From Candidatus Bathyarchaeia archaeon (GTDB lineage: Archaea > Thermoproteota > Bathyarchaeia > Bathyarchaeales > Bathycorpusculaceae), in the NCBI GenBank assembly GCA_049515895.1, contig JBEKTQ010000016.1, positions 32,734-96,733 on the forward strand: a stretch of DNA of 64,000 nt. The letters are read 5' to 3'. The position numbers and the translations under genes are program-made. Below are positions 1 through 64,000 of the stretch, one piece after another (positions within the stretch are counted from its first letter, which is position 1; each line of letters starts with the position of its first letter). The notes below the pieces were generated by a model. The model had not been told where the DNA came from. It made no database searches and saw only the letters and a program-made list of their open reading frames with translations.

Positions 1-162
1 TTCGATTATTTTTCTTGTTTTGTCATTGCTATCATATTCATCAATTACTACAATCTCAAAGTCGGCGAAAGTTTGGTCCAAAATCGATTTTATGCAATTA
101 CCAATATACTTCTCGACGTTTCTAACACACATTAATACGCTTACAGTTTGCTTGGCTTCCAA
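1..162 (-). CDS. Glycosyltransferase family 2, N-terminal part (runs off the window edge)
   Basis: Own translation from TTG at 162: MEAKQTVSVLMCVRNVEKYIGNCIKSILDQTFADFEIVVIDE, a typical GT2 N-terminus; GGGAG upstream. Confidence 0.85.
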   Translation of the reverse strand, partial: MEAKQTVSVLMCVRNVEKYIGNCIKSILDQTFADFEIVVIDEYDSNDKTRKIIE

Positions 163-235
163 TAAACTCCCTCGCTCTCACAGAATTGCAAACACTCAAC
201 AAGACTTGTTAAGTTTCTTGACTTTTAGTTATCTA

Positions 236-1804
236 TCAATGATTTGGGCTTATTAGCACATAGGAATTACCGTCGTTGTATAGCAAGTCTAATCTTTCCC
301 CTTGAGAAAGGCTCTGCATAGAACTGTAATTACCTAATTCCACACCCACAAGTTGTGGCGGATAAAGTATGGCATTCGCTTTGGCACCTTTACTCAAGGT
401 TGGGCTGATATATTCGTAAACACTCAGTTTGGGTGACAAGTACGTGTTTGTCCAGAAGTCTGAAACAACGAAGCCAGGTTTTTCCCAATTGTAGTGGTTC
501 AAGAAAAAGTTGTCCGCAATGTAGTTTTCTCTTGTTTGGAACCCTAATTCGGGGTTGAACGAAGTGTGAAGTGGCACAAAAAGGAACAGCACTATCAAAA
601 CCGAGAATAATACTGCAAAGTATGGTTTGAATTTGCCTTGAAACAGAAATGCTGCTCCCAGAGAGATAGGAACGAAAGCTACTGCTAAAGCACGCCAGCC
701 GAGAGTATTCAACACTTGACCCAAGGCCGAATATAACACACCAGCAAAAAGAAGCGCTTTTTCAATAGCATTCACTTTTCTTTTGATTAATAGGAGAATA
801 AAACCAGCAACGCATATAGTAACGGCGGCGATTGTTACGGCTCTGGAAAAAAATTGAGCTGTACTAGCGATTGAAGTTTGAGCTGCAGTCGACGTTACCA
901 CCGAGAAGAAATAAGAATAAGATTCCACAGGCACTTTTGTAATGCTTATAATGAGTTGCTGGAAAGAAAAGCTTGCCAGGGTGAGTTGTGTTAGGAAGTA
1001 ACTGACCAACGCAAATAGAAAGAAGTTTCTAAGCTGAGTTTTAATTTGTCTGTTCTTTTCGAATAGACTTCGGATCAATAAATATAAAACAAAAAACAGG
1101 GGTACAAAAAGGTGCGTTATCAAAAGGCTCGCAAACAACACAAACTCCGTCACCATTATGGCAATGCTCCTTTGCTGGGTCTCCAGCATAAAAAGGAGAA
1201 ATAGAAGCATGAGAGCTGCCGTAAAAGGGACAGCTTGGTAATCCATGAAATACATGATTGAAATGAAAAAGGCCGTTACCATTATGACGCCACCATTCGT
1301 GTATTTTTTGGAACCGTACACAAACAGGGCGGTAGGCAACAAGAAACCTATGAGTGTAAACAGAAGAAATTCGTAATTCGTTAGTGTCAACCCACTTACC
1401 GAAGTTACAATGTCAGCTAAAACGAAAAAAGCGGGCCACGAGTAATAGTAGTGATTCGATTGCAAAGGATCCAAACTTTTTGTTTTTATGAAGTATTCCG
1501 TCAATGCTCTGAAATATTGTGCATCTAGTGTTGACATCATGGAGTAAAAGTAAGAAAGTGAGAAAAAAGTCAGCACAATTCCTATTGAAAGTATCCACTT
1601 CAGAAAGGTGCTTTTGGTTGTCACAGCCATTAGGAACATTGACACCAATAATAGAGGTAAACTAAGCCAATAGAAAATTGAAATGTGATTGAAAACAAAG
1701 TCATTTGCTGACAAAGTTGACAGAGGATAACTTAAGTACCATGAATATATCATGAGCACTAAGCCAACAAAAAATGGCAAAAGCAATAGTCTATTCTTTT
1801 TCAA
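236..1804 (-). CDS. Multi-pass membrane protein of the glycan cluster (GT-C or polymerase-like)
   Basis: 522 aa with about 12-13 hydrophobic segments and a YYSWPAFFVL loop motif; located among glycosyltransferases. Confidence 0.6.
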   Translation of the reverse strand: MKKNRLLLLPFFVGLVLMIYSWYLSYPLSTLSANDFVFNHISIFYWLSLPLLLVSMFLMAVTTKSTFLKWILSIGIVLTFFSLSYFYSMMSTLDAQYFRALTEYFIKTKSLDPLQSNHYYYSWPAFFVLADIVTSVSGLTLTNYEFLLFTLIGFLLPTALFVYGSKKYTNGGVIMVTAFFISIMYFMDYQAVPFTAALMLLFLLFMLETQQRSIAIMVTEFVLFASLLITHLFVPLFFVLYLLIRSLFEKNRQIKTQLRNFFLFALVSYFLTQLTLASFSFQQLIISITKVPVESYSYFFSVVTSTAAQTSIASTAQFFSRAVTIAAVTICVAGFILLLIKRKVNAIEKALLFAGVLYSALGQVLNTLGWRALAVAFVPISLGAAFLFQGKFKPYFAVLFSVLIVLFLFVPLHTSFNPELGFQTRENYIADNFFLNHYNWEKPGFVVSDFWTNTYLSPKLSVYEYISPTLSKGAKANAILYPPQLVGVELGNYSSMQSLSQGERLDLLYNDGNSYVLISPNH

Positions 1805-2288
1805 ACTTTACACCTTGTCAACTTGGCATCAATCTGGAATTGATAATTTTCTAAATCCCTTGTAACCTTCTTCCAGCGTAAATTTTTCGATGACCATTGC
1901 AACTTTGAATTGAAGCGCGCGTGTTTCATAGTAAAGCTAATTTGTCACCCTTTGTCGCTAAAACAATACTAATCGTCGGTTTATTAATCGAATTTTCTGG
2001 CGTAGGAAGATGCCATATTTTTTCATCAACGGGTACAGCTATTGCATTTTCTTTTCGTGAAGATTTATGCTTTTCCAATCTCTACAGAGACCATCTAACA
2101 CGTTGTAAAGTCTGGCGCGCGCTTAAAAAGAATAAGAGCCACAGAAGCAAACGAGCCTCCTTCTGACATTGCCGTTTTGCACAAGTTTAGAAACGAAGTG
2201 GGTCCTGCACGCGGGATAGGTTGTGATATTGGCAGAATGAGATAAAAGATTCCAAGATTTGTCTTTTCTGCGAATCTTCATGCATAGA

Positions 2289-3488
2289 CTATTCAATTAT
2301 TCGCTTAAGGAATTTATCCATTTTTATGAAATTATTCTCAAGAGAGAACACATGTGCATTTTTGATAGCGTTTTCCTGATAACGGTTCAGCAAACTTTTG
2401 TCGTATAATTTATTTTTTAGATCAATATAATTTTTATAAACAAAACCTATCTCATATTTGTTTATTATTTCTTCACACCCTTGCAGATAACCTTCAGGAA
2501 CAATGATCGGAATTCCTGCGAGAAGGGCCATTGAAAACCTCTGAGGTATGCTATTACTAAACCTGTATAAGCCTGAAGTGCGCCAGAAATTATAGGTAAC
2601 TAAACATGCGTCAAACTGAGTCAAAAATGTGGCAAAAGTACCGTCTGCAATTTCCTGATAATTAAACCTGTTGAATTGGTGAATAAAACCCAAGTTTTTA
2701 AACGCACGCTCTTCAATTAGACCTTCCCGTGCGTTCGCATAAGCAGACGAAAACAAGCGGCTAGCCCAACCAACTTGGTTTAGGTTGCACATATGGACGT
2801 GAATTTTCCTCGAGGCTACCTCTTCAATTTGCGGAAGAATGTCGCGATCGTCAATGCCAATGAAAACTACGTGCGGTTGACAGTCAACCGCTGATAGAAG
2901 AGGTAACCTCCTTCGGTAATAGAATTTCTCAGTGAAACATTCCGAAAAAAGCAAGTTTTCTCCCAGATGTATGCCGAATACATTTCGCATATAGTTATAC
3001 ATTCTTTGAGTAGGAAATACCCGTCCATCTAGTTTATTCACAATTCGTTTATTGAAAAAGTTCTCAATCTTGTAACCTAACCTAATACTGCTACAAGGAT
3101 ACGTGAGGAACTCGTAAACTATGGGCACATGGAATCTTTGCGCCATGCCGATCTCGGGGAGACCGTAAGAACCCCAATTTCCATAAATTAGCTCTTTTTC
3201 TGTCTTATCAATAATCCGACAGAGTCTATCGCGTTTGAAGCCCAAGTTTTTTGCCACACCATATAAAAGGGCTTTTCTATACCACATTAGTGGGCCCTTG
3301 AACATAGCATGAATTTTACTATCCTCATATAAATTGTAGACTGGAATATTCGTCCCATAAATTCTCTCGCGAAATGCCCAGTCTGAAGTGTTTATGACTG
3401 TAACTTTATAATCATGTTCAGATAGGTAAGACAGAAAAGACTCTGACGCGAAGGTCAATTGACCTATAAATAAAAACTCAATAGGCAT
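2289..3488 (-). CDS. Putative GT-B fold glycosyltransferase
   Basis: 399 aa; C-terminal SIPQRFSMALLAGIPIIV...EIINKYEIGFV resembles the GT4 P-x-K/E-x-x-A-G-x-P region. Confidence 0.6.
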   Translation of the reverse strand: MPIEFLFIGQLTFASESFLSYLSEHDYKVTVINTSDWAFRERIYGTNIPVYNLYEDSKIHAMFKGPLMWYRKALLYGVAKNLGFKRDRLCRIIDKTEKELIYGNWGSYGLPEIGMAQRFHVPIVYEFLTYPCSSIRLGYKIENFFNKRIVNKLDGRVFPTQRMYNYMRNVFGIHLGENLLFSECFTEKFYYRRRLPLLSAVDCQPHVVFIGIDDRDILPQIEEVASRKIHVHMCNLNQVGWASRLFSSAYANAREGLIEERAFKNLGFIHQFNRFNYQEIADGTFATFLTQFDACLVTYNFWRTSGLYRFSNSIPQRFSMALLAGIPIIVPEGYLQGCEEIINKYEIGFVYKNYIDLKNKLYDKSLLNRYQENAIKNAHVFSLENNFIKMDKFLKRIIE

Positions 3489-4096
3489 GAACTTGCGCGC
3501 CCCTATTTATTGAACATATATTAATCGCAAATCTTCCCCACTAATCAAGATAGTAGTAGCGTTGCTATTCAATACGGAATTATCAAGACAGAGCAAACAG
3601 TCAAGTCCATCTTTGCTATAATGGCAGCGCGCGCTCGTTGCAACTTTTAGCAATTTGGTTTTTATACAAATGTCAATAGGTTAGAAATGTTAGGTTAAAA
3701 GATAAAGGGGATTTCCCTATTCTGCTAAGTTTCTAAGTGCTTAAAATATTTAATAAAATGTGGTTGGTAAGCACAGTAAACCCAATTACTAAAAAATAAG
3801 GTTTCTAATTTTAGTTTAATTTATGCCTTATATACTCTTCGATTGTATGCCAGCCTTGAACTGAATGTGCTTTTTAGGCAATATAGCAACTATCAACTTT
3901 TTTCTCGTTCAAAGACCGAAAGTCGTTTAACTGGTTCGCAAAATAGTTTCCATATGTCTTAAAGCACCAACTCTTCGCGCTTTTAAGTTTTAGTAAGAGA
4001 TCGATCTGTTAACCAGAGGCACTTAATTAAGAACTCAAAATCAACGTTAAAAAAAGTTCTGTAAAGCTCGCCATATTCAGGTTCACATAAAAATCG

Positions 4097-4903
4097 TCAT
4101 TGAATTAGTCCAAACTTTCGCAGGAGAATTAGTCCAAACTTTCGCAGGAATAAAAAAACCTTTATTGAAAAAGTGATGTTCACGGAAAACACAGAGTTCT
4201 TACCAATAGCATTAGCGGAAAAGGCAAACTTCTTCCCAACAGCTACAGAATACAGTGCATCTTGTAAAGTTAATAAAACTTTTCTTGAAAAAGTGATGTT
4301 CACGGGAAACGCAGACTTCTTCCCAATAGCTACGGAATACAGTGCATAATCCAGTTTGCTTGGTTGCCATTCGCTAGGTTTCTTAGCCTTGAGCCACACT
4401 CCAAACCCAACAGTATCATAATGCAAGTCTTGAATTACAAAGTCTGCAAATATGTGCTTCATATCTTCTGGTTCGTATCTCCAAAAATCGAATGGATACC
4501 CGTGGTAAGGGAACCCGTAAGAACGCGTGGTAATAATCATAGTTCCGCCAGGTTTTAGTATTCTTTTTAAATTGTCTATGACGATTTTCCAATCGAACAC
4601 ATGCTCAAGCATTTCTGTAGATATTACTATATCAAATGCGTTTTCTCCAAACTTTTCAACTATTTTTTCTGCTGGAACTATCATATCTACATATTTGCCG
4701 TTGGAAATATCCACTCCTATATAGGATGAAGGTTTTCCAAAATTGGTCACAGTTGGTCTAACGCTTCCGTTGACATCTTTGCTACCGACTTCGATTACGG
4801 ACTTATTGTGAAAGTCTTCTGGGGTTGATTTTACTAAATCCGCGAACCACTTGATTATATCTGATCCACACATTATTTTGCCTCCCATCCTACCTTGAGT
4901 CAA
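4097..4903 (-). CDS. Class I SAM-dependent methyltransferase
   Basis: VIEVGS, YIGVDI, FDIVISTEMLEHV, LKPGG and PYHGYPFDFWRY motifs; C-terminus has internal duplications. Confidence 0.85.
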   Translation of the reverse strand: MTQGRMGGKIMCGSDIIKWFADLVKSTPEDFHNKSVIEVGSKDVNGSVRPTVTNFGKPSSYIGVDISNGKYVDMIVPAEKIVEKFGENAFDIVISTEMLEHVFDWKIVIDNLKRILKPGGTMIITTRSYGFPYHGYPFDFWRYEPEDMKHIFADFVIQDLHYDTVGFGVWLKAKKPSEWQPSKLDYALYSVAIGKKSAFPVNITFSRKVLLTLQDALYSVAVGKKFAFSANAIGKNSVFSVNITFSIKVFLFLRKFGLILLRKFGLIQ

Positions 4904-4922
4904 AATACAGTTGATAATATAG

Positions 4923-5219
4923 TAGACCTTAGGCCCTATTATTTTTTAACCAAGTTCATGGAAATTTATCACTTTCGGTTGGATTTCAGATAATCAATTT
5001 TCCAGCTATACGAAAGTTAACCAACCCGCACACGATGTCAGTCATGATATCGTAACGCCTAAGCCGATTCCTAAACTCATCTCCAAATATGTGAAACTTT
5101 TTCACCCTATAGTTTGTATGTTCCACGACCACTCTGTCCTTTGCCAACGCCTTATTGAATGCCCTCTGCTCAACTGAAAGCTCCTTCGCCTTGACACCGC
5201 GTTTGCCTCGTCCAAGAGG
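4923..5219 (-). mobile_element. IS5-family (ISL2 group, DDE_Tnp_4-like) transposase remnant: C-terminal fragment and one end
   Basis: Own translation of 5219->4986: ...FNKALAKDRVVVEHTNYRVKKFHIFGDEFRNRLRRYDIMTDIVCGLVNFR*, with the N-x(6)-R-x-x-VEH signature; TAGACCTT at 4923 resembles an ISL2-type terminus; no N-terminus. Confidence 0.7.
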
Positions 5220-5410
5220 AGAGAGAGAGAAAGATTAAAATTTAATCCCTAGAATAAGTCAATGAACTTGGCGAGTTGCTCATCAGTCGCTGTTTAAGAA
5301 AGGGTTTGATTTCTTCGTTCTTGCTTAACGGAATAGGGATGAGATGCTGCTTGTATTCGTAGCCTGGTTGGTTTTTCTTGTATTTCTTGCTTACAGTTCT
5401 CGTCTGGATC

Positions 5411-5662
5411 CTAACCAAGGCTTTGACCCCCGCTTTTTTGCGATAGCAGATCGCTTAGCTTGTATTCGAGCTGCTGCATTTTCTTCTGCTGAGCGAGCAG
5501 TATGCACATGGCCATGGGCTCAAAAATAATTGGGTTGCATGCGCAGTTGCCGGCAGAAGCAAGATTCCTACACATATCCATCAGTACATCAAAAGCCTGC
5601 TTGTCTTCTTCGTCTGGCAGCGAGTTTCGGAAGTTTTTCCATCTGCCAATTTCACTAAAGCT
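5411..5662 (-). pseudogene. 5'-truncated small helical protein of the type found in archaeal PolB2 operons
   Basis: Own translation: EIGRWKNFRNSLPDEEDKQAFDVLMDMCRNLASAGNCACNPIIFEPMAMCILLAQQKK; in-frame stop upstream and no start codon; family assigned from recall. Confidence 0.55.
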
Positions 5663-5788
5663 CTAAATATTTAAGCTTTTAGCTATTAAATCTAATGGCT
5701 TCTACTGGACCAAGAACTAAATAAGATATTACATGAAAACATAGCATTAGGCTTAAAGCGCAAAAGCCAACTGCTTGTTCATGTATGC

Positions 5789-6850
5789 TTATGGAGGCGT
5801 AACGGTTAATACAGTGCCGTAAATCCACATATCAGGCGTTGTTGTACTTTCAGCAGAAGGATTACTTGAGCACCAATTTATACACATAACAAATCCTGTT
5901 GGAGTAACCATTTTTCCTTCAGCATAGCCACCGCCAGTCACATAATTCCAAGGGTCAGCTTCATATTGAGATGCCACGGTGAAATCATAAGTTACCTTAA
6001 CCCAGCCACCACTATTCGGCGGCACACAAGTAGCAGTGTCAGAAGCAGGATAAGTTGGATAAAGAGGAGTACCATCAGTTGAGTCAATTCCGCAAATTCT
6101 TCCATCAGGACCAAACATGTCAACTTCTACATGCCCACCGTAAGGATAACCAGAATTTCCAAGACTGCCTGAAGCAGTCCAAACATAAGCTGAGAAATAA
6201 AGAGTATCTCCAGGCGCAATAGATACTAATTGGCCGTCTAATTCATCAGCCGCTGGGCCTCCATATTGTGTAGCATAATAAGCAGCGTTCGGTGTCATTT
6301 GTATTGCTGTTTGCCCACTTTTTGTAACGAGAGTATCCATTCCAACAGAACCACCCGGCGCGTTTAAACTCCATGAATCAATAGATAACCCATTTGCTGG
6401 ACCACCATAAATTGGAGGGCAAGTCCAAAAATACGCTGGAGGAATAGGAGCCAAGTTATTTCCACTCGGCGTAGGAGTCGGAGTGGGCGAAAGAGAAGGA
6501 GTCGGAGTGGACGAAAGAGAAGGAGTCGGAGTGGACGAAAGAGAAGGAGTCGGAGTGGACGAAAGAGAAGGAGTCGGAGTGGACGAAAGAGAAGGAGTCG
6601 GAGTGGGCGAAAGAGAAGGAGTCGGAGTGGGCGAAAGAGAAGGAGTCGGAGTGGGCGAAAGAGAAGGAGTCGGAGTGGGCGAAAGAGAAGGAGTCGGAGT
6701 GGGCGAAAGAGAAGGAGAAGGAGGATAATTGATATTACCTTGAGAAATAAAGCTAGTTTGTGCTGAAGTTTGTGCTTCTGAGCGAGATTGCAGTAAACAA
6801 CAGCATAGTAAAATGCAAGCAAAGAATATCAGATATTTTTTTCTCTTCAC
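5789..6850 (-). CDS. Secreted protein with Pro/Thr/Ser linker and beta-rich (possibly carbohydrate-binding) domain
   Basis: N-terminal signal-like peptide, (SLS[P/S]TPTP)x10 linker, aromatic/Gly-rich C-terminal domain. Confidence 0.7.
6473..6717. repeat. Coding tandem repeat, 24 bp x 10
   Basis: Unit AGGAGTCGGAGTGG[G/A]CGAAAGAGA. Confidence 0.95.
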
Positions 6851-7045
6851 CTAATCCACCGATTCAGGCTTCGCGCGTATACACCTGATATCGTGTATCT
6901 TAAGCTTCTATATAAGATGGACGTGTTATAAATCCATTCATGCTATTTGTTAAACACAAATACACGCACACACATCTTTGAACAGACCACAGACAGGGCT
7001 TTCGTGGTCAAAAGTAAAGTTCGCATTCCTGCTCACTCTCTTCTT

Positions 7046-7957
7046 TCATTTTTCTACTGGCGCGCAAAGTTTTTCTGCAACAACAATTATATTTTCTTTA
7101 AAATTTTCGAAAAAATAAATATCCGTTAGCTTGTCAAAAAATATCCAAAGATGAAAAATTATTGAAGGCTTTACCTGTAAGTAACGATCTACCCAAGGTT
7201 TTCCAACGGACGGAAATCCAGTCATTAATATCTTATTCACTCTCATTCCACTTTCGTTGAGCTTTTTCCTGATATTCCATGGATTTAATCTGCCTTGACG
7301 TTCATAATAAGAAGAGTCGCCTCCGAAAGCGCGGATAATCCCATTAGAAACGTTCGTTGGAAGTATGTCATCGATAAACATTTCTGGACTAAAAGAGTTA
7401 GTGGTAGAAATTAATATTTTCCCACCTCGCTTAAGGGAAAAAGCGAGCTCGCGAATGCCCGCCTGTTTGCCTTTAACATGTTCCAAGACATCTTGACAAA
7501 TGATGACATCGAATGCGTCTTCATGAAATGGCATTTTCCGTATATCTCCAATTACAAATAACGGTTTATTCTTACCAATTGCTTTAGCCATTTTTATCGA
7601 ATTTTCAATGTTTTTGCGACTGATATCTAAGCCAACACCTTGGATGTTTTCTGGCGTCTCGGCTAGGTATCCACCGTCGGGACCGCAACCAGCCTCAAGA
7701 ATTAGCAATGAGTTTTTGATGTGTGATCTAAAAAGAATTCGAAGCTGCGATTGATAAAACGGATACTTATAAGAACCTAAATACCAATAATCAATTCCCT
7801 CACTATGACTATTAAGAATTCTCAAACTTGAACCCCTCCGAAGAATACCATGAACTTCATAGCCCTTGGAAAGCAAAAAATCCAGGCTAAATAACAACCA
7901 TCTTGCCCAGTTATTCCAGTAATTAATGCTTTTTTCACGGTTTAGCACCACTTGCAA
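7046..7957 (-). CDS. SAM-dependent methyltransferase; true start uncertain because the 5' part overlaps a gmd remnant
   Basis: ILEAGCG, GLDIS, GDIRKMPF, FDVIICQDVLEHV, LKRGG motifs. Confidence 0.75.
   Translation of the reverse strand: MQVVLNREKSINYWNNWARWLLFSLDFLLSKGYEVHGILRRGSSLRILNSHSEGIDYWYLGSYKYPFYQSQLRILFRSHIKNSLLILEAGCGPDGGYLAETPENIQGVGLDISRKNIENSIKMAKAIGKNKPLFVIGDIRKMPFHEDAFDVIICQDVLEHVKGKQAGIRELAFSLKRGGKILISTTNSFSPEMFIDDILPTNVSNGIIRAFGGDSSYYERQGRLNPWNIRKKLNESGMRVNKILMTGFPSVGKPWVDRYLQVKPSIIFHLWIFFDKLTDIYFFENFKENIIVVAEKLCAPVEK
7826..7938 (-). pseudogene. gmd: GDP-mannose 4,6-dehydratase N-terminal remnant (frameshifted)
   Basis: GTG at 7938 gives MKKALITGITGQDGCYLA; after a frameshift it continues DFLLSKGYEVHGILRRGSS, the classic Gmd N-terminus. 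Confidence 0.8.
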
Positions 7958-8060
7958 CTAGCAACGTTTATTCTTCCAATCTCTTCCATTTCTCTAATTA
8001 TTTTTGTGAATTTTTAATCATATTTTGAAATCACAAAATCCAACAATTCAAATCTGGTGG

Positions 8061-9251
8061 TTACGAGCAAAATTCCCTATACACGTGGAGATATTTCTCC
8101 GCGGTCCGTTCAACGTTGTATCTGTTTCTGCCAAACGACCTGATGTCATTGCTGAAACTATCTAGGTCACGGCTGTTCCGCGTTCTCACCAGTTCATCAG
8201 CCAAACTCTCCATGTCATCACTAACTATGCCATACTTTCCACTATCAGAGAGCTCAACTGCAAAAGGCATCCTAAGCAGCAGTGGAATCTTACCCAAACA
8301 TATCCCGTCAAGAAGTGCCATAGGACAAGCATCGTAAAAGCTGAGCAAAGCAATAAACTTGCAACGCTTCATGCTTTCCACCAATTGTGCCCTAGGTGTA
8401 AATCCTTTAAGCTCAATATTTCGCAATCCTAAAAACTTAATTTCTGAACGCATTTTATTAAATAAAGGCCCAGTACCATGTACAACTATCCGAAACGGCG
8501 TTCCCCTTTCCTGCAGCAGAAATGCGAGCCTAATAATGTTCAAAGCACCCTTTCTCCAAAATAAACGACCTGCAAAAAGGATGGTGTTTTCATCTTCTGG
8601 CACATCATCAGATTGGCTGTATTCCTTATCAAGTCTGTCAAGATTAATTCCATTATAAATAAATCGAGTTCTATCAGAATACTTTTGGCCCATCTCTGAT
8701 AGCAAGTCAGATTTCAAACTACCTGAAACAGCCACCGAAAGATCAGAGAGACGAAATTCCTTTCCATAAGTAAAAGATTCAAGAGGATATCCGATTACAT
8801 AAGTCCTCAAATCCATGAAACTTCCACCTCGAAGAATGGCACGCGAACTCCAAATCTTTTCCATAAGCGGACTATCATGAAAAGTGACTATGAAAGGCGC
8901 AAAATCCTTCAAACTTACAATCGCGGGAAAAGCAGAACCGCTTTGCCCATGGATTATATCGGGTGCTTTTTCTCTCATTAGCCGCTGAATTTTCTTCTGA
9001 TTAGCCAATTGAAAAACAACATGATGAGGCGGGACATTTGGATAAGGAAGCCTTATTACACTTACTCCTTCATCAACTGTCGGCTCAAATTCCTTTCCGA
9101 AACTATTACTTGGGTAACCACAAACAACTGTTACTTCAACACCTAACTTTGTAAGACTCGTCGCCAAGTTCTTAACGAAGCCACCTATCCCTCCGAAGAT
9201 ATGTGGAGGATACTCATGAGTCAAGAAAACAACTTTCAAATGTTTCACCAC
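8061..9251 (-). CDS. Glycosyltransferase family 4
   Basis: HEYPPHIFGGIG, IYNGI, ILFAGRLFWRKG, SFYDACPMALLDG motifs. Confidence 0.9.
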   Translation of the reverse strand: MVKHLKVVFLTHEYPPHIFGGIGGFVKNLATSLTKLGVEVTVVCGYPSNSFGKEFEPTVDEGVSVIRLPYPNVPPHHVVFQLANQKKIQRLMREKAPDIIHGQSGSAFPAIVSLKDFAPFIVTFHDSPLMEKIWSSRAILRGGSFMDLRTYVIGYPLESFTYGKEFRLSDLSVAVSGSLKSDLLSEMGQKYSDRTRFIYNGINLDRLDKEYSQSDDVPEDENTILFAGRLFWRKGALNIIRLAFLLQERGTPFRIVVHGTGPLFNKMRSEIKFLGLRNIELKGFTPRAQLVESMKRCKFIALLSFYDACPMALLDGICLGKIPLLLRMPFAVELSDSGKYGIVSDDMESLADELVRTRNSRDLDSFSNDIRSFGRNRYNVERTAEKYLHVYREFCS

Positions 9252-9427
9252 TGCATTTGAGTCTAAGTATCTATTGAATTAATATCTGAATGAAAAACTG
9301 AAAGGCGCATCCTGCAGTTAACATTGCATCTCTGTCGCCATTAATCAGAACCGCAGTCAGTTTGTCAGTTTTTTCTGAACTGGTTATTAACTTACCCGAT
9401 GAATCGTTAGTCCTGGACAGGAATCGC

Positions 9428-10612
9428 CTATTTTGCACGGCGAGTTGATGGTATGGTGGTGATAAATAGACTCTGGCGACGCCTGGCTATTCTGAAGAGG
9501 GCAGCTACAAGAGAGTATTGGGATTGGATGAAAGAAATGATTAAGGAGCGGGTTTTCCCAACTATGAAGAGCAAAAGCATTATGATCCAGAATGGCAAAA
9601 CCACCAAAGGCGTTAGCACAGTTGTAATAACTAATGAAACGACACCAAGTAGAAACACGCTTGGTAGTACGCAATCCATGATAAAATGGGTGGGCATAAT
9701 CAGCATGCCAAACTTACCGGTCTTCCTCTTCAACAGCATATTCTTAAACAGCAACATGGCCCCAATAAGCAGCGCGGCTCTACGGATTTGCTGCGTTGTT
9801 CTATCAGAAAAGGAGCTAGGCGCATACTCGTAATATTTTGCTTGCTCATCATAAACTGTCCTGAAACCCATTAACTTCGCTTGGTAAGGCACGCAAGAGT
9901 CAAAAGACGCATTTGGCGAAAGCTGAAGTTTCTCAAACAAGCTCCTGCATATTTCCCGTCTAACAGCCAAAATCTCTCCTTTTGAGTCAGGAGTCGAATC
10001 AATTTCAGATTCTGCTTTTCGCATAAAGTCATAAAAGAACCGATAAGACTTCTCCAACGTCGGACCTAACTCTTTTTCGCCGCCCATCACTATTTCTTTT
10101 CCAGTCACAGCCCCAATCGCCGGGTCCACAAAGTGCTTGGTCAAGTGTTGCATGGCATCCGGATAATAAAAGGACGCCGCATCCGTTGCAACAATTATAT
10201 CGCCTTTCGAATTGACGATTCCGTCAATCATTGCTTGAGTGTAGCCGCTCCTTTTTTCCGGTCTGATTAACCGAATCGATTTCTTTGACTTTTTAGAACG
10301 ATCAATTATTAGTTTACAGGTTCCGTCAGATGAACACCCGTCTACAAAAACAACCTCAAACCTATCGCTAGGATAAACCATTTCTTCGATGTTCTCGATT
10401 TTCCTGCCGATGATTTGTTCCTCATTATAGACCGGAACAATAAGAGAAACAGAAGGATACGAGAACTCAACCAGTTTCCCGTTCGACCTGCTCTTCTTAT
10501 TGTAGTAAAATAAGTAGGCAAGATAGCTTGTATAAAATATGATTATGGTTCCAAACGAGAACAATGTTAGAATCAGAAAAACTTCATTCAAAAGCACTGC
10601 TTCAACCTCCAA
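9428..10612 (-). CDS. Glycosyltransferase family 2 (membrane-bound, PgaC/IcaA-like)
   Basis: SLIVPVYNEE, VDGCSSDGT, TDAA, QQIRR; N- and C-terminal transmembrane segments. Confidence 0.9.
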   Translation of the reverse strand: MEVEAVLLNEVFLILTLFSFGTIIIFYTSYLAYLFYYNKKSRSNGKLVEFSYPSVSLIVPVYNEEQIIGRKIENIEEMVYPSDRFEVVFVDGCSSDGTCKLIIDRSKKSKKSIRLIRPEKRSGYTQAMIDGIVNSKGDIIVATDAASFYYPDAMQHLTKHFVDPAIGAVTGKEIVMGGEKELGPTLEKSYRFFYDFMRKAESEIDSTPDSKGEILAVRREICRSLFEKLQLSPNASFDSCVPYQAKLMGFRTVYDEQAKYYEYAPSSFSDRTTQQIRRAALLIGAMLLFKNMLLKRKTGKFGMLIMPTHFIMDCVLPSVFLLGVVSLVITTVLTPLVVLPFWIIMLLLFIVGKTRSLIISFIQSQYSLVAALFRIARRRQSLFITTIPSTRRAK

Positions 10613-10654
10613 AAACTCTTAATAAATTGATTCCAGCACTGTATTCAGGAAAGT

Positions 10655-10903
10655 CTAAACCTGGTTTTTAGCCTTGAGCTCGATTTCTTTCAGCCGCTTT
10701 TGATACTGAGCAGTTATCTTTACGGTTTTGAAACCGCCCCGCCTATTGGACAGCTTAATAGAACAAAAACAGTGAGATTCAGTCTCCACGTTTTTCCAAC
10801 ATGTCAATGCTGTGCCAAAAAAGGAAACAAAGCCCAACCAAGACCAGTTCAGCTGAAAAAACGCCAGCCTAATACAAGCGAGCTTTAAAATACCTTGTTG
10901 CAT
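10655..10903 (-). CDS. Small hypothetical membrane protein (possibly degraded)
   Basis: 82-aa ORF filling the gap in a co-oriented operon, with a hydrophobic N-half. Confidence 0.3.
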   Translation of the reverse strand: MQQGILKLACIRLAFFQLNWSWLGFVSFFGTALTCWKNVETESHCFCSIKLSNRRGGFKTVKITAQYQKRLKEIELKAKNQV

Positions 10904-10916
10904 AATTCCCCGAACC

Positions 10917-12173
10917 TTAGGGGGTAAACCTATACGGATTTAAAGCATTATTGTCTGTCTTAGACAACACCTTTCGTGAAGACCTGGCACACATCAGAAA
11001 GAACGGAGAAAGGTCATCCCACGCAAACCAAGCACTTTCCTCAACACCGCGAAATGACCCGAGCCATTGCTTAAATGCTAGGCTTTTTTCGTAACGATAC
11101 CGAATACTTGAAATAAGATCTCTATCTTCAACAAACCATTTTCTACCCTCAACAACCTCACTTGAGGGAACCGTCTGACCGGTAAGATCCAAATATTCAG
11201 CGCGAGCGACATCCAACCCGTTATCTCCTACAAAAAGCCGAAAGGTCGATCCTATTCGAGGATTAATATCAAGCACCTTATACTTTCCATCTCGCGCGTC
11301 GTATCTGTAACCGATGTCAAGTATTCCTTTGTAACCGATGCTCTTCATAAAATCTCTCGTTAATTCATCAACTGCTGGATTCCTCGAGCAAACACCCAGG
11401 GAAGTTACCCCCGTATGAATTGGAGACTGACGAATTTTCTTGCCGGTCACTCCAAAGAGACAAGCCGATTTCTCGTCAAAATAGCCATTAAACATCCAAA
11501 TCGAATCGTCACCCCCCGGAATATACTCTTGAAGCATAAAATTCGGGTTGAGGGGATCCTCACATTGACCATACAATCTTAGAAGTTCTTTTTTCGTTCT
11601 CGCTATAAACATTCTTTTTCCAGTCCGAGGTGACCCCCCGCGAAAAATCTCCTTCAAAACCACTGGGAATACTGCATCCTTTACATATTCTTCAACATCA
11701 CCCATCGAACACGGAAAACATGCCTCCGGAGTTGGAACACCACACTTTTTGGCCAAGAAATACATCTTTTCCTTACTTGCAAGCGCTAAAACAAGCTCCC
11801 TGGAAAGGTTTGGAAAAATAAACCCTTCACTCAACGCGTCCGCGTTATCTGCGAGCCAACCAGCACCACTATCGGTCGTGTGAATTAGAAGCGAACGCCT
11901 CCCAATTTTCTTGGCAACGTCCAATAAGTATTGAACAGAAGTCTGAGGTGACGCAGCGTCTACATCAAATAAAAATTTCTTCTGACAATATCGGGAGAAT
12001 AGCCCCGGAGACCACGGATTAGGATCGACACCATGGGCGGCAATGCCAAGTCTTCCAAAGCTACGCAAAACTCCCAGTTGACCATAATGGTAAGTATATA
12101 GAACCACAACGGGAACTGATGTATCTCTCACAGAAACCTGTTGAACCGTCATCTTATCACATTTAACCGTCAC
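10917..12173 (-). CDS. ATP-grasp carboxylate-amine ligase (D-aspartate ligase-like)
   Basis: LGVLRSFGRLG, FPVVLK, LQEYIPGGD, RYDARDGKYKVLDINPR motifs; overlaps the comB stop. Confidence 0.85.
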   Translation of the reverse strand: MTVKCDKMTVQQVSVRDTSVPVVVLYTYHYGQLGVLRSFGRLGIAAHGVDPNPWSPGLFSRYCQKKFLFDVDAASPQTSVQYLLDVAKKIGRRSLLIHTTDSGAGWLADNADALSEGFIFPNLSRELVLALASKEKMYFLAKKCGVPTPEACFPCSMGDVEEYVKDAVFPVVLKEIFRGGSPRTGKRMFIARTKKELLRLYGQCEDPLNPNFMLQEYIPGGDDSIWMFNGYFDEKSACLFGVTGKKIRQSPIHTGVTSLGVCSRNPAVDELTRDFMKSIGYKGILDIGYRYDARDGKYKVLDINPRIGSTFRLFVGDNGLDVARAEYLDLTGQTVPSSEVVEGRKWFVEDRDLISSIRYRYEKSLAFKQWLGSFRGVEESAWFAWDDLSPFFLMCARSSRKVLSKTDNNALNPYRFTP

Positions 12174-12871
12174 TTTCTCTTCATAACTAAATCTGGTATC
12201 TTAACAATCTCATCGTTCTCAACAGTGAGAGGTGAGTAAAAGTCATTTACGTGTTTGATAATATAATCAAGATCTCTTGTTTGACCAGTTTTTCGTAGAT
12301 ATTCCGCACTTTTCCCTTCGGCGCAAACAGTTACCGGTTTATCCTTCCAGCGGTTTACAATTTCAGCGGTTTTCTTATTTTTCGGGGTGTATCCAGCTTT
12401 CATAAAGCCAGCTGCAATCCAAGCACAACATAGCTGATCCTCCTCACGGAACTCCCCACGTGTGGGTGCACCGAGAACTTCCACCCGACTATAAAGCCCA
12501 ACTAGATGATTGACAGTGGCACCATAATTCCGAATACACGCCACGTAGACCGAATTGCAATTCCTCAACGAGTAAAGGAGCGGTATCCCCGATGAAGATA
12601 CCAGAATTGCAGGCCGCGAAACATCCCTAATGCTTTCAATCTCTACCGGACTATTATTAATATCGAACCCATAAGGCATGCTGCCTCCCATCTCACCAAC
12701 CAGCAACGGACAACCAAGCCGTTTTGCCAGAAGAAGAGCCGCTTCAACCGACGGAGCAAAAAAACATCTTCTTCCAGATTCAACAGCAGCAGCTGCCACT
12801 GTTATCGAACGAATCACATCGACAACAACAACCGCGCATCTTTCACCATAATGATGAGAACTCTCGGCCAA
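12170..12871 (-). CDS. comB: 2-phosphosulfolactate phosphatase
   Basis: VVVVDVIRSIT, LVGEMGG, GFDINNSP, SSSG, EDQLCCA match ComB motifs; the reading frame stays open to 12901. Confidence 0.85.
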   Translation of the reverse strand: MAESSHHYGERCAVVVVDVIRSITVAAAAVESGRRCFFAPSVEAALLLAKRLGCPLLVGEMGGSMPYGFDINNSPVEIESIRDVSRPAILVSSSGIPLLYSLRNCNSVYVACIRNYGATVNHLVGLYSRVEVLGAPTRGEFREEDQLCCAWIAAGFMKAGYTPKNKKTAEIVNRWKDKPVTVCAEGKSAEYLRKTGQTRDLDYIIKHVNDFYSPLTVENDEIVKIPDLVMKRK

Positions 12872-12897
12872 ACAATCAATAGAAACTGTTTTTCTGC

Positions 12898-13758
12898 TTA
12901 CAATCCCGCCCTCCTACTTACATTTGACTCAACGGGTAGATGCGGACGAAGATTCTCTTTGCTGAAAGCATCTGAATGCAACCCTCGACGATAAATTTCC
13001 ACCCGCAACAACTCTTCAAGCCGCACGTTGCAAAGATGAACTTCACGCCCGAAGTGATCCAACAAAGCGAACTGACTTGGCTTGTTAGGCGCTTCAAACG
13101 TAACAAAACCGTGTCCAAACGCGTTCGCAAAACGATCAGCAAACCCCACGTTAAGATCACCCGCATCATTAAATAATCCGACACCCTTCGCGCTCTCCCT
13201 TGCCTCCACAACCAACTGAACAGCGCCAGCCTGAAGCCACCTTTTTCCTTGGTTAATCAATGATTCAACCACGTCTTGCGTAAAAGCCCCCTCGTGTTTC
13301 TTACCGAGCTCAAACTGCACTTCCAAACCACGGTCGTTTGCCATCTTCACAATATCTTGCGCATCTAACGAAATATCTGTAAACCCTTCCGCGCATTCAA
13401 TCCGCGTGAACCCAAAATCAGCCACAAGATCCAGGTACTGCGATAGTTTTCCCTGAACATAGGCAACTTCAAAAGGACCTCCTCCCGTAGTCGTCGGCAC
13501 CTGGTACTTCTTTGCTAATTCGATCTTCTGACGGGTAACGTTCTCATTGGCAATCATCCAGCAAGCCATCGAAACCTTAAGAATCGACATAAGATGGTGA
13601 CTTTGCTCAAGGTGGCCCGCCAGCGTTAAGGCATCGTAACCTGGATCAAACGGGCTTGTCGCTGGACGGATTTCAGGCACACCAATAGACTTCAAATAGT
13701 CGTCAGTATGGAGTCGACCCGCTCGAGAAAATTTCATAGATGGAACAGAATCAACCAA
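12898..13758 (-). CDS. comA: Phosphosulfolactate synthase
   Basis: GGGPFEVA, IECAEGF, FELGKK, VVEARESAKG, FEAPNK, NV...VEIYRRGLHSD match ComA motifs. Confidence 0.9.
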   Translation of the reverse strand: MVDSVPSMKFSRAGRLHTDDYLKSIGVPEIRPATSPFDPGYDALTLAGHLEQSHHLMSILKVSMACWMIANENVTRQKIELAKKYQVPTTTGGGPFEVAYVQGKLSQYLDLVADFGFTRIECAEGFTDISLDAQDIVKMANDRGLEVQFELGKKHEGAFTQDVVESLINQGKRWLQAGAVQLVVEARESAKGVGLFNDAGDLNVGFADRFANAFGHGFVTFEAPNKPSQFALLDHFGREVHLCNVRLEELLRVEIYRRGLHSDAFSKENLRPHLPVESNVSRRAGL

Positions 13759-13927
13759 TTTTTTTCACGACTTAATGGTAATAGATTTGAAATTTTGTTA
13801 GTCACTTGTTTCCTTCAAGTCTTATCGATTACGATGTTATCCACCCTTAAATCAGTACAAAGAATATTTTAAAGCCAAGATTGTTATCGATAATCTGAAC
13901 CAACAGATAGATCAGGATGCTTGTTAG

Positions 13928-14800
13928 TTGACTCCACCTAAGACCAAAAACAATCGCAAACAGAAGCTAGTCGACGAACTCTTCGGCAACCAAGCAACAT
14001 ATTGGAGAGACACTTACAAAGCTAAAGACATCCAAGCGATCATCTATCAACGGCGACAAGCTGTTGCGCTGAGCTATATCGATGGATTATCGTTGGCAAA
14101 AACCGCCCATGTTCTTGAAATCGGTTGCGGAGCAGGATTCATGACGACAGCTCTCGCAAAACGAGGATTTGACGTGGAAGCCATTGACCGTACTCAAGCA
14201 ATGATCGATCTGACACTGGAAAACGCGAGACAAGCAGGGGTCGAGAATAGGGTAAATGTATGCACTGGAGACATCCACGAGCTATTTTACGAAGATGAAT
14301 TCTTCGACTTGATTGTTGCTTTGGGGGTATTCCCTTGGCTTCATGATTCTCAAAAGGCGTTGACTGAAGTCTCGAGGACTTTAGCAACTAGCGGATATAT
14401 TGTCCTAAGTGTTGACAATGCGTTTCGAGTGACAACAATAGTAGATCCCTTGACCTTCCCGCCATTTGCACGCATCCGAATTCAAGTAAAGCGTAAGCTT
14501 GAGAGAATAGGTTTACTTAGTTCATCGAATCCGGGGACCAACGCCACACCTTATAGACAACACTCGATAAGGGAATTCAACAAAAGTCTCTACGAGGCAG
14601 GTCTAACGGTAATTAAGAGCACAAGTGTAGGATTCGGACCATTCACTTTTTTCGGTCATAAATTGTTCTCTGATGAAGTTGGAATCAAGATTCACCAAAA
14701 GCTACAAGAGTACGCTGACAAAGGATACCCAATCTTGCGCTCAACCGGATCACAATACATCGTCATAGCAACCAAGAAGCCGCCGAAACCAATTCCCTAA
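13928..14800 (+). CDS. Class I SAM-dependent methyltransferase
   Basis: VLEIGCGAG, AIDRT, GDIHEL, FDLIVALGV motifs. Confidence 0.88.
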   Translation: MTPPKTKNNRKQKLVDELFGNQATYWRDTYKAKDIQAIIYQRRQAVALSYIDGLSLAKTAHVLEIGCGAGFMTTALAKRGFDVEAIDRTQAMIDLTLENARQAGVENRVNVCTGDIHELFYEDEFFDLIVALGVFPWLHDSQKALTEVSRTLATSGYIVLSVDNAFRVTTIVDPLTFPPFARIRIQVKRKLERIGLLSSSNPGTNATPYRQHSIREFNKSLYEAGLTVIKSTSVGFGPFTFFGHKLFSDEVGIKIHQKLQEYADKGYPILRSTGSQYIVIATKKPPKPIP

Positions 14801-14845
14801 GTGAAAGCAGGGAAGATAAAAGTTTTCATTTTAGAAGGATAAATG

Positions 14846-15445
14846 TTATTGTGTCATGTTCAAGAATAAACTAACATATCTGTTATCATACTGCGGAATA
14901 TCTAATTCAGAATTGAATAACCAAAGCTCGACCAAAAGATAATAATAGTATCCAGAGTTCTTCGAATCCCACGCAGAAGTTAGATTAACAGGAAATTCTA
15001 ATCCATTAATAGTTACTCCAGCGATCGAAGATATTCCACCAGAAAAACTTAGTCCGTTAACTTCAAATGTTAAAGGCGTCTCCCACGTTTCCCCGTCAAC
15101 AAGAAGGGAGTTATATTCATAAAGAGCAGGTAATGAGCTTGGTGTTCCAAGCGTTGCATTAGGCAGAGATCCAGTTTCATTCCCGATTTTTACATAGCTC
15201 CTGTAGTAACAAGAGGATCCCATTTGATTGACCACACCCAAATAAACTGAATAATTCACATCAGCTACAATGTTAAAAGGAAGGTTACCAAAAGTGTGAT
15301 TTGGACCGAGGACGTAAAGCTCAGAGAATTTTAGACCTGAGGGCGTTTTTACCAAAAGACTTATGGTTGGCGAGGCAAACAGCAAAACTCCAATTAAGCC
15401 GATCGTGACAAGGACAGTTCGAACGTTTTTAAGCCTTATTTTCAT
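14846..15445 (-). CDS. DUF1616-like membrane-anchored protein
   Basis: N-terminal TM; FSELYVLGP, VYLGVVNQMG and LLVELW motifs. Confidence 0.65.
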   Translation of the reverse strand: MKIRLKNVRTVLVTIGLIGVLLFASPTISLLVKTPSGLKFSELYVLGPNHTFGNLPFNIVADVNYSVYLGVVNQMGSSCYYRSYVKIGNETGSLPNATLGTPSSLPALYEYNSLLVDGETWETPLTFEVNGLSFSGGISSIAGVTINGLEFPVNLTSAWDSKNSGYYYYLLVELWLFNSELDIPQYDNRYVSLFLNMTQ

Positions 15446-15896
15446 CCACCTCAGGCTTCAAACCAGGGATTTTCTCCATGTACCGACGTTGAAAGCGGCG
15501 CCAAACCAGAAACAAAGCAAAAACCAATTCGGAAGCACCAATTAAACTAAATGCAATCGTCAACCAGACGGTACGTTGACCAGAAACTAAAGCATCTTGC
15601 TGGGCACCTTGAGCGGAATTCGTCACGGATTGCGCAATTGGGAGTACGCTGTCTGCTTGGACCACGGCTGTATTGGAATCGCCAGCTTGATAAGAGTTTT
15701 CAGCTTGCGCCAAATCACCTGCAGCAACATTTAACTGAACCAGTAAACTAGTAACATTTGCGCCAGCTTTTTCGGCTTCCAAAACCGCTTTGAAAGCTTG
15801 CTCGACAGCGCTGTTGGCAGCTTGCAGTTTCGACCCCGTTTGGTCAGTTTGAGCAAAAGCAAAGTGCCCGCCATAAAGGTAAGAGCTAAACGCCAA
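15429..15896 (-). CDS. Exported helical protein with C-terminal membrane anchor
   Basis: AFKAVLEAEKAGANVTSLL helical bundle and C-terminal TM; start may lie slightly upstream. Confidence 0.65.
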   Translation of the reverse strand: MAFSSYLYGGHFAFAQTDQTGSKLQAANSAVEQAFKAVLEAEKAGANVTSLLVQLNVAAGDLAQAENSYQAGDSNTAVVQADSVLPIAQSVTNSAQGAQQDALVSGQRTVWLTIAFSLIGASELVFALFLVWRRFQRRYMEKIPGLKPEVDENKA

Positions 15897-16277
15897 AAAG
15901 ACGAAAGTTGTGACAACGAGAAGTTTGCGGCAGTTGCTTATTTGTTGTGGCCTCCAAGATGATGTTGCTTTATGTAACGGTTAGTTTTGGTTCAAGTTTT
16001 AGGAAGAGATGGTCATGGGGGATCAAAATTCCATAGTAAACCCTATCAAATCCCTCTCTGAAGAGAGCAGACAAGTAACAGAAGCGCCTAATCAAACCAG
16101 TTTACTCTTGCTCATCCCACGTCAAATAAATTCTCAAAATTCCTTAATAAACGCATATGGAAGAAAGTCTAGAAGGACAAACTGTTCTAACTATATGCAA
16201 ATATATGCAAATCCGTTAAAGTCTTGCATGTGAGATTAGGCTCTAATTATCGCTTTATTTACTGTAAGAATACGTGC

Positions 16278-16979
16278 TCAATAAATTGTTTCTAACATTA
16301 TGCGCTTCAAAATTTCGGCGCCATTCTTGACTCCCAGTTTTTTCTGGCCAAGCCTTTCTCGATATTGAATGGGAATCTCCACAATGCCAAAACCTTCCCG
16401 CTCCACCTGATGGTTTAGTTCCACTTCGACATCAAAGCCTTTGGATTTCACAGCCCAGTTTCTAAGAATTCCCGCACGCACAACACGCAACCCCGTCAAC
16501 GGATCAACCAATTGGACTCCATTTAGTAAGTTATGAGTAAAAGCAATTATGCGATTTCCAAAGTAAAGTATATTATGCTTTTCACCGAGGTTAAGAGTAT
16601 CATTAAACCTGTTTCCGCAAACCATGCCCACACGTAGGTTCTTCTCTAAAATCCGAATCATCAAAGGAACGTGTTCAGCAGGATATGTGTAATCTGCATC
16701 TGTGAGAACAACGTAATCAACGGATGAATCCAAGAGCTTTATCGCCTTCGCTAACGCATTACCCTTTCCGAATCCATCTTGAAAAACAACGTCAGCACCC
16801 AAATTCTTGGCCACCTCGACAGTTCGATCGGTACTTCGGCCGTCAACTACCAAAACATGTGGGCATCCAAGATTATCCATAAGCTCAGCTATTGTGAGCC
16901 CTATGCCTTCTTCCTCGTTCAACGCAGCTATTACAACTTGTGTCGAGGATATAGCTTGGATATCTCCTTTCGCCAACAA
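16278..16979 (-). CDS. GT2 glycosyltransferase, dolichol-phosphate mannosyltransferase-like
   Basis: VIAALNEE, VDGRSTDRT, GKGNAL, TDADYTYP, DPLTGLR, GFDVEVE, YRERLG motifs. Confidence 0.9.
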   Translation of the reverse strand: MLAKGDIQAISSTQVVIAALNEEEGIGLTIAELMDNLGCPHVLVVDGRSTDRTVEVAKNLGADVVFQDGFGKGNALAKAIKLLDSSVDYVVLTDADYTYPAEHVPLMIRILEKNLRVGMVCGNRFNDTLNLGEKHNILYFGNRIIAFTHNLLNGVQLVDPLTGLRVVRAGILRNWAVKSKGFDVEVELNHQVEREGFGIVEIPIQYRERLGQKKLGVKNGAEILKRIMLETIY

Positions 16980-17179
16980 GAATCAGCTCTCTTCATCAGC
17001 CATGTCTATTCATGATTTATTAATAGACTCTTATTTAAGAGGATATTAAAAACATGGTAACATGTCAAACACGCTTAATCACAGCCTTTTACTCGCTATA
17101 ACTTCAAAAGATAACTAAGTAAGCGGCTAAAATGATCACGAATGTCTTTTTGCTTGTTTAAGCCTACAATGGACCCCTC

Positions 17180-17521
17180 GGACGAAAACGTTCGGGTTGC
17201 GCTCAAAGAAGGGCAAGCTCATAGCCTCACACATCAAATCCAGCGTCTTCCGTGCAAACCCAAGCCCCAATTTGCTCCTGAACCTTGGAACAACGCTTAT
17301 GAAAATCGGAATATTGCCCAAGAAAGTCGCGACCAGTTTCAGTCACCAGAAAAAAGAATCGTCCACCAGAACAAAACCAGCGCTCACAAAAAGATCCAAA
17401 TACTTTTCTAAAAGCTTGAAACTCAAATTCGCTCCAAACATAACCCGAGTCTTATTTAACCGGAATTTGTAGCCTCTAAAATTGCCGCAACAATGCATAG
17501 CCGATCACGATTCTTACCCAA
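17180..17521 (-). pseudogene. Frameshifted winged-helix transcription regulator (HTH_45/DUF2495-like)
   Basis: Pieces in different frames: MGKNRDRLCIVAAILEATNSG / LNKTRVMFGANLSFKLLEKYLDLFVSAGFV / LVTETGRDFLGQYSDF; 3' boundary approximate. Confidence 0.7.
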
Positions 17522-18135
17522 CAAAAAATCCCATAAAAAAAGCAAGCTAAAGCGCTTTCAACCCAAAGACAAAATTTGGGGTCAACACTATCAAATCCCC
17601 TTCTGACAAAGGCGGATACGAAGCGGAGGCTACACTAATTGGACTTTATTTTGCTTTTTCTCTTCCCCTCAAGCTGGTAAACCCACTCTTTAATGCTAGA
17701 CCCTTAAAAGACTTCTCATCAGATAGACAAGGGACTATGGTCAGAACTGAATCTAGAAGCCCTATACTGCTTGAAAACGTGGTCCAAGACATCCCTTCTT
17801 CCCACCGTTTTTTACATAAACAAACAAGCCATCACAAAAAAACATATAAACGATATTTCAAAAAACGCAATATTTCTAGAAAAACTCAACGAACTTTCTA
17901 GAGTTTTTGAACAATAGCCTTCGATAACAAAAATCTCTTAGCCGTTTCTGAAATTCTAGTGACCATCCGCAAAACCTACGGCATAAGCTTTGGGGTAGCA
18001 CAAAAAGTTTAGGCTCTAACTGTTGATGGAAAACACTTGCTAGATTACACAGCCAGTTCGTTTAGGCAATTTGCAGAACCATAGACACAGAAGACTTACA
18101 GGCACGTCACACAAAAAAAGAGTGAGAATTTGTGT

Positions 18136-18699
18136 TTACGTTACTTTGACTTTTCGTTTTTGTTTTGGGGTTTTTTTAGGGATTAAAACTTCTAAAACAC
18201 CCTCTTTGAGGTCTGCGGTAACTTCATCTGCTTTTATTTCTTCGGGCAAATCCACTATCCTGTAGAATGTTTTGCATGCGCGTTCTTTGCATAAATATTC
18301 ATGTTCTTTCTTGTCGTATTTCCATCCCACCGCACCTGTTATCACAACGGAGTTGCCGTCCAAGTCGATTTCGATATCCTCCTTCTTAAAACCAGGCATT
18401 TCTGCTTTCAGTCTGTAATCTTTTTCGTTATCCTCCACATCAACAACAGGAACCCGTGTTTCGGGCAAAATCGACATTGCCTTATCCCAATATGATGGAA
18501 AAATGACGTCTTCAAAATCCCTTCTGAACCGCTCGAAAGTGTCGTCAAAGGCTTGATAAAGATCTGAAGGATCAATTGGAGCTAAAGCTCTTGGTATCTT
18601 TTGCGCTTTGCTTATGGAGGATGGCTTTTTCTTTGCGATTGTTATTTCGGTTTTTTTAGAAGCCTCTTCTTTTTCGACTGTTTTTTTCTTTTCAGTCAC
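18136..18699 (-). CDS. Small heat shock protein (Hsp20/alpha-crystallin)
   Basis: PVVDVEDNEKDYRLKAEMPGFKKEDIEI, FYRIVDLPEEI, ADLKEGVLEVLIPK. Confidence 0.95.
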   Translation of the reverse strand: MTEKKKTVEKEEASKKTEITIAKKKPSSISKAQKIPRALAPIDPSDLYQAFDDTFERFRRDFEDVIFPSYWDKAMSILPETRVPVVDVEDNEKDYRLKAEMPGFKKEDIEIDLDGNSVVITGAVGWKYDKKEHEYLCKERACKTFYRIVDLPEEIKADEVTADLKEGVLEVLIPKKTPKQKRKVKVT

Positions 18700-19068
18700 A
18701 AAATTCGCCTACTGATAGAAATGTGATTTCGAAGATTTATTTTTTGCTTTTCGGGGTTCTATTGACTTTCAGAAGCGGCTGCTCAGCTTCAGATTTGCTT
18801 CCGTTTTCTTCAAGCCAGTCTGTCAACCCAAAAGGTGAAAGAATCATTTTTACAAAGTTTTATATGATGCATTTCTGCCCTTGCTTGTTCCTAAATCATA
18901 ATGCATATAGTATGTTTTCTGACTCCAAAGGCGCGCTGCTAGCTGCTTCGACGTTGACTTTGACTTAATGAGAATTTCAGCAACCCCTCAAAGTGGTTTA
19001 GTAGGTGGCAGCCCAGTGTCGACAGATTCCGAAAATGGTTGGGGAAGCGGCGTTTAATTATTCTCCAG

Positions 19069-19186
19069 GTTGACTTTTTCAGAGAATTCGGGAGAAAAAG
19101 GGAGATTTTAGGAGATTTCTATAGATTAAGATGTAACCTGCATGCGATCCAAGCTCGAAACACAAAAAGCAACTGAAAGAGCAGAG
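19069..19186 (+). repeat. Dispersed intergenic repeat copy A (five 10-bp-phased GAGA-type units, then GATGTAACCTGCA)
   Basis: Aligns by eye with the reverse complement of 54505-54630. Confidence 0.7.
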
Positions 19187-19290
19187 TTTCTGGGTCAAAA
19201 AACATCAGCTAACGCTTCTGGAGGCTTCTTGCGTTTGCGCTCTTTCCTGATTTTTTTTGAGTCAGCCTATTTTGACGGTGGTGGCCGCCT

Positions 19291-19410
19291 GTTGACGTTA
19301 GTTGACTTTTGTTGACGTTAGTTGACTTTTGTTGACGTTAGTTGACTTTTGTTGACGTTAGTTGACTTTTGTTGACGTTAGTTGACTTTTGTTGACGTTA
19401 GTTGACGCAA
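19291..19410 (+). repeat. Tandem array: 12 GTTGAC cores at exact 10-bp spacing (20-bp unit GTTGACGTTAGTTGACTTTT); head of dispersed repeat copy B
   Basis: Read directly; followed by GACGCAACCTGCA at 19404-19416. Confidence 0.95.
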
Positions 19411-19618
19411 CCTGCAGATAATTTAAGCTTTTCCACAAAAAAGCAACCCAAAAACACAAAGAAAAAAATTCCAGAAGTTTACACCACGCCAAAACAAGTC
19501 ACTCGCAGGCCTAAATTTTGGAGGCTTCAGTGACTGTTCATTTACCACAATATAAATAAAGGCGCCAAAGATAATTGAGAATTTGAATGTCTTTTTGAAG
19601 AGTTTTTAAGGGTAAATC

Positions 19619-20782
19619 ATGAACCGAAAGGCGCTTGCCAACTTATTTCGAACCTCATTCAAGGATTGGTTAGAGGACAACGCACCGATACGGGCAGCTG
19701 CATTAACCTTCTTCATTATTTTGCCATTACCATCTCTCTTGGTGATTGTGGCAACTTTTTTTGCGCAGTTTTATGGTCAAACCCAAGCAAACCAATTATT
19801 GATTCAGCAGATAAGCTCGCTTACAGGTCCCGTAGTTGCTGAATTATTTAAGCAACTGCTGGCAAGCGCAACGTCACCTTTCACCTCTCTTTGGGCGGCG
19901 ATAACAGTTATAGGATTCTCTTTAGCGGGAGCAATTGGCGCTTTTGCAATTTTGAGGGACACAATGAATGTTGTATGGGAAGTTAAACTGCCCAAAACAA
20001 AAAAACTTGGGGCTAGAGTAAGGGAAACAATCGGACCATTTTTACTGGTTTCTTCGCTCGGGCTAATTGTTATTGCGGCGACGGTAACCTCAGCGGTTCT
20101 GTTTAGCGCAATAAAGATCTATTCTATAAACGAAACCCTGACCCTGATTTCTCTCACTGCGGTCCAAATCTTGTTGTCGTTCAGCTTATCAACATTGCTT
20201 TTTGCTATTATTTACAAAGTTCTTCCAGACAGAAAAGTGCACTCAATAGACGTGGCGTTTCCCGCGATAATAGCTGGAGTTGCATTCACGGTAGTCAATT
20301 ACGTTCTCGGTTTCTACGTTCAAACTTTCAAGGTTTCAACGATTGCAGGCGCTGCTGGGTCACTCTTGATTATTCTTCTTTGGATTTACATACTTAACCT
20401 GATTGTACTTTTTGGCGGTGAAATTTCCAAGGTTTACGCCACAACTGTTGGACCCCACCCATATCTCCATGTGATCCCGGGGGAGGAGAAAATCATCCAG
20501 CCTTTGGACAGAGTTGGCGGGAAAATAAAGGAAGCAACAAAGGAGCAGATTAAAGAAGCCACAGAAGAAAAAGCGGAAACTGTCACGTCGATTGAGACGC
20601 AAAAGAAACCTGAAACAACAGCGTCTGAAAAAATAGAACAAAGCGCCAATAAACAGCATTTGTCCTCAAATGCCAAGGAGGAGGCGCCATTATTAGATGA
20701 AGAGTCTGAAGATGGCAGCGTTGAAGTAAACGTTGTTATTAAGACGGGTCGCAAAAAAAGAAAAAGCGAGGAGCCAAAGTAA
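19619..20782 (+). CDS. YihY/virulence factor BrkB family membrane protein
   Basis: DNAPIRAAALTFF, MNVVWEV, IYKVLPD, GAAGSLLIILLWIY...FGGEI motifs. Confidence 0.9.
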   Translation: MNRKALANLFRTSFKDWLEDNAPIRAAALTFFIILPLPSLLVIVATFFAQFYGQTQANQLLIQQISSLTGPVVAELFKQLLASATSPFTSLWAAITVIGFSLAGAIGAFAILRDTMNVVWEVKLPKTKKLGARVRETIGPFLLVSSLGLIVIAATVTSAVLFSAIKIYSINETLTLISLTAVQILLSFSLSTLLFAIIYKVLPDRKVHSIDVAFPAIIAGVAFTVVNYVLGFYVQTFKVSTIAGAAGSLLIILLWIYILNLIVLFGGEISKVYATTVGPHPYLHVIPGEEKIIQPLDRVGGKIKEATKEQIKEATEEKAETVTSIETQKKPETTASEKIEQSANKQHLSSNAKEEAPLLDEESEDGSVEVNVVIKTGRKKRKSEEPK

Positions 20783-20983
20783 CTACTAAATATGGCGGTC
20801 AATTAACCGAAGAAACTGCTTTTTGGAGTTTCATCTTGGACCAGATTGGATTGTTTGGCCCGAAGGTTTAACAGTTTACGCTGCAACTCTTGGGACTCAC
20901 TCAAGAAAACAAACCATCCAACCAATATCGCCAGATAAACTGTGAAAAACAAGATTGAAAACAAGAAGCAAAGGATAAACAAG

Positions 20984-21058
20984 TGGGCCGAGCCGGATTT
21001 GAACCGGCGACCTTTCGATTATCAGTCGAACGCTCCAGCCGTGCTGAGCTACCGGCCC
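20984..21058 (-). tRNA. tRNA-Ile(GAT)
   Basis: Reverse complement GGGCCGGTAGCTCAGCACGGCTGGAGCGTTCGACTGATAATCGAAAGGTCGCCGGTTCAAATCCGGCTCGGCCCA folds as a cloverleaf; no encoded CCA. Confidence 0.95.
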
Positions 21059-21087
21059 GCGCTTTTGGTAAAACAAGTTTAATATTA

Positions 21088-21128
21088 TGTTGCTTTATAA
21101 GAATTGCCGTAAATACTTTAAAGCAACA
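21088..21128. promoter_or_regulatory. Back-to-back TATA-type promoters of the divergent tRNA-Ile / tRNA-Arg pair
   Basis: CTTATAAAGCAACA on the minus strand and CTTTAAAGCAACA on the plus strand, each about 35-40 bp from a tRNA 5' end. Confidence 0.6.
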
Positions 21129-21155
21129 CCATCTTTGTGTTGTCGGGTTAGGATT

Positions 21156-21175
21156 GGGCTCGTAGCCTAGCACGG
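21156..21175 (+). repeat. attL, a copy of the first 20 nt of tRNA-Arg
   Basis: GGGCTCGTAGCCTAGCACGG, identical to 37234-37253. Confidence 0.92.
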
Positions 21176-21278
21176 CATACAGTCAAAGTGGTGACGTCAC
21201 CATCAAGTTTTCTCTTGGCTAAACACAACACCCCTCTTTTTCTTTTTTGGTCAGCTGCTCTATCTACGTATTTCTTGT

Positions 21279-22529
21279 TTGCCAGGAGGCCTTTCTAAAC
21301 TGAAGGGAAACAAGCCCGGCTTCAACGAGAGCGACGCCTTCAACCACGTTAATTTTATTCGTGTAGGTCCGGGAGAGTTTGAAGATCTCCTGCGAAGAAT
21401 CAAAATGCTTGACGTCGCCGGGACAGTGAAGCCTGCAGACAAAGCATATGTTTCCCTCAATCCTGACGTGTCAATTTGGCAGAGCAATGTTGGTCCTGGA
21501 AGCTGGAATCATTACCTGACAAACCTCATTTATTTTTCGAAATGCGTGAACCTGACTCCGTCAGAATTGCTTAACCTCAAGGCCAGTGAGGATCCACAAC
21601 ACCGTTATTTTCCAGCTGAGCGATTGATTGAAACTTGGATCAAAATGGCAAGGCAGAAAGGCCTCCCTTCTTCCGTGATCTTCAACACTCTAAACGCGAC
21701 CCGGAGTTTCTTCCTGCACAGTAGGGCGCCTTTGCTCAAGATAGTATTTGTTTACAAGCCTAAACCAAAGAGGATACTGAACGAGGACATACTGAGAAAA
21801 TTCAGGGATGGCTTCAACTTTTACCTTAAAGTCCTGTTTGATTTTCTGATATCAGTCCCGGTGAGAGACGGCCAATTCACCAGGTGCAAGTATTGCGGCG
21901 AAGAGTTATTTCCAAGATGGCGCCACATAACGACGTTCCCAAGAATTGAACCGTACAGTCCATTCATAATCAAGCCACAGAAAGGCCATGATAGCGAGAG
22001 GTATCCTGACGGCCTAAGACAGGTTTGTTTCCTTACGAAAACATTGGCGAGTGAGTTGAACGCTCTGCGTGATTTGAAAGAAGCAATGTTGCAGCGGTCA
22101 CTTACGCCGGACGAATATATATTTACTCATCAAATAAACCAGGCGGGAATTCTACATGTGACGCCAATAACCAGGGAGACAATCGGAACTGTTTTCAGAA
22201 CTAACAAGCGCAAAACTGGAGAGCAGATTAATCCTCAACTCCTGCGCACCTGGGTAAACAGCACTCTGGCGTCAAGAGGCATAGAGAAGCAATTGAGAGA
22301 CATCTACCTTGGCCACACATGCGGGTACGAGATGGGCTACATTATGCAGTTGCTTCCTCAATGGCAGAGGACCTTCCGTAGAGCCAAGGCACTTGAAGCT
22401 CTGGATCTGATGGCCTCAGTGCACCGGCAAGAGAAGGCGCCAAAGCCTGAGTTGGCGCTTAGCAATCAAGAGTATGAGCTGCTGCGTAGCTTACTTAGGC
22501 GTTTCAAGGAGAGTGGAGCTGAGGTTTGA
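21279..22529 (+). CDS. Tyrosine recombinase-like protein 1 (divergent, internal CxxC)
   Basis: VPVRDGQ (R), QLLR (HxxR position), YLGH and downstream Y (EMGY); CKYC insertion. Confidence 0.65.
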   Translation: MPGGLSKLKGNKPGFNESDAFNHVNFIRVGPGEFEDLLRRIKMLDVAGTVKPADKAYVSLNPDVSIWQSNVGPGSWNHYLTNLIYFSKCVNLTPSELLNLKASEDPQHRYFPAERLIETWIKMARQKGLPSSVIFNTLNATRSFFLHSRAPLLKIVFVYKPKPKRILNEDILRKFRDGFNFYLKVLFDFLISVPVRDGQFTRCKYCGEELFPRWRHITTFPRIEPYSPFIIKPQKGHDSERYPDGLRQVCFLTKTLASELNALRDLKEAMLQRSLTPDEYIFTHQINQAGILHVTPITRETIGTVFRTNKRKTGEQINPQLLRTWVNSTLASRGIEKQLRDIYLGHTCGYEMGYIMQLLPQWQRTFRRAKALEALDLMASVHRQEKAPKPELALSNQEYELLRSLLRRFKESGAEV

Positions 22530-22530
22530 A

Positions 22531-22560
22531 CTACACAAGGATAAGAGCTTTCTTGTGTAG
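22531..22560 (+). terminator. Hairpin immediately after the recombinase 1 stop
   Basis: CTACACAAG-N12-CTTGTGTAG inverted repeat; function inferred from position only. Confidence 0.35.
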
Positions 22561-22686
22561 GGGCAAGAGAAACTTGACGCTCGAGGGATCCGTCGACGTC
22601 GACGCCGCGTTGGTTAGTTCATTTATTTTCAGCGAGGTCCCGCGAGCGTCACGGCCGCATAGAGGGATCCAGGAGAGCGTCAGGAT

Positions 22687-23073
22687 ATGAGAGTCTGCAA
22701 ATGCCCTGACTGTGGAAAGATCATTGTTGATAATCCACTGTGGAGGCCGAGCGGTTTCAAATGGGGCGTTGACTTCACCAGCTTCGAAAACTTTGAATTG
22801 ATAGATTCTGAGTTGGCACGCAAACTTAAGCTGGACGGGCAATGGACTGAAGACGAACTCTACTTGTACCGGCTCTCCAGGAACGGCAACGTTTCAAGAA
22901 TGGCTAAGCTGGAGTACACCAAAGAAACGTTTCTGCTGCATGGCCTAACCGATTCGGCAGCTCACAAGAATCCTTTTCCAAAGAAGTTCCATTTTGAGAA
23001 GCTGAAGAAACAGCGTCAGCTTTTGGAGGAGAGGGCGCCATCCGTTACTGCCACGCACAAGGAGGTTCCTTGA
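22687..23073 (+). CDS. Hypothetical protein with N-terminal CxxC
   Basis: 128 aa, CKCPDCG; its stop overlaps the next ORF's start. Confidence 0.6.
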   Translation: MRVCKCPDCGKIIVDNPLWRPSGFKWGVDFTSFENFELIDSELARKLKLDGQWTEDELYLYRLSRNGNVSRMAKLEYTKETFLLHGLTDSAAHKNPFPKKFHFEKLKKQRQLLEERAPSVTATHKEVP

Positions 23074-23501
23074 TGGAGTACATAGTGGATCGACATCATA
23101 AGAACACTACCAAGGTGATCGGCAAGGCCTGCAAAATATGTCGACTCCCAATTCTTGAAGGGGATTATGTCATTACTAAACATCGGGCCCGGATCTATCA
23201 TAAAGCTTGTTTCGAGGCCATGTTCATTGAGGCCCGGAAGACGTCGTCTGAAAGGTGGAGGAAGAGTCATCCTGAAGAGTGCAGGAGAAGACAGAGGGAA
23301 TGGCGCCAGCGTAACCCTGAAAAAGTTAGAGCTGCTCGCAAGAAGCATTATCAGGAACATCGTGAGGAGGAGAGAGCGGCTCGCAAGCGGCGTTATCAGC
23401 TGCATCCTTTCAAGGACTGGACGCCGGAAGAGAAAAAGAAACACTACGCTCAAATTATGAGTAGCCGAAGGAAACGCAGAATGGAGCTAGCCAAGGCATG
23501 A
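23070..23501 (+). CDS. Zn-finger, highly basic protein
   Basis: CKIC...YHKAC followed by R/W-rich helical repeats (WRKSHPE, WRQRNPEK). Confidence 0.6.
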   Translation: MMEYIVDRHHKNTTKVIGKACKICRLPILEGDYVITKHRARIYHKACFEAMFIEARKTSSERWRKSHPEECRRRQREWRQRNPEKVRAARKKHYQEHREEERAARKRRYQLHPFKDWTPEEKKKHYAQIMSSRRKRRMELAKA

Positions 23502-23701
23502 CGAAGAGAGAGCAGCTTCAAACCTCAATGGATAAGGTCCCGTTTTTCTGCTTGGTTGCCTTGGCCGTCATCACCGGGTACTCAGTCGTAAGCGTGATCA
23601 GCGTCCTGCTGAAGGTCTTCATAGTCGGGTACTGCGTGAGTGTAACCTCGCTGATCTTCGTAGCTTACAAGTTCTACTTGCAGGAGAATGTCAAGAAATG
23701 A
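23498..23701 (+). CDS. Small two-TM membrane protein
   Basis: 67 aa, hydrophobic; ATGA overlaps at both ends. Confidence 0.6.
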   Translation: MTKREQLQTSMDKVPFFCLVALAVITGYSVVSVISVLLKVFIVGYCVSVTSLIFVAYKFYLQENVKK

Positions 23702-24552
23702 ACAGCGATATCCCCCAAAAAATGACGAGGCGAACCGTCAAAACAATCAGCAAAACCATGGAGCCAAAGGAGGTTTTTGAATTGATAGCCTCCAAAGAAT
23801 ACGAGTATTCCCCGGACCTGGCGCCAGAATACCACGTCCACGATCGAGCAGGAATGGCCCTGAGCTACCTCACCTTTGGCCGCGTGACTGAGATCTTCGG
23901 AGGCCTTCAGTACCGGCGCATCTACGTTGCTGGACTCTGCTCGGACCCGCGGGATCCACACAACTGGAAAGAGGAAGTGATCGGCAAACATACCGGCCTA
24001 ACGAGGGAGAACGTTCAGGTCGACGAGAATTTTCTGCAGATTGTCACGATGCCGATAGTGAAGAGGAGCGAGAGAATCAAAGCGAAATATGGCCAGGAGA
24101 TAGCTCAAAGGAGTGCGCTAAGATTCCCCTTGAAATGCGGCCTCTACAACAATGCTTTCTATGATCAGCTGGTCCCGTTTGCCTGGTTAGTTCTTGAGTA
24201 CCTGGAGCGTTATGCTCCTGCAGCTGGGAAGCTCTTCCACTACCAGGATGCGCGCGCCTGGTTCATCATCAAGGAAGTAACAGGCCAATTTCCCAACTGG
24301 TTTAGGGCCCAGTCAGACCGGTTCTACAAGCAGTGTCTGTACCGCGGGGATCCCATTGGTTATGCCATCTTCGCCGGGAGAGTGAAGTCCGACAACACGA
24401 TGAGCTATCAGCGGTTCAGCTGGAATGCTGACCTCAAGGATCCCACTATGATCATGGACTTCAAGTGGATAGAGCCGGCAGTGGAGCAGGTCAAGGGCAG
24501 GATCCGGGAGGCTAAGCAGCTGCAGCAGGACGCCTTGGCTACACGTCTTTAA
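23698..24552 (+). CDS. Tyrosine recombinase-like protein 2 (catalytic domain only)
   Basis: YLTFGRVTEI (R box), PNWFRAQ (HxxR position with N), AGR...NTMSY (Y nucleophile candidate). Confidence 0.65.
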   Translation: MNSDIPQKMTRRTVKTISKTMEPKEVFELIASKEYEYSPDLAPEYHVHDRAGMALSYLTFGRVTEIFGGLQYRRIYVAGLCSDPRDPHNWKEEVIGKHTGLTRENVQVDENFLQIVTMPIVKRSERIKAKYGQEIAQRSALRFPLKCGLYNNAFYDQLVPFAWLVLEYLERYAPAAGKLFHYQDARAWFIIKEVTGQFPNWFRAQSDRFYKQCLYRGDPIGYAIFAGRVKSDNTMSYQRFSWNADLKDPTMIMDFKWIEPAVEQVKGRIREAKQLQQDALATRL

Positions 24553-24743
24553 GGCCTCGTGGGATAGGTCTGGACTGCGGTATAGGTGCCACGTGGCATG
24601 TGTCGACCACTCAGGGGGGCCGGTGCCGTCAAAGCGCCTGACGTGCGATTGTTTATTTATTTACCGCTACCACTACTACTAGAAGGATTTTCAGAGAAAG
24701 CAAACGACACGGCCTCATCAAGGGATGGTCGATGTATGGTGAA

Positions 24744-24769
24744 GTGACTTTACGAGCTGCTAAAGTCAC
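24744..24769. other. Candidate tyrosine-recombinase core site (9-8-9 inverted repeat)
   Basis: GTGACTTTA-CGAGCTGC-TAAAGTCAC with an asymmetric 8-bp spacer. Confidence 0.45.
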
Positions 24770-24803
24770 GTTATTTATTTTCCCCAGCTGCCAAAAAAGT
24801 TTT

Positions 24804-24825
24804 CGAGTTTCCACGTGGAAACTCG
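24804..24825. promoter_or_regulatory. parS-like perfect 22-bp palindrome
   Basis: CGAGTTTCCACGTGGAAACTCG; the 16-bp core is repeated at 32236-32251. Confidence 0.65.
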
Positions 24826-24841
24826 GTATTGAAGATCCAGT

Positions 24842-25315
24842 TTAGTGTTTTGGTTTGGGTGACTTGAGTCTATATCCCGCTTTGAGTAGGTCGTCCGGGG
24901 ATTGACTCATCTTCTTAGCCTCTTCAAGCAACACGTTTCTTTCCAGAAATTCTACGGCCTTCTGTCTCACTTCTTGCTCATCATAATCTGGAAAAAGTTG
25001 ATGAATTATCTCATGAAAAATATCGAGGGTTGCTTCAAGCAACGTATCACAATCTGGCGATCCTGCTATAATATCGTCGTCCCAAAAATGATATCTTGAC
25101 CATCTTATCTCATGACCGCGCTTGTCTGTATGCGCGTTTGCTTCATTGTGTTTGCACATGTTGCATCGGCAACCAGAGATAGTTAACTCGCAGAGTTTGT
25201 CGAGCTGCTCATCTGCTAGTCCCTCTCTTGGTACCAAGCTTTTGGCGAGATCCAGAATAAGCTCAAAGAATCTCTTTTGTGAAATCATTTTTGTTATCGT
25301 TCCTGAGTCTTTCAA
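24842..25315 (-). CDS. Small HExxH metallopeptidase-like protein
   Basis: IFHEIIHQLFPDYDE motif. Confidence 0.55.
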   Translation of the reverse strand: MKDSGTITKMISQKRFFELILDLAKSLVPREGLADEQLDKLCELTISGCRCNMCKHNEANAHTDKRGHEIRWSRYHFWDDDIIAGSPDCDTLLEATLDIFHEIIHQLFPDYDEQEVRQKAVEFLERNVLLEEAKKMSQSPDDLLKAGYRLKSPKPKH

Positions 25316-25398
25316 GCTTGTTACTATTTACGTATCAGTGAAAATTTAAGATTAATCCAAGAAGGAAGCGGCAAACTTCAACGAAAAAGGCTAGGGTG

Positions 25399-26460
25399 TC
25401 AGGCTAATCTTTTGTCGACGCGGATCTTCTTTAGGATCTCCCGGGCGCCCTTGTCAGCTCTCACTCTAAGATCCGCCACTAAAGCCAAGTTGAAGTAGTT
25501 ACTCATGAAAACATTGCTTGAAATTCTACCGTGTAAGAAGTCGATTTCTTCGCGTTTGAGCCACTGATTCATGAACGTTGCGTGTTGTTCTCTGACGTCG
25601 GAATACCTTACTGGGATCCCTTTCTTGATTAATCGACGCTGGACCGCATATGTGCTTGCGAACGGAGTCTTCTGAGCGATAGTGTCGATCAGTTGTTTTG
25701 GTGCGTAGCTGATGAATGCCTTCTTGGTGTTCCGGATGAAGATTTTCTTGAAGCGGAAGTGTTCCAGCATTCCGGATTCAGGATTGTAATATTGTTTCTC
25801 GAGGGTCCCTTCTTTGGCCAGTTGAATGATAAGATTGTAACTGTGAAAAGCTTCACTTAACCTCAATCCGGTAACCCCAATGTAATCGAGGAATTCGGTG
25901 AGGTCTGGACGAACAGTTTTAGCTTGGATAACCCAGTTGAATATTTCCTCAGGATTCTTGATTTTTGTCATGCGGTCGATTATGATGTCGTCGATGTTGC
26001 GGCCTGTCCAGCTGAGGCCGTAGGCCCTGACCAGGGAACGGAAGTCATCGTAGCATCCGAGAAACTTTGATAGTGCGCTGAGTGCTTTCAACGGGTTAGG
26101 GCGGATCGTGACTGGCAGCTTTCCGATTTCTGAAAGGTCCTTTGAGAAGAGGCAGTTCTTGAAGAACATCGCTTGGACAACCATTTGCCGCGAATTATGT
26201 TCGGTGTGGTTTTTTAGGAGCCAAGCTTTGAACTCCTGCCAGTCGACTTCTTTGGATAATGGGATTGAGGATAACGTCGAGTATTTTCCGGTGAGCTTGT
26301 CGATTTTCTCCTGGAGCGCGATCTCGCAGCATTTTGATATGTTGATGCTGAGCTCGTGGGCCTTGTCCACGAGTGCTCTGTTGACGCTCAAGGTTACTCT
26401 TTTGATTTTCAGTTTTGGGATTGCCTTGGTTATTATCCTTGTTTCTTGATCGGATGACAT
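25399..26460 (-). CDS. SSV1-like integrase (tyrosine recombinase 3) with N-terminal CcdA-like RHH domain
   Basis: TGLRLSEA, YSDVREQHATF, IDFLHGRISSNVFMSNY; N-terminal RVTLSVNRALVDKAHELSINISKCCEIAL. Confidence 0.8.
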   Translation of the reverse strand: MSSDQETRIITKAIPKLKIKRVTLSVNRALVDKAHELSINISKCCEIALQEKIDKLTGKYSTLSSIPLSKEVDWQEFKAWLLKNHTEHNSRQMVVQAMFFKNCLFSKDLSEIGKLPVTIRPNPLKALSALSKFLGCYDDFRSLVRAYGLSWTGRNIDDIIIDRMTKIKNPEEIFNWVIQAKTVRPDLTEFLDYIGVTGLRLSEAFHSYNLIIQLAKEGTLEKQYYNPESGMLEHFRFKKIFIRNTKKAFISYAPKQLIDTIAQKTPFASTYAVQRRLIKKGIPVRYSDVREQHATFMNQWLKREEIDFLHGRISSNVFMSNYFNLALVADLRVRADKGAREILKKIRVDKRLA

Positions 26461-26538
26461 GATTGTTTTCCTCGTTGTTTACGTAGGATTTTTTTGACTA
26501 AAAAAGGGGAAGTGTTGAATGTTGACTCTGCAACTACT

Positions 26539-26907
26539 CTAGTTTGAAGTTAACTCTGCTGCAGGAGCTTCCCGGATCTCTCGCCTGATTGCTTCGGAAC
26601 TGTTGATTATCAGAAGAGCTCCAGTGCCGTTCTCGTAGGGAAAGAATTCCAGTCGGTCTTTGTTGCTTGTCCACTCTGCGAGTTTCGGCAGGTCCTGAGG
26701 TAGGATCCTGGCCATTATGTGAGCTTCGAAACTCTTTCCCCACTTCAAGCCTGGACTGAAGATGTCTTTGTGCTGCATGTCGGTTACTTCTTTCTCGAGG
26801 AACTGGTCCGTCAGCTGCTCAACGCTCAGGTTGAATTTCTCTGCGAATTGTTGGAGTTCTTTATAGAGGTCCTGTCGGACCGGGATTGAAAACGGTTTTT
26901 GTTCCAT
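26539..26907 (-). CDS. Putative ribbon-helix-helix regulator with extra C-terminal domain
   Basis: Likely start MEQKPFSIPVRQDLYKELQQFAEKFNLSVEQL at 26907. Confidence 0.55.
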   Translation of the reverse strand: MEQKPFSIPVRQDLYKELQQFAEKFNLSVEQLTDQFLEKEVTDMQHKDIFSPGLKWGKSFEAHIMARILPQDLPKLAEWTSNKDRLEFFPYENGTGALLIINSSEAIRREIREAPAAELTSN

Positions 26908-26995
26908 GTTTCCTTTCACCTTTAGATACTTATAGGTATCTACCAGTACCTTTATATTCACAAGTATTTAAATATACTCATAGGTGCATAGAAAT

Positions 26996-27145
26996 ATGGC
27001 TAAGAATATGAAAAGATTTATGATGTCAGTTTCAGATGAAATGCATGCAGAGCTCGAGAAAGAAAGGAAGGAAAGGCGCTTGGAAACAGTCCAGGAAGTA
27101 ACACGGCAAATAGTCGCTGACTACCTCAGAAAGAAGGAACAGTAA
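26996..27145 (+). CDS. 49-aa ribbon-helix-helix (CopG-like) regulator, not in the ORF track
   Basis: Own translation: MAKNMKRFMMSVSDEMHAELEKERKERRLETVQEVTRQIVADYLRKKEQ; AGGTG and TTTAAA upstream. Confidence 0.7.
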   Translation: MAKNMKRFMMSVSDEMHAELEKERKERRLETVQEVTRQIVADYLRKKEQ

Positions 27146-27204
27146 TTTAGCGCTCAACAGATTCTCGTTCAACTTCCTTGGAACAACTGAAGTAGGATTG
27201 CAAT

Positions 27205-27798
27205 ATGCGCAGACTAATGATTTATTACAAAGCCTTGTCTGCTGGGCTATCAATGTTTATTTTTACATTGATTGGAGGGTTCACATTTGGTTCAATTATC
27301 CATGAGGCAGGTCACGCCATTGTAGGAATGGCCGTTGGATTCAGAATCAAGTCATGGTCCATTGCCGGGGTGGTTTTCGCTTCCTATATGCCCAATGGAC
27401 CGGCAAAACTACTAACATTGTTGGCGGGAGGATCCGCAGAAGCGTTGAGCGCTTCGTCCGCTTTTCTCTTTGTCCGCTATCTTGCTCGATATGTCTTCAG
27501 AAAAAACGAGATCATAAAAGTACGATCGATCGATGCTGGAATGAACCGAGGTTTGTCTAACTTTCAACTTCAATTCTTGCCATTTATCCTCTTTGGAATT
27601 GAGGTTGCCTTTTTGTCGTTTATATTTCATGGAGTCGTCGCAGGAATCTGGGAAGGATTATTCAACAGCAGTTATGTTGCTTTCAGTGGTGAACCTGTTC
27701 TCGAGGTGTTTGCGGTTGCTGTATTTTTGTGGATGGCCTTCGAAATACTGTACAGTCGACAAAACAAATATCTGAAAAGTTTAGCCTTCGTGGATTAA
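27205..27798 (+). CDS. Membrane metalloprotease, M50-like
   Basis: IIHEAGHA within a TM segment, LAGG motif, several TMs. Confidence 0.7.
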   Translation: MRRLMIYYKALSAGLSMFIFTLIGGFTFGSIIHEAGHAIVGMAVGFRIKSWSIAGVVFASYMPNGPAKLLTLLAGGSAEALSASSAFLFVRYLARYVFRKNEIIKVRSIDAGMNRGLSNFQLQFLPFILFGIEVAFLSFIFHGVVAGIWEGLFNSSYVAFSGEPVLEVFAVAVFLWMAFEILYSRQNKYLKSLAFVD

Positions 27799-28221
27799 TT
27801 AGGTTAACGCGGCAAAAGGTTCCTCGAGTAACCTCAGAGTTTTTTAGAAATTTGCCTGGGTTACCGACTTCAAAACTTAGTAGTGTTTCCCAGTTTCGTT
27901 TATGCTTGGATTCCACGTTGATGTCGTTGAGATTATTTGGTCCACATTGGCAACTCACATTCATCCACTCATTTGCTCCGTGTGAATTTGTAATGTCCCT
28001 GTCAAAAATCCCAGTGTAACTATAGAAGATTGCTAAGTTTTACGCAACCTATACGTACACACCCTCAAATTCCGTGGACTATTTTTCCATGAAAACTGAA
28101 TCCCTCGTAAGATAGTCCATGAAGAATGTTGAAAACTGCAGAGGATTATCGAACGGCAGCAACAATAAATTACGACAACTCGCCTTCAAAAGCAGAATTC
28201 CAAGCCTTTTCACCTGGGAAT

Positions 28222-28527
28222 TTAGGATGGCAGATCCGGGAGAGACGGGGGAATATCAAGTTTCCATCCTTCTCTCTGTTTCTGCTTAATCGTTTCCAAT
28301 ACCTCAGGTTGACTAACTGCGAAGCAGACATGCGCGCAGCTGCCACCGCTTCCAGGAAAAACAGGTGCCTCGAGACGCAAAAGACTGCTTGTTTTCGTCA
28401 GTGTAGTGTGGTCACAGAGACTGCAGAAGATTCCTCTCGGGGTGATCTGGACGTCGACGGGTCCTAACTTGTCGTCCATTACTTTAACGACTAAACTCAA
28501 GCTTTTCTTCGCTGAGTGTTTCTTCAA
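28222..28527 (-). CDS. Hypothetical protein with Cys/His motifs
   Basis: FCSLCD...SCAHV (SWIM-like); co-oriented with neighbours. Confidence 0.45.
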   Translation of the reverse strand: MKKHSAKKSLSLVVKVMDDKLGPVDVQITPRGIFCSLCDHTTLTKTSSLLRLEAPVFPGSGGSCAHVCFAVSQPEVLETIKQKQREGWKLDIPPSLPDLPS

Positions 28528-28589
28528 CGATGTGCAGCTCCTCTGTCATATTGATAGATTTATGTATAAAAGTTCTTGCAGAGCTGTCG

Positions 28590-29837
28590 CTACCGCCTTC
28601 TGCCCCCGAACACAAGCGCGATCAAAACGACGAGTAGCCAGGGCGCGAAGATGATAACCAGGATGAGAAGGCCGATGGTTGTGAGGATCCCGATGTTGAC
28701 GGGGTTACTTAGCCAGGTGACGAGTCCGCTCAGGATCGTGTCTGTAGTTGTTTCTGGCGCAAACCTTCCAAATTGACTATTATCATTTTGGATGTTCTGA
28801 ACCGTGTATTGGCCAATTACGAAAACTGTAACGTCAAAGTCAAAGGTAGCGACGTCGCCATGAGTAACTGAACTTGTACCCAAATTCGTTGAGTCTGCGT
28901 AGCTTCCAAAATGGCTAAGGTCAATCGCGAAGTAAGTTGTGTTTAGGAAGTATTCTGGATTCAGTACGTGTCCCTCATAGGTTTCAGGTACAACTTTGGG
29001 TATGTCTGTTGACCCAAACGGACTGTAATGCAGGTAGACAGTGGATTGCGCGGATTCAGGGTTTGTGCTTTCGTAGCTTCCGCCAATGGGAAGAGAAACC
29101 ACGCTGCCGCTGCTGGTTCGCGCGTTAAACATCGCATTGTCGTCTAGCTGGATCGATGCGATCGCAAAATATGCTGTTCCGCCACCTTGAATATACCAAC
29201 TTGGAGTTGTGTCAACCTTGAACCAGATCCACAGGTCGTTATACATGTTTTCGACATGTGTGATAATCGGCCACTGAAGATAAATTGCTGGATTCTGTGC
29301 TGCGGTTGGCCATTCAGCGCTGAATGAAACATAGTATTTCATTTCGTATTGGGACATCGCAATCATTAGGGGGGTTCCGCTGCTGTCTGTCACGTTCCAA
29401 TTGTAAGTTGCATCGGGGTTTGTTCCGGTCCACCCTGGAGCATAATTAAACAGATCATCATTCTGTATCCAGGAAGTGGGGATAGATATTCCTGTAACGC
29501 CTGGAAAGCTCATGTGGGCTACTGACTGTGTGGGTTCAAAGACGCTTGTCATTTCTGCTTCGACTGTAGGTACTTTGATGGGGAATGCTGCAGTTGGGTT
29601 TATCACGTTTGGACTGTAGCTTAAGGTTGTTGTGGGGTTGAAGTAGGTTTTTCCGTTGTATTGTTCGCCATAGATGCTTATGTTTGGGGTAAATGCAGTT
29701 GGGTAACCGTCGCTGGAAACGACGGAAAGAGGTTGGAGATGGCTACTTCCCGGTGACAACGTTAGTGCGAGAGCGAAAATTCCAATTATGATGAAGATAC
29801 CGTACATTCTGCCTTGGTTGGCTTTTGCTTTGTTCAT
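28590..29837 (-). CDS. Membrane-anchored surface protein (N-terminal signal/TM, beta-rich ectodomain, C-terminal TM and RRR)
   Basis: 415 aa, Ser/Thr/aromatic-rich; several N-x-S/T sequons. Confidence 0.75.
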   Translation of the reverse strand: MNKAKANQGRMYGIFIIIGIFALALTLSPGSSHLQPLSVVSSDGYPTAFTPNISIYGEQYNGKTYFNPTTTLSYSPNVINPTAAFPIKVPTVEAEMTSVFEPTQSVAHMSFPGVTGISIPTSWIQNDDLFNYAPGWTGTNPDATYNWNVTDSSGTPLMIAMSQYEMKYYVSFSAEWPTAAQNPAIYLQWPIITHVENMYNDLWIWFKVDTTPSWYIQGGGTAYFAIASIQLDDNAMFNARTSSGSVVSLPIGGSYESTNPESAQSTVYLHYSPFGSTDIPKVVPETYEGHVLNPEYFLNTTYFAIDLSHFGSYADSTNLGTSSVTHGDVATFDFDVTVFVIGQYTVQNIQNDNSQFGRFAPETTTDTILSGLVTWLSNPVNIGILTTIGLLILVIIFAPWLLVVLIALVFGGRRR

Positions 29838-29914
29838 CTTATTCCTCTTGTTTTTCTTTGGTTTACTTCGTACCTGTGACTTTGGATGCTGCTACTTACG
29901 CTAAGACCGCTCGA

Positions 29915-30130
29915 TCATCCGGGACTCTTGAGATGTAGCGCGTGCTGGAGATCTGTCCGGATGATCTCGAGGCTTCTAATGACGTCTTCGATCGGTGTTT
30001 CTTCTGAGTAGAATACTACAGCTGCGCGGCCGGTGACTGCTGTAAGTTTGGGGCCAAGGACCTTGTAGATTCCCTTTGGGATGTAGGCCAGATGCTGCTC
30101 GGGATTTACTTTGACTGTGAACTCGGCCAA
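29915..30130 (-). CDS. AbrB/MazE-like small regulator
   Basis: FTVKVNPEQHLAYIPKGIYKVLG pattern. Confidence 0.55.
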   Translation of the reverse strand: MAEFTVKVNPEQHLAYIPKGIYKVLGPKLTAVTGRAAVVFYSEETPIEDVIRSLEIIRTDLQHALHLKSPG

Positions 30131-30237
30131 TCTGATTCCTCACTTAAGAAAATATTAAGGTTAATGAGAATTTAATTATTGAAACGAGAAACCTGAAAAT
30201 TTCGAGTTGGAAGGTTCAAAAGCGAAACAAAGAAGTG

Positions 30238-31104
30238 TTAAGTCATACCAATTTCGCTGCATTTGTGGTCGACGTCGAGATTTGGGAAGGACCCGCATCT
30301 TATTATCTTACGGCATTCCGGACAAAAAGCGTGTATCGCCTCTCCGTTTCTTGTGAGCTCCAGGTACTTTGTCAGAACGTCTCCACTTAGCTGATTTAGA
30401 AACCTGGACTCAATATTGAATTTGAAGTACTGGAATACTACTCTTTGATCTTTTTCGCAAAGCCCCTTATACTTCCTCTCAATGAGTTCGTTCATAGCTT
30501 TTCTTTCGCTGCTTTCTTCAGAGTTGCGCGCCAGGTGTGTATTGAAATCTATAAGGATGGTTTTGCCGAATGCTTCTGGGTCAAAGGTGCCTTTAGCTAG
30601 ACCGTCAAACAGTTGACGAAGGAAGTTTTCACCCATCAAAAAATGGAAGGTTGTTGAGTCTGTTGTCTCCTTCAGTATGCTCAATGAGAATTTCCAAATA
30701 GGGTTATCTTGTTGTGGCAGCGAGTCAAACGCTCGAGAGATCAAGTAAGGCCTACTCAGCAGTGCTCCAGCTAAGATCTGACCTTGGAAAGTCAATGAGT
30801 ACATCAACTTGTCTGGGACGGGTCCCCTTTCGCTCTTAACAGTTCCCGTTACTTCAACAAACCCTTTTTTCTCAAGCTTACTGATTAATGGATAGACGAT
30901 GGAAGACGACAGCTGCGTTAACTGGTCTGTCCTACGCATGATTTGATTCCTCGACAGAGGCTTGTTTTCATTAACCATCTTCGTGAGAATGCGGCCAAGA
31001 TTGCCTACCGTTTTCTTGTCGATTCTTTCTCCAAAAATTTGGGTGAGATGTTTCTGCAGAAACCTTGTGTTGCCGTTCCTTTGTTGCGTTTTTGAAGCCT
31101 CCAT
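30238..31104 (-). CDS. Winged-helix regulator with C-terminal Cys cluster (repressor candidate)
   Basis: SSSIVYPLISKLEKKGFVEV...YSLTFQG wHTH; CPEC...C...C. Confidence 0.65.
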   Translation of the reverse strand: MEASKTQQRNGNTRFLQKHLTQIFGERIDKKTVGNLGRILTKMVNENKPLSRNQIMRRTDQLTQLSSSIVYPLISKLEKKGFVEVTGTVKSERGPVPDKLMYSLTFQGQILAGALLSRPYLISRAFDSLPQQDNPIWKFSLSILKETTDSTTFHFLMGENFLRQLFDGLAKGTFDPEAFGKTILIDFNTHLARNSEESSERKAMNELIERKYKGLCEKDQRVVFQYFKFNIESRFLNQLSGDVLTKYLELTRNGEAIHAFCPECRKIIRCGSFPNLDVDHKCSEIGMT

Positions 31105-31182
31105 TTCGAAATTTTCGAAACTTTCAGTTAAACCGTTAAGTTCTCTATGAGTATTTAAGACTATCTAACAGAGGTTAGACAC

Positions 31183-31404
31183 TTGGAAAACAATTACGAC
31201 CAAAAAATCATCCAGTTCTTAGAAACCGCGGAAAACCCCATGGACATAGAGAAGATCCGAATCGAAGTTGGCATCGGCAATTGGAATACAGCATTGAAAC
31301 ACTGTTTAGAGCTCCTGGTTGCCAAGAAAATAAGCGGCCAGAAGACCAGCAAGAGCTGGGTTTTTTGGGCTACATCGAAAGAAGCATTTGTAAAAACAAA
31401 CTGA
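31183..31404 (+). CDS. Small winged-helix DNA-binding protein
   Basis: 73 aa; GIGNWNTALKHCLELL...GQKTSKSWVFW. Confidence 0.65.
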   Translation: MENNYDQKIIQFLETAENPMDIEKIRIEVGIGNWNTALKHCLELLVAKKISGQKTSKSWVFWATSKEAFVKTN

Positions 31405-31420
31405 GGGAGGCAGTCGCAGG

Positions 31421-31561
31421 ATGACGGAGCTGCAGATCAAGATTGAAAAGTGTAGCCAGTGTTTGCATTTTCAAGGAAGAAAGTGTCAGTTAGGCTACAA
31501 CGTCAAAGCACACTCTAAACCCTGCAGTCAAGGGATAGCTCGCGTGAGGCAGCTGCCATGA
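31421..31561 (+). CDS. 46-aa Cys4 microprotein, not in the ORF track
   Basis: Own translation: MTELQIKIEKCSQCLHFQGRKCQLGYNVKAHSKPCSQGIARVRQLP; GGAGG upstream; ATGA overlap with the next ORF. Confidence 0.6.
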   Translation: MTELQIKIEKCSQCLHFQGRKCQLGYNVKAHSKPCSQGIARVRQLP

Positions 31562-31746
31562 ACGAGCGTCACCATAGAATGCCGGATGGCGCCTTAGTCA
31601 TTTGTGATGGAACCCGAGAAGGTTCAGAACTTGGTTCTGCCGGCAGGTGTCCAAAAGCTCCAAGGTGTGCTAACTACAAGGTAAGAAAATGCTTCATAAA
31701 ATGCGCTGACTTCACCGAAAAACAAACGGCTAACTTGGTGTACTAA
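31558..31746 (+). CDS. Small Cys-rich protein
   Basis: 62 aa with 5 Cys; translationally coupled. Confidence 0.5.
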   Translation: MNERHHRMPDGALVICDGTREGSELGSAGRCPKAPRCANYKVRKCFIKCADFTEKQTANLVY

Positions 31747-31747
31747 A

Positions 31748-33154
31748 ATGGAAGCATCTAAGCACGAATTAATTCTTGTTGGATTGCTGCAACCAAACCG
31801 GTTCAACCCAAACGTCATGCAGGCCACGGAGTTCCATGCCTTAAGGCAGGACATGGAGCTGAACGGCCCCGAAGGAATAGACCCGGTCTTGGTCAGTCCC
31901 TACCGCTGCTTCTACATGGGCGAAGACGCCAACCCCTTCTACGTGATCGTCGACGGCGAACACCGCTGGAAAGCGGCCAAGGAACTCTGTTGGAATGAGA
32001 TCCGCTGCGAGGTCCGCGAGCTCAACGAGCAGGAAGCCAAAGTAATCTGCTACCGGAAGAACAAGGACCGCGGCACAATCGACCCACTCAAAGAAGCTGC
32101 CCTCTTCAAGGGTGAACTGGACCTGCAGTTTAGCCAGAAAGACATCGCTGAAATGTTCCTGGTGGATCAGTCGACTGTAAGCCAAAGGCTCAGTCTTTTG
32201 AAGCTCGTCCCAGAAGTCCTTGCCGAAGCAAAAAAGTTTCCACGTGGAAACATTACCGTAAGCCATTTGGAACCTATCGCTTCCCTCCCGGAAGGCGAAC
32301 AGAAAAAGATCAGTCTGGAGAACCGCTGGGAAAAAGGCCAAGCGCGCACAGTCAGGGAAATCACTGACGAGGTGCACCGGATAAAAGAAGAGCTGGCAGC
32401 GAAAGAGTCCTTGAGGAAGGCCCTTGAAACCGCCAAGTTTCCTAAGTGTCCGAAGTGCAAGCAGGCGCCGAGCGCTGCTACTTATCAAAAGCTGCCATGG
32501 GTGCGGTGCTCAAGCGGAAACTACGACCACACCTGGAACTTAGACACGGGAAAACTCGAATATGAATCGACATCGACCTCAAGAAGGACCTCTCAACCAA
32601 GGCCTGAAGTCAGCAACATCATCCGAAGCAACTTCACCATAGACGAGCTCTCAGAAGCGTTTTTTAAAACAATCCACGCAGTGCTGCCGAAGTTAGATGC
32701 TGCAAGCAAAATCTCAATCACTGGTCTAATCGACAAAACCATGTTCATAGTGAGCTTTGACCACGGTCCCAACGGAATGCACGTCTACGTAGACTACGGA
32801 GGACAAAGCATCAGCTTCGGAGCTGAACCAAAACAGTATCACACCGGTCAAAAATCCAAAATAGACATGGGAATTTACCAACCGAAACAAGCGGACCTGG
32901 ACCGACATCTCGAGTTCATTGAGAACGCATTCAAGAACATATTGCTGCCGCTGCCGGAGAAGAAACCGAAGCGCCTCAGAGAAGAGATCCCTGCTGTAGC
33001 TGCAGCTGAAGAAACGCCTCGAGTAGTTCCCTGCGAGTCCTGCAGCAATGACTCTGACAATGGCGGAAGCTGCCACCGGGAACAATTCCACGTCGTCGAC
33101 GGCCATGAAGGCTACTTCTGCGAACACAAAAAACCCTTGGAGCGTAAGCAATAG
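31748..33154 (+). CDS. parB: ParB/Spo0J-family protein with HTH and Zn-ribbon extensions
   Basis: PNRFNPN, IVDGEHRWKAA (GxxR box), DPLKEA, SQKDIAEMFLVDQSTVSQRLSLL HTH. Confidence 0.88.
   Translation: MEASKHELILVGLLQPNRFNPNVMQATEFHALRQDMELNGPEGIDPVLVSPYRCFYMGEDANPFYVIVDGEHRWKAAKELCWNEIRCEVRELNEQEAKVICYRKNKDRGTIDPLKEAALFKGELDLQFSQKDIAEMFLVDQSTVSQRLSLLKLVPEVLAEAKKFPRGNITVSHLEPIASLPEGEQKKISLENRWEKGQARTVREITDEVHRIKEELAAKESLRKALETAKFPKCPKCKQAPSAATYQKLPWVRCSSGNYDHTWNLDTGKLEYESTSTSRRTSQPRPEVSNIIRSNFTIDELSEAFFKTIHAVLPKLDAASKISITGLIDKTMFIVSFDHGPNGMHVYVDYGGQSISFGAEPKQYHTGQKSKIDMGIYQPKQADLDRHLEFIENAFKNILLPLPEKKPKRLREEIPAVAAAEETPRVVPCESCSNDSDNGGSCHREQFHVVDGHEGYFCEHKKPLERKQ
32236..32251. promoter_or_regulatory. 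parS-like palindrome inside parB
   Basis: GTTTCCACGTGGAAAC, identical to 24807-24822. Confidence 0.65.
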
Positions 33155-33156
33155 TT

Positions 33157-34986
33157 ATGACTGATCCTCCCTGCAAGCTTCCGGTCACCTCGGATCTCCC
33201 GCAGACTCCGCCGGCGCCGAACCCTGAAAGAGAAGCCTGGCAGAAAGAAGTGAAAGAAGCAGCTGAGCTCGAAAGAAAGAACCCGATGTACGGCATCTCC
33301 CACAAGTTCTATCCGGTGTATGATGATTTTTGCCCCATGGACAATGAAGGCGTAAACAGCTTAGGCTTCAAGCCGGCCCTGGTTGCCAAGTGGCTACAGC
33401 AAAACGAGAATTTCAAGACCGACCTGGACACGGGGATCCTGTATTTCTACGATGGAAAAAGCTGGATCCCAAACGCGGAGCCCTATCTGGAATTCATACT
33501 CTCAAAGATACTGGACCAAGAAAACAAGCGCAGCTACTTCAACGATATCCTGCATGATTTGAGGGGCTTAACTTACGACAGATTAAAGTTCAGCTCAAAA
33601 ATCGCAGTAGAAAACGGGCTCTTAGACATTGAAACCCAAACACTCTCAGATTTCAACGAGAAAGAAATGGCCTTCCACGAGGTCCCAGTGAAGTATGATC
33701 CAGCTGCTGAGTGCCCGAATTGGGAAGAGTTCATCAAGCAGGTAGTTAACTCTGATGATCTCGCCACGATCCAGGAGTGGAGTGGTTTCCTACTCTTGCC
33801 TGATTACCGCTTCCACAAGCTCTTGTGGGTCCATGGTGAAGGCCGAAATGGTAAGGGTGTTTGGCAGCGCACTATGGAAGGGATCCTGGGAGAAAAGAAT
33901 GTTTCAAGCTTAGGCCTCGAGGAGTTCGACGGAAACCACCGGTTCGCCTTGGAGCGGCTCTACGGAAAACTATTCAATCCATGCTCGGAACCAACAACGA
34001 ACCGCATTCTGCAGACGCCTCTCCTCAAGAAAGCAACCGGCCAGGACACGATCGAAGCGGAGATCAAGGGCAAGCAGGCCAGGATCCAATTCAGAAACTA
34101 CGCAAAGATAACCGTGATCGCCAACAAGTTCCCAAGAGTCAACGACACCACAACGGCCTTCAGAGAGCGACGTCTCTTCATCAAATTTCCCAACGAATTC
34201 ATAGGTAAAGAACAGATCCAGAACCTGGAACAGAACTGGCTAAACAACCCGGAAGAAAAATCCGGGGTCCTCAACTGGATGCTCAAGGGCCTGATGCGTC
34301 TGCTGTCCCAAGGCTACTTCACCGAAAGCAAAACACAGCAGGAAACCGAGATAGAATTCCAGCGGGCCAGCGACACCATCAGCGCCTTCCTAACTGAGAT
34401 CGGGATCCTCGACAAGAACATGGTAACCACCAGGAGCACCGCTTTTGAATCATACAAGAACTACTGCGACGTCTTCGGCCTGAGCCCGGAGAATGACAAA
34501 AAATTCACTCAGAGACTGAAAAACACTCCAAAGATAACTGTTACCCTGATCCATAAGCCAAAAATAGAGCGTGCCTGGAAAGGATTAGGCCTAAGGACCA
34601 TAGACGATGAAGGAAAGATCGCTGCAGCTGGCGCTGCAAATAGTACACTTGATACAGTTGATACACATTTAGGGGAGTTTACACTCCTCCACACTAATGT
34701 GAAAGATTCTTCTCTAGATATAGAGGAGAGTGGTACACGTGTATCAAGTGTATCATCTGTATCAGATTCTAAACCAACCTTTCATGTCAAAGACATTCCT
34801 GCTGGCGAGAAATGCGACTGCGGAAAACTCGCGGTAACTAAAGAGATCGTGACTCCACTTGGCGACACTATGAGACGCTGCCAGGAATGCTTTGAGGATC
34901 TACGCAAAAAGTTCCAAGAAGCCAACTGGAAAAAAGGCTACGAAGAACTGCCTGATTATGAAGAGAGAGGAGAGGAGGATCCGTAA
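33157..34986 (+). CDS. SF3 helicase, D5/P4-family plasmid or virus replication protein (no evident primase domain)
   Basis: IAVENGLLD, YDPAAECPNW, GEGRNGKG Walker A, LKKATGQD...EIKG, AFRERRLFIKF. Confidence 0.9.
   Translation: MTDPPCKLPVTSDLPQTPPAPNPEREAWQKEVKEAAELERKNPMYGISHKFYPVYDDFCPMDNEGVNSLGFKPALVAKWLQQNENFKTDLDTGILYFYDGKSWIPNAEPYLEFILSKILDQENKRSYFNDILHDLRGLTYDRLKFSSKIAVENGLLDIETQTLSDFNEKEMAFHEVPVKYDPAAECPNWEEFIKQVVNSDDLATIQEWSGFLLLPDYRFHKLLWVHGEGRNGKGVWQRTMEGILGEKNVSSLGLEEFDGNHRFALERLYGKLFNPCSEPTTNRILQTPLLKKATGQDTIEAEIKGKQARIQFRNYAKITVIANKFPRVNDTTTAFRERRLFIKFPNEFIGKEQIQNLEQNWLNNPEEKSGVLNWMLKGLMRLLSQGYFTESKTQQETEIEFQRASDTISAFLTEIGILDKNMVTTRSTAFESYKNYCDVFGLSPENDKKFTQRLKNTPKITVTLIHKPKIERAWKGLGLRTIDDEGKIAAAGAANSTLDTVDTHLGEFTLLHTNVKDSSLDIEESGTRVSSVSSVSDSKPTFHVKDIPAGEKCDCGKLAVTKEIVTPLGDTMRRCQECFEDLRKKFQEANWKKGYEELPDYEERGEEDP
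34644..34764. repeat. Two oppositely oriented sets of 9-bp-period repeats within the helicase gene (candidate replication origin)
   Basis: TACACTTGA TACAGTTGA TACAC ... GTGTATCAA GTGTATCAT CTGTATCA. Confidence 0.6.
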
Positions 34987-35540
34987 TGGCGCCAGCTCCT
35001 ACCATCGCATTAAACAGGAATCCGCCTTACATGGACACTGAGGTCCCGTACGAGCGAACCAAAGCAGAGATTGAGGTCCTGCTCAAAAGCTACGGCGTAA
35101 AAGGAATCCGCTGGACGAGCCTGGAAGGCCAGGACGACGTCTTAGAATTCATCATCGAGGCAGAGGTCCGGGGCGTCAAGAAGCAGCTGGGGATCGCCGT
35201 TAAGCCTCCCCATATTTTCATCAAGAAGAAGATCCGCGGCCAATTAGCCAACACGGAGAACATTAACCAGGAGTACCGGTTGCTGTTTCACTGGATCAAA
35301 AGCAAAATCGAAGCGGTTGTCTGGGGCCTCAGCACGATCGAAAAAGAATTCCTCAGCGAAGTACGGCTAAAGCTTCCAGGCGGCCGGGAGACTACCGTCG
35401 GTGAAGTTGTCATAGATCTGATGGGCCGGAATACTCTGGAGAGCTTGCCCTTTTACAATGGCCAGCAACAGGCCCAGCGAGTCAACGACCCCAAAATAAT
35501 CGATGTTACTCCGTCCAAGGAGGATTCCAATGATGGTTGA
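34986..35540 (+). CDS. Hypothetical virus/plasmid protein
   Basis: TEVPYERTKAEIEVLLKSYG...LFHWIKSKIEAV...EFL; coupled to the helicase gene. Confidence 0.7.
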   Translation: MAPAPTIALNRNPPYMDTEVPYERTKAEIEVLLKSYGVKGIRWTSLEGQDDVLEFIIEAEVRGVKKQLGIAVKPPHIFIKKKIRGQLANTENINQEYRLLFHWIKSKIEAVVWGLSTIEKEFLSEVRLKLPGGRETTVGEVVIDLMGRNTLESLPFYNGQQQAQRVNDPKIIDVTPSKEDSNDG

Positions 35541-35766
35541 GTCCTATGAAGATGTGAGCTGTAGAATTTTTCGCAGTTTTTTCAGCATAGACGATGGGGA
35601 AGTATTCAATAAACACCAGGACCTTCTAACAAAATTAATGCAGTACCCTCCAACCAACCTCAAACACCCTCTAACAAACTCACGGCGGAACAAACGATCT
35701 GATTTTGGATTCAGTGAGTGGGTCAGGTACATTCTCGCTAAACTAATGTTGCAGGAGGCCCTTTAA
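35503..35766 (+). CDS. Hypothetical protein (start probably at MMVES)
   Basis: Fills the gap between coupled genes; AAGGAGG upstream of the internal ATG. Confidence 0.45.
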   Translation: MLLRPRRIPMMVESYEDVSCRIFRSFFSIDDGEVFNKHQDLLTKLMQYPPTNLKHPLTNSRRNKRSDFGFSEWVRYILAKLMLQEAL

Positions 35767-35772
35767 AGAAAA

Positions 35773-37170
35773 ATGACTGAGACTGAGATCCGAGGAAAGG
35801 CGCCTGCTCCTTCTGAGAGCATACTTGGCAGTAAGGGAGATGGTTATTCCACCTCTCAGGCGCCCCCTAAAGGACCTCAACAACCCAGCAACACTCGTAT
35901 TGAGAAGCCCTCCATATGCCCTCAATGTGGAAAGTCTCGATTCTTCCATGACGGACATCGTCATCAAGATGGTATGGACCTCCAACGCTATATATGTCGA
36001 GATTGCGGCCATAGGCCCAGCGACATTCTAACTGGGCAAAGCTTATTTGCACAACACCACAAGACTACAATACGCCAAGTATGCGCTATCTCAGAGGAAG
36101 CGAAAAACTTGACTGGAGAAACAACTGAACAAGTCAGTGTTTCGCCAGGAGAAAACTGTACAGAGCTCACCGTCAAAGCTGACATAGACCTAGTGATCGC
36201 AGACTACAAACAGTACATCCAAAAAGAACACATCGTAAACGACTTAACTCTTAGCAAATACGTATCTCGGCTCAAATGGCTTGCCCATGAAATCGGCGTT
36301 AACCTCTTTGAACCCGAAGATTTCAAACGGAAATTAGCATTCAACTCAGAGCTAAGCGCTAAATCGAATTGCAATAAGAACAGTATCTGCAAGGCATACA
36401 TCAGCTTTGTTAAGCGCTATCTTCACATGGAAGACGTCAAGATACCTCACTTTGAGTACAAAACGCCGGAGTACAATGTCCCGGAACCCAACCATATGGA
36501 ATTGCTATACGCTGCACTTAGCTTTCAAATGCAAGTCTTCTGCTTCGTATTAATGGCAACCGCGGCCAGACCTATCGAGGCTCTAAGAATCGAATGGAAA
36601 GACATAGATTTTGCGAGAAAGACAATCGCCATTAACAAGCCAGCTAAACATGGGAGAACAAGGACGGCCCAACTGAAAGGACGCTTCGTCAAAGTCATGG
36701 ATATGCTGGCAGATCTGAAAGACCGTCAAACAACTATTGCCACCTGTCGCAACAGAAAACAAAGAAATCTAGACCTAGTCTTCACATACAAAGACACGGA
36801 TACCGCTGGACAAAACTTCAGGCGAGCAAGAAAAGCAGCAGCTAGACGCTTAGGTATGCCAGAGCTAAGCAAGATTACGTTCTACAGTAATCGCCATTGG
36901 CGAGCAGTTCTTGAACGGTACCTGAAAGGCAACTCAGATGCTGTTGCAAACCTTCTGGGAGAAAACTCTGACAAATATGTCAAAGTTTACGCCCCAATAT
37001 CTGAACGACTCTACGGCAGCGACAAAGAGTGGGAGCCTATCGAAGTCTCTGAAACTGACCCTGACTACAGCGAGAAGATGAACCGTTACGGTGCTGAAGG
37101 GTATCAAGAGTATAACTACAACCGAACGACAGGCAGACATTATTTGCGGAAGGAGAAGAGTGCTTACTAA
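35773..37170 (+). CDS. Integrase (tyrosine recombinase 4) with N-terminal InsA-like Zn ribbon; probable cognate integrase
   Basis: CPQC...QRYICRDCG, TAARPIEAL, AKHG, YSNRH, LLGE...VKVY; ends 63 bp before attR. Confidence 0.88.
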   Translation: MTETEIRGKAPAPSESILGSKGDGYSTSQAPPKGPQQPSNTRIEKPSICPQCGKSRFFHDGHRHQDGMDLQRYICRDCGHRPSDILTGQSLFAQHHKTTIRQVCAISEEAKNLTGETTEQVSVSPGENCTELTVKADIDLVIADYKQYIQKEHIVNDLTLSKYVSRLKWLAHEIGVNLFEPEDFKRKLAFNSELSAKSNCNKNSICKAYISFVKRYLHMEDVKIPHFEYKTPEYNVPEPNHMELLYAALSFQMQVFCFVLMATAARPIEALRIEWKDIDFARKTIAINKPAKHGRTRTAQLKGRFVKVMDMLADLKDRQTTIATCRNRKQRNLDLVFTYKDTDTAGQNFRRARKAAARRLGMPELSKITFYSNRHWRAVLERYLKGNSDAVANLLGENSDKYVKVYAPISERLYGSDKEWEPIEVSETDPDYSEKMNRYGAEGYQEYNYNRTTGRHYLRKEKSAY

Positions 37171-37233
37171 TGCGAAACACCTATCTTGTGCAAAGACTAA
37201 AATGTACGGAATCCATCCAGAAAGTATGGAAAA

Positions 37234-37309
37234 GGGCTCGTAGCCTAGCACGGATTAAGGTGTCGGCCTTCGGAGCCGGAGATCGTGGGTTCAAATCCCA
37301 CCGGGCCCG
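37234..37309 (+). tRNA. tRNA-Arg(TCG); its first 20 nt form attR
   Basis: GGGCTCGTAGCCTAGCACGGATTAAGGTGTCGGCCTTCGGAGCCGGAGATCGTGGGTTCAAATCCCACCGGGCCCG; anticodon loop CT-TCG-GA. Confidence 0.95.
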
Positions 37310-37523
37310 CTTAAATTCCTTCGTAGAAAAACGCAAAGGGATTTTTAGCGAATAGAATTGCAAAAAGTAGAATATATTCAATAATTCTATTGCATAAAGC
37401 AATCAAAGAATGTTTGAAAGTTTAAGATGGGAAAAATCATTGAGTCGTTTCTTTAGAATTTTGGCTGACCGCGAATCGGATCAGAGTCTTTCCAGTGACC
37501 AATTCGAAGACAAATGTTAAGAT

Positions 37524-38165
37524 CTAAGGTTCTTCTTCTGCTTCGCTGATTTGTGGTTTTTGGGTTTCTTCTTGTTTAGTTTCTTTTTCCGGCAAAACGG
37601 TTTCTGCTTTTTTGGTTTCACTTGAAAGCAGCATATTGATTAGTGCCTTCTGGTCCACTTCCGCCCTTGTTCGCCAATCAAGATACAATTGCCCATTATC
37701 ATCTTGCCCCAAGTAACCATAGCGGATGTAGCGGTCAATGTTTAAGCCGATTTTCCAGTTGGGCATTTTCTCGCCAAGCAGTTGCTCAACATCTTTTCGC
37801 GACACTTGCCCTTTCTTGCTAATTATGAAAGAAATTGTTATGGCTAAGCCAGCTAAATCATCGATGCGCCAACCAATCAGCTTATCCTTAGTCGCCAAAT
37901 CGCCGCGCAATGCAACGTAGAATCTTGCTTTATCCAGTTCCTCCAACGTTGGCTTTTCAGGAGTTTTTTCCTCTTCAAAAACAACTTTTACCTGAAGGTC
38001 TAGTGGTTTAAGGTAATCGTCAAGCAAATCGAGCACTTTGGAGTAGTCTGAGCCCAAGGCTTTATGCAGTTCAGAGCCTCTGGCGCCTGGCTTCTGATGC
38101 CTCTTATAGAAGAGCGTTTGAGTTGCTTTCTTGATTTTGCTGCCGTAAACGCCTTTCTTGCTCAA
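37524..38165 (-). CDS. Tandem winged-helix protein, kite-like (ScpB/Nse-type) SMC partner
   Basis: Third gene of the SMC operon; two wHTH-like halves (…IDRYIRYGYLGQDDNGQLYLDWR). Confidence 0.55.
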   Translation of the reverse strand: MSKKGVYGSKIKKATQTLFYKRHQKPGARGSELHKALGSDYSKVLDLLDDYLKPLDLQVKVVFEEEKTPEKPTLEELDKARFYVALRGDLATKDKLIGWRIDDLAGLAITISFIISKKGQVSRKDVEQLLGEKMPNWKIGLNIDRYIRYGYLGQDDNGQLYLDWRTRAEVDQKALINMLLSSETKKAETVLPEKETKQEETQKPQISEAEEEP

Positions 38166-38989
38166 TCAAATTTCCCCTCCTTCCATTTCCGCCAATCTTC
38201 AACGGAAACAGCGATGGCCACAGATGTTGACTGTTGAGTTAAAGGTTCAATTCTCGGCTTTTGGAATGGGGTTATGAAAACAAGCTCCTCCAATGCGTCG
38301 ATTTCTAACGTCGCAAAACCGTAAGTAATTAGGAAGCTGGTCAAGAAGGCTCTTTGGACTGTTTGTTCATAGGTGCCTGCGCCGATGAAGTCCCAATAGT
38401 TGACTTTGCCCTCTTGGCCCTCCTTAGCGACGCAATCCTTGAGTTCTTGCCAATAGGTGTTGAGCTCCACCGAGAACTCCTTGTCGCTAAGGACGCGTTG
38501 TTTAATCAACTCGTCCCTGCTTGCATAACTATTTGAAACTTCAGCGGCTTCAAAACCTTTCCATCTTTCGCTGACAGGCTCCAACGCTTCCCAATACAGC
38601 AGTCCCTGAGCCAGAGAGTTAAGGCTGACTTGTTCAAATTCGATCAATGGACTCCACGCATGAAGAAAGACATCAACCATTTCCTGCGTACCTATTTGCA
38701 AGATCTTTTCTTCCAGAAGAAAAGGGTCAGTATAAAGTGCTGTTGAGCGCTGCTTCACCCATTCACTCTGCATTTTGATAACTTTTGCTAAGTGGTGTAG
38801 GGTTTCAGCGTCAAGTTTGAGCTCCTCAGGGTCCTGCCAATGCGGAAAATACTGCTTAACGATCTGTATAATTTCATCAATGTTCAGCGTGAAGGGTTCT
38901 GCCGTGCGTTTTTCGATAGCGAGGCACATTTCAATTATGCGTTCAAGCCTTTCCTTGCCTAAAGCTTTGGTTTCTTTCGCCCTCGGCAT
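38162..38989 (-). CDS. Kleisin-like (ScpA-like) protein
   Basis: EPFTLNIDEII...AKVIKMQSEW N-domain; RAFLTSFLITYGFATLE C-terminal WH as in kleisins; coupled to SMC. Confidence 0.65.
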   Translation of the reverse strand: MPRAKETKALGKERLERIIEMCLAIEKRTAEPFTLNIDEIIQIVKQYFPHWQDPEELKLDAETLHHLAKVIKMQSEWVKQRSTALYTDPFLLEEKILQIGTQEMVDVFLHAWSPLIEFEQVSLNSLAQGLLYWEALEPVSERWKGFEAAEVSNSYASRDELIKQRVLSDKEFSVELNTYWQELKDCVAKEGQEGKVNYWDFIGAGTYEQTVQRAFLTSFLITYGFATLEIDALEELVFITPFQKPRIEPLTQQSTSVAIAVSVEDWRKWKEGKFD

Positions 38990-40914
38990 TAAGCGACCAC
39001 CTCATGGATAACTGATTTTCCTTCCATATTTTGCACTGTGATTACGTTGGTGTCTTGCTGGGCGAAAGTGATTTGGCTTGGTGTGATAACTACGTATTGG
39101 GTATTTGCGTCTTTGATGACGGCGAGAAGGATTCTTGCTATCATTTCACGGTTTTTTGGGTCCATGTGAATGTCGTATTCGTCGACTGCACGAAACGGCG
39201 AACGCACGTGCTGCTGCAAAGCTAAAAGAAAACTCATGGTTGCCGTTGTCCGCTCCCCGCCGCTTTGGGTATAAGCATCAAGCGCCACGGGTTTGCCACC
39301 TTTAAACCCGACAATGATTTCTAAGCCTGACGTCTCTATATCTTGGCTGTTTGAAAGTTGCACTGCGCCAGTCGCCAAGGTTTGGGTCATGATTCGCTGG
39401 TACTCCACATTTACTCTATCAAGGAGGTTTTCCATCACGGTGCGCCACGACTGCATGCGGGTTTTGACTTCTTCAAGCGTTTTCTCGCGGTTCTCAGCTA
39501 CAAGCTGTGTTTTCTCTTTGAGTTCCAAGTAAAGTTTTGAGTAAGATTCGTACTGGCGTTCAATATCCTCTGAAACGTCAGCGAGCGCAGCCAAGTGCCC
39601 ATCAGTTAGGCGGATTTCATCTTGAATATCGCTGGCGCTTTTCACCGCGGCTATTCGTTCGCCCGACTCTTGTGCTTTTTGGATCGCTGAGTTCAGGTTT
39701 TCTTGGGCATCTTTAAGCGATTTCTCAAGTTCTTTTAGGTTCACGATTGCGTTTGCCCGTTTGAATTCAAGCAGAGCCAGCTTCACCCTTTGCTCCAACG
39801 TTTCATCCGATGCTTTTCCAGCGGATTCTTCCAAATAGGTCATTTCTGCTTGATTCTGTATAACCCGCTCGTTTGCACTTGAGAGTTCCAATTCAGAGTT
39901 TTTGAGCATTTCCGCCAAGTTTTCGTTTCTGAGAAGTTTCAGCCGGGTTTTGCTGGCTTGAATTGCTTGCTCTAGCATGTGGGTTTCTTCAAGCAACTGG
40001 CTAATCAGCGAATGCGTGGATTGGTTTTGGGCGATGTCATGTTCAAGGCTTAATCGTTCTTCAAAAACGGCTTTTATGTTTGCCTTCAGGGTTGCAGCTT
40101 GATTCTGCTGTGTACTAAGTTGGTTGAGTATGTCCTGTTTTTCCTCTTCAATCTTGCTGAGGGCGTCCTGGTTTTTCTTAAGGTTCGCCTGCAGGCTTCG
40201 AGCTATGCTCTCCCGCTTTTCAACTTCAGCCCACGTTAATACTCGCTCCAGAAAGCGCCGTTTGATTTGCAACTGCTTTTTCTCCTGGTACTTGTCATAT
40301 TGTTCACGCCAGTAATTGAGGGTCTGCTGCGCCTGCTCAAAGAGTTTAGTCACAGATTCCTCTTGGGTCAGAATTCTTGTAAGCTTGTTTTTTGCTTGGA
40401 CAACGTTTTCGCGGAAAGGTTCTAGCCCAACTGCTGCTTCGACCATCCGCAGTTTTTCGATGTTGCTGAGAACGGTGAATTGTTCAACCATGTTTTGATG
40501 CATGATTATGAGCATGTTGTTGGGGTCGACGCCGAATTTGCCGAGTAGGCGTTCAATGTCCTGCTTGCTTGCCGCTCGGTTTTCAAGTTCAAACCAGTAT
40601 TTGCCATCTCGCCGCATTACGCGGGTGAGAAAAAGCTGGTCTTTGGGGTATTTTTGAACTGGACGCTTGTTGCCTTGTTTACTGTTATCTAAAATAAGTG
40701 TAACCCGGGCTTGGTCTTTTCCCCATCTGATTAGATCGCTTAGTTTCCTTGAGCGCTCAGTATAAGTTTGACCCAGCCCTACGGATATTGCGAGCAGAAG
40801 CGAGGATTTCCCCGCGCCATTGGGTCCGCCGATCACGTTTACGCCTTTTTTGAAAGGCACCCGAGCATACTCGTAACTCATGAAATTTTCAAGGATGACT
40901 TCTTGGATTAGCAT
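38989..40914 (-). CDS. Short SMC-family ATPase, Smc5/6- or coalescin (ClsN)-like, 641 aa
   Basis: Start MLIQEVILENFMSY at 40914; GPNGAGKSS, MHQN, QSGGE, AVDEYDIHMDPKNR, QYVVITP; continuous coiled coil. Confidence 0.88.
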   Translation of the reverse strand: MLIQEVILENFMSYEYARVPFKKGVNVIGGPNGAGKSSLLLAISVGLGQTYTERSRKLSDLIRWGKDQARVTLILDNSKQGNKRPVQKYPKDQLFLTRVMRRDGKYWFELENRAASKQDIERLLGKFGVDPNNMLIIMHQNMVEQFTVLSNIEKLRMVEAAVGLEPFRENVVQAKNKLTRILTQEESVTKLFEQAQQTLNYWREQYDKYQEKKQLQIKRRFLERVLTWAEVEKRESIARSLQANLKKNQDALSKIEEEKQDILNQLSTQQNQAATLKANIKAVFEERLSLEHDIAQNQSTHSLISQLLEETHMLEQAIQASKTRLKLLRNENLAEMLKNSELELSSANERVIQNQAEMTYLEESAGKASDETLEQRVKLALLEFKRANAIVNLKELEKSLKDAQENLNSAIQKAQESGERIAAVKSASDIQDEIRLTDGHLAALADVSEDIERQYESYSKLYLELKEKTQLVAENREKTLEEVKTRMQSWRTVMENLLDRVNVEYQRIMTQTLATGAVQLSNSQDIETSGLEIIVGFKGGKPVALDAYTQSGGERTTATMSFLLALQQHVRSPFRAVDEYDIHMDPKNREMIARILLAVIKDANTQYVVITPSQITFAQQDTNVITVQNMEGKSVIHEVVA

Positions 40915-41110
40915 TAACTTTTCAATGCCTCTAAATTGAGCGTCCGTAACTATTGAAAACCGTGTTATTAAAACAATTCCAACATAAAAGGAGATATCTC
41001 CCGCACAAATTCTCCCTTTTTTTATCATTATTTTGGCTCAAAAGAATGGGCTAATCAAACTCTGCCTAACGCTGTCAAATTAACAACAGGGCTTTCTTTC
41101 TCGTTTTTGT

Positions 41111-41209
41111 GCGCTGCCCTGCAGGGCGCCCTGGTGAACTTGCGCGCCCTTGGCGCGGTTTTGTTTGAAAAAACTTCACCTGGGCGCCGCGGTGGCACCG
41201 CGGCAGCGC
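41111..41209. other. GC-rich multi-branched inverted-repeat structure, candidate rolling-circle origin
   Basis: GCGCTGCC/GGCAGCGC outer stem, GGCGCCCTGGTGAA/TTCACCTGGGCGCC inner stem and three small hairpins, directly upstream of rep. Confidence 0.6.
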
Positions 41210-41267
41210 TTTTCAGGGGGTATCCTGCCCTTACGAAAAGTAGAGTTCGTGCTCTGGAGGTGTCTCG

Positions 41268-42500
41268 ATGGATCTAACTCCAGACGAGAAGAGGGCCAAG
41301 GAGCTTGCTGAGGATCTTTCCAAGTTTGATGTTGAAGGTAGAGCCAAGGCGCGCGCTGGAGAGCTGGCCAAGGAGAATAGGCCAGTCTACGATTACCCAG
41401 ACGCTACGGATCTGGAGCACTTCAGACTTTTGAAACAAGCAACCTTGGATAATACAACTCCTCCAGGGCCAAAAAAATTGATAGAGGCTTACAAGGGTGT
41501 TGGGTATGCGGAGCATGAAGAGCAGTTCTACGTTAAACTCCCTGGCCATGGCAAGGCCTACGAGAATTGCGGGGAGTCTCTGGCTAAGGGATGTGACAAC
41601 CATAAGCATCATGCAGACGGCAAAACGTTTGTGAGGCTTGGAAAGAGGAGCTGTAACCGAAAAGAGTGCCCCGTCTGCTATGAAGGATGGGCCTCAAAGG
41701 GAGCTGAGAGGGCTACGATCCGAATAGCGCATTATTTGGTTGGGCCCTCCAAGGTGAGGGGAGCTCTCGATCGGATCTGCAAGGAGTACCAGGTGCACCC
41801 TCCAAAGGTCTTGCATAAGGCCGTTGTTGACGAGTTGGAGGATCTGATCCAAGGAGGAACCGAAAAACCGATCCATGTAGTTTTGAGCCCTCCGCAAGAA
41901 AACTTAGAACCCTGGGCCCAGATCGGGATCTATCGGAGTATGAAGGCCAAGGCCGTGAGACTGGCCAAGCTAGCGGGCCTTCGCGGATCCTCTATTATCC
42001 CACATCCGTATAGGCTCAGGTGCAAGGCTTGCAAGGCCAAGATCCCAGACTATCATAGAGAGTGCCCTGAGTGCGGAGGATCTGAGTTTGAATGGATGTT
42101 CTCGCCTCACTTCCATTACTTAGGGTTCGGTTGGATCCTGGGGCCTCAAAAGATCGAGGTTTTTTACAAGGCTCATGGGTGGGTAGTTAAGAACCTGGGA
42201 GTTAGAGACACGGTTTATGGAACATTCCAGTACATCCTCTCTCACGCTGGAGTGGGTCCTGGCTTCCATACGGTCTCTTGGTTTGGATCCCTTGGTTACA
42301 GAGCTGAGAGGATGAGAGAGGTTCCAAAGCTGAAGGCTCCAAAGGAGAAGTGCCCAGAGTGCGGCGCCTACCTTTCTCTCCTGGAGTGGATCGGAGCTGT
42401 GGATCGTGGGCCCCCTCCAACTTACTGTGAGGAGCTGGCCAGACTGAACGCTTATGCTAACGATCTCTCAGATGATCCTGAGAACTGGAGGCGAAGGTGA
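41268..42500 (+). CDS. rep: Rolling-circle replication initiator (HUH endonuclease)
   Basis: SCNRKECPVCYEGWA, motif 1 HVVLSPP, motif 2 PHFHYLG, motif 3 QYILSH; extra CxxC pairs. Confidence 0.85.
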   Translation: MDLTPDEKRAKELAEDLSKFDVEGRAKARAGELAKENRPVYDYPDATDLEHFRLLKQATLDNTTPPGPKKLIEAYKGVGYAEHEEQFYVKLPGHGKAYENCGESLAKGCDNHKHHADGKTFVRLGKRSCNRKECPVCYEGWASKGAERATIRIAHYLVGPSKVRGALDRICKEYQVHPPKVLHKAVVDELEDLIQGGTEKPIHVVLSPPQENLEPWAQIGIYRSMKAKAVRLAKLAGLRGSSIIPHPYRLRCKACKAKIPDYHRECPECGGSEFEWMFSPHFHYLGFGWILGPQKIEVFYKAHGWVVKNLGVRDTVYGTFQYILSHAGVGPGFHTVSWFGSLGYRAERMREVPKLKAPKEKCPECGAYLSLLEWIGAVDRGPPPTYCEELARLNAYANDLSDDPENWRRR

Positions 42501-42506
42501 TCTGAT

Positions 42507-42668
42507 GTGTCGGCGATCGCTGAGGTTTCCAAGGGCCATAAGGATCGTAAGGATAGGGTCAGGGTCTGCGCTGACTGTAAGTTTTGGGTTGGGCGTTGTT
42601 GTCTTGGTGAGAGGAACCGTGTCGCTGGATCTTGGGCTTGTGGGTCTGCAGTTTCAAGGGAGAGTTGA
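42507..42668 (+). CDS. 53-aa Cys-rich microprotein, not in the ORF track
   Basis: Own translation from GTG: MSAIAEVSKGHKDRKDRVRVCADCKFWVGRCCLGERNRVAGSWACGSAVSRES; AAGGTGA upstream. Confidence 0.55.
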   Translation: MSAIAEVSKGHKDRKDRVRVCADCKFWVGRCCLGERNRVAGSWACGSAVSRES

Positions 42669-42675
42669 TTAGGGA

Positions 42676-42891
42676 ATGGGAAAACGTCACCGTCATATAA
42701 GGGATCCAACAAACATCGTAGAACCTAAGCATCATTGTGGATCCGTTCGCGTGTTGGATCCAGGGAAGGAAGTTAGATCTGAACCTGGGTTGGTTGTTGA
42801 TCGGCTTGGTCATGTGGCTCGAGTCGTGTGGATCCAGGACAGCTTAGGCTCCAGGATCCTTCTTGATCGTTCCAGGGCTCCAGGATCGTAG
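42676..42891 (+). CDS. Hypothetical protein
   Basis: 71-aa ORF 7 bp downstream of the previous gene on the same strand. Confidence 0.4.
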   Translation: MGKRHRHIRDPTNIVEPKHHCGSVRVLDPGKEVRSEPGLVVDRLGHVARVVWIQDSLGSRILLDRSRAPGS

Positions 42892-43554
42892 ACGTTGACG
42901 CTTTTTGTTTCAGTTAGCCTGGGTTTTTTCTGCAAAGTTTGCAGGATCCGCATGGAAAGGGGCTCTCTCGTGGCGTGGGCATCCGCAGTGACAGTTTTGG
43001 CAACCCCTTAATCCTTCCGTCGGTTGGTGTCACCATGTCACCGAGGGTGTGTTAGTATGGAGAGATGTTTGTTTTTATGGTCTCTTTTACCGAGTTGTCT
43101 CTGTCTGTTGGCTCTGTTAGGCGTCTGCTATGGTAATTGATGTTAAGTCAGTGGTGTGTCTCTGGGTCTGTCTCTGTTTAGTTACGTTGTTTCTCTGTGA
43201 GTTTGATTGGTTTTTGGTGTCTGTTGGGTCTCAGAGTCTCTAAAAGTGTGTTGAGAGTTGGTTTTTTGGCTCTAAAAGGTGTTCAAGTGGTCTCCTTTGG
43301 TGTGTTTTTCGGCTAATCGGGGTCAAATATCGCTTAGATGTGAGGTTGAGAGGACCAAAAGTTGGTGTACACGGGTTTTTAGGGTTAAAAGTGACCTGAA
43401 AAGACGGTTCTGTTAACTTCTCGGTATATGGGTTTCTTTGTTAACAGTCGTCAGATAAGCTTATTTTTGGTTTTGTTGCTTTCGTCTGCTTAGCGTCTGG
43501 CTTCTGAGTTCTAAAGATAATTACAAATAGATGAAAAGTAATACCAAATAAACT

Positions 43555-44457
43555 ATGTTAAGCAAAATAGATGCTTTGACAAGTCAGTATCGGAAATTAA
43601 TCATTCAACCTAATGGCGGTTTGGCTATTGGTAATGACCAACAAAATAATGTTATGATTTCGCAAAATTTTAAAGCTGAGGAACTGATTGGGGATTTTAA
43701 CATTTTTTGCCAACTACCACCTTTTCTAATCCGAACTTGTATTTTTCCAGGAGATAACACTATTATTATGGATAGGGTTTTACCGTTTTTTGACCTTTGG
43801 GCTGTAAAAACAATACATTATTTTAGCCATCATCCCAAGTTCATGGTCCAAAATAAGGGTGCCCAAAATTTTGACTTTGACAGCAACTTAGAATTGTTTG
43901 AAAGTTTGTTACTCTTGGGTTTGGAAAGTGAGCGTTATGATATACTACGTCGTGATACACCGTTAGGAAAAGTAATTAGCGAATCATCGGAAAAACTGTT
44001 ACCTTGCTTTGTTTATCCTTTATTAGAATCAGTAGTGCGAAATGGATGCAACGGGATACTTAATCCAGATGGCACAATAGCAAATATAACCGCTTTTTCC
44101 GCTTTACCTGCTAAAAAGAAAAAATTTTATGAGGAGCACCTTCGTCAAAACCCAAAATTTCAAGTATCCAATATCGGCGATGAATTACTATTATTAACTA
44201 AAGCCTCAAAAAATCCCTTTAGAGCCACAATCGATGCTACCATTAAGGAGTTTGCTATTTGTGTTAACTCACCAAAAGAAGCCTATGCTACTATTATGGA
44301 TGCCAGAAACGGCATTTTACATGGTGACAAAATTAGCTCAAGAGGCGCAATTGCAGTAAAATACATAATATTTCTGCTCTGTCTCTCAAAAATTTCAGAG
44401 GAAGAGTACAAAAAGGAATTTCACCGGTTGCAACATTACCAGATGTCATTTTGGTGA
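43555..44457 (+). CDS. Hypothetical protein with HEPN-like R-x4-H motif
   Basis: LLESVVR...MDARNGILHGD in a helical C-terminal half; AT-rich. Confidence 0.6.
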   Translation: MLSKIDALTSQYRKLIIQPNGGLAIGNDQQNNVMISQNFKAEELIGDFNIFCQLPPFLIRTCIFPGDNTIIMDRVLPFFDLWAVKTIHYFSHHPKFMVQNKGAQNFDFDSNLELFESLLLLGLESERYDILRRDTPLGKVISESSEKLLPCFVYPLLESVVRNGCNGILNPDGTIANITAFSALPAKKKKFYEEHLRQNPKFQVSNIGDELLLLTKASKNPFRATIDATIKEFAICVNSPKEAYATIMDARNGILHGDKISSRGAIAVKYIIFLLCLSKISEEEYKKEFHRLQHYQMSFW

Positions 44458-44674
44458 GAGTTTCAGTTTTTTCAATTAACTTAGTTGTCAAGTAGTAGAG
44501 GGATAGCCGTTATTTTTCTTTTGAGGTTGATTAGGTTTGAGTTATCGTGGAAGAAGTGGCTAGTTATGGTAGCTGAATTTGGTCTTTCTCCTTCTCAAGC
44601 TAAGATGGCAAATTCTTTAAGCTTAGTGGATAATACAATGTGTCCAAAAGCAATATTGCTGGTGAAACGCGAGT

Positions 44675-45394
44675 TTGACAACGGAAGCAGTTGGACGAAT
44701 ACTAGACACTTTTCCACCAGCATTCTTATTGATAGTTCCAATAATGGGATTTATCATGCTTTTTTTCTCGCCCATCAATCTTTTTTTGCCTCAGATCATA
44801 AGTAACCCTTTTTCGGGAAATGCTGCCGCGGCTGAAATCTTGGAAAGGTTCGCAATTATTATTTTGGTCTCTTTTGCTGTCGGAGTGCCTTTCTCGTTTC
44901 TAGAAAACCTCTTTGTCAGTAATTCTGGCATCAATAACTTGTTCAGAAGAACGATACACATTCTATATCGGTCTGAGGAAAGACAGAAACTTAAAGGAAA
45001 CGAAAGAAAACGCCTTATTGATAGACTGAAGAGAATTGGAAAAGAAACAAAGCAGCAACAATTTCCCGAGCAACAATCTTTCATAGATTTTTGGATATGG
45101 TTAAGGGAAAAGAATCGCTTGACTATGTATAATTTCTTGGTTACCGAAAATGCCATCGTTAATGGACTTTTAGTTGGTAGTGAGATAGCTTTGATTTCCA
45201 ACATTTTTGCATTCTTGTTTTTTGAATGGGCGCGCGTCCTTTTCCCATTCATAATTTCATTTTTACTTTTCGCGTATATGTTGTTCATTAACTACATTAT
45301 TTGGAAAGATGTGCTAAACGGACAACTAAACGAATTCAAGAAAAAGTTCAAAGAAGATTGCAAAGAAAATCATTACGGTGTGCTGTATTCCTAA
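44675..45394 (+). CDS. Four-TM membrane protein with charged central loop
   Basis: Two TM pairs flanking a basic loop; start uncertain. Confidence 0.65.
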   Translation: MTTEAVGRILDTFPPAFLLIVPIMGFIMLFFSPINLFLPQIISNPFSGNAAAAEILERFAIIILVSFAVGVPFSFLENLFVSNSGINNLFRRTIHILYRSEERQKLKGNERKRLIDRLKRIGKETKQQQFPEQQSFIDFWIWLREKNRLTMYNFLVTENAIVNGLLVGSEIALISNIFAFLFFEWARVLFPFIISFLLFAYMLFINYIIWKDVLNGQLNEFKKKFKEDCKENHYGVLYS

Positions 45395-45601
45395 AAATAT
45401 TACAAGTTTTCCGCTGCGTAAATTGCTGGAAGAACTGAACATATTATTCAATACTAATAGATGTCATCATTAAGGTTTATTTTGATGAAAAATCATTTGT
45501 TTGGTAACTACCAATCTCTGTTGAAGTGAAACTGATCAGGGCGCGGGCGTCGGGCTTGAGTTTTGATCTGGGTTCATGGGTTTTTCCTCGGTGGTTGGTA
45601 G

Positions 45602-45704
45602 CCAAAAGACAAAACGCGGGGCGCGGTAGAGATCCATTCATCAACAACCTGCCAAGGCGTTTTTGAAATCTCTACCGTTGCGTTTTGTCCCATTTAAGTT
45701 TTGG
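45602..45704. other. Long imperfect stem-loop upstream of the integrase
   Basis: GACAAAACGC/GCGTTTTGTC, CGGTAGAGAT/ATCTCTACCG and CCAAAA/TTTTGG nested stems. Confidence 0.6.
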
Positions 45705-45800
45705 TCAGAATTTTTTTGTTGGTAATTTGTCCTTTAAAAGAAATTTTGTAGCGGTTATTTAAAAGGAACCTCAAATTAAGGTTCGTTTGGCAGGTTAAAG

Positions 45801-46958
45801 ATGAATGAAGCAGTTTCCGAGCATGTTGTTAGCTGTTCTTGTTGTGGTTCTCAAAATGTGAATCGCGACGGTCACCGTTACCTAAAAGACGGTCAGGACA
45901 TCCAGCTTTTTATTTGTAAGTCTTGTGGTTATAGGTTTTCAAACGGACATATTGATTCAAACGTTGATGCTTCCATAGAGAATTATGGCCAATTAGGCGC
46001 TATCCTCGAGGAAGCGAAAAAATTGGACTCTGCAACAGAAATAAAGACTGTTGCGGGAGAGAAAGAAAGCAGTCTAATAGAGTACGCATGGCGGTGCAAG
46101 AAAAGAGGTAACAGCGACAAAACAATAGCGCAAAGGTGTTATCTTCTCGGAGCTTTGCAGAAAAAAGGAGCTAATCTAAACAATCCTGATAGTGTGGAAA
46201 CGATCTTAGCGACTGAACCTGAGTATAATAACAAGAATGAACCCAGTAAAAAGTACAATGTAGTAAAAGCCTATGTTTCCTACACCAAAAGGATGAAGAT
46301 TCTCTGGGAACCTATAACTGTCAAATATGAACCAAAGCAAGCGTTTACACCAATTCGTGAGGAGCTTTTGCTTTTTGTTAATAGCGCGGGGCATCGTTTA
46401 GGAACATACTTGCAGGTAACTTATGACACTGGAGGTAGACGCGGTGAAGTAGCCCATATAAAATGGACTGACATCAACACTAAGAACCATACAATAGCCA
46501 TCAACGACCCTGAGAAAAATTCTCGATCCAGAACAATCAAAGTACCTCCACCCACAATTTCAAGAATCCAAACACTCAGTCACAAGTATGACCCTTACAT
46601 CTTCAACCCCGACCCTCATCTCTATGGAGGTCAATTTGACGACCTGAGAAAGAAACTTGTAAGGATGCACCCAGATATCGCTGAACGTTTGAAACAGTAC
46701 CATATCCACCTTTTTCGATACGGTTTTGCACACAGAGACATAAAACAAGGGAAGCACCTGAAGGAAGTACAGCAAAGACTCGGACATAAATCAAGCAATA
46801 GTACCGATAGATACACCAACACGGTTGTTTTCAATGAAACTGATTACGAGACAGCTAGAGCTACAACGGTAGAAGATTGCGAAAAATATGGACACGAAGG
46901 CTGGACAAAATATGACGAGATGAACGGAACTCACTTGTACCGTAGGTTGAAGCCATGA
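45801..46958 (+). CDS. Integrase (tyrosine recombinase) with N-terminal InsA-like Zn ribbon
   Basis: CSCCGS...QLFICKSCGYRF, TGGRRGEV, PEKNS, HLFR, LGHK...TDRY (complete catalytic set). Confidence 0.92.
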   Translation: MNEAVSEHVVSCSCCGSQNVNRDGHRYLKDGQDIQLFICKSCGYRFSNGHIDSNVDASIENYGQLGAILEEAKKLDSATEIKTVAGEKESSLIEYAWRCKKRGNSDKTIAQRCYLLGALQKKGANLNNPDSVETILATEPEYNNKNEPSKKYNVVKAYVSYTKRMKILWEPITVKYEPKQAFTPIREELLLFVNSAGHRLGTYLQVTYDTGGRRGEVAHIKWTDINTKNHTIAINDPEKNSRSRTIKVPPPTISRIQTLSHKYDPYIFNPDPHLYGGQFDDLRKKLVRMHPDIAERLKQYHIHLFRYGFAHRDIKQGKHLKEVQQRLGHKSSNSTDRYTNTVVFNETDYETARATTVEDCEKYGHEGWTKYDEMNGTHLYRRLKP

Positions 46959-47160
46959 CGAAAACCCTATTATTAGTTGAAAAACCCTACTTTCAAAACA
47001 ATTTGACAGGCTTATGATGATTATTTCGACTAACTTGTGTGATTTAATGATTAAGACAGATGCATTTTGTTGCTGCAGAAAGTGCTCGGAACAGTTATTT
47101 GCGGTTATTTTAAATATGCTTTTAAGGATTTGACCCATGTATATTTAGGCGGGTGTTTCA

Positions 47161-48438
47161 GTGGCTAGCTCAGAGGACGAAATTTACTCGACTATGTTCT
47201 CATCGCTTAAACATCCAGTTCGCCGCAAGATTATGCGCATGCTTTCAATCAAGCCAATGACTTTCATGGAGATAGCTGAGCAGCTTGACATTTCCACGTC
47301 CAATTTGACTTATCATCTTGAAAGCCTCGGCGATCTGGTTAACAAGATGGAGAACGGGCAGTATAAGCTGTCAACTTTCGGGTTGGCGACTGTAAGCGCT
47401 ATGAAGGGTGTGGAAGAAGTTCCCGAAATTGAGCCCAGACGTAAGATCAAGTTGTCCCTTAAATGGAGAGCCGCTTTCGCAGTTCTAATGGTCGCTGTTT
47501 TGATATTGGCTAGCATTTCTGCTCTTCAGTATGCTTCAATGAATCATATGTCCAGCAAGCAAAACGTGTTGGCTGCTGAAAACAAGCAATTGCTGTCTTG
47601 GGGAATAGGCACCAACAAAGTCGCTAATTTTCTGCAAAATGTAACGCAAATAGATACGAATCAATACACAACTTCTCTTCTAAGTAACACATTGCAGTTC
47701 AATTCAGAATTTAACGCAGCTGAGGAACTGCTCACATATTCTCTTACAAACGGTCCATACACCTTTAATGTAGACTTGCGTTTCAGAAACAATCATTTCT
47801 CCCGTTACCAACTCGAAATGGGGGAAAGCTCGCCTGTTTTCACGCAGTCTCAGCCCGACGATGTAGTGCAGGCTGCCAAGGGAGTGCTCGAACGATACCA
47901 AGCCTACTCAGGCGACACATACCTTACCCAAATGCGCAACCTAATAGACGCTGTGAACACGACTGGACCAACTTCCGTCACGCAGGGTAACATGACGCTT
48001 CAAATAACCGTTTCAGGGGGCACCACACAGTTTATGTGGATGTACACGCAGAACGGCATCGACTATCAAGCTAAAGGCGTAATGATGACATTCCAAAATA
48101 ACATTCTCATAACCATGACTGACGGCTACTTCCTGTTCACCATAGGAAGCACCACCCTGAAGATTTCGCAGGAACAAGCAGTTTCCATGGCCAAAAACTA
48201 CGTTAACACATTAAGCTGGAATTTTAACGGCACCAAATACACGAACTTCAACGTGCTTGATAATCCGGTTTCGGTTCAGCTGGTACCTCATCCAAGAGGC
48301 AACTCTGTAGCGCTGATCCCATACTGGTACGTGATATTGGGCCTTGACAGAGTCTACCCAGGCGCCGTAAACGAGGTTACTGTTGGCATCTTCGCAGACA
48401 ACGGTCAAATCGATGGTGTTCAAATGCTGAGCGCCTGA
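47161..48438 (+). CDS. ArsR-type wHTH protein with TM and large extracellular domain
   Basis: SLKHPVRRKIMRML...SNLTYHLESL; one TM; N/T-rich exterior domain. Confidence 0.8.
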   Translation: MASSEDEIYSTMFSSLKHPVRRKIMRMLSIKPMTFMEIAEQLDISTSNLTYHLESLGDLVNKMENGQYKLSTFGLATVSAMKGVEEVPEIEPRRKIKLSLKWRAAFAVLMVAVLILASISALQYASMNHMSSKQNVLAAENKQLLSWGIGTNKVANFLQNVTQIDTNQYTTSLLSNTLQFNSEFNAAEELLTYSLTNGPYTFNVDLRFRNNHFSRYQLEMGESSPVFTQSQPDDVVQAAKGVLERYQAYSGDTYLTQMRNLIDAVNTTGPTSVTQGNMTLQITVSGGTTQFMWMYTQNGIDYQAKGVMMTFQNNILITMTDGYFLFTIGSTTLKISQEQAVSMAKNYVNTLSWNFNGTKYTNFNVLDNPVSVQLVPHPRGNSVALIPYWYVILGLDRVYPGAVNEVTVGIFADNGQIDGVQMLSA

Positions 48439-48618
48439 AACAGTTAACAAAAACCGTTCAAGTTCCCCCTAACAGTAAGGAAACTAATGCGAAATCTACT
48501 TTGTTAAAGCAAAGATTTTTGTGGTCCCAAAAAGCCTTCTTCAGTTCTTTAACCATAACTATCGAAAGGTAGATTGCTTAGAATAGAGATTGTAAGTCTT
48601 TAAAAGGGATATTAAAGG

Positions 48619-49035
48619 TTGCAAATAAAGTTCAAGTGTGAAGTTTTAGCGTTCCTCTTCGGTGCATTTGTAATATTGCTAAATTTCGGCGATAGCCATA
48701 CGGGTCCGACTATCGGTAATTTAGATACTATTTTCGGATTGCCATTTTGGCCTCTAATGGATGTCATCTACCCCATAGCTTCAGTCTTAATTTTCATAGC
48801 TTACGGTCAAGCAAAAGGCAACGGAACGTTAAAGTTAAATGTTGAAACGGCGCTGCCTCTTTCTGCTTACTTGCTTGCTATTTTCCTTTTAAGCATCGAT
48901 GATGTTTCTCTGGTTCTGAACCTTGGATTAGGGTTTCCAGATACATATTGGATACTGATGATGTGGCTGTACCCAGTCATTTCATTTTTTGCCTTCTTCA
49001 GCTTTGGTCTTGCTAATGAAAGAGCCAGCGAATAG
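48619..49035 (+). CDS. Four-TM hypothetical membrane protein
   Basis: 138 aa, hydrophobic. Confidence 0.65.
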   Translation: MQIKFKCEVLAFLFGAFVILLNFGDSHTGPTIGNLDTIFGLPFWPLMDVIYPIASVLIFIAYGQAKGNGTLKLNVETALPLSAYLLAIFLLSIDDVSLVLNLGLGFPDTYWILMMWLYPVISFFAFFSFGLANERASE

Positions 49036-49147
49036 CCTTGCCAAAAATGGGAGCGAGCGCATCCAGTTGAGAAGTCCATTTTTCTGAAATGAAATGATTG
49101 AATATGGATTATGAATTAATAAGACATAATTTGTCTAAGCTGAGATA

Positions 49148-49993
49148 ATGAGTGATTTCGAAATGAGCGATGTTGGATTGCAAAGAAAATCGGGATCCGT
49201 TTCTGAGCCCTTGATTGAAACTTCTGGGCTGACTAAGCAGTTTGGCTCCTTTTATGCTTTATCAGATGTAAATTTGCGGGTAATGCCGGGTGAAATTTAC
49301 GGATTGCTCGGTCCCAACGGTGCTGGCAAGACAACAACAATCAAAACTATTCTGGGTTTGCTGGAGCCTACTTCAGGCTGGATCAAAGTTGTAGGCTTGG
49401 ACCCCGCAAAATACCCTATTGAAGTCAAGTCAAAAATTGGGTACGTGGCTGAAAACCCCATAATTTACGATTCCCTGTCTCCCCGAGACTTTTTAGATTT
49501 TGTGTCGTCAATCAGGAAAACGGACAGCATTGCCACCAACGAATTGGTCGCTCGTCTGGCGAACGCTTTCGACATGGCACAGTACTTCGACTCACCCATA
49601 GCTACCCTGTCACTCGGGATGAAGCAGAAAGTTGCTTTGATCGCCTCGTTTATCCATCAACCGCCCGTCCTCTTGTTGGATGAACCCCTCAACGGTTTGG
49701 ATGCAAAGAGCAGTCGAATAGTAAAGGAGCTGGTTGGGTTTCACGCACAAAAAGGCGGCGCCGTCCTGTTTTCAACCCACATTATGGAGGTAGCTCAACA
49801 AGTCTGCACAAGAATTGGCATAATCTACCAGGGCAAATTAATAGCCGAGGGAACGCTTGATCAACTCAGAGGCAAAACCCAAGGTGGCGGCACCCTTGAA
49901 GAAGTTTTTCTGAGATTAACCAATGAAGAAGATGAAGTCGCCGAAACTATGAGGATGCTTAGGGAGGCCTTCTTCAAAAATGAAGCTAGGTGA
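49148..49993 (+). CDS. ABC transporter ATP-binding protein
   Basis: GPNGAGKTT, LSLGMKQK, LLDEP, STH. Confidence 0.95.
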   Translation: MSDFEMSDVGLQRKSGSVSEPLIETSGLTKQFGSFYALSDVNLRVMPGEIYGLLGPNGAGKTTTIKTILGLLEPTSGWIKVVGLDPAKYPIEVKSKIGYVAENPIIYDSLSPRDFLDFVSSIRKTDSIATNELVARLANAFDMAQYFDSPIATLSLGMKQKVALIASFIHQPPVLLLDEPLNGLDAKSSRIVKELVGFHAQKGGAVLFSTHIMEVAQQVCTRIGIIYQGKLIAEGTLDQLRGKTQGGGTLEEVFLRLTNEEDEVAETMRMLREAFFKNEAR

Positions 49994-51599
49994 AGCTTGG
50001 CGTCTAAGTCGGACTTGTTACAGGGAAATGGTTTACCGTTCGCTTGCTGAGGAGAGAGGACGGATGTGGTGGGGCGCCTTCGGTCGGAGCCAGCAAGGAA
50101 AGGAATCTCAGGATGACCTTGAACTGACCAAGAGAGCGCTGCGAATCGCAAAGTTCGACAAAGGGGTGGTTGCTGTTTTTAACGTCATTGTTTCGATGGC
50201 TCCTTTCGCTTCGTTGTTTCTAGGAAGCCCAGGCTTCGGGTTAACGAGCGCGATCTCGCTTAGTTTGGCTGTGACCTTCGGGTTCACGGCGCTGTACTCA
50301 ATCCAGACACTTTCATCTTTCATGAGCCCCGAATCGTCAGCCTTGCTGTTAGCTATGCCTTTGAATCGAGACGATTTCTCTCTTATAACTTTGTTTTCTT
50401 TCATCCGATCCTTCGACTACATGGTTGTAGGGTCAATCCTAAGCCAGGTCGTATTGGTTGCTTATTTAACGGCTTCTCCGATAGCAACCTTGATAATGCT
50501 TGCAGCTTCCACCATGAACGCAGTTTTCGCTGTCGCCGTCGCATTATGGTTTTCAAGGTTTTTCCAGAAGAACATGTTGCTGGGAGGAAGGTCAAAAGCT
50601 AACTCGATTCTGCGACTGTTCTTTATTTTGATGTGGGGTTTACTGCTTGTAGCTGTAGGCTTCCTATTCACCATCCCATGGTACATAATACCTAACCTGC
50701 AGAGCACGCTGCTCGGCGCTGGGCAAGTGTGGAACTCACTATGGGGTCTTCTTTACCCATTCTCAACAGGCATCGTCATAACCGCTTCGGTTTCCAGCAT
50801 CACGTCCTCAACCCTGTTGGTGGCGTCCGTTGCCATGTTGGGGTACGCGTTGCTTGCAGTTTTCGCGGGCAAGTGGAGTTTGGTAACGGTGAAACGTGTA
50901 TCGCAGGGATCAGGAGTTAATATCGCTCGTGTGGCTGCTCAGGACTTTTCAGTTAAATCGCGGGGTCCTCTTCTAGGCTATGTTTTGAAAGACCTGAAAG
51001 TCGCTTCCAGAAACCCAGCTACCGCCTTCTTTTTCACCCTTCCAGTCCTTGAAACCGTCATCATAATTCTGCTGGACTCAAACTTCGGAGTTCTCAGAAC
51101 TGCGCTGGTTCTCGTCGGTACGTCGATGGGCGGAGTTTTCGCCTTGTTTTTGCCCCTTGCTCTTTTAAGCGCTGAGGGAAAAGGGCTGGAGTACACCAAA
51201 ACGTTGCCTATTAGCTCCCGCAGAATCGTTGTTCCTAAGGCGCTCGTGTCCACTGCAACTTACGTTCCCGTACCGTTGGCGTTAGCCATTTTATCATTGC
51301 TCAAACCGTTAAGTGCACCATCAGCAATTCTCATTCCATTTCTGATAATAATGCCAGTGGCTTCCGCAAGCATCTTTGAAATCAAACTTTTCCTGAGAAC
51401 CGCAGCCAAAGGGAAAATGGCCTCAGTGCTTAATGATTTTGAAAAGTTAACCTTTGGAGTGGCAGTCGTACTGGTTTCTGTGGTGGCTTATGCAGCAGTG
51501 TTTCTTACGACTTTTAACCATGATTTTTCGCTTTTGGCAATGGGTGGAGTCGCGTTTGCTGAGTTAGCGGCGGCTTTTTATGTGCTTAGGCGTCCTTGA
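49980..51599 (+). CDS. ABC transporter permease
   Basis: Many TMs, KDLKVASRNP and TLPIS motifs; overlaps the ATPase gene. Confidence 0.8.
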   Translation: MKLGEAWRLSRTCYREMVYRSLAEERGRMWWGAFGRSQQGKESQDDLELTKRALRIAKFDKGVVAVFNVIVSMAPFASLFLGSPGFGLTSAISLSLAVTFGFTALYSIQTLSSFMSPESSALLLAMPLNRDDFSLITLFSFIRSFDYMVVGSILSQVVLVAYLTASPIATLIMLAASTMNAVFAVAVALWFSRFFQKNMLLGGRSKANSILRLFFILMWGLLLVAVGFLFTIPWYIIPNLQSTLLGAGQVWNSLWGLLYPFSTGIVITASVSSITSSTLLVASVAMLGYALLAVFAGKWSLVTVKRVSQGSGVNIARVAAQDFSVKSRGPLLGYVLKDLKVASRNPATAFFFTLPVLETVIIILLDSNFGVLRTALVLVGTSMGGVFALFLPLALLSAEGKGLEYTKTLPISSRRIVVPKALVSTATYVPVPLALAILSLLKPLSAPSAILIPFLIIMPVASASIFEIKLFLRTAAKGKMASVLNDFEKLTFGVAVVLVSVVAYAAVFLTTFNHDFSLLAMGGVAFAELAAAFYVLRRP

Positions 51600-51850
51600 C
51601 GGAAAAGCAGTGCAATCATTACACTGGTGCTGGCTCTGATGACGCTTACTGTGTGGCAAAAAGCTTGAAACGCCGCAGAGCTAGTTAAGGTTGAATTTTT
51701 CGGATTGGGTTCAAACTTTGTTGCGAGGCTATTCTCGTTTCGTTTCTTTTTTCGGCGAACCTTTTTGTTCAGCGGTTTTCTCGAGTGTGAGTGACCAGTT
51801 GGTAAAGCAATCCCAGAGTAGGCTTGAGCTGTCTTGGTTTTGGCTGTTGT

Positions 51851-52657
51851 TCATTTTGACGCCTTGAGGTATTTGTTGAAGAATGCTAAAGCCAATGTCC
51901 ATGCGTCTTCAGCTGCCTCCTTGTTGTATGAGGGTCTGTTTTCGTTGAAGAAGGCGTGCTGCGTGCCCTGGTAGATTTTCATCTGAAAAGTCTTCTTATG
52001 AGCTATCATAGCCTCTACTAACGCTGAAACCCCGCTGGTTATTCTCTGATCTTCCCCAGCGTAGATTCCGAATACAGGACCACTGATTTTGGCAACGTCT
52101 TCTAGAGGTTTGGGGTTTGCGCCATAGAAAGGAACTGCAGCGTTAAACGGGTACCTGGTTGCAAGCTGATAAGATAATCCGCCGCCGAGGCAGAAACCTG
52201 TGATTCCCAGCCTTTCGCCATCCACGGTTTCTAGGGTTTTGACGTAGTTTACGCAGCAAAGAAGGTCTTCCGCCATTGTCTTTTCAGCTTTCTCTCGCCC
52301 CGTGAAGAAAAAGTTGACTATTTTCCGTTCATTTTCTGAGAGACCAGCCATTAGGCTTTGAATCGCGGCTGGGTCGTTGCGTTTTTCAGGAGGGATGCGC
52401 CACATCTGCATCATGGCTTTCTCGATGGCTTGTTCGGTTAGGTCCTTCTCGCGGCTGAAAAGGTGCGGCGCAATAGCGGTGAAGCCTTGTTGAGCGTACC
52501 TGTTAGCGACACCTTTAATCTGTTCGTTTAGACCCCAAGCTTCGTGAACTACGATTATTGCAGGGTTTGGAACTTCAGTTTTAGGGTGGGCGATGTAAGC
52601 TATCATGTCAGCACCGTCAGGACACTTGAAGGTTATTGTTTTGTTCGAAAATTCCAT
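51851..52657 (-). CDS. Dienelactone hydrolase family protein
   Basis: HEAWGLN, GFCLGG, HAFFNENRPSY. Confidence 0.92.
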   Translation of the reverse strand: MEFSNKTITFKCPDGADMIAYIAHPKTEVPNPAIIVVHEAWGLNEQIKGVANRYAQQGFTAIAPHLFSREKDLTEQAIEKAMMQMWRIPPEKRNDPAAIQSLMAGLSENERKIVNFFFTGREKAEKTMAEDLLCCVNYVKTLETVDGERLGITGFCLGGGLSYQLATRYPFNAAVPFYGANPKPLEDVAKISGPVFGIYAGEDQRITSGVSALVEAMIAHKKTFQMKIYQGTQHAFFNENRPSYNKEAAEDAWTLALAFFNKYLKASK

Positions 52658-52949
52658 TAAAGGTCAAATTAAACTTCCTGTGAATTGATATTTAATCGTT
52701 CCTCTCAAGAAAGTCTTCAACTGGAAGGCAGGGAATCATTCCCCTGCGTTTCTATGACTTGACCGGATGTTGCTTAAGTTCATGTTTGCATAGAATTGGG
52801 GCATAATTATGAAAAACTTTTTAATAACATCTTGGATTTAAGAACAACACTCACTGGAGAATCAAGGACATGGTTTATCTGTGTAAGTTAGTAACGGCAA
52901 GTCCGCTCTTAAAGCAGGAAACGTTGGCCGACTTTAGGAGAGGATTATA

Positions 52950-54365
52950 GTGGAGCAACCTTCACAACAATCCGAGAATTCTCAGCCTTCCTCCCAGCCT
53001 GAATCTCCACAAGAGCCACAGCAACCTCAACCCTCCCAACAACCCGAACAGCCTCAACCTTCCCAACAGCCCGAGTCTCCCCAACAGCCTTCTACACAGC
53101 CTGAAGCTTCTCAACAACCTCCGCAGGCTCAGCCCTCTCCGCAACCCGAGCAACCAAAGCCCACTAAAAGATTACGAAGAAACCGACTTCTGGCAGCCGC
53201 GGTTGTAGCTATAATCGCGTTCAGTCTCTTTGCCGGCGTTTTTGGTTACTGGGTGGGAAACATGAACTCTTCCAGCAAGCTGTCCAGCCTGCAGAAGCAG
53301 GTTACTGACCTGCAGAATCAGATTGCGGGTTTGTCAGCTAACAGCAGCGGAAGCTTAACCCAAGCTGTCCCCGAGAACGTTTCGCTCTCAGCGCTCTACG
53401 ATGAGGTTAAGGATTCAGTTGTAGTAATAACAGATACGCAATCAAGCTCACTAGTTGAAGGTTCTGGATTTATCGATAACCTTAATGGACGAATGGTTGT
53501 GGTTACAAACAACCATGTTATCGCTTCAGGAACTGGCATAAGCGTCACTTTTTCGAATGGAGACGGCTACTCTGCCACGGTTTTGGGCGCTGACCCATAC
53601 GCTGACTTAGCCGTGCTCTCGGTGAGTAGCGCTCCCTCAGGCGAGTTCCAGCCGCTTCAAGTCGTCGGTTCCTCAACCCTTAGCGTAGGCGACTTCGTAG
53701 CAGCTGTTGGCAGTCCATTCGGGTTGGCCGGTTCAATGACAACTGGGATTGTAAGCGCGCTAGGCAGAACCATAACGGAAACGAGTTCAGGCAACTATCC
53801 TATAGCAGACGTTATCCAGTTCAGTGCTCCGATTAACCCGGGTAACTCGGGCGGGCCATTGCTGAACTCTGCAGGTCAAGTTGTTGGGATAAACACTGCG
53901 GGAATCCAGAACTCTCAGAACGGCGGTACTGCTCAGGGTTTAGGATTTGCCATTTCTTCAACCACGATACTTCGCGAAGTCAACTCCTTGGCTAACAGCG
54001 GCTCCTACACGTCGTACCCATACATGGGTGTAGGCGTAGCAGACATGAGCTATGACATCGCTGCCCAAGAAGGATTAAAAGTCACCTACGGTTTGCTTGT
54101 TGAGCAGGTTGTAAGCGGAGGACCAGCGGACAAAGCAGGTCTCAAAGCTGGCACAACCCAGGCAACTATAGACGGAACCCAGATAATGGTGGGGGGAGAC
54201 ATAATCACAGCCATAAACGGAACACGCATCGTTAACCAAGATGAATTATCAACGTACCTCGCGGAGCATACACTGCCCAACCAGACAATAAACGTCACCA
54301 TCATCAGAAATGGACAAACAATGACTATTCCGCTTGTCCTGGGAACCCGCCCGGCTCCAAGCTAA
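52950..54365 (+). CDS. htrA: HtrA/DegP-type serine protease with PDZ domain
   Basis: TNNHV, DLAV, INPGNSGGPL, PDZ domain; Pro/Gln-rich N-terminus and TM. Confidence 0.93.
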   Translation: MEQPSQQSENSQPSSQPESPQEPQQPQPSQQPEQPQPSQQPESPQQPSTQPEASQQPPQAQPSPQPEQPKPTKRLRRNRLLAAAVVAIIAFSLFAGVFGYWVGNMNSSSKLSSLQKQVTDLQNQIAGLSANSSGSLTQAVPENVSLSALYDEVKDSVVVITDTQSSSLVEGSGFIDNLNGRMVVVTNNHVIASGTGISVTFSNGDGYSATVLGADPYADLAVLSVSSAPSGEFQPLQVVGSSTLSVGDFVAAVGSPFGLAGSMTTGIVSALGRTITETSSGNYPIADVIQFSAPINPGNSGGPLLNSAGQVVGINTAGIQNSQNGGTAQGLGFAISSTTILREVNSLANSGSYTSYPYMGVGVADMSYDIAAQEGLKVTYGLLVEQVVSGGPADKAGLKAGTTQATIDGTQIMVGGDIITAINGTRIVNQDELSTYLAEHTLPNQTINVTIIRNGQTMTIPLVLGTRPAPS

Positions 54366-54504
54366 ATCCGCTGGAAATCGAAAACTCTTCCCTTTTCATC
54401 CTTTTTTTGTTCCTTTTTTAAGAAACATCGACGGCAGTCAAAAGATTAGTCGCTGAATATGAAAAGTGTTTGTGAATGATTTTAGCGCGTGGAAAAACCG
54501 GCGT

Positions 54505-54630
54505 TTTTTTTCTTTGCGTTTTGGGTTGGTTTTTTGGTTTGGGCTTGGATTGGTTGCAGGTTGCGTCCTAAAATCTCTAGAAATCTCCATAAATCTCTTA
54601 AAATCTCCTGAAATCTCCGTAAAAATCAAC
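54505..54630 (-). repeat. Dispersed intergenic repeat copy C (five AAATCTC units at 10-bp spacing)
   Basis: AAATCTC at 54571, 54581, 54591, 54601 and 54611; TGCAGGTTGCGTC at 54555-54567 is the reverse complement of 19404-19416. Confidence 0.8.
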
Positions 54631-54739
54631 AAGGGTGGATGACTCATATGTGCTGAATAACCTAACAATTTATTTTTCAAAGTGCCACTACTCAGGAACA
54701 GCGGCCCTCCATCTTATTAATTAATGAACATGCCTACGT

Positions 54740-54979
54740 TCAAGCTAGAACTTGGTCGCTGTTCAAGACCGACGCAAAGTCTACTAAGAGTCCTCTCGAT
54801 TTAGCCTGACCAAATATTGACAAGCGACTCTCAAACGCAGTTACCAAATCATCAAGTAGAATATACTGCATTTCCACAGGTAACGCTTTGATTTCGTCGC
54901 TGAACACTTCAGCCATCTTATTCCTGAGGACTTTTCTATTTTTACTATTCACTTGATCCAACACCCGATTGTTCCTCAA
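54740..54979 (-). CDS. Small hypothetical protein
   Basis: 79 aa; natural-looking helical sequence (ILLDDLVTAFESRL). Confidence 0.55.
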   Translation of the reverse strand: MRNNRVLDQVNSKNRKVLRNKMAEVFSDEIKALPVEMQYILLDDLVTAFESRLSIFGQAKSRGLLVDFASVLNSDQVLA

Positions 54980-55101
54980 ATACGAGAAAGTGTAACATCT
55001 ACTAAAAAGCCCTTATGAATCCAAAAACATTATTGAAAAACTACTGTTCTTCTGGGCATATTAAGCTGAAAAGGCTCGGCAATTTTGAAGGCGTGACATA
55101 T

Positions 55102-55656
55102 TCATTGTGCAGACGCAACAGCTATGTAGCAGTTCAAGTCCTCGCTGTCCACGAAAGAACAAACCGAGAGGGATATGCCTTCAAGAACGTCCAAAAAAGT
55201 GGTCAGTGAAAAAGCCTTCTTCAACCCTGTTACAACAACATTCCCGCTTGGCTTCGTAACTCTTTTGAGTTCCCCCAAAGTCTCTGAGGGGTTAGGCATG
55301 TTCTGCAGAACTGTGAAAGCGAAAACAGCTTCAAAGGAGCCTGTGCTAAACGGCAAATGATCAGCATCAGCCTGCAAAACAAAAACGTTACCGAGCTTAT
55401 TCGCCTCACCTTTGGCTTTAACCAGCAGTTTGCGTGAAATGTCAACGCCCACAACCATGCTTGCACAAGCGGCGGCACGACTGAAAAACAAGCCCGTGCC
55501 GCATCCGACATCCAAAACCCGTTTTCCAGCCAAATCGACATTTCCCAGCGCTGCTCTGTATTTTGCCTGCTGCTCCGCCCCATAACGCTCCTCGTACATG
55601 TCAGCCGTCAAATCGTACCGCTGCATTACCATACGTTTGTCTTTCCAATCAGCCAC
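55102..55656 (-). CDS. Class I SAM-dependent methyltransferase
   Basis: VLDVGCGTG, GVDIS, ADADHLPF. Confidence 0.9.
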   Translation of the reverse strand: MADWKDKRMVMQRYDLTADMYEERYGAEQQAKYRAALGNVDLAGKRVLDVGCGTGLFFSRAAACASMVVGVDISRKLLVKAKGEANKLGNVFVLQADADHLPFSTGSFEAVFAFTVLQNMPNPSETLGELKRVTKPSGNVVVTGLKKAFSLTTFLDVLEGISLSVCSFVDSEDLNCYIAVASAQ

Positions 55657-55706
55657 TCGAGATTTCCTTCAAGAAATCTTATTTACCCAAGCACTATCTA
55701 AAATAG

Positions 55707-56522
55707 TTGGCTGAAAACAACTTGCAACAACCAAACAAGGTATCCGTCCTAACGCAGCCCTCGCTTGCGGACGCTGCTAAGCTAATTGAAAAAGCCTTCA
55801 TCCAAAGAAGAACGCTTATTGTTGCAGGGACCTGCCACGTGCATTACGTTGGCAGAGCAAGCTCTACGCTTGAACCTGGCGAACGCATGTTAATAGTTAA
55901 GGCGGATGGGTCGCTTCTTGTTCACCGTCCAGTCGGGTATGAACCGGTCAATTGGCAGCCTGCGGGAAGCATTTTCCACGTCCAAGTCAAAGACGGAGGC
56001 AACCTTGAAGTTCACGCGGTCAGGCAGAAGCCAAGGGAAAACGTGAAAATTACATTCACCGAAGTTCTGATGGTTTCAGTTTTAAGCCTTGAGGATTCAG
56101 GCGAGTTTCTGCTTTTCGCATCCGAAGAAGACATGCACCGAGCCATTATCCTTAAGCCTGAGCTGTTTGAAGAGGGGTTTAAGCCTATTAGCTGGGAGAA
56201 AAAAGTGGAGCCGGGCTTTGTGGACATTTATGGGGAAGACAAAAACGGCAAACTCGTCATAGTAGAAGTGAAACGCAAATCTGCGTCGAAGGAGGCGGCG
56301 CTGCAGCTGGCAAAGTACATCGAACCCATCAAAGCCAAAGTCAACCGTGAGGTGCGTGCCGTGCTGGTCGCCCCAAGCCTCGGCAAGGATGTACAAAGGC
56401 TTCTGGCAACGCTCGGTTTAGAGTTTAAGGCGCTGGACCCGAAAACCTGTGCTGAGATTCTGCGGAAAACGGAAAACTCAAAGCTTGAAAGCTTCTTCAA
56501 CAAACAACAAACGGTACCATAA
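55707..56522 (+). CDS. nucS: Endonuclease NucS/EndoMS
   Basis: YVGRASS, KADGSLLVH, PVNWQP, GFVDI, VEVKR, QLAKY. Confidence 0.95.
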   Translation: MAENNLQQPNKVSVLTQPSLADAAKLIEKAFIQRRTLIVAGTCHVHYVGRASSTLEPGERMLIVKADGSLLVHRPVGYEPVNWQPAGSIFHVQVKDGGNLEVHAVRQKPRENVKITFTEVLMVSVLSLEDSGEFLLFASEEDMHRAIILKPELFEEGFKPISWEKKVEPGFVDIYGEDKNGKLVIVEVKRKSASKEAALQLAKYIEPIKAKVNREVRAVLVAPSLGKDVQRLLATLGLEFKALDPKTCAEILRKTENSKLESFFNKQQTVP

Positions 56523-56530
56523 ACCACGCA

Positions 56531-57037
56531 TCAGCCGATGCCTTTTTTGCTTGTTCTCCAAGTCAAAGCGCTAAATATTGAAAGAACCAAAAGGGAAGTC
56601 AGAACAACAATTTTGGCGACTCCAAACGCTTCAACGGTTGAAAAGATCAGGATGGCGGCTGGAAATGGACCGAGCAGCGCGTAATAGAATATGGCGACGG
56701 CTAAGCCGTAGGTTTCTTTGTAGTTTTTGAGGCTTCGTTTTCCAAAGTACACTGCAGCTAGCCTGCCCAATCCGTATGTGCATTTTTTGCAGTTGTAGCA
56801 TGGTCGCAGGCAACCCAGGAACTTTAGGATGCCGTAAACGCCGATGAGCAAAACCAGCAGGAAAACCACGCCAGCTGCCAAGTTGACAAGAGAAAGACCT
56901 ATCGAGTCCAACACAATCCATGCGGCAACTGCGATGTTTCCTGCGACGGCGAACGTTTTTGGGAACTCTATTGTTTCGCTTATTTCTCCCAGATCCTTTG
57001 CACCACATTGTCTAGGAGAAGATAAGTAGCTTTCCAC
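56531..57037 (-). CDS. Membrane protein with Cys cluster
   Basis: Four TMs; CLRPCYNCKKC. Confidence 0.65.
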   Translation of the reverse strand: MESYLSSPRQCGAKDLGEISETIEFPKTFAVAGNIAVAAWIVLDSIGLSLVNLAAGVVFLLVLLIGVYGILKFLGCLRPCYNCKKCTYGLGRLAAVYFGKRSLKNYKETYGLAVAIFYYALLGPFPAAILIFSTVEAFGVAKIVVLTSLLVLSIFSALTWRTSKKGIG

Positions 57038-57117
57038 GTAGCTTTGGCTTTGATCGCTCTATGCTTACTGGTTTAGTCTATTGTCTTTTACAGACTTTTG
57101 CTGACTTAACCCGCAAA

Positions 57118-57420
57118 CTACTTTTGAATCCCTATTTTTTTGGCCCAGTCGCTACCCTCTTTGAAGAACTTTAGCACTGGAGTTATCGTCACATCGCCCA
57201 CCAGCCTAAACTGTTCAACAGCAATGTTCAGAGCAGTGTTGTCGTCTGTTTCAAGAACAAAATAGAAAACATGACCTGGCGCATCCATGTATCCGTCAAT
57301 CAACTTTACTCCAGACATCTTCATGCTCTCTCCAGTTTTCTTTATGAATTCTTTATCGGGTCTTGCGATTCCACCAGGACAAAATTCAACCGTATGCTTA
57401 GCAACAACCATAAAGAGCAA
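57118..57420 (-). CDS. Small dimeric alpha/beta barrel-like protein
   Basis: MLFMVVAKHTVEFCP...PGHVFYFVLETD...ITPV. Confidence 0.65.
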   Translation of the reverse strand: MLFMVVAKHTVEFCPGGIARPDKEFIKKTGESMKMSGVKLIDGYMDAPGHVFYFVLETDDNTALNIAVEQFRLVGDVTITPVLKFFKEGSDWAKKIGIQK

Positions 57421-57566
57421 AACAAATCACCTTGAAGAGTAATAATATTTGGTCATGCGTTTAAGTTTTTGTGACTGCAATCGTGCAATAACAATCCCCA
57501 TTCTAGAGGAAGCGCTAACCTTTTATTCAATTCGCATCAAAAATAGAATACCTCGGGGAATCCAGT

Positions 57567-58151
57567 TTGGATTTCATCTCAGAATTTGCCAGAGCCGCCA
57601 TTGCATTATTCATAATAGTTGACCCCCTTGGCAACATCCCCATCTTCGTAGGCCTAACAGAAAACATCACAGACGCACAGAGAAGAAAAACCTACAACAC
57701 CGCCATCCTCGTCGGCTTCGCATTGCTTCTGGTTTTCGCGTTCACCGGTCAAGAAATCCTGTCCCTTTTCGGTCTAACAATCTACAGTTTTGAGATCGCA
57801 GGCGGCATTCTTCTTTTAATCATCGCAATCAGAATCTTGATTTCTGGGTTTCATCAGAGCGCTGAATCTCCCGAAAGCTTAGGTGCAGTTCCCATCGCTA
57901 TCCCGCTTCTTGTGGGACCCGGCGCCATCACCACAACAATTCTTAATCTTCAAAATTACGGCACCATCATAACGATTTTGGCAGTTGTCGTCGTTTTAGG
58001 TCTTACTTGGGTCATTCTTCGGTTTATAAATGGCGTCTACAAGATTTTGGGGAAAACTGGTTCCATAGTGATAGCGAGAGTGATGGCTTTGCTTATTGCG
58101 GCTATCGCAGTTCAGTATGTACTGACGGGTTTAACTCACTTCTTGGCTTGA
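57567..58151 (+). CDS. MarC family membrane protein
   Basis: DPLGNIPIF, AGGILL, VPIAIPLLVGPGAIT, RVMALL. Confidence 0.93.
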   Translation: MDFISEFARAAIALFIIVDPLGNIPIFVGLTENITDAQRRKTYNTAILVGFALLLVFAFTGQEILSLFGLTIYSFEIAGGILLLIIAIRILISGFHQSAESPESLGAVPIAIPLLVGPGAITTTILNLQNYGTIITILAVVVVLGLTWVILRFINGVYKILGKTGSIVIARVMALLIAAIAVQYVLTGLTHFLA

Positions 58152-58340
58152 GCATGTGGATTGAGTGAAAACCAAAGGGCTCGATTATTCAAGTGGGATG
58201 CTGGGTGTTGTGTTCGTATTTGCTGTTAACCTGTGGTTCTGTTGTACTCAAGCTGGTCAGTGTATTAACTCTTAAATATTTATATACACGAAATCCTCTC
58301 CATTTATTTCAAATCAATATCAGCAATTAACAAAGTTATA

Positions 58341-58805
58341 ATGGTAAAAGAACGCCTAAGAAGAGTAGAAGGAAAACCTATGGCAGGTTCACTCGCAAAA
58401 ACCCAAGAGACCGAAGGAATTTACATCACCTTGGAAAATCCAAGTAACGAGCAGTTTGATGAAGTTTTGGTCCAAGCTATAGATGAGGTCTTCACGTCGC
58501 TGGGCGAACCCGTCAAAAACGCTTTCTATCAGCACTTAGAAGAGGATTTTAACATATCCAAGAATGAAATTCCCAAAAAAATTGCAGAGTTCTCCGACAT
58601 AATTCACAAAATCTTTGGCTTGGGAGCAAGCCGTCTTGAACGCAATTTTATAAGAGAACTTAATTCAAAAGTTCAATCTAACGTGGAGTTCCCTGAGTAC
58701 GAGGGATCGCTTTCAAAATGGATTATCAGGGAAGTATCGTTTGAAGAGTATATTCAGAAGGCACGCGAGAGTTACGAAACTCAAGGATCAAAAACACTTC
58801 CTTAA
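58341..58805 (+). CDS. Hypothetical protein (DUF3227/NitrOD5-like)
   Basis: AIDEVFTSLGE...IP....F...I.KIFG.GA..LE pattern. Confidence 0.6.
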   Translation: MVKERLRRVEGKPMAGSLAKTQETEGIYITLENPSNEQFDEVLVQAIDEVFTSLGEPVKNAFYQHLEEDFNISKNEIPKKIAEFSDIIHKIFGLGASRLERNFIRELNSKVQSNVEFPEYEGSLSKWIIREVSFEEYIQKARESYETQGSKTLP

Positions 58806-58893
58806 GACTGGAATCCGATAAATTGGTGTTCGCTTGATTTGAATTCTTTTGCATTTTTGAGAAGCGAGCTGGCGCCAAAAAGTTAATTTAGGT

Positions 58894-60075
58894 TTATGAT
58901 TTTTTCCCAAAATCAGTTATTTTTCCCAATCTTGACATTAACGAGTTCTTTGATCCGTTGGCGTTTTTCGCTTTTTCCCTCATTTCAGCTTCAATCAGCT
59001 TCATTTCGATGCGCGATTCAATATCGGATTTTATTTTTTCTATAGCTTCCTTTTCCTCAGTGGATCCCTCTATTAGCAGAATTTCGTGTCCCTGCGCGAT
59101 TTTTTTGGCTGTTTCGTTTAAGATTGGCATTGCAACGAAAATCGGGATGTCAACCTTCACTTCGGACGTCTTATAGATATAAAGTATAAGTGGTGAGGAT
59201 GAAACTTCGGGCTCGCTTATTGCATGATCAAGAGCGATGTTTATTTCTTGGCCTTTGATTTGCTTTTTCGCGACAAGGCTGAAATGATGTTCCATTTTGC
59301 TTTTTTGTCCGACTGCCAGTCCCGGTATTTCGACGGTGAAGCCTAGATCCACCAAGAGTGCTCTGAGGCTTTCCAGGCTAGCGACGTTTTGTCTAATCTC
59401 TTTCTTTCTTTTCAAGTTCAGGGAAAACTTTGGTATCTCAGTCAGTCGCGCTTCTTTGATGGAGAAGCCCTTCCCACAGCTTCGACAGATCAGATCGTAT
59501 TCCGGATCTTCGAATCTGTCGCCGCATTCTCTACAGACAAACCAGCGGCCCATGTTTCTGAATTGACCTTCAACAAGGGGCTCCCCACATTTTGGGCAGA
59601 GATTGTCAACATACTTGTTACGTTGGTCAATGTAGCCGCAGGGGATGTGTTCGGTTAGGCTTGTTTTGTCTATGTTGTGGCTTTTGCATTTTGGGCAACG
59701 ATTGTGAAGCGTAATGATTGTTGAGACGCAGTTGGGGCAGACTGAAACTGAATCATAAAAGTCTTTGTGAACTATGTCCAGCCTCGCGAGATTTTCCAAA
59801 AAGTCTCTTGAGATATTACTAATTCCATCTGCCTGGTAAACATATCCTGAACCTGGAACATATTTTGGGGTTATTTCGGCTGTATCTTCGTATTGAATCA
59901 GTTCTCTTAGAAGGTCGCGTGTTTTGGGTTCAATGTACGCTTCTCTTCTTTCCAGCCCTATTTTATCATCTAAGTCTGTAGTCTTCATGGTTTCTGCGTT
60001 CTTTATTTGAGCTTTCGCTATGGCATATTCTACACTGCTTCTTGCTTCAATGTTTGACTCTGAGTTTCTATTCAT
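58894..60075 (-). CDS. TackOD1-like multi-Zn-ribbon protein with C-terminal restriction-endonuclease-like domain
   Basis: CPNC, CPKC, HIPCG, CPKC, CREC, CRSC; GQKSKMEHHFSLVA. Confidence 0.7.
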   Translation of the reverse strand: MNRNSESNIEARSSVEYAIAKAQIKNAETMKTTDLDDKIGLERREAYIEPKTRDLLRELIQYEDTAEITPKYVPGSGYVYQADGISNISRDFLENLARLDIVHKDFYDSVSVCPNCVSTIITLHNRCPKCKSHNIDKTSLTEHIPCGYIDQRNKYVDNLCPKCGEPLVEGQFRNMGRWFVCRECGDRFEDPEYDLICRSCGKGFSIKEARLTEIPKFSLNLKRKKEIRQNVASLESLRALLVDLGFTVEIPGLAVGQKSKMEHHFSLVAKKQIKGQEINIALDHAISEPEVSSSPLILYIYKTSEVKVDIPIFVAMPILNETAKKIAQGHEILLIEGSTEEKEAIEKIKSDIESRIEMKLIEAEMREKAKNANGSKNSLMSRLGKITDFGKKS

Positions 60076-60137
60076 TTTCCGCGTCCTTCAAGACTTTATG
60101 ACTTTAACCATAGTAGCTTAATTTAAGTGTTATTTCC

Positions 60138-60977
60138 TTACGGGAGGAACATAAAGAATGCTATCCCTGTCGCAACTGCGAGTACAGCTACATGTTTTAG
60201 TCCATCGAGAAATGAGTCTTCATTTACTTTTCCTGCGATTAGGCCCCCAAACATCGCCTCCAATAGGGCTGCGTGGAAGAATAGTCGCCTTGAGTCTGCC
60301 TGTGTTAGAATTGGCTTTATGAAAGAAGAAGCACCTGTAGCCGACGTGTGAGACAAGGGGGCAAACATCATTCGTGAAATAACGATAATTATGAATAGAA
60401 ACATGAATACTGAAAAATAGAAGATTGCCACGTAGGGAAGTGTTTGCATTCTTCTTTTTTCGTTCCACGCGTTCATGCTTTCGAGGTATTTGGCGGTGGA
60501 ATCGAAGATATTGCTAAGGTCTCCACCATGTTTTCCAGCTTCGTTAATCAAAACAGTAGCTTTTTGAATTAGTGGCAAATTAAGCCGATCGCTGAATTCA
60601 GTTAGAGCGTCGTTGAAATTCATTCCCCAGCTCATGTGTGCGACCAATATTTGTAGTTCCCCTGTTAAAGGCCCATACATTCGTTTCGCAGCATGTTCCA
60701 AAGCCACTTGCAACGGTATCCCTGTGCGCGATGCGGTTGCGAGGTCTCGCAGGAATTCCGGGGTTGCCCTTTCAATTTTGACTTTCCATCTATTATGAAG
60801 TATTTGTCCTACGCTGGGAGGAACGACACCGATTGCAATTGCTATCACAATTGTGTAGTCAAGTATTGGGGAGGCAAGGAAGAATACTAGTGCTATTACA
60901 AAGAAAATGACCGCTGCGAAAGTAGAGATTATTGTTATTCTTTTTATTGTTCTGTTAGTTATTTTCATCGCGATCAC
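60138..60977 (-). CDS. Type II secretion F domain (TadC/ArlJ-like) pilus membrane protein
   Basis: PEFLRDLA, YGPLTGEL, GGDL, GLKH motifs. Confidence 0.88.
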   Translation of the reverse strand: MIAMKITNRTIKRITIISTFAAVIFFVIALVFFLASPILDYTIVIAIAIGVVPPSVGQILHNRWKVKIERATPEFLRDLATASRTGIPLQVALEHAAKRMYGPLTGELQILVAHMSWGMNFNDALTEFSDRLNLPLIQKATVLINEAGKHGGDLSNIFDSTAKYLESMNAWNEKRRMQTLPYVAIFYFSVFMFLFIIIVISRMMFAPLSHTSATGASSFIKPILTQADSRRLFFHAALLEAMFGGLIAGKVNEDSFLDGLKHVAVLAVATGIAFFMFLP

Positions 60978-61855
60978 TTCTCCAATGATGACATTATAAC
61001 CATCAGTATAGCACCCAACACTGGGATTCCGATGTAGACCATTAGGTAGAGAAGGCTTGCCATGCTAAAACCTGCAACTGTTCCGCTGCCTATCATGCCC
61101 AAGGTTACGAAAAGAACGGCGAAAAGTAGTGGAGCCGCTACTAGAAGCATGATGTATATTTCTGCCATTGCCGACAGCGATTCTAACATCGCGTCCAGTT
61201 TGGTCATTCTGTGTTGAGTTATTTTGTCTGAGGAAATTTTGAGGTATTCTGTTGGGTTTCCGCCTGTTCTCACTGTTGCTACGTACCCTATGAGTAGTTC
61301 TCGAAGCGTGTCGTTCGGTGTCAACTTGGCGTTTTCTATGATTGAAGACATTAGGTCGCTGCCGAAGATTTCGATGTCTCTGATGATGTTGCTGAATTCT
61401 AGGCGGGACTCTTTGAGTGTGTCAATTTTTGCTACTGATTCGAATACGATGCTGGGTGGAACGTTTGAGCTTGATAAAAGGGTTAGAAAGTTTGATAGGT
61501 AAGGCAGATTTTTGTCTATTGGCATGTTTCTGTTGCTGGCTTTCATTCCAGGATACATGTACATTATCATTAGTGTTGCCAACGCGGTTACGGCTGCTGC
61601 TGCCAAACTAAAAACGAAATTCATTGCAGAAAAGAAAGAAATTCGCATTAGAAATGGGATTAATACTAGAGATGCTCCAAATGCGATTATGAATGCGATT
61701 ATGGAGGTTAGCACCATAAAGGCAATGTATGCCTTGAATGCTATTAGCACGCCGCCTTTCTTTAGTTGAATATGTAAATCTTGAAATTGCGGGTATATTC
61801 TTTCAAGTTTCTTGCCAAGTTTCTGGTAAGCAATGGTCCAGGGTTCAAACTTCAT
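60974..61855 (-). CDS. Type II secretion F domain (TadB/TadC-like) pilus membrane protein
   Basis: IDKNLPY, RDIEIFGSD, TGG...YL, AEIY. Confidence 0.88.
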   Translation of the reverse strand: MKFEPWTIAYQKLGKKLERIYPQFQDLHIQLKKGGVLIAFKAYIAFMVLTSIIAFIIAFGASLVLIPFLMRISFFSAMNFVFSLAAAAVTALATLMIMYMYPGMKASNRNMPIDKNLPYLSNFLTLLSSSNVPPSIVFESVAKIDTLKESRLEFSNIIRDIEIFGSDLMSSIIENAKLTPNDTLRELLIGYVATVRTGGNPTEYLKISSDKITQHRMTKLDAMLESLSAMAEIYIMLLVAAPLLFAVLFVTLGMIGSGTVAGFSMASLLYLMVYIGIPVLGAILMVIMSSLEK

Positions 61856-61857
61856 TA

Positions 61858-63477
61858 TTAGCTCACTTTTGCTTTCCTGTATACCTGCTCGGGGTTTGAG
61901 AAGTAATCTAGGACCAGTTTTGACACGTCTTCGTATGAGCGGACGTGTTTTCTTACCATGTAGTCGAGAATTGTTTGTCTAATTTTTAGTTCTTCATCTA
62001 TGTCCTCTGGTGAATATCCCCATTGTGCCGCTATTTTGTCGAGCAGTGGACTTCTGCCCGTTTTTACGTAGATGTCCTTTTCTGCGTCCCACTGGAATAT
62101 TTCTTTGATTTCAAAGTCGTCTTTTTCTTTGTTCCAACCGACCATTTCTGAAACGCTTATGGTTCGCCTTAAAGAAACGTTGTTTACGACGAGTCGGCGG
62201 ACGATTGAGATTGCGTTCAAGTTTTCCACTTGCGTGTGTGGGATCATCATGGGTTTTGTAGTTAGCCTGTGTAAGACTCCCTGCACGTTTTCAGCGTGAA
62301 TAGTTGTTAAGCCCAAGTGCCCGGTTGCCATGGCTTGGAATAATGCATAAGCTTCTTCGCCTCTGATTTCGCCTACAATGATAAAGTCTGGTCTTTGCCT
62401 CAGCGCTGCTCTAAGGAGGTCGAACATGCTGATGCTGCCGATTCCAGCTTCGCCCATCGCTCCTGCACCCGTTCCCAGGCCTTGTCTTGTGACCATCATT
62501 TCCCAGTTTTTATGTGGTAAACGTATTTCTTGTGTATCTTCTATGCTGACTATTTTCAGGGTTGGCCTGATAAAGAGGCTGACGGCGTTTAGCATCGAGG
62601 TTTTGCCTCCACCGATGTCGCCGCCAATCATGACTGAGTGCCTATTTTCTATGATAAACCAGTAATACGCGGCTATTTCAGTCGATAAGGCTTTGTAGAT
62701 TATTAGGTCTGTGATGGTGAGAGGGCTTTTTTTGAATTTCCTTATGGTAAATGTGCTACCTTTAGGGGTTACTTCTGTTCCATACGTTACTTGGGCTCGG
62801 CTGCCATCATTTAGAGTTCCATCGAGGATTGGTTGTGCGATGGAGATGTGCCTGCCGCATAGGTATGCAAGTTTGAAAACGAAGTTCTCTAGTTCCTGCG
62901 CTGTGTCGAACACTATGTTGGTTGGGATGGATTCGTATTTGCGGTGCCAAACGAATACGGGTGAGTTAACGCCGTCGCAGGAGACGTCTTCTATGTTTTC
63001 GTCTCTCATTATTCCATCTATTTTTCCAAAACCCATGAAGTCACGGGTAATGTAGTACTGGTATTTTCCCAGTGTTTTGCTGTCAACGCTGGTGTCGTAT
63101 TTAACTGCTGTTTCCAGAATTTTGTATTTTAAAAAGTCTTCTGCTGCCTGCTGGTCTTTGAGGCTTTTGAGGTTAACCGAAAGTTCATCCCAAAGGATGT
63201 TCTTCAGTTCCGTTAGAGACGTGATATCTGATTCTGTTAGTGTTGGTTCTAAAACTGTGTATTTTACGTCGTTTTTTTCGTCTTCAACGATGGCAGCATA
63301 TGAGAATGGGACTAAAAGGGGATAATGCTCCTTGTATGTTTCTGCGACTTCTGATACTCCAGAAGTTTCAGTTGAAGCTTCGACGGAAGGGCCAAGTGTA
63401 TCTTCATCTATAACTGCTGCATTATCTGCTGTTTTTTGCTGTTGCTCCTGTTTACCCTTTGGTTTCCATAGCTTCAA
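61858..63477 (-). CDS. Type IV pilus/archaellum-type secretion ATPase (VirB11/ArlI family)
   Basis: IEDVSCDG, GGDIGGGKTS, SIEDTQE, ALRQRPDFIIVGEIRGEEA, TGH. Confidence 0.93.
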   Translation of the reverse strand: MKLWKPKGKQEQQQKTADNAAVIDEDTLGPSVEASTETSGVSEVAETYKEHYPLLVPFSYAAIVEDEKNDVKYTVLEPTLTESDITSLTELKNILWDELSVNLKSLKDQQAAEDFLKYKILETAVKYDTSVDSKTLGKYQYYITRDFMGFGKIDGIMRDENIEDVSCDGVNSPVFVWHRKYESIPTNIVFDTAQELENFVFKLAYLCGRHISIAQPILDGTLNDGSRAQVTYGTEVTPKGSTFTIRKFKKSPLTITDLIIYKALSTEIAAYYWFIIENRHSVMIGGDIGGGKTSMLNAVSLFIRPTLKIVSIEDTQEIRLPHKNWEMMVTRQGLGTGAGAMGEAGIGSISMFDLLRAALRQRPDFIIVGEIRGEEAYALFQAMATGHLGLTTIHAENVQGVLHRLTTKPMMIPHTQVENLNAISIVRRLVVNNVSLRRTISVSEMVGWNKEKDDFEIKEIFQWDAEKDIYVKTGRSPLLDKIAAQWGYSPEDIDEELKIRQTILDYMVRKHVRSYEDVSKLVLDYFSNPEQVYRKAKVS

Positions 63478-63570
63478 GTTAGCGTCTCCAAAATTAATTC
63501 TTGTAGAGTCAATATAAACCGTGTTAACTTCAAATTCACAATTCCTGCCGTCTAGTTATGGCGGCCACAA

Positions 63571-64000
63571 TTAAGTTACCACCACTACAGAAACCACAGT
63601 AGAATACACTACAGCTCCAGCAGAGTCCGTTACCTGAAGTTCAAAACTCCAGGTACCAAGAGTTGTACTGCCATTTGCAGTGAATGTGTATGTGCTCGAA
63701 GTCGCGCCGCTAATATTGCTATAACTGCCCGCACCTGGAGCTTTCTGAAGCCACTGATAACTATACGGAGTAGTACCGCCAGCAAGACCCGTAACTGAAA
63801 GAATTGAAGATTGAGGACTAGAACCTTGATGGACCGTGCCGACCGTAGCAGAAGCAGTTGGAGCAACAAGTGCAACATTCACCGTAACCGAAGGCGTATT
63901 AGACTGCACCATAAACGGAGTCGAAGCACTGTCAGTCACCCTACAATAAATCGTAGGAGAACCAGCAGAACCAGGCGTATAAACATAAGTAGCACCCGTC
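63571..64000 (-). CDS. C-terminal part of a large Ig/PKD-like repeat surface protein (starts beyond the window)
   Basis: GGTTPYSYQW, ISGATSSTYTF, LQVTDS repeats; frame appears open to the window end. Confidence 0.75.
   Translation of the reverse strand, partial: TGATYVYTPGSAGSPTIYCRVTDSASTPFMVQSNTPSVTVNVALVAPTASATVGTVHQGSSPQSSILSVTGLAGGTTPYSYQWLQKAPGAGSYSNISGATSSTYTFTANGSTTLGTWSFELQVTDSAGAVVYSTVVSVVVVT

Follow-up and report, generated by a model that had tools for sequence, protein, structure and literature searches.

A 16-kb integrative element at the 5' end of a tRNA-Arg gene in a Bathyarchaeia genome and the host promoter left behind

Integration at the front end of tRNA genes

Classical tRNA-targeting elements and genomic islands, such as those of the P4-like and pNOB8-type kinds, duplicate the 3' part of the tRNA gene, which after rebuilding still has its host promoter. 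The element described here, located in a stretch of 64,000 nucleotides from a Candidatus Bathyarchaeia archaeon (contig JBEKTQ010000016.1, positions 32,734 to 96,733; hereafter the window), resembles them in its intact integrase gene by attP, its repeats of tRNA sequence, its plasmid-like replication module and the repeated choice of a single tRNA as hot spot, and differs from them in duplicating the 5' part and leaving the promoter behind. Where PMC6563490 and PMC8371274 deal with target choice, 3' integration is the rule and 5' integration is rare, in agreement with the statement of the first-pass annotation that most tRNA-targeting integrases duplicate the 3' half. Integration on the 5' side of a tRNA-type gene is also on record in bacteria, as cited in PMC6563490.

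Integration at the 5' end that parts a tRNA from its promoter has already been described for the pTN3-like (TKV-type) elements of Thermococcales (Cossu et al. 2017, PMC5495485, supplementary-figure legend; PMC8371274), whose integrases are called 'unique in archaea' for their 5' targeting in the review PMC8371274. As portrayed in these two sources, they share with the present element an archaeal host, a tyrosine integrase and an attB in the 5' part of a tRNA gene, and in both cases the tRNA is rebuilt downstream of integrase-gene DNA and 'separated from its original promoter'. The same sources place the pTN3-like attP inside the integrase ORF, which is split into Int(N) and Int(C), and give cores of ~41 bp, whereas here the integrase remains whole and the core measures 20 bp and begins 63 nt past the stop codon. 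The pTN3-like integrases are of the SSV-type, 'suicidal' kind, while the 465-aa protein found here has a zinc-finger-like N-terminus and matches PF00589 but not PF16795 in Pfam; assignment of this protein to the SSV-type/pTN3-like kind was ruled out by its unsplit ORF together with the missing PF16795 match. The hosts differ as well, being hyperthermophiles in one case and a mesophilic peat Bathyarchaeia in the other. CalSub-E1 of Ca. Caldiarchaeum subterraneum (Krupovic et al. 2019, PMC6563490), compared by description only, is a single case among 39 tRNA-targeting elements and concerns tRNA-Ser; the account of it in that paper, unlike the present analysis, gives no family-wide pattern or promoter analysis.

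The element and its integration site

A repeat search yielded one exact 20-bp direct repeat pair, at 21156-21175 and 37234-37253 with a spacing of 16,078 bp. The repeat is identical to nt 1-20 of tRNA-Arg(TCG), as the first-pass annotation had it, and identity ends immediately beyond it on both sides. Between the two core copies lies a plasmid-like integrative element of 16,078 bp whose gene content comprises ParB, a P4/D5 primase-helicase, regulators and three tyrosine recombinases. The ends of the element and the adjoining host features are:

20983-21058, minus strand: host tRNA-Ile(GAT), divergent from the adjoining tRNA-Arg where the site is empty (ARAGORN, Rfam tRNA)
21059-21155, no strand: host spacer of 97 bp with both divergent tRNA promoters (colinear with the spacers of six relatives)
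21156-21175, plus strand: attL core, a stub of tRNA-Arg nt 1-20 (exact repeat pair)
21176-21249, plus strand: left arm (P' arm), with CATAC, the 12-bp palindrome GGTGACGTCACC (21190-21201) and a T-rich tract (21236-21249)
37204-37233, plus strand: right arm (P arm), directly before the core and ending in TCCATCCAGAAAGTATGGAAAA (conserved across family attR junctions)
37234-37310, plus strand: intact tRNA-Arg(TCG), whose nt 1-20 (37234-37253) are the attR core (ARAGORN, Rfam tRNA)

Since the crossover lies at the 5' end of the tRNA gene, attL consists of the host promoter followed by the 20-nt stub. The BRE/TATA-like 12-mer of the host tRNA-Arg occupies 21112-21123, with TTTAAA at 21117-21122 where a host TATA box in front of the stub had been proposed, and only the stub now follows it. 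Upstream of the complete tRNA at attR is element DNA, namely the stop codon of the integrase gene (35773-37170) and a 63-nt spacer, precisely the distance given earlier. The left arm is conserved over ~95 nt, palindrome and T-tract included, at 5/5 attL ends (G000, G013, G016, G011 and G020) and probably acts as integrase-binding DNA and as a terminator. The right arm is a putative integrase-binding site, and a CATGG-like motif occurs at about -10 from the tRNA in the wider integrase group.

Comparison with nine relatives of the same genus (Bathyarchaeia) revealed the predicted empty site, by alignment in six and by coordinates in three. The six aligned relatives carry tRNA-Ile and tRNA-Arg in divergent orientation with a spacer of 90-104 bp, the prediction having been about 97 bp, and these spacers are colinear with the left flank of the window as far as the core and, starting with the core, with the tRNA. 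Other elements have settled at this core in at least four relatives: in G013 it is occupied by a 21.7-kb element with an integrase 82-83% identical to ours and in G016 by a 31.8-kb element with an integrase 37-38% identical, and in G011 and G020 the stub and the tRNA are on separate contigs. Remnants were seen in G007 and G014, where only the tRNA-proximal arm of an element is left and the host promoter is gone. Because of the empty sites and of the other elements lying between the same core copies, the repeat is beyond chance and the proposed integration of an element of about 16 kb at the 5' end of tRNA-Arg is established.

That no site-specific integration took place, and that the repeat stems from a misassembly or from an unrelated rearrangement duplicating the tRNA 5' end, is barely credible and already close to refuted. 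The window does belong to a metagenome-assembled genome, public-run contigs end inside the tRNA, and its right flank beyond the tRNA showed no synteny with the relatives, so that the locus has also been rearranged; nevertheless attL is crossed without a mismatch by contigs of two runs from two studies (X1, possibly the window's own source, over 21032-36040, and X2 over 21032-23783), attR is spanned by a 49.7-kb metagenome contig, possibly not independent of the window's sample, that is 100% identical over 33273-39667, the empty sites in relatives are exact, and other species carry independent elements with the same ends at the same core. Contigs of runs X3 and X4 that skip the element derive from related strains.

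The predicted 16,078-bp circle junction was not found: none of the contigs in four runs joined back into attP and the attP form was present in 0/22 assessable metagenome/viral contigs, which is weak evidence given that contigs drop rare variants and does not refute integration. In run X1 the element contig had a depth of 41 and the flanks 39.6 and 36.8. Present mobility of the element is therefore unproven, no attP form having been seen and the depth matching that of the flanks.

The annotated genes are:

21279-22529, plus strand: ORF1, 416 aa, divergent tyrosine recombinase, accessory (profile match, neighbours)
25399-26460, minus strand: homologue of SSV-type ('archaeal phage') integrases, 353 aa, CcdA-like N-terminus, intact (Pfam, PHROGs)
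30238-31104, minus strand: PadR-like winged-helix regulator, divergent from the replication block (PF03551, E 4.4e-5, under the gathering score)
31748-33154, plus strand: ParB-like protein (PF02195, PF17762; phrog_4715, E 8.6e-21)
33157-34986, plus strand: P4/D5-family primase-helicase, replication protein (PF19263, PF08706; TIGR01613, E 4.5e-54; phrog_864, E 1.3e-72)
35773-37170, plus strand: cognate tyrosine integrase, 465 aa, intact and co-oriented with the tRNA (PF00589)

Within the element, matches of the 21 scanned ORFs to Pfam, PHROGs and NCBIfam were confined to replication, partition, regulator and integrase proteins. No capsid or packaging gene was detected among these ORFs with the same three collections, 13 of them being without a match below the cut-offs, and there is still room for a novel virus.

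The integrase and its relatives

The 465-aa protein passes the gathering score of PF00589 (36.3 bits against a cut-off of 27.1, residues 250-407) and matches the phrog_1 integrase (E 8.2e-20), and zinc-finger matches of the family profile point to a C2H2-like region at its N-terminus. Residues R266, R374/R377 and Y402/Y406 are invariant in four family members; they are candidates for the catalytic Arg...Arg...Tyr residues of the superfamily. As in the window, the ORFs of the G013, G011 and G016 homologues are not split by integration.

Seventeen genome loci with relatives of this integrase were found, one of which runs off its contig; in 16/16 assessable loci a co-oriented tRNA-Arg starts 48-133 nt after the integrase match. 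Metagenome and viral loci showed a co-oriented tRNA-Arg after the integrase in 22 of 23 cases, the remaining one running off, and at identities as low as 35% the integrase type still adjoins the tRNA wherever this could be assessed. In a quick tree built from 41 relatives, one branch of 19 rows had an SH-aLRT of 100, and 17 of its rows have a co-oriented downstream tRNA, the tRNAs being Arg-TCG, Arg-CCG, Pro-GGG, Asp-GTC and Gly-CCC. A distant relative in G087 lies 19 kb from a 21-bp stub corresponding to nt 1-21 of tRNA-Arg(GCG). Since its relatives always occupy the same position relative to the tRNA, we strongly infer that the zinc-finger-bearing 465-aa integrase inserted the element; there is equally strong reason to place it in an integrase group of this Bathyarchaeia genus whose targets are the front ends of tRNA genes for Arg, Pro, Asp and Gly. 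This family is undescribed, the 5' style of insertion itself being rare but known.

The element encodes two further recombinases, and it is very improbable that one of these was the inserting enzyme and the 465-aa protein mere cargo. The start of ORF1 is ~100 nt away from the core, and the G013 element has a counterpart with 61% identity. ORF1 has no Pfam match; its atlas neighbours are integrases, 5 of its 57 homologues carry PF00589, and a profile of 22 sequences, with R196, R323, H346 and Y354 invariant, matched the XerC-like tyrosine recombinase 4a8e (E 8.8e-6). Among the fetched loci, four other attL ends included, the G013 homologue is however the only one, and ORF1 is missing from the left ends of G016, G011 and G020 despite the same core and left arm. 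The 353-aa protein (PF16795, E 3.9e-7; PF07362, E 7.8e-7; phrog_5127) is of a type whose genes are split by their own integration, whereas its gene is intact and contains no tRNA-like stretch of 16 nt or longer. Against both candidates stands the constant place of the 465-aa type next to the tRNA.

Transcription of the displaced tRNA-Arg

A check for a second tRNA-Arg(TCG) gave none, the displaced gene being the only one with that anticodon in the 100%-complete assembly, and CGA codons are used at 6.55 per 1000 codons. The tRNA would now be transcribed from element DNA, which raises the possibility that a host tRNA is under element control. The first-pass annotation had proposed that the AT-rich stretch upstream of the tRNA, CAAAGACTAAAATG at 37191-37204, supplies the promoter, or else that the tRNA is reached by read-through from the integrase. 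The following candidate lies within this stretch:

37192-37203, plus strand: BRE/TATA-like box AAAGACTAAAAT, candidate replacement promoter, starting 42 nt before the tRNA (host-profile score)

With a crude promoter profile derived from 40 host tRNA upstream regions, this box scored 8.7 bits at -42, which falls in the modal position of host tRNA promoters, versus 5.2 bits for the orphaned host box; the same profile gave 7.1-10.3 bits at six empty sites. Among 20,000 random genomic 70-mers, 1.9% reached at least 8 bits and 0.9% at least 9 bits (P ~0.01-0.02). In the G007 remnant no integrase is left, and upstream of the tRNA there is an unrelated ORF of 907 aa with a T-rich tail; similarity to the attR of the window begins at -40, next to the box, which is retained. 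The proposed promoter thus gains from the good host-profile score and from its retention in G007 but loses from the family, since 9/17 family attR junctions score less than 6 bits at -55 to -35. In 16/22 of a wider family set the box scores less than 7 bits, and members at Pro, Asp and Gly tRNAs have no recognisable box upstream of the tRNA. The box also sits at the margin of a conserved block (-42 to -1) that could have been kept as integrase-binding DNA instead of as a promoter.

We lean, by a modest measure, towards 5'-core integration by the 465-aa integrase followed by transcription of the tRNA mainly from the element box. The main source would be the right-arm BRE/TATA-like box at 42 to 31 nt upstream, so that the leader would be short, and read-through from the co-directional ParB-primase-integrase block may contribute, as the stretch from the integrase gene to the tRNA is free of oligo-T tracts. 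Transcription from the orphaned host promoter would run through the stub and halt at the palindrome and T-tract of the left arm, which in the free circle would terminate the integrase transcript.

After the same integration the tRNA might instead be promoterless and form the 3' tail of ParB-primase-integrase transcripts, from which it would be cut by RNase P and 3' processing enzymes, the conserved block at -42 to -1 being integrase-binding DNA. We regard this serious rival as rather unlikely; published work on pTN3-like elements has proposed such a route for them. All genes between 31183 and 37170 are on the plus strand, the 63-nt spacer has no T run longer than 2, T5 or longer occurs within 110 nt before the tRNA in 1/22 family spacers against 553/1498 (37%) host regions downstream of long ORFs, and a good box is missing from more than half of the family. 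The co-orientation of integrase and tRNA in all assessable relatives would fit too, but, being dictated by where attP lies, it does not count as independent evidence. In G007, on the other hand, the 40 nt beside the tRNA, box included, are kept without an integrase, and read-through is unlikely there because the upstream gene is unrelated and T-tracts follow it; a needed single-copy tRNA tied to a possibly repressed integrase operon would also seem a fragile arrangement. Transcription from the element box remains the reading we prefer.

Insertion at the 5' end poses a problem that 3' insertion avoids, namely that the element must keep its target tRNA expressed, and this has to date been raised for a single archaeal group, that of the self-splitting pTN3-like integrases found in hyperthermophiles. 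The lineage described here arrives at the same result with non-splitting integrases of unrelated appearance and is widespread in one genus of peat Bathyarchaeia. To our knowledge, the plasmids and integrative elements of Bathyarchaeia have barely been described. The natural replicates at hand (several tRNA targets, full elements, remnants and empty sites) make transcription of the displaced tRNA directly testable, and the 20-bp core together with the conserved arms and the zinc-finger integrase makes up a compact candidate system for site-specific recombination in archaea without genetic tools. Very tentatively, and with doubt outweighing confidence, one may picture a Bathyarchaeia lineage of zinc-finger, non-splitting integrases specialised for the first ~20 bases of tRNA genes, whose elements come with a tRNA promoter already in place in the right arm and with a terminator in the left and make an essential single-copy tRNA element-dependent. 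If this is true, the element would be stabilised, since a deletion reaching its right end would silence the tRNA, and the G007 and G014 remnants would be the trace of host tRNA promoters permanently exchanged for those of mobile elements. In the genomes of this genus tRNA promoters can, it appears, give way to element DNA for good.

Insertion of the element at the 5' end of tRNA-Arg

The window belongs to contig C16 of an assembly of 53 contigs and 3.18 Mb, rated 100% complete. ARAGORN called two tRNA genes in it, both of which were also matched by the Rfam tRNA model:

20983-21058, minus strand, tRNA-Ile(GAT)
37234-37310, plus strand, tRNA-Arg(TCG)

A repeat search of positions 19000-40000 returned a single exact 20-nt pair, 21156-21175 and 37234-37253, with a spacing of 16,078 bp; the repeat corresponds to nucleotides 1-20 of tRNA-Arg and no identity extends beyond it on either side. 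The first-pass annotation had read this region as an integrated element with its core at the 5' end of tRNA-Arg, and that structural reading proved correct, as did its positions for the TTTAAA (21117-21122), for CAAAGACTAAAATG (37191-37204) and for the 63 nt from the stop of the ORF 35773-37170 to the tRNA. Its expectation of an empty site with a spacing of about 97 bp was likewise borne out. The host spacer from tRNA-Ile to the attL core measures 97 bp in the window, and separate searches of the left and the right flank in 40 relatives revealed divergent neighbouring tRNA-Ile and tRNA-Arg genes, 90-104 bp apart, in six genomes of the same genus (G001, G002, G003, G004, G019 and G022). In the alignment these six are colinear with the left flank of the window as far as the core, where colinearity passes to the tRNA; coordinates indicated the same tRNA adjacency in three other relatives (G008, G010 and G023).

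Other relatives carry different elements at this core. In G013 a stub stands at tRNA-Ile and the intact tRNA lies 21,675 bp off, adjoining an integrase 82-83% identical to that of the window; a like arrangement extends over ~31.8 kb in G016, with an integrase 37-38% identical, and in G011 and G020 stub and tRNA are found on separate contigs. The likeness between the elements of the window's own genome (G000) and G013 is confined to the two ends, and that between G000 and G016 to ~90 nt per end. Contigs of two public DNA sequencing runs, X1 (possibly the source of the window) and X2 (from another study), crossed attL without mismatch, and attR was crossed by a 49.7-kb metagenome contig identical over 33273-39667. 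The empty sites, the other elements at the same core and the public contigs across attL and attR thus establish the 16-kb element at tRNA-Arg as a site-specific insertion.

Inspection of the site in relatives revealed further variation. At L003/L041 (G021:C2) the spacer between tRNA-Ile and tRNA-Arg is ~290 bp vs ~97 bp, the insert being unlike both the host spacer and the element arms, and a TTTTTTAATG box lies ~31 nt upstream of the tRNA. At L030 (G024:C64), 1808-1873 is an incomplete copy of tRNA-Arg that covers nt 1-66 at 95% identity, ~870 bp upstream of the host-type promoter and intact tRNA (2676-2752) and 1.1 kb from tRNA-Ile, a layout that does not suit simple integration at either the 5' or the 3' end. 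Some tRNA-Arg(TCG) alleles (L031, L047, L113, L114, L119, L128 and L129) have a ~20-nt insertion after the anticodon, presumably an intron, and alleles with and without it are both occupied by elements at the 5' core.

Synteny with relatives is lost immediately right of tRNA-Arg (window 37311-41028; compare G003:C1:1493251-1494692). A 213-aa ORF, an Nse4_C-like kleisin ORF (38162-38989) and an SMC-like ATPase (38989-41028) are 68-80% identical in more than 20 relatives, where the genes of this kleisin/SMC region lie far from the tRNA pair (~190 kb in G003), and the genes around the tRNA pair in G003 have their place on contigs C21 and C4 in G000. This break marks a rearrangement that has one of its breakpoints at tRNA-Arg and recalls the integrase-driven inversions of Thermococcus. 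To the left of the element, at 19252-19431, at least 13 alternating 10-nt units, TTGACGTTAG and TTGACTTTTG, stand in register ~190 bp upstream of a gene for a BrkB-family membrane protein (19619-20782).

Gene content and the integrase family

Scanning of 21 element ORFs against Pfam, PHROGs and NCBIfam, together with homologue profiles for ORF1, gave these assignments:

21279-22529, ORF1, first gene past attL; tyrosine recombinase by homologue profile
25399-26460, 353-aa protein; 'archaeal phage integrase' domain, CcdA-like N-terminus
30238-31104, PadR-like regulator; match under the Pfam cut-off
31748-33154, ParB-like protein; family match
33157-34986, P4/D5-family primase-helicase; TIGR01613, E 4.5e-54
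35773-37170, plus strand, 465-aa tyrosine integrase; PF00589 over the cut-off

Three further ORFs gave weak, uninformative matches and 13 were without a match under the cut-offs used. Genes for capsid or packaging were not recognised among the 21, and the element best fits the description of a cryptic plasmid-like integrative element. At 24806-24822 and 32235-32251, 7.4 kb apart, it carries two exact copies of a 17-nt palindromic repeat (AGTTTCCACGTGGAAAC), which may be an operator or binding site.

ORF1 has no Pfam match and its sequence alone no PDB match. Its atlas neighbours are integrases, 5 of 57 homologues carry PF00589, and a profile of 22 homologues matched the XerC-like tyrosine recombinase 4a8e (E 8.8e-6) with Arg, Arg, His and Tyr invariant. 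With ORF1 assigned by this profile, the element therefore contains three tyrosine recombinase genes. Among all fetched loci, four other attL ends included, an ORF1 homologue was found only in G013, and the remaining attL ends start with unrelated small ORFs. Kinship of ORF1 to the 465-aa integrase was rejected, BLASTP and profile-profile comparison giving no specific relationship. The 353-aa SSV-type gene is uninterrupted and contains no match of at least 16 nt to any tRNA of the genome; a second tRNA site for the element in this host, used through an attP in that gene, was dropped for want of a tRNA-like stretch.

The 465-aa integrase type, in contrast to ORF1 and the 353-aa gene, stands beside the tRNA at every assessable locus. 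Its relatives were found at 17 loci with 35-89% identity (one representative genome per species). In 16 of these a co-oriented tRNA-Arg starts 48-133 nt past the integrase match, and the 17th reaches a contig end; one of the 16, L049 (on the same contig as L062), has Arg(CCG), not Arg(TCG). The same integrase-tRNA arrangement was present in 22 of 23 metagenome and viral loci, the other reaching a contig end; these 23 were inspected out of 28, with L127 and L131-L134 omitted as truncated matches or matches of 26-46% identity, and the representative-genome, metagenome/viral and genus sets of loci overlap and are not independent. The N-terminal 56-112 positions of the integrase family profile matched C2H2 zinc-finger proteins, among them a designed finger protein at E 2.3e-12.

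Matches to the integrase occur in 47 of 80 genomes of the same genus, and 40 loci from this search were fetched together with four from G000. A co-oriented tRNA is located within ~250 nt downstream in 22 of the 44, comprising Arg-TCG, Arg-CCG, Arg-GCG, Arg-TCT, Pro-GGG, Asp-GTC, Gly-CCC and His-GTG; three have an oppositely oriented tRNA, the usual 3' arrangement, and 19 have none within ~700-nt flanks. Among 41 proteins placed in a quick maximum-likelihood tree (SH-aLRT only, midpoint root), a branch with SH-aLRT 100 splits off 19 sequences, 17 of them with a co-oriented tRNA, the other two being a contig end and a locus without a tRNA in view. A 5' stub was found for only one of eight further integrase-tRNA pairs searched up to 20 kb upstream: in the relative G087 (29% identical), nucleotides 1-21 of tRNA-Arg(GCG) recur as a 21-bp repeat 19,060 nt upstream. 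A 13-nt match at locus L105 was rejected as T-arm similarity between two different tRNAs.

Two other tRNA genes of G000 adjoin integrase sequences. On contig C25 (1736-2245) a C-terminal remnant (38% identity, residues 361-431) stands directly before tRNA-Gly(GCC), with an arm (…TCCATCCTGAAGCATG…) similar to the right arm of the window, and has the appearance of a decayed insertion into the 5' end of another tRNA gene. On contig C4 a gene homologous to that of the 353-aa SSV-type integrase lies in two pieces ~5.5 kb apart, a C-terminal part (113702-114535) and an N-terminal part (120060-120209) that abuts tRNA-Arg(TCT) at 120231-120306, which is the signature of insertion by a self-splitting integrase. 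The window itself holds a further tyrosine integrase (45801-46958, plus strand, 385 aa, PF00589 E 6.7e-16), 29% identical to that of the element, adjoining a region of 37-38% GC (dip 43000-46000) with ORFs of no known family and no tRNA called; this region may be another island.

Potential excision and relation to known systems

The first-pass annotation had proposed a search for the circle junction, and none was recovered: the contigs of four DNA runs aligned to 20500-37800 contain no circle junction or back-joining joint, and the attP form was seen in 0 of 22 loci. Of the 23 inspected viral and metagenome loci, 22 are integrated and one reaches a contig end, with no free attP form among them. 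Depth in X1 is equal over the element contig (41) and the flanks (39.6 and 36.8). Joints that skip the element in runs X3 (21114 to 37234) and X4 (21144 to 37234) were rejected as excision products and are empty sites of related strains, because the spacer carries many differences. The intact integrase ORF and the perfect repeats indicate that the element is potentially excisable.

The principle of 5' tRNA integration is known. Krupovic et al. (PMC6563490) report 5'-side targeting in 1 of 39 tRNA-targeting thaumarchaeal elements, and Cossu et al. (PMC5495485) describe pTN3-like elements that part a tRNA from its own promoter by 5' integration. Compared with the known 5'-targeting systems, the core in the window, at 20 bp, is short and falls outside the integrase gene, the integrase has a zinc-finger-like N-terminus, and its lineage resides in mesophilic Bathyarchaeia; the self-splitting SSV type differs from the 465-aa integrase both in the split gene and in Pfam family. 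The literature consulted, including passages of Bathyarchaeia virus and MAG papers (PMC10848311, PMC11697101 and PMC11705971, whose supplementary tables might list such elements), describes neither this integrase family nor 5' tRNA targeting in Bathyarchaeia.

Element arms and expression of the displaced tRNA-Arg

A search for a second tRNA-Arg(TCG), suggested by the first-pass annotation, found none: the displaced copy is the sole gene of that anticodon in the assembly, and CGA accounts for 6.55 of every 1000 codons in the long ORFs of the host, so this tRNA must be made. Next to the attL core, 95 nt are conserved in five of five left ends. This stretch holds the motif CATAC, a T-rich tract (21236-21249) and an imperfect palindrome, which in the window reads GGTGACGTCACC (21190-21201). 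The left arm is inferred to combine integrase-binding DNA with a terminator; the latter would end the integrase transcript in the free circle and, in the integrated form, keep transcription from the host tRNA promoter out of the element.

The sequences upstream of 40 host tRNAs served to build a 12-nt promoter profile (consensus AAAGGTTAAATA, starts mostly -51 to -38). On this profile the attR box AAAGACTAAAAT at -42 (37192-37203) scored 8.7 bits, the orphaned host box at attL 5.2 bits and the six empty sites 7.1-10.3 bits; in 20,000 draws of random genomic 70-mers, at least 8 bits was reached in 1.9% and at least 9 bits in 0.9%. The promoter reading of this box, put forward by the first-pass annotation, is plausible. 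In G007, where the integrase is absent, T-tracts and an ORF of 907 aa whose tail resembles a membrane anchor lie upstream of the tRNA, and similarity to the window starts at -40, beside the box, a pattern expected if the box is a working promoter. At the box position at least 7 bits was found in 8 of 17 family junctions and less than 6 bits in 9; in the wider set at least 7 bits was found in 6 of 22, the Pro, Asp and Gly junctions being without a box. A family-wide promoter is not claimed, the profile failing in much of the family. The box lies at the margin of a conserved block (-42 to -1) that may serve for binding of the integrase.

Production of the tRNA purely by read-through from upstream element genes would agree with the plus-strand orientation of every gene in 31183-37170 and with the 63-nt spacer between integrase and tRNA, in which the longest T run is at most 2. 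T5 or more occurs in 1 of 22 family spacers vs 553 of 1498 regions (37%) downstream of long host ORFs, a contrast that is suggestive only, because the family members are related. Pure read-through is judged the less likely source, and a promoter at the box, which with or without added read-through would drive the displaced tRNA-Arg, is modestly favoured.

Follow-up and report, generated by a model that had tools for sequence, protein, structure and literature searches.

RESULTS AND DISCUSSION

What does a ParB protein recognize, and what is it for, on an archaeal mobile element that encodes no ParA? Archaeal mobile elements commonly encode orphan ParB proteins, for which no DNA target is known. 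The question is posed here by a 64,000-nucleotide stretch of a Candidatus Bathyarchaeia archaeon genome (contig JBEKTQ010000016.1; hereafter the window), which carries an orphan ParB gene and parS-like palindromes. We put the probability at about one in two that this ParB is a self-loading sliding-clamp regulator of its element and not part of a ParA-driven segregation system.

Orphan ParB Gene on an Element Integrated in tRNA-Arg

The parB gene (31748–33154, + strand) belongs to a 16.1 kb mobile element integrated in a tRNA-Arg gene of the archaeal chromosome (genome, 3.18 Mb). At the left end of the element, a 20-bp attachment repeat (21156–21175, +) copies the 5′ end of tRNA-Arg(TCG) (37234–37310, +), the first 20 bp of which (37234–37253) match it exactly and constitute the right attachment repeat. 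The empty site is represented by contigs from runs X3 and X4, which connect 21114/21144 directly with 37234. A tyrosine integrase gene (35773–37170, +; PF00589 above cut-off, PHROG integrase) adjoins the right attachment site, and several recombinase-like genes are found in the element. Directly 3′ of parB lies a D5/P4-type primase-helicase gene (33157–34986, +; TIGR01613 above cut-off, Pfam D5_N). A PadR-like winged-helix gene (30238–31104, −; PF03551 E 4.4e-5, below cut-off) diverges from the parB operon and, together with small ORFs at 26984–27145 and 31183–31404, is a candidate for a partner DNA-binding gene. No RNA data set holding the element was listed. The relatives are integrating proviruses, mostly archaeal, and the neighboring genes vary from element to element.

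The 468-residue protein matches PF02195 (ParB_N) and then PF17762 (HTH_ParB), both above cut-off, and scores below cut-off against the canonical chromosomal ParB model TIGR00180 (48.7 bits, cut-off 58.45) and the Noc model TIGR04285 (56.3 bits, cut-off 315). It is laid out as a ParB NTPase domain, an HTH, a long helix, a Zn-ribbon-like Cys cluster, and an alpha/beta C-terminal domain (structure model, mean pLDDT 88). The top Foldseek matches, Noc, ParB, and KorB, are its nearest solved relatives, and a homologue search returned 73 matches, itself included. A preliminary description of this locus had reported a GEHR box and an HTH in the protein, and both are present: residues 69–73 read D-G-E-H-R, within which G70-E71-H72-R73 (31955–31966, +) is the Box II phosphate-binding motif and aligns to Noc GERR. 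In the family alignment, G70, E71, and R73 occur in 66/66 members and H72 in 65/66, and N105/R108 are nearly invariant (n = 66). Box I Gln is replaced by Asn in 63/66 members and Box III Glu by Arg/Lys in 63/66, while the Asn and Arg of ENxxR are kept.

The C-terminal domain (residues 287–400; 32606–32947, +) is the predicted dimerization domain. A two-copy model scores an ipSAE of 0.74 versus 0.00 for the best of three controls, with the interface within residues 287–400; 20 of 30 solved dimers attain this mark, as does 1 of 23 single chains. The model runs share at least 77% of contacts at a pLDDT of at least 76. This modeling supports the predicted dimerization of ParB through the C-terminal domain. 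Fold searches with the domain gave no usable match (Atlas none; BFVD best E 0.014), and the best VIA match (Z 6.1, rmsd 4.6, 105 aligned) reflects a generic helix-grip/KA1-like arrangement.

Palindromes Are Confined to the Element

The in-gene palindrome is the 16-mer GTTTCCACGTGGAAAC at 32236–32251, which codes for K-F-P-R-G-N (residues 163–168) in the loop after the HTH and is the predicted ParB loading site. An exact copy (24807–24822) lies within 7.4 kb, inside a perfect 22-bp intergenic palindrome at 24804–24825, so the two positions given in the preliminary description are correct. A third palindrome, the 12-bp TGCCACGTGGCA at 24587–24598, occupies the gap between convergent ORFs at 23698–24552 (+) and 24842–25315 (−); it had been placed correctly but described as weaker, and it is in fact the commonest site variant in the family. 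The 12-bp core TTCCACGTGGAA occurs twice in the window versus 0.16 expected (at least two in 0/100 shuffles), and these are the only copies in the whole 3.18-Mb genome. The family motif derived from relatives, TKCCACGTGGMA, has three exact matches genome-wide, all inside the element, where 0.003 are expected (0.56 in the genome). Because all three fall in the element, TGCCACGTGGCA is not noise, and the anticipated enrichment of the motif in the element is borne out.

The 16-mer shares its inner 12 bp with bacterial parS, TGTTCCACGTGGAACA, but differs at more than two positions overall; it carries T where bacterial parS carries the outer G, the base described as read by ParB R173 (PMC7383237). 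The proposed likeness to bacterial parS holds for the inner core and fails for the full site. The label "bacterial-type" captures one clade's variant, whereas the palindromes that other clades have in this position differ considerably. Judged by sequence, the palindrome is parS-like and is not bacterial parS. A host chromosomal parS role was rejected, as there is no enrichment, CCACGTGG occurs 24 times in the genome, and the 12-bp motif is near its chance frequency across 401 genomes of the class. The possibility that the extragenic 16-mer is left over from a parB copy was also rejected, since its flanks align over just 17 bp and a family DNA profile found no second match.

Selection on the In-Gene Palindrome

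The simplest alternative is that the in-gene palindrome arose by chance or as a by-product of the conserved Pro-Arg-Gly peptide. The PRG peptide is indeed nearly invariant in the core family, and the 12-bp motif alone is found in 124/401 genomes of the class, approximately the chance level. Against this, relatives keep the palindrome at the same codon position with synonymous codons fixed, a point that the preliminary description had proposed for checking. Among 31 dereplicated PRG genes, the Pro codon is CCA in 30/31 (versus 139/670 other Pro codons), the Arg codon is CGT in 29/31 (versus 98/806 other Arg codons), and the two flanking third positions pair in 30/31 (G:C 20, T:A 9, C:G 1). Ranked by codon fixation in 22 genes, P165 and R166 come first among 60 conserved degenerate columns, at 0.95 compared with a median of 0.45. 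At least 7/8 pairs form in 31 of 47 core genes and 8/8 in 21, and 25 of the 47 beat a synonymous-resampling null at p ≤ 0.05. Distant clades have different palindromes at the same gene position with symmetry retained, and different peptides also coincide with different perfect palindromes. These patterns show, at the level of sequence, that selection acts on the DNA palindrome itself. With an exact second 16-mer nearby, the resampling null, the codon fixation, and the genome-wide restriction of the motif to the element refute the chance or by-product reading, to which we attach almost no credence.

The feature is not general among ParB-like genes: in further genes from the host order and from viral scans, 8/8 pairs form in 9/96 and p ≤ 0.05 is reached in 11/96, and the genome's other ParB, on C3, has no in-gene palindrome. 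Two additional viral scans gave mostly unrelated phage ParB-N proteins. Five whole virus records contain nine exact motif copies versus 0.04 expected (0 for the reversed pattern), five in parB and four elsewhere; the latter, three of them noncoding, lie 5–24 kb from parB. Among 61 loci with fetched flanks (at least 5 kb for 23/61), only the window has an extra copy of the gene's own site at ≤1 mismatch. No clusters of extra sites beside parB were found within the relatives' fetched flanks; their extra sites came only from the whole virus records.

A different reader is also conceivable, with the palindrome serving as an RNA hairpin/terminator or as a site for one of the element's tyrosine recombinases. 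The 22-bp copy scores as terminator-like on the − strand, where a T-rich tail follows, and the element does hold several recombinase-like genes. We regard this reading as very unlikely. The codon CGT, which would form the loop, is one of the most strongly fixed, and the central 4 nt are self-complementary in 51/61 sites with seven different sequences, a count that partly reflects how the sites were chosen. The element's other recombinase-like genes have no homologue in the relatives' loci. Second ParB paralogs on the same loci have their own, different palindromes (8/8 pairs for L152 and L031/L028, 7/8 for L148), and the site tracks the ParB helix, as described below.

The Outer Base of the Site Tracks the Recognition Helix

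Alignment to Noc structures places the HTH recognition helix at residues 138–152 (32159–32203, +; residue roles from PMC7383237), with Q141 equivalent to Noc Q158 and ParB R173. Across 61 sites, picked for being palindromic and including hand edits, Gln at this helix position goes with A in 49/56 half-sites and never with G, and Arg goes with G in 24/26 and never with A. This is the rule measured for bacterial proteins, ParB R173-G1 and Noc Q158-A1 (PMC7383237). Five later Gln/Arg genes with perfect palindromes obey the same code (5/5). On a tree built without the helix and loop, independent pairs on supported branches agree in 7/7 cases (p = 0.016), one of the seven connecting two long branches; an earlier test with 41 rows and a quick tree had only two pairs on supported branches (p = 0.5) and was uninformative.

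The window itself is an exception. It has Gln141, yet position 1 is T in the two strong sites, and the predicted A appears in only one half of the 24587 site. L041 combines Arg with T, and neither it nor the window row was scorable in the pair test. The canonical arrangement, in which R173 and G201 read G1, is replaced in the window by Q141, S172, and a T1 site; some relatives do have the canonical pattern, e.g., L033, with Arg and TGTTCCACGTGGAACA. Because the identity of the outer base follows that of the HTH residue responsible for reading it in bacterial ParB/Noc, ParB very likely reads the palindrome through its HTH.

Absence of ParA

No ParA-type Walker A is present in the element, in agreement with the preliminary description; of the six AAA_31 matches above cut-off that the genome contains, none is on the contig of the element. 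ParA was likewise not detected by motif in 61 relative loci, by Pfam among 258 neighboring proteins from 18 loci, or in the five whole virus records. The ParA-binding motif (L/F/I)G(K/R)G(L/F/I), as defined in PMC12704722, occurs in 0/66 family members within the first 80 residues, and at most about 20 residues precede the first conserved ParB motif (n = 66). Neither hallmark of type I ParABS, an adjacent ParA gene or a ParA-binding motif, was thus found. The ParB–site pair without ParA that had been proposed is very likely because the palindrome is element-specific, is kept synonymously, and co-varies with the recognition helix.

The same sites and clamps could instead serve inheritance of an excised circle, in which case a host ATPase of the ParA/MinD family, an SMC complex, or the chromosome would anchor the ParB-coated DNA. 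The site evidence is the same as for a regulator, parB lies directly 5′ of the primase-helicase gene, and the host has both the six AAA_31 matches and an SMC-like operon adjoining the insertion site. The Streptomyces plasmid SCP1 has the same layout of three sites, in-gene and nearby, which ParB1 uses for plasmid stability/segregation (PMC13245405). We consider inheritance possible but doubtful, given the missing ParA-binding motif with its short N-terminal stretch and the provirus nature of the relatives. In addition, the element's sequencing depth equals that of the chromosome, no circle junction was listed in four DNA runs (as contigs, which drop rare forms), and the SMC adjacency is lost in the relative L015, whose host flank is TBP.

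A Proposed Self-Loading Clamp as Regulator

In the regulator reading that we prefer, ParB would use its HTH to bind the in-gene palindrome and both intergenic copies. It would then close as a C-terminally dimerized, nucleotide-gated (probably CTP) clamp and slide away from the site, controlling its own operon and promoters in the vicinity, probably over a long range in the manner of KorB or BisD. Precedents for ParB clamps as regulators are KorB (PMC11790492) and BisD (PMC12409273). Clamp closure and sliding are probable from the architecture, despite the divergent Box I and Box III catalytic positions, and we lean slightly toward regulation, and away from segregation or host-factor recruitment, as the protein's main function. 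The PadR-like gene at 30238–31104, ∼1.1 kb from the in-gene palindrome, may be the regulatory switch. Comparison of the relatives' loci revealed no conserved clamp-locking partner or target promoter.

A plain HTH dimer, with neither nucleotide nor sliding, might instead limit its own expression as a transcription roadblock, leaving the NTPase domain another role or none. It would suit the observations that the one site in the gene itself is the invariant feature and that catalytic positions diverge. We judge it unlikely: G70, E71, and R73 show no variation and N105/R108 almost none, extra site copies lie far from parB, and SCP1 ParBs are reported to hydrolyze CTP despite divergent boxes (PMC13245405). 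According to PMC12704722, nucleotide preference of ParB-fold proteins is not predictable from sequence or AF3, and 17 of 28 tested proteins bound no NTP, possibly for lack of their DNA.

The recognition-helix codons and the in-gene site are ∼70 bp apart in one gene and would therefore be inherited and changed as one unit. The expected outcome is pairs that do not cross, both between different elements and between paralogs sharing an element. More speculatively, archaeal viruses and integrating elements may share a self-addressed ParB cassette: each gene would carry its own loading site behind the reading-helix codons, and helix and site would co-evolve under the code found in bacterial ParB/Noc. 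The products would be NTP clamps working without ParA and without crossing between pairs, and they might act in long-range silencing or in lysogeny/immunity control; a viral regulator of this kind is not known from archaea.

The family supplies a cognate site for each protein from its own gene, making binding, nucleotide, and sliding assays directly possible. If correct, our reading means that ParB clamps loaded at parS also occur in archaea and in archaeal viruses. The dozens of natural helix–site pairs, far more varied than bacterial parS/NBS, offer material on the evolution of DNA specificity and could be used as non-crossing DNA-labeling pairs.

Comparison with Known Systems

In-gene sites are already known from bacterial ParABS. 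The B. subtilis parS-359 site is located in parB. Strain names of the form "parB(mtparS)" in PMC8357415 are consistent with this location. In SCP1, as described in PMC13245405, ParB1/parS1 and ParB2/parS2 pair an HTH-ParB with a cognate palindrome in its own gene; each system has three sites, the two pairs share one element without crossing, and the CTPase boxes diverge. SCP1 is bacterial, has parAB operons, and needs ParB1 for stability, whereas the window element integrates in an archaeal host and has neither ParA nor a ParA-binding motif.

Bacterial chromosomal ParB-parS and Noc-NBS share with the window the domain order, the fold, a palindrome of 14–16 bp whose inner core is identical, and the Arg-G/Gln-A rule at position 1 (PMC7383237). 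Unlike in those proteins, the window's specificity quartet is Q141/R147/K152/S172, neither RTAG nor QKKR (versus Noc Q158/K164/K169/R186, Q and K are shared and Ser replaces R186), and the R204 equivalent is Glu in 66/66 members. Bacterial parS is conserved, whereas the archaeal site varies widely between clades, and in the searches run, the window's C-terminal half (Cys cluster and alpha/beta domain) showed no relationship to theirs.

KorB of plasmid RK2 is likewise a ParB-family clamp on a mobile element and is reported to influence promoters at distances of up to 1.5 kb (PMC11790492); in the window, 1.1 kb separates the in-gene site from the divergent promoter region. KorB has an additional role in partition and depends on KorA as its lock, whereas the window family has one to three sites per element and no locking partner identified. 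BisD of ICEclc is a ParB-like protein of an integrated element, with two palindromic bisS sites inside genes and its own C-terminal domain, proposed to dimerize; it differs in that the sites lie in inrR and ssb, not bisD, and in that it activates with BisC and is bacterial (PMC12409273).

We found no archaeal parS for an HTH-ParB and no archaeal in-gene site in the mostly open-access main texts searched, and the main text of the Bathyarchaeia virus paper PMC10541130 does not mention ParB. The data sets of PMC12704722 may include members of the window ParB family. The closest archaeal comparison is with orphan ParB-like proteins, encoded on mobile elements of archaea by ParB-fold genes that have no accompanying ParA (PMC12704722, PMC6563490, and bioRxiv 2024.03.22.586370); the parts of these sources consulted name no DNA site for them, whereas for the window family both a site and a recognition rule can be derived.

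An in-gene palindrome selected as DNA

The three palindromes of the window lie where the preliminary description had placed them: a 16-bp site within parB (32236-32251) and two intergenic ones at 24587-24598 and 24804-24825, the latter enclosing an exact second copy of the 16-mer 7.4 kb from the in-gene site. A single perfect palindrome is unremarkable, since the genome holds 54 of at least 16 bp. The 12-bp core, however, has only two copies in the 3,184,081-bp genome; for the window 0.16 were expected, and two were reached in 0 of 100 shuffles. The relatives' motif, TKCCACGTGGMA, has three matches in the whole genome, all three within the element. The exact repeat 7.4 kb apart, together with these element-restricted matches, is not chance.

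Homologous parB genes keep the palindrome at synonymous positions, a check named in the preliminary description. Our set started from 143 genes whose helix could be aligned and, after dereplication at 90%, comprises 117, of which 31 encode the Pro-Arg-Gly (PRG) peptide found at the site. The PRG Pro codon is CCA in 30 of the 31, versus 139 of 670 Pro codons elsewhere in the same genes, the Arg codon is CGT in 29 of 31 (98 of 806 Arg codons elsewhere), and the flanking third positions are paired in 30 of 31, with three different pair types. Both codons rank top for fixation among 60 conserved degenerate columns. All eight pairs form in 21 of 47 core genes and in 9 of 70 more distant genes, with p<=0.05 versus a synonymous null in 25 and 16, respectively. 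Clades without PRG carry other perfect palindromes in this same loop of the protein, for example TTGACCACGCGCGTGGTCAA (relative L034), TGTTACACGTGTAACA (L037), and AGTATGTAGATCTACATACT (L062), and the in-gene site of relative L033 is the exact bacterial-type TGTTCCACGTGGAACA. Judged by codon choice, the in-gene palindrome is evidently under selection as DNA. The stretch that would form the loop of an RNA hairpin is itself fixed and self-complementary, which makes a hairpin unlikely.

In four relatives (L033, L030, L047, and L228), an insertion of 40-45 residues separates the HTH helix from the site; even so, the palindrome still lies six codons before the SHLE helix. Two further perfect 16-bp palindromes, 220 bp apart, occur outside long ORFs on contig C19 of the window's own genome (34361 and 34580); the one at 34580 is of the in-gene type of the ParB clade of relative L058, yet no ParB of that clade was found in this genome.

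Probable recognition of the site by ParB

Position 1 of the site is read as G by R173 of bacterial ParB and as A by Q158 of Noc, according to the available text of PMC7383237; the equivalent residue of the window ParB is, by alignment, Q141. We compiled 61 genes whose site either forms seven or more of the eight pairs or has the CCACGTGG core; L021, L031, and L045 were added and the site of L004 set by hand, and L017 was dropped along with three AT-rich rows (L082, L083, and L112). In this table, position 1 is A in 49 of 56 half-sites in Gln rows (T in 7, G in 0) and G in 24 of 26 in Arg rows (T in 2, A in 0). A screen of 96 further genes yielded perfect palindromes in nine, and the Gln/Arg bearers among them obey the rule (5/5); these five include two close relatives of each other, L436 (Arg, G) and L475 (Gln, A), and L260 had already been met before this screen. 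On a tree from which helix and loop were excluded (10 changes per trait, 44 of 46 rows scorable), all seven independent pairs on supported branches agree with the rule (p=0.016), where an earlier quick tree offered only two such pairs. No score could be given to the window (Gln, T) or to L041 (Arg, T). At the Q141 position of the core family, Pro (27/66) is about as frequent as Gln (26/66), so reading of position 1 may be loose in the window's clade. Taken together, the comparative evidence argues strongly for a predicted ParB site. The label of bacterial-type parS survives in part: the window site is parS-like, but the outer G is absent and it is thus not a bacterial parS.

Three relative loci carry second ParB-HTH genes (L152, 7217-8560; L148, 303-1688; L031, 8029-8862), every one of which contains a distinct in-gene palindrome of its own.

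Dispersed sites and the absence of ParA

Within the fetched flanks, a second copy of a gene's own site occurs only in the window. Five related virus records, taken whole and three of them at least 90% complete, contain nine exact motif copies versus 0.04 expected, five in parB and four outside, of which three are non-coding; in one record (G637) both extra copies match the virus's own in-gene 16-mer. From these counts, the in-gene site is accompanied by anywhere from zero to two dispersed ones. The claim that the element lacks a ParA holds, as none was found there. The ParA motif is likewise absent from 61 relative loci, Pfam detected no ParA in 258 proteins from 18 loci (a set leaving out 12/157 and 54/167 called ORFs, mostly short ones and ParBs), and the five virus records gave none, with the positive control detected in 14/14 genomes.

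The ParB protein

The window ParB (31748-33154, +) combines a ParB N domain with an HTH and is closest to Noc by sequence and by fold (structure model pLDDT 88). Box II is intact, while Gln of Box I is replaced by Asn and Glu of Box III by Lys/Arg, both being catalytic positions (PMC13245405). The ParA-binding motif is absent in 66/66 family proteins. Modelled as two copies, residues 1-410 give a score of 0.74 versus 0.00 for the best control, with the predicted interface within residues 287-400; the runs agree to at least 77%, and pLDDT is no lower than 76. The mark applied is reached by 20 of 30 solved dimers, compared with 1 of 23 single chains. Fold searches returned no clear match for the 287-400 domain. 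Conservation of C234 and C237 (66/66) and of C254 (64/66) suggests that this Cys cluster binds zinc.

The genome's other ParB (contig C3, 27069-27728) has canonical GERR and ENLERN boxes, without an in-gene palindrome or a ParA nearby. It overlaps a 494-aa gene (25588-27072) in another mobile-looking region; by resemblance, we take a motif in that gene to be Toprim-like.

The element and its surroundings

A 20-bp attachment repeat, equal to the 5' end of tRNA-Arg(TCG), bounds the 16.1 kb (21156-21175 and 37234-37253), and the empty insertion site is seen in contigs of two other runs. In the right half, a PadR-like gene (-) and three small ORFs are followed by parB, the D5/P4 primase-helicase, two ORFs of unknown function, and the integrase. 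Family searches of the element gave no capsid matches; close ParB homologs sit in proviruses that also encode terminase, portal, and integrase. Of 401 genomes of the class, 43 give a match to the ParB profile, most of these matches being weak, as would be expected of a mobile gene. The host DNA is archaeal, with a NucS equivalog above cut-off and a TackOD1 domain.

Up to four genes of the element look like tyrosine recombinases: 25399-26460 (an N-terminal CcdA-like match) and 35773-37170 have family support, and 21279-22529 and 23698-24552 resemble recombinases by eye only. To the right of the insertion site, a host operon (37524-41028, -) encodes a short SMC-like ATPase (679 aa, under every SMC/ASRP cut-off), a kleisin-like protein whose Nse4_C match exceeds the cut-off, and a 213-aa product; it probably adjoins the ParB element because of the tRNA target. 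A second mobile-looking block (41268-46958) includes a 410-aa Cys/His-rich ORF (41268-42500), for which no family exceeded its cut-off, as well as an integrase (45801-46958) sharing 38 bp at 84% with that of the element. A tandem array of the 20-bp unit TTGACGTTAGTTGACTTTTG (19290-19405) lies upstream of a BrkB-family gene. Short DNA matches (72-84%) to the element's left part on contig C22 of the same genome (1552-1813 and 48187-48256) suggest a related element without ParB.

Proposed role and comparison with known systems

From these sequence comparisons, it is likely that ParB dimers use the in-gene palindrome for loading, close upon nucleotide binding, and then slide; support for the clamp itself is moderate. 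ParB would then feed back on its own operon and act on the divergent promoter region, at a distance of 1.1 kb from the in-gene site. We tentatively favour regulation as its role because there is no ParA and no ParA-binding peptide, dispersed sites are few, and the hosts of the gene integrate. Segregation by way of a host factor is a less likely alternative; in SCP1 a similar site layout serves stability, according to the available text of PMC13245405.

Archaeal elements are known to carry orphan ParBs, with no sites described for them as far as the available text of PMC12704722, PMC6563490, and bioRxiv 2024.03.22.586370 goes, and the literature searched gave no archaeal parS that belongs to an HTH-ParB. 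In-gene cognate sites and non-crossing pairs are already known in bacteria from SCP1, in the same part of PMC13245405; that system is a ParABS, whereas the element has its in-gene site without ParA. For regulation, BisD on ICEclc serves as a comparison case (PMC12409273, available part), and KorB, as described in the accessible portion of PMC11790492, acts on promoters over 1.5 kb, compared with the 1.1 kb that separates the in-gene site from the promoter region here.
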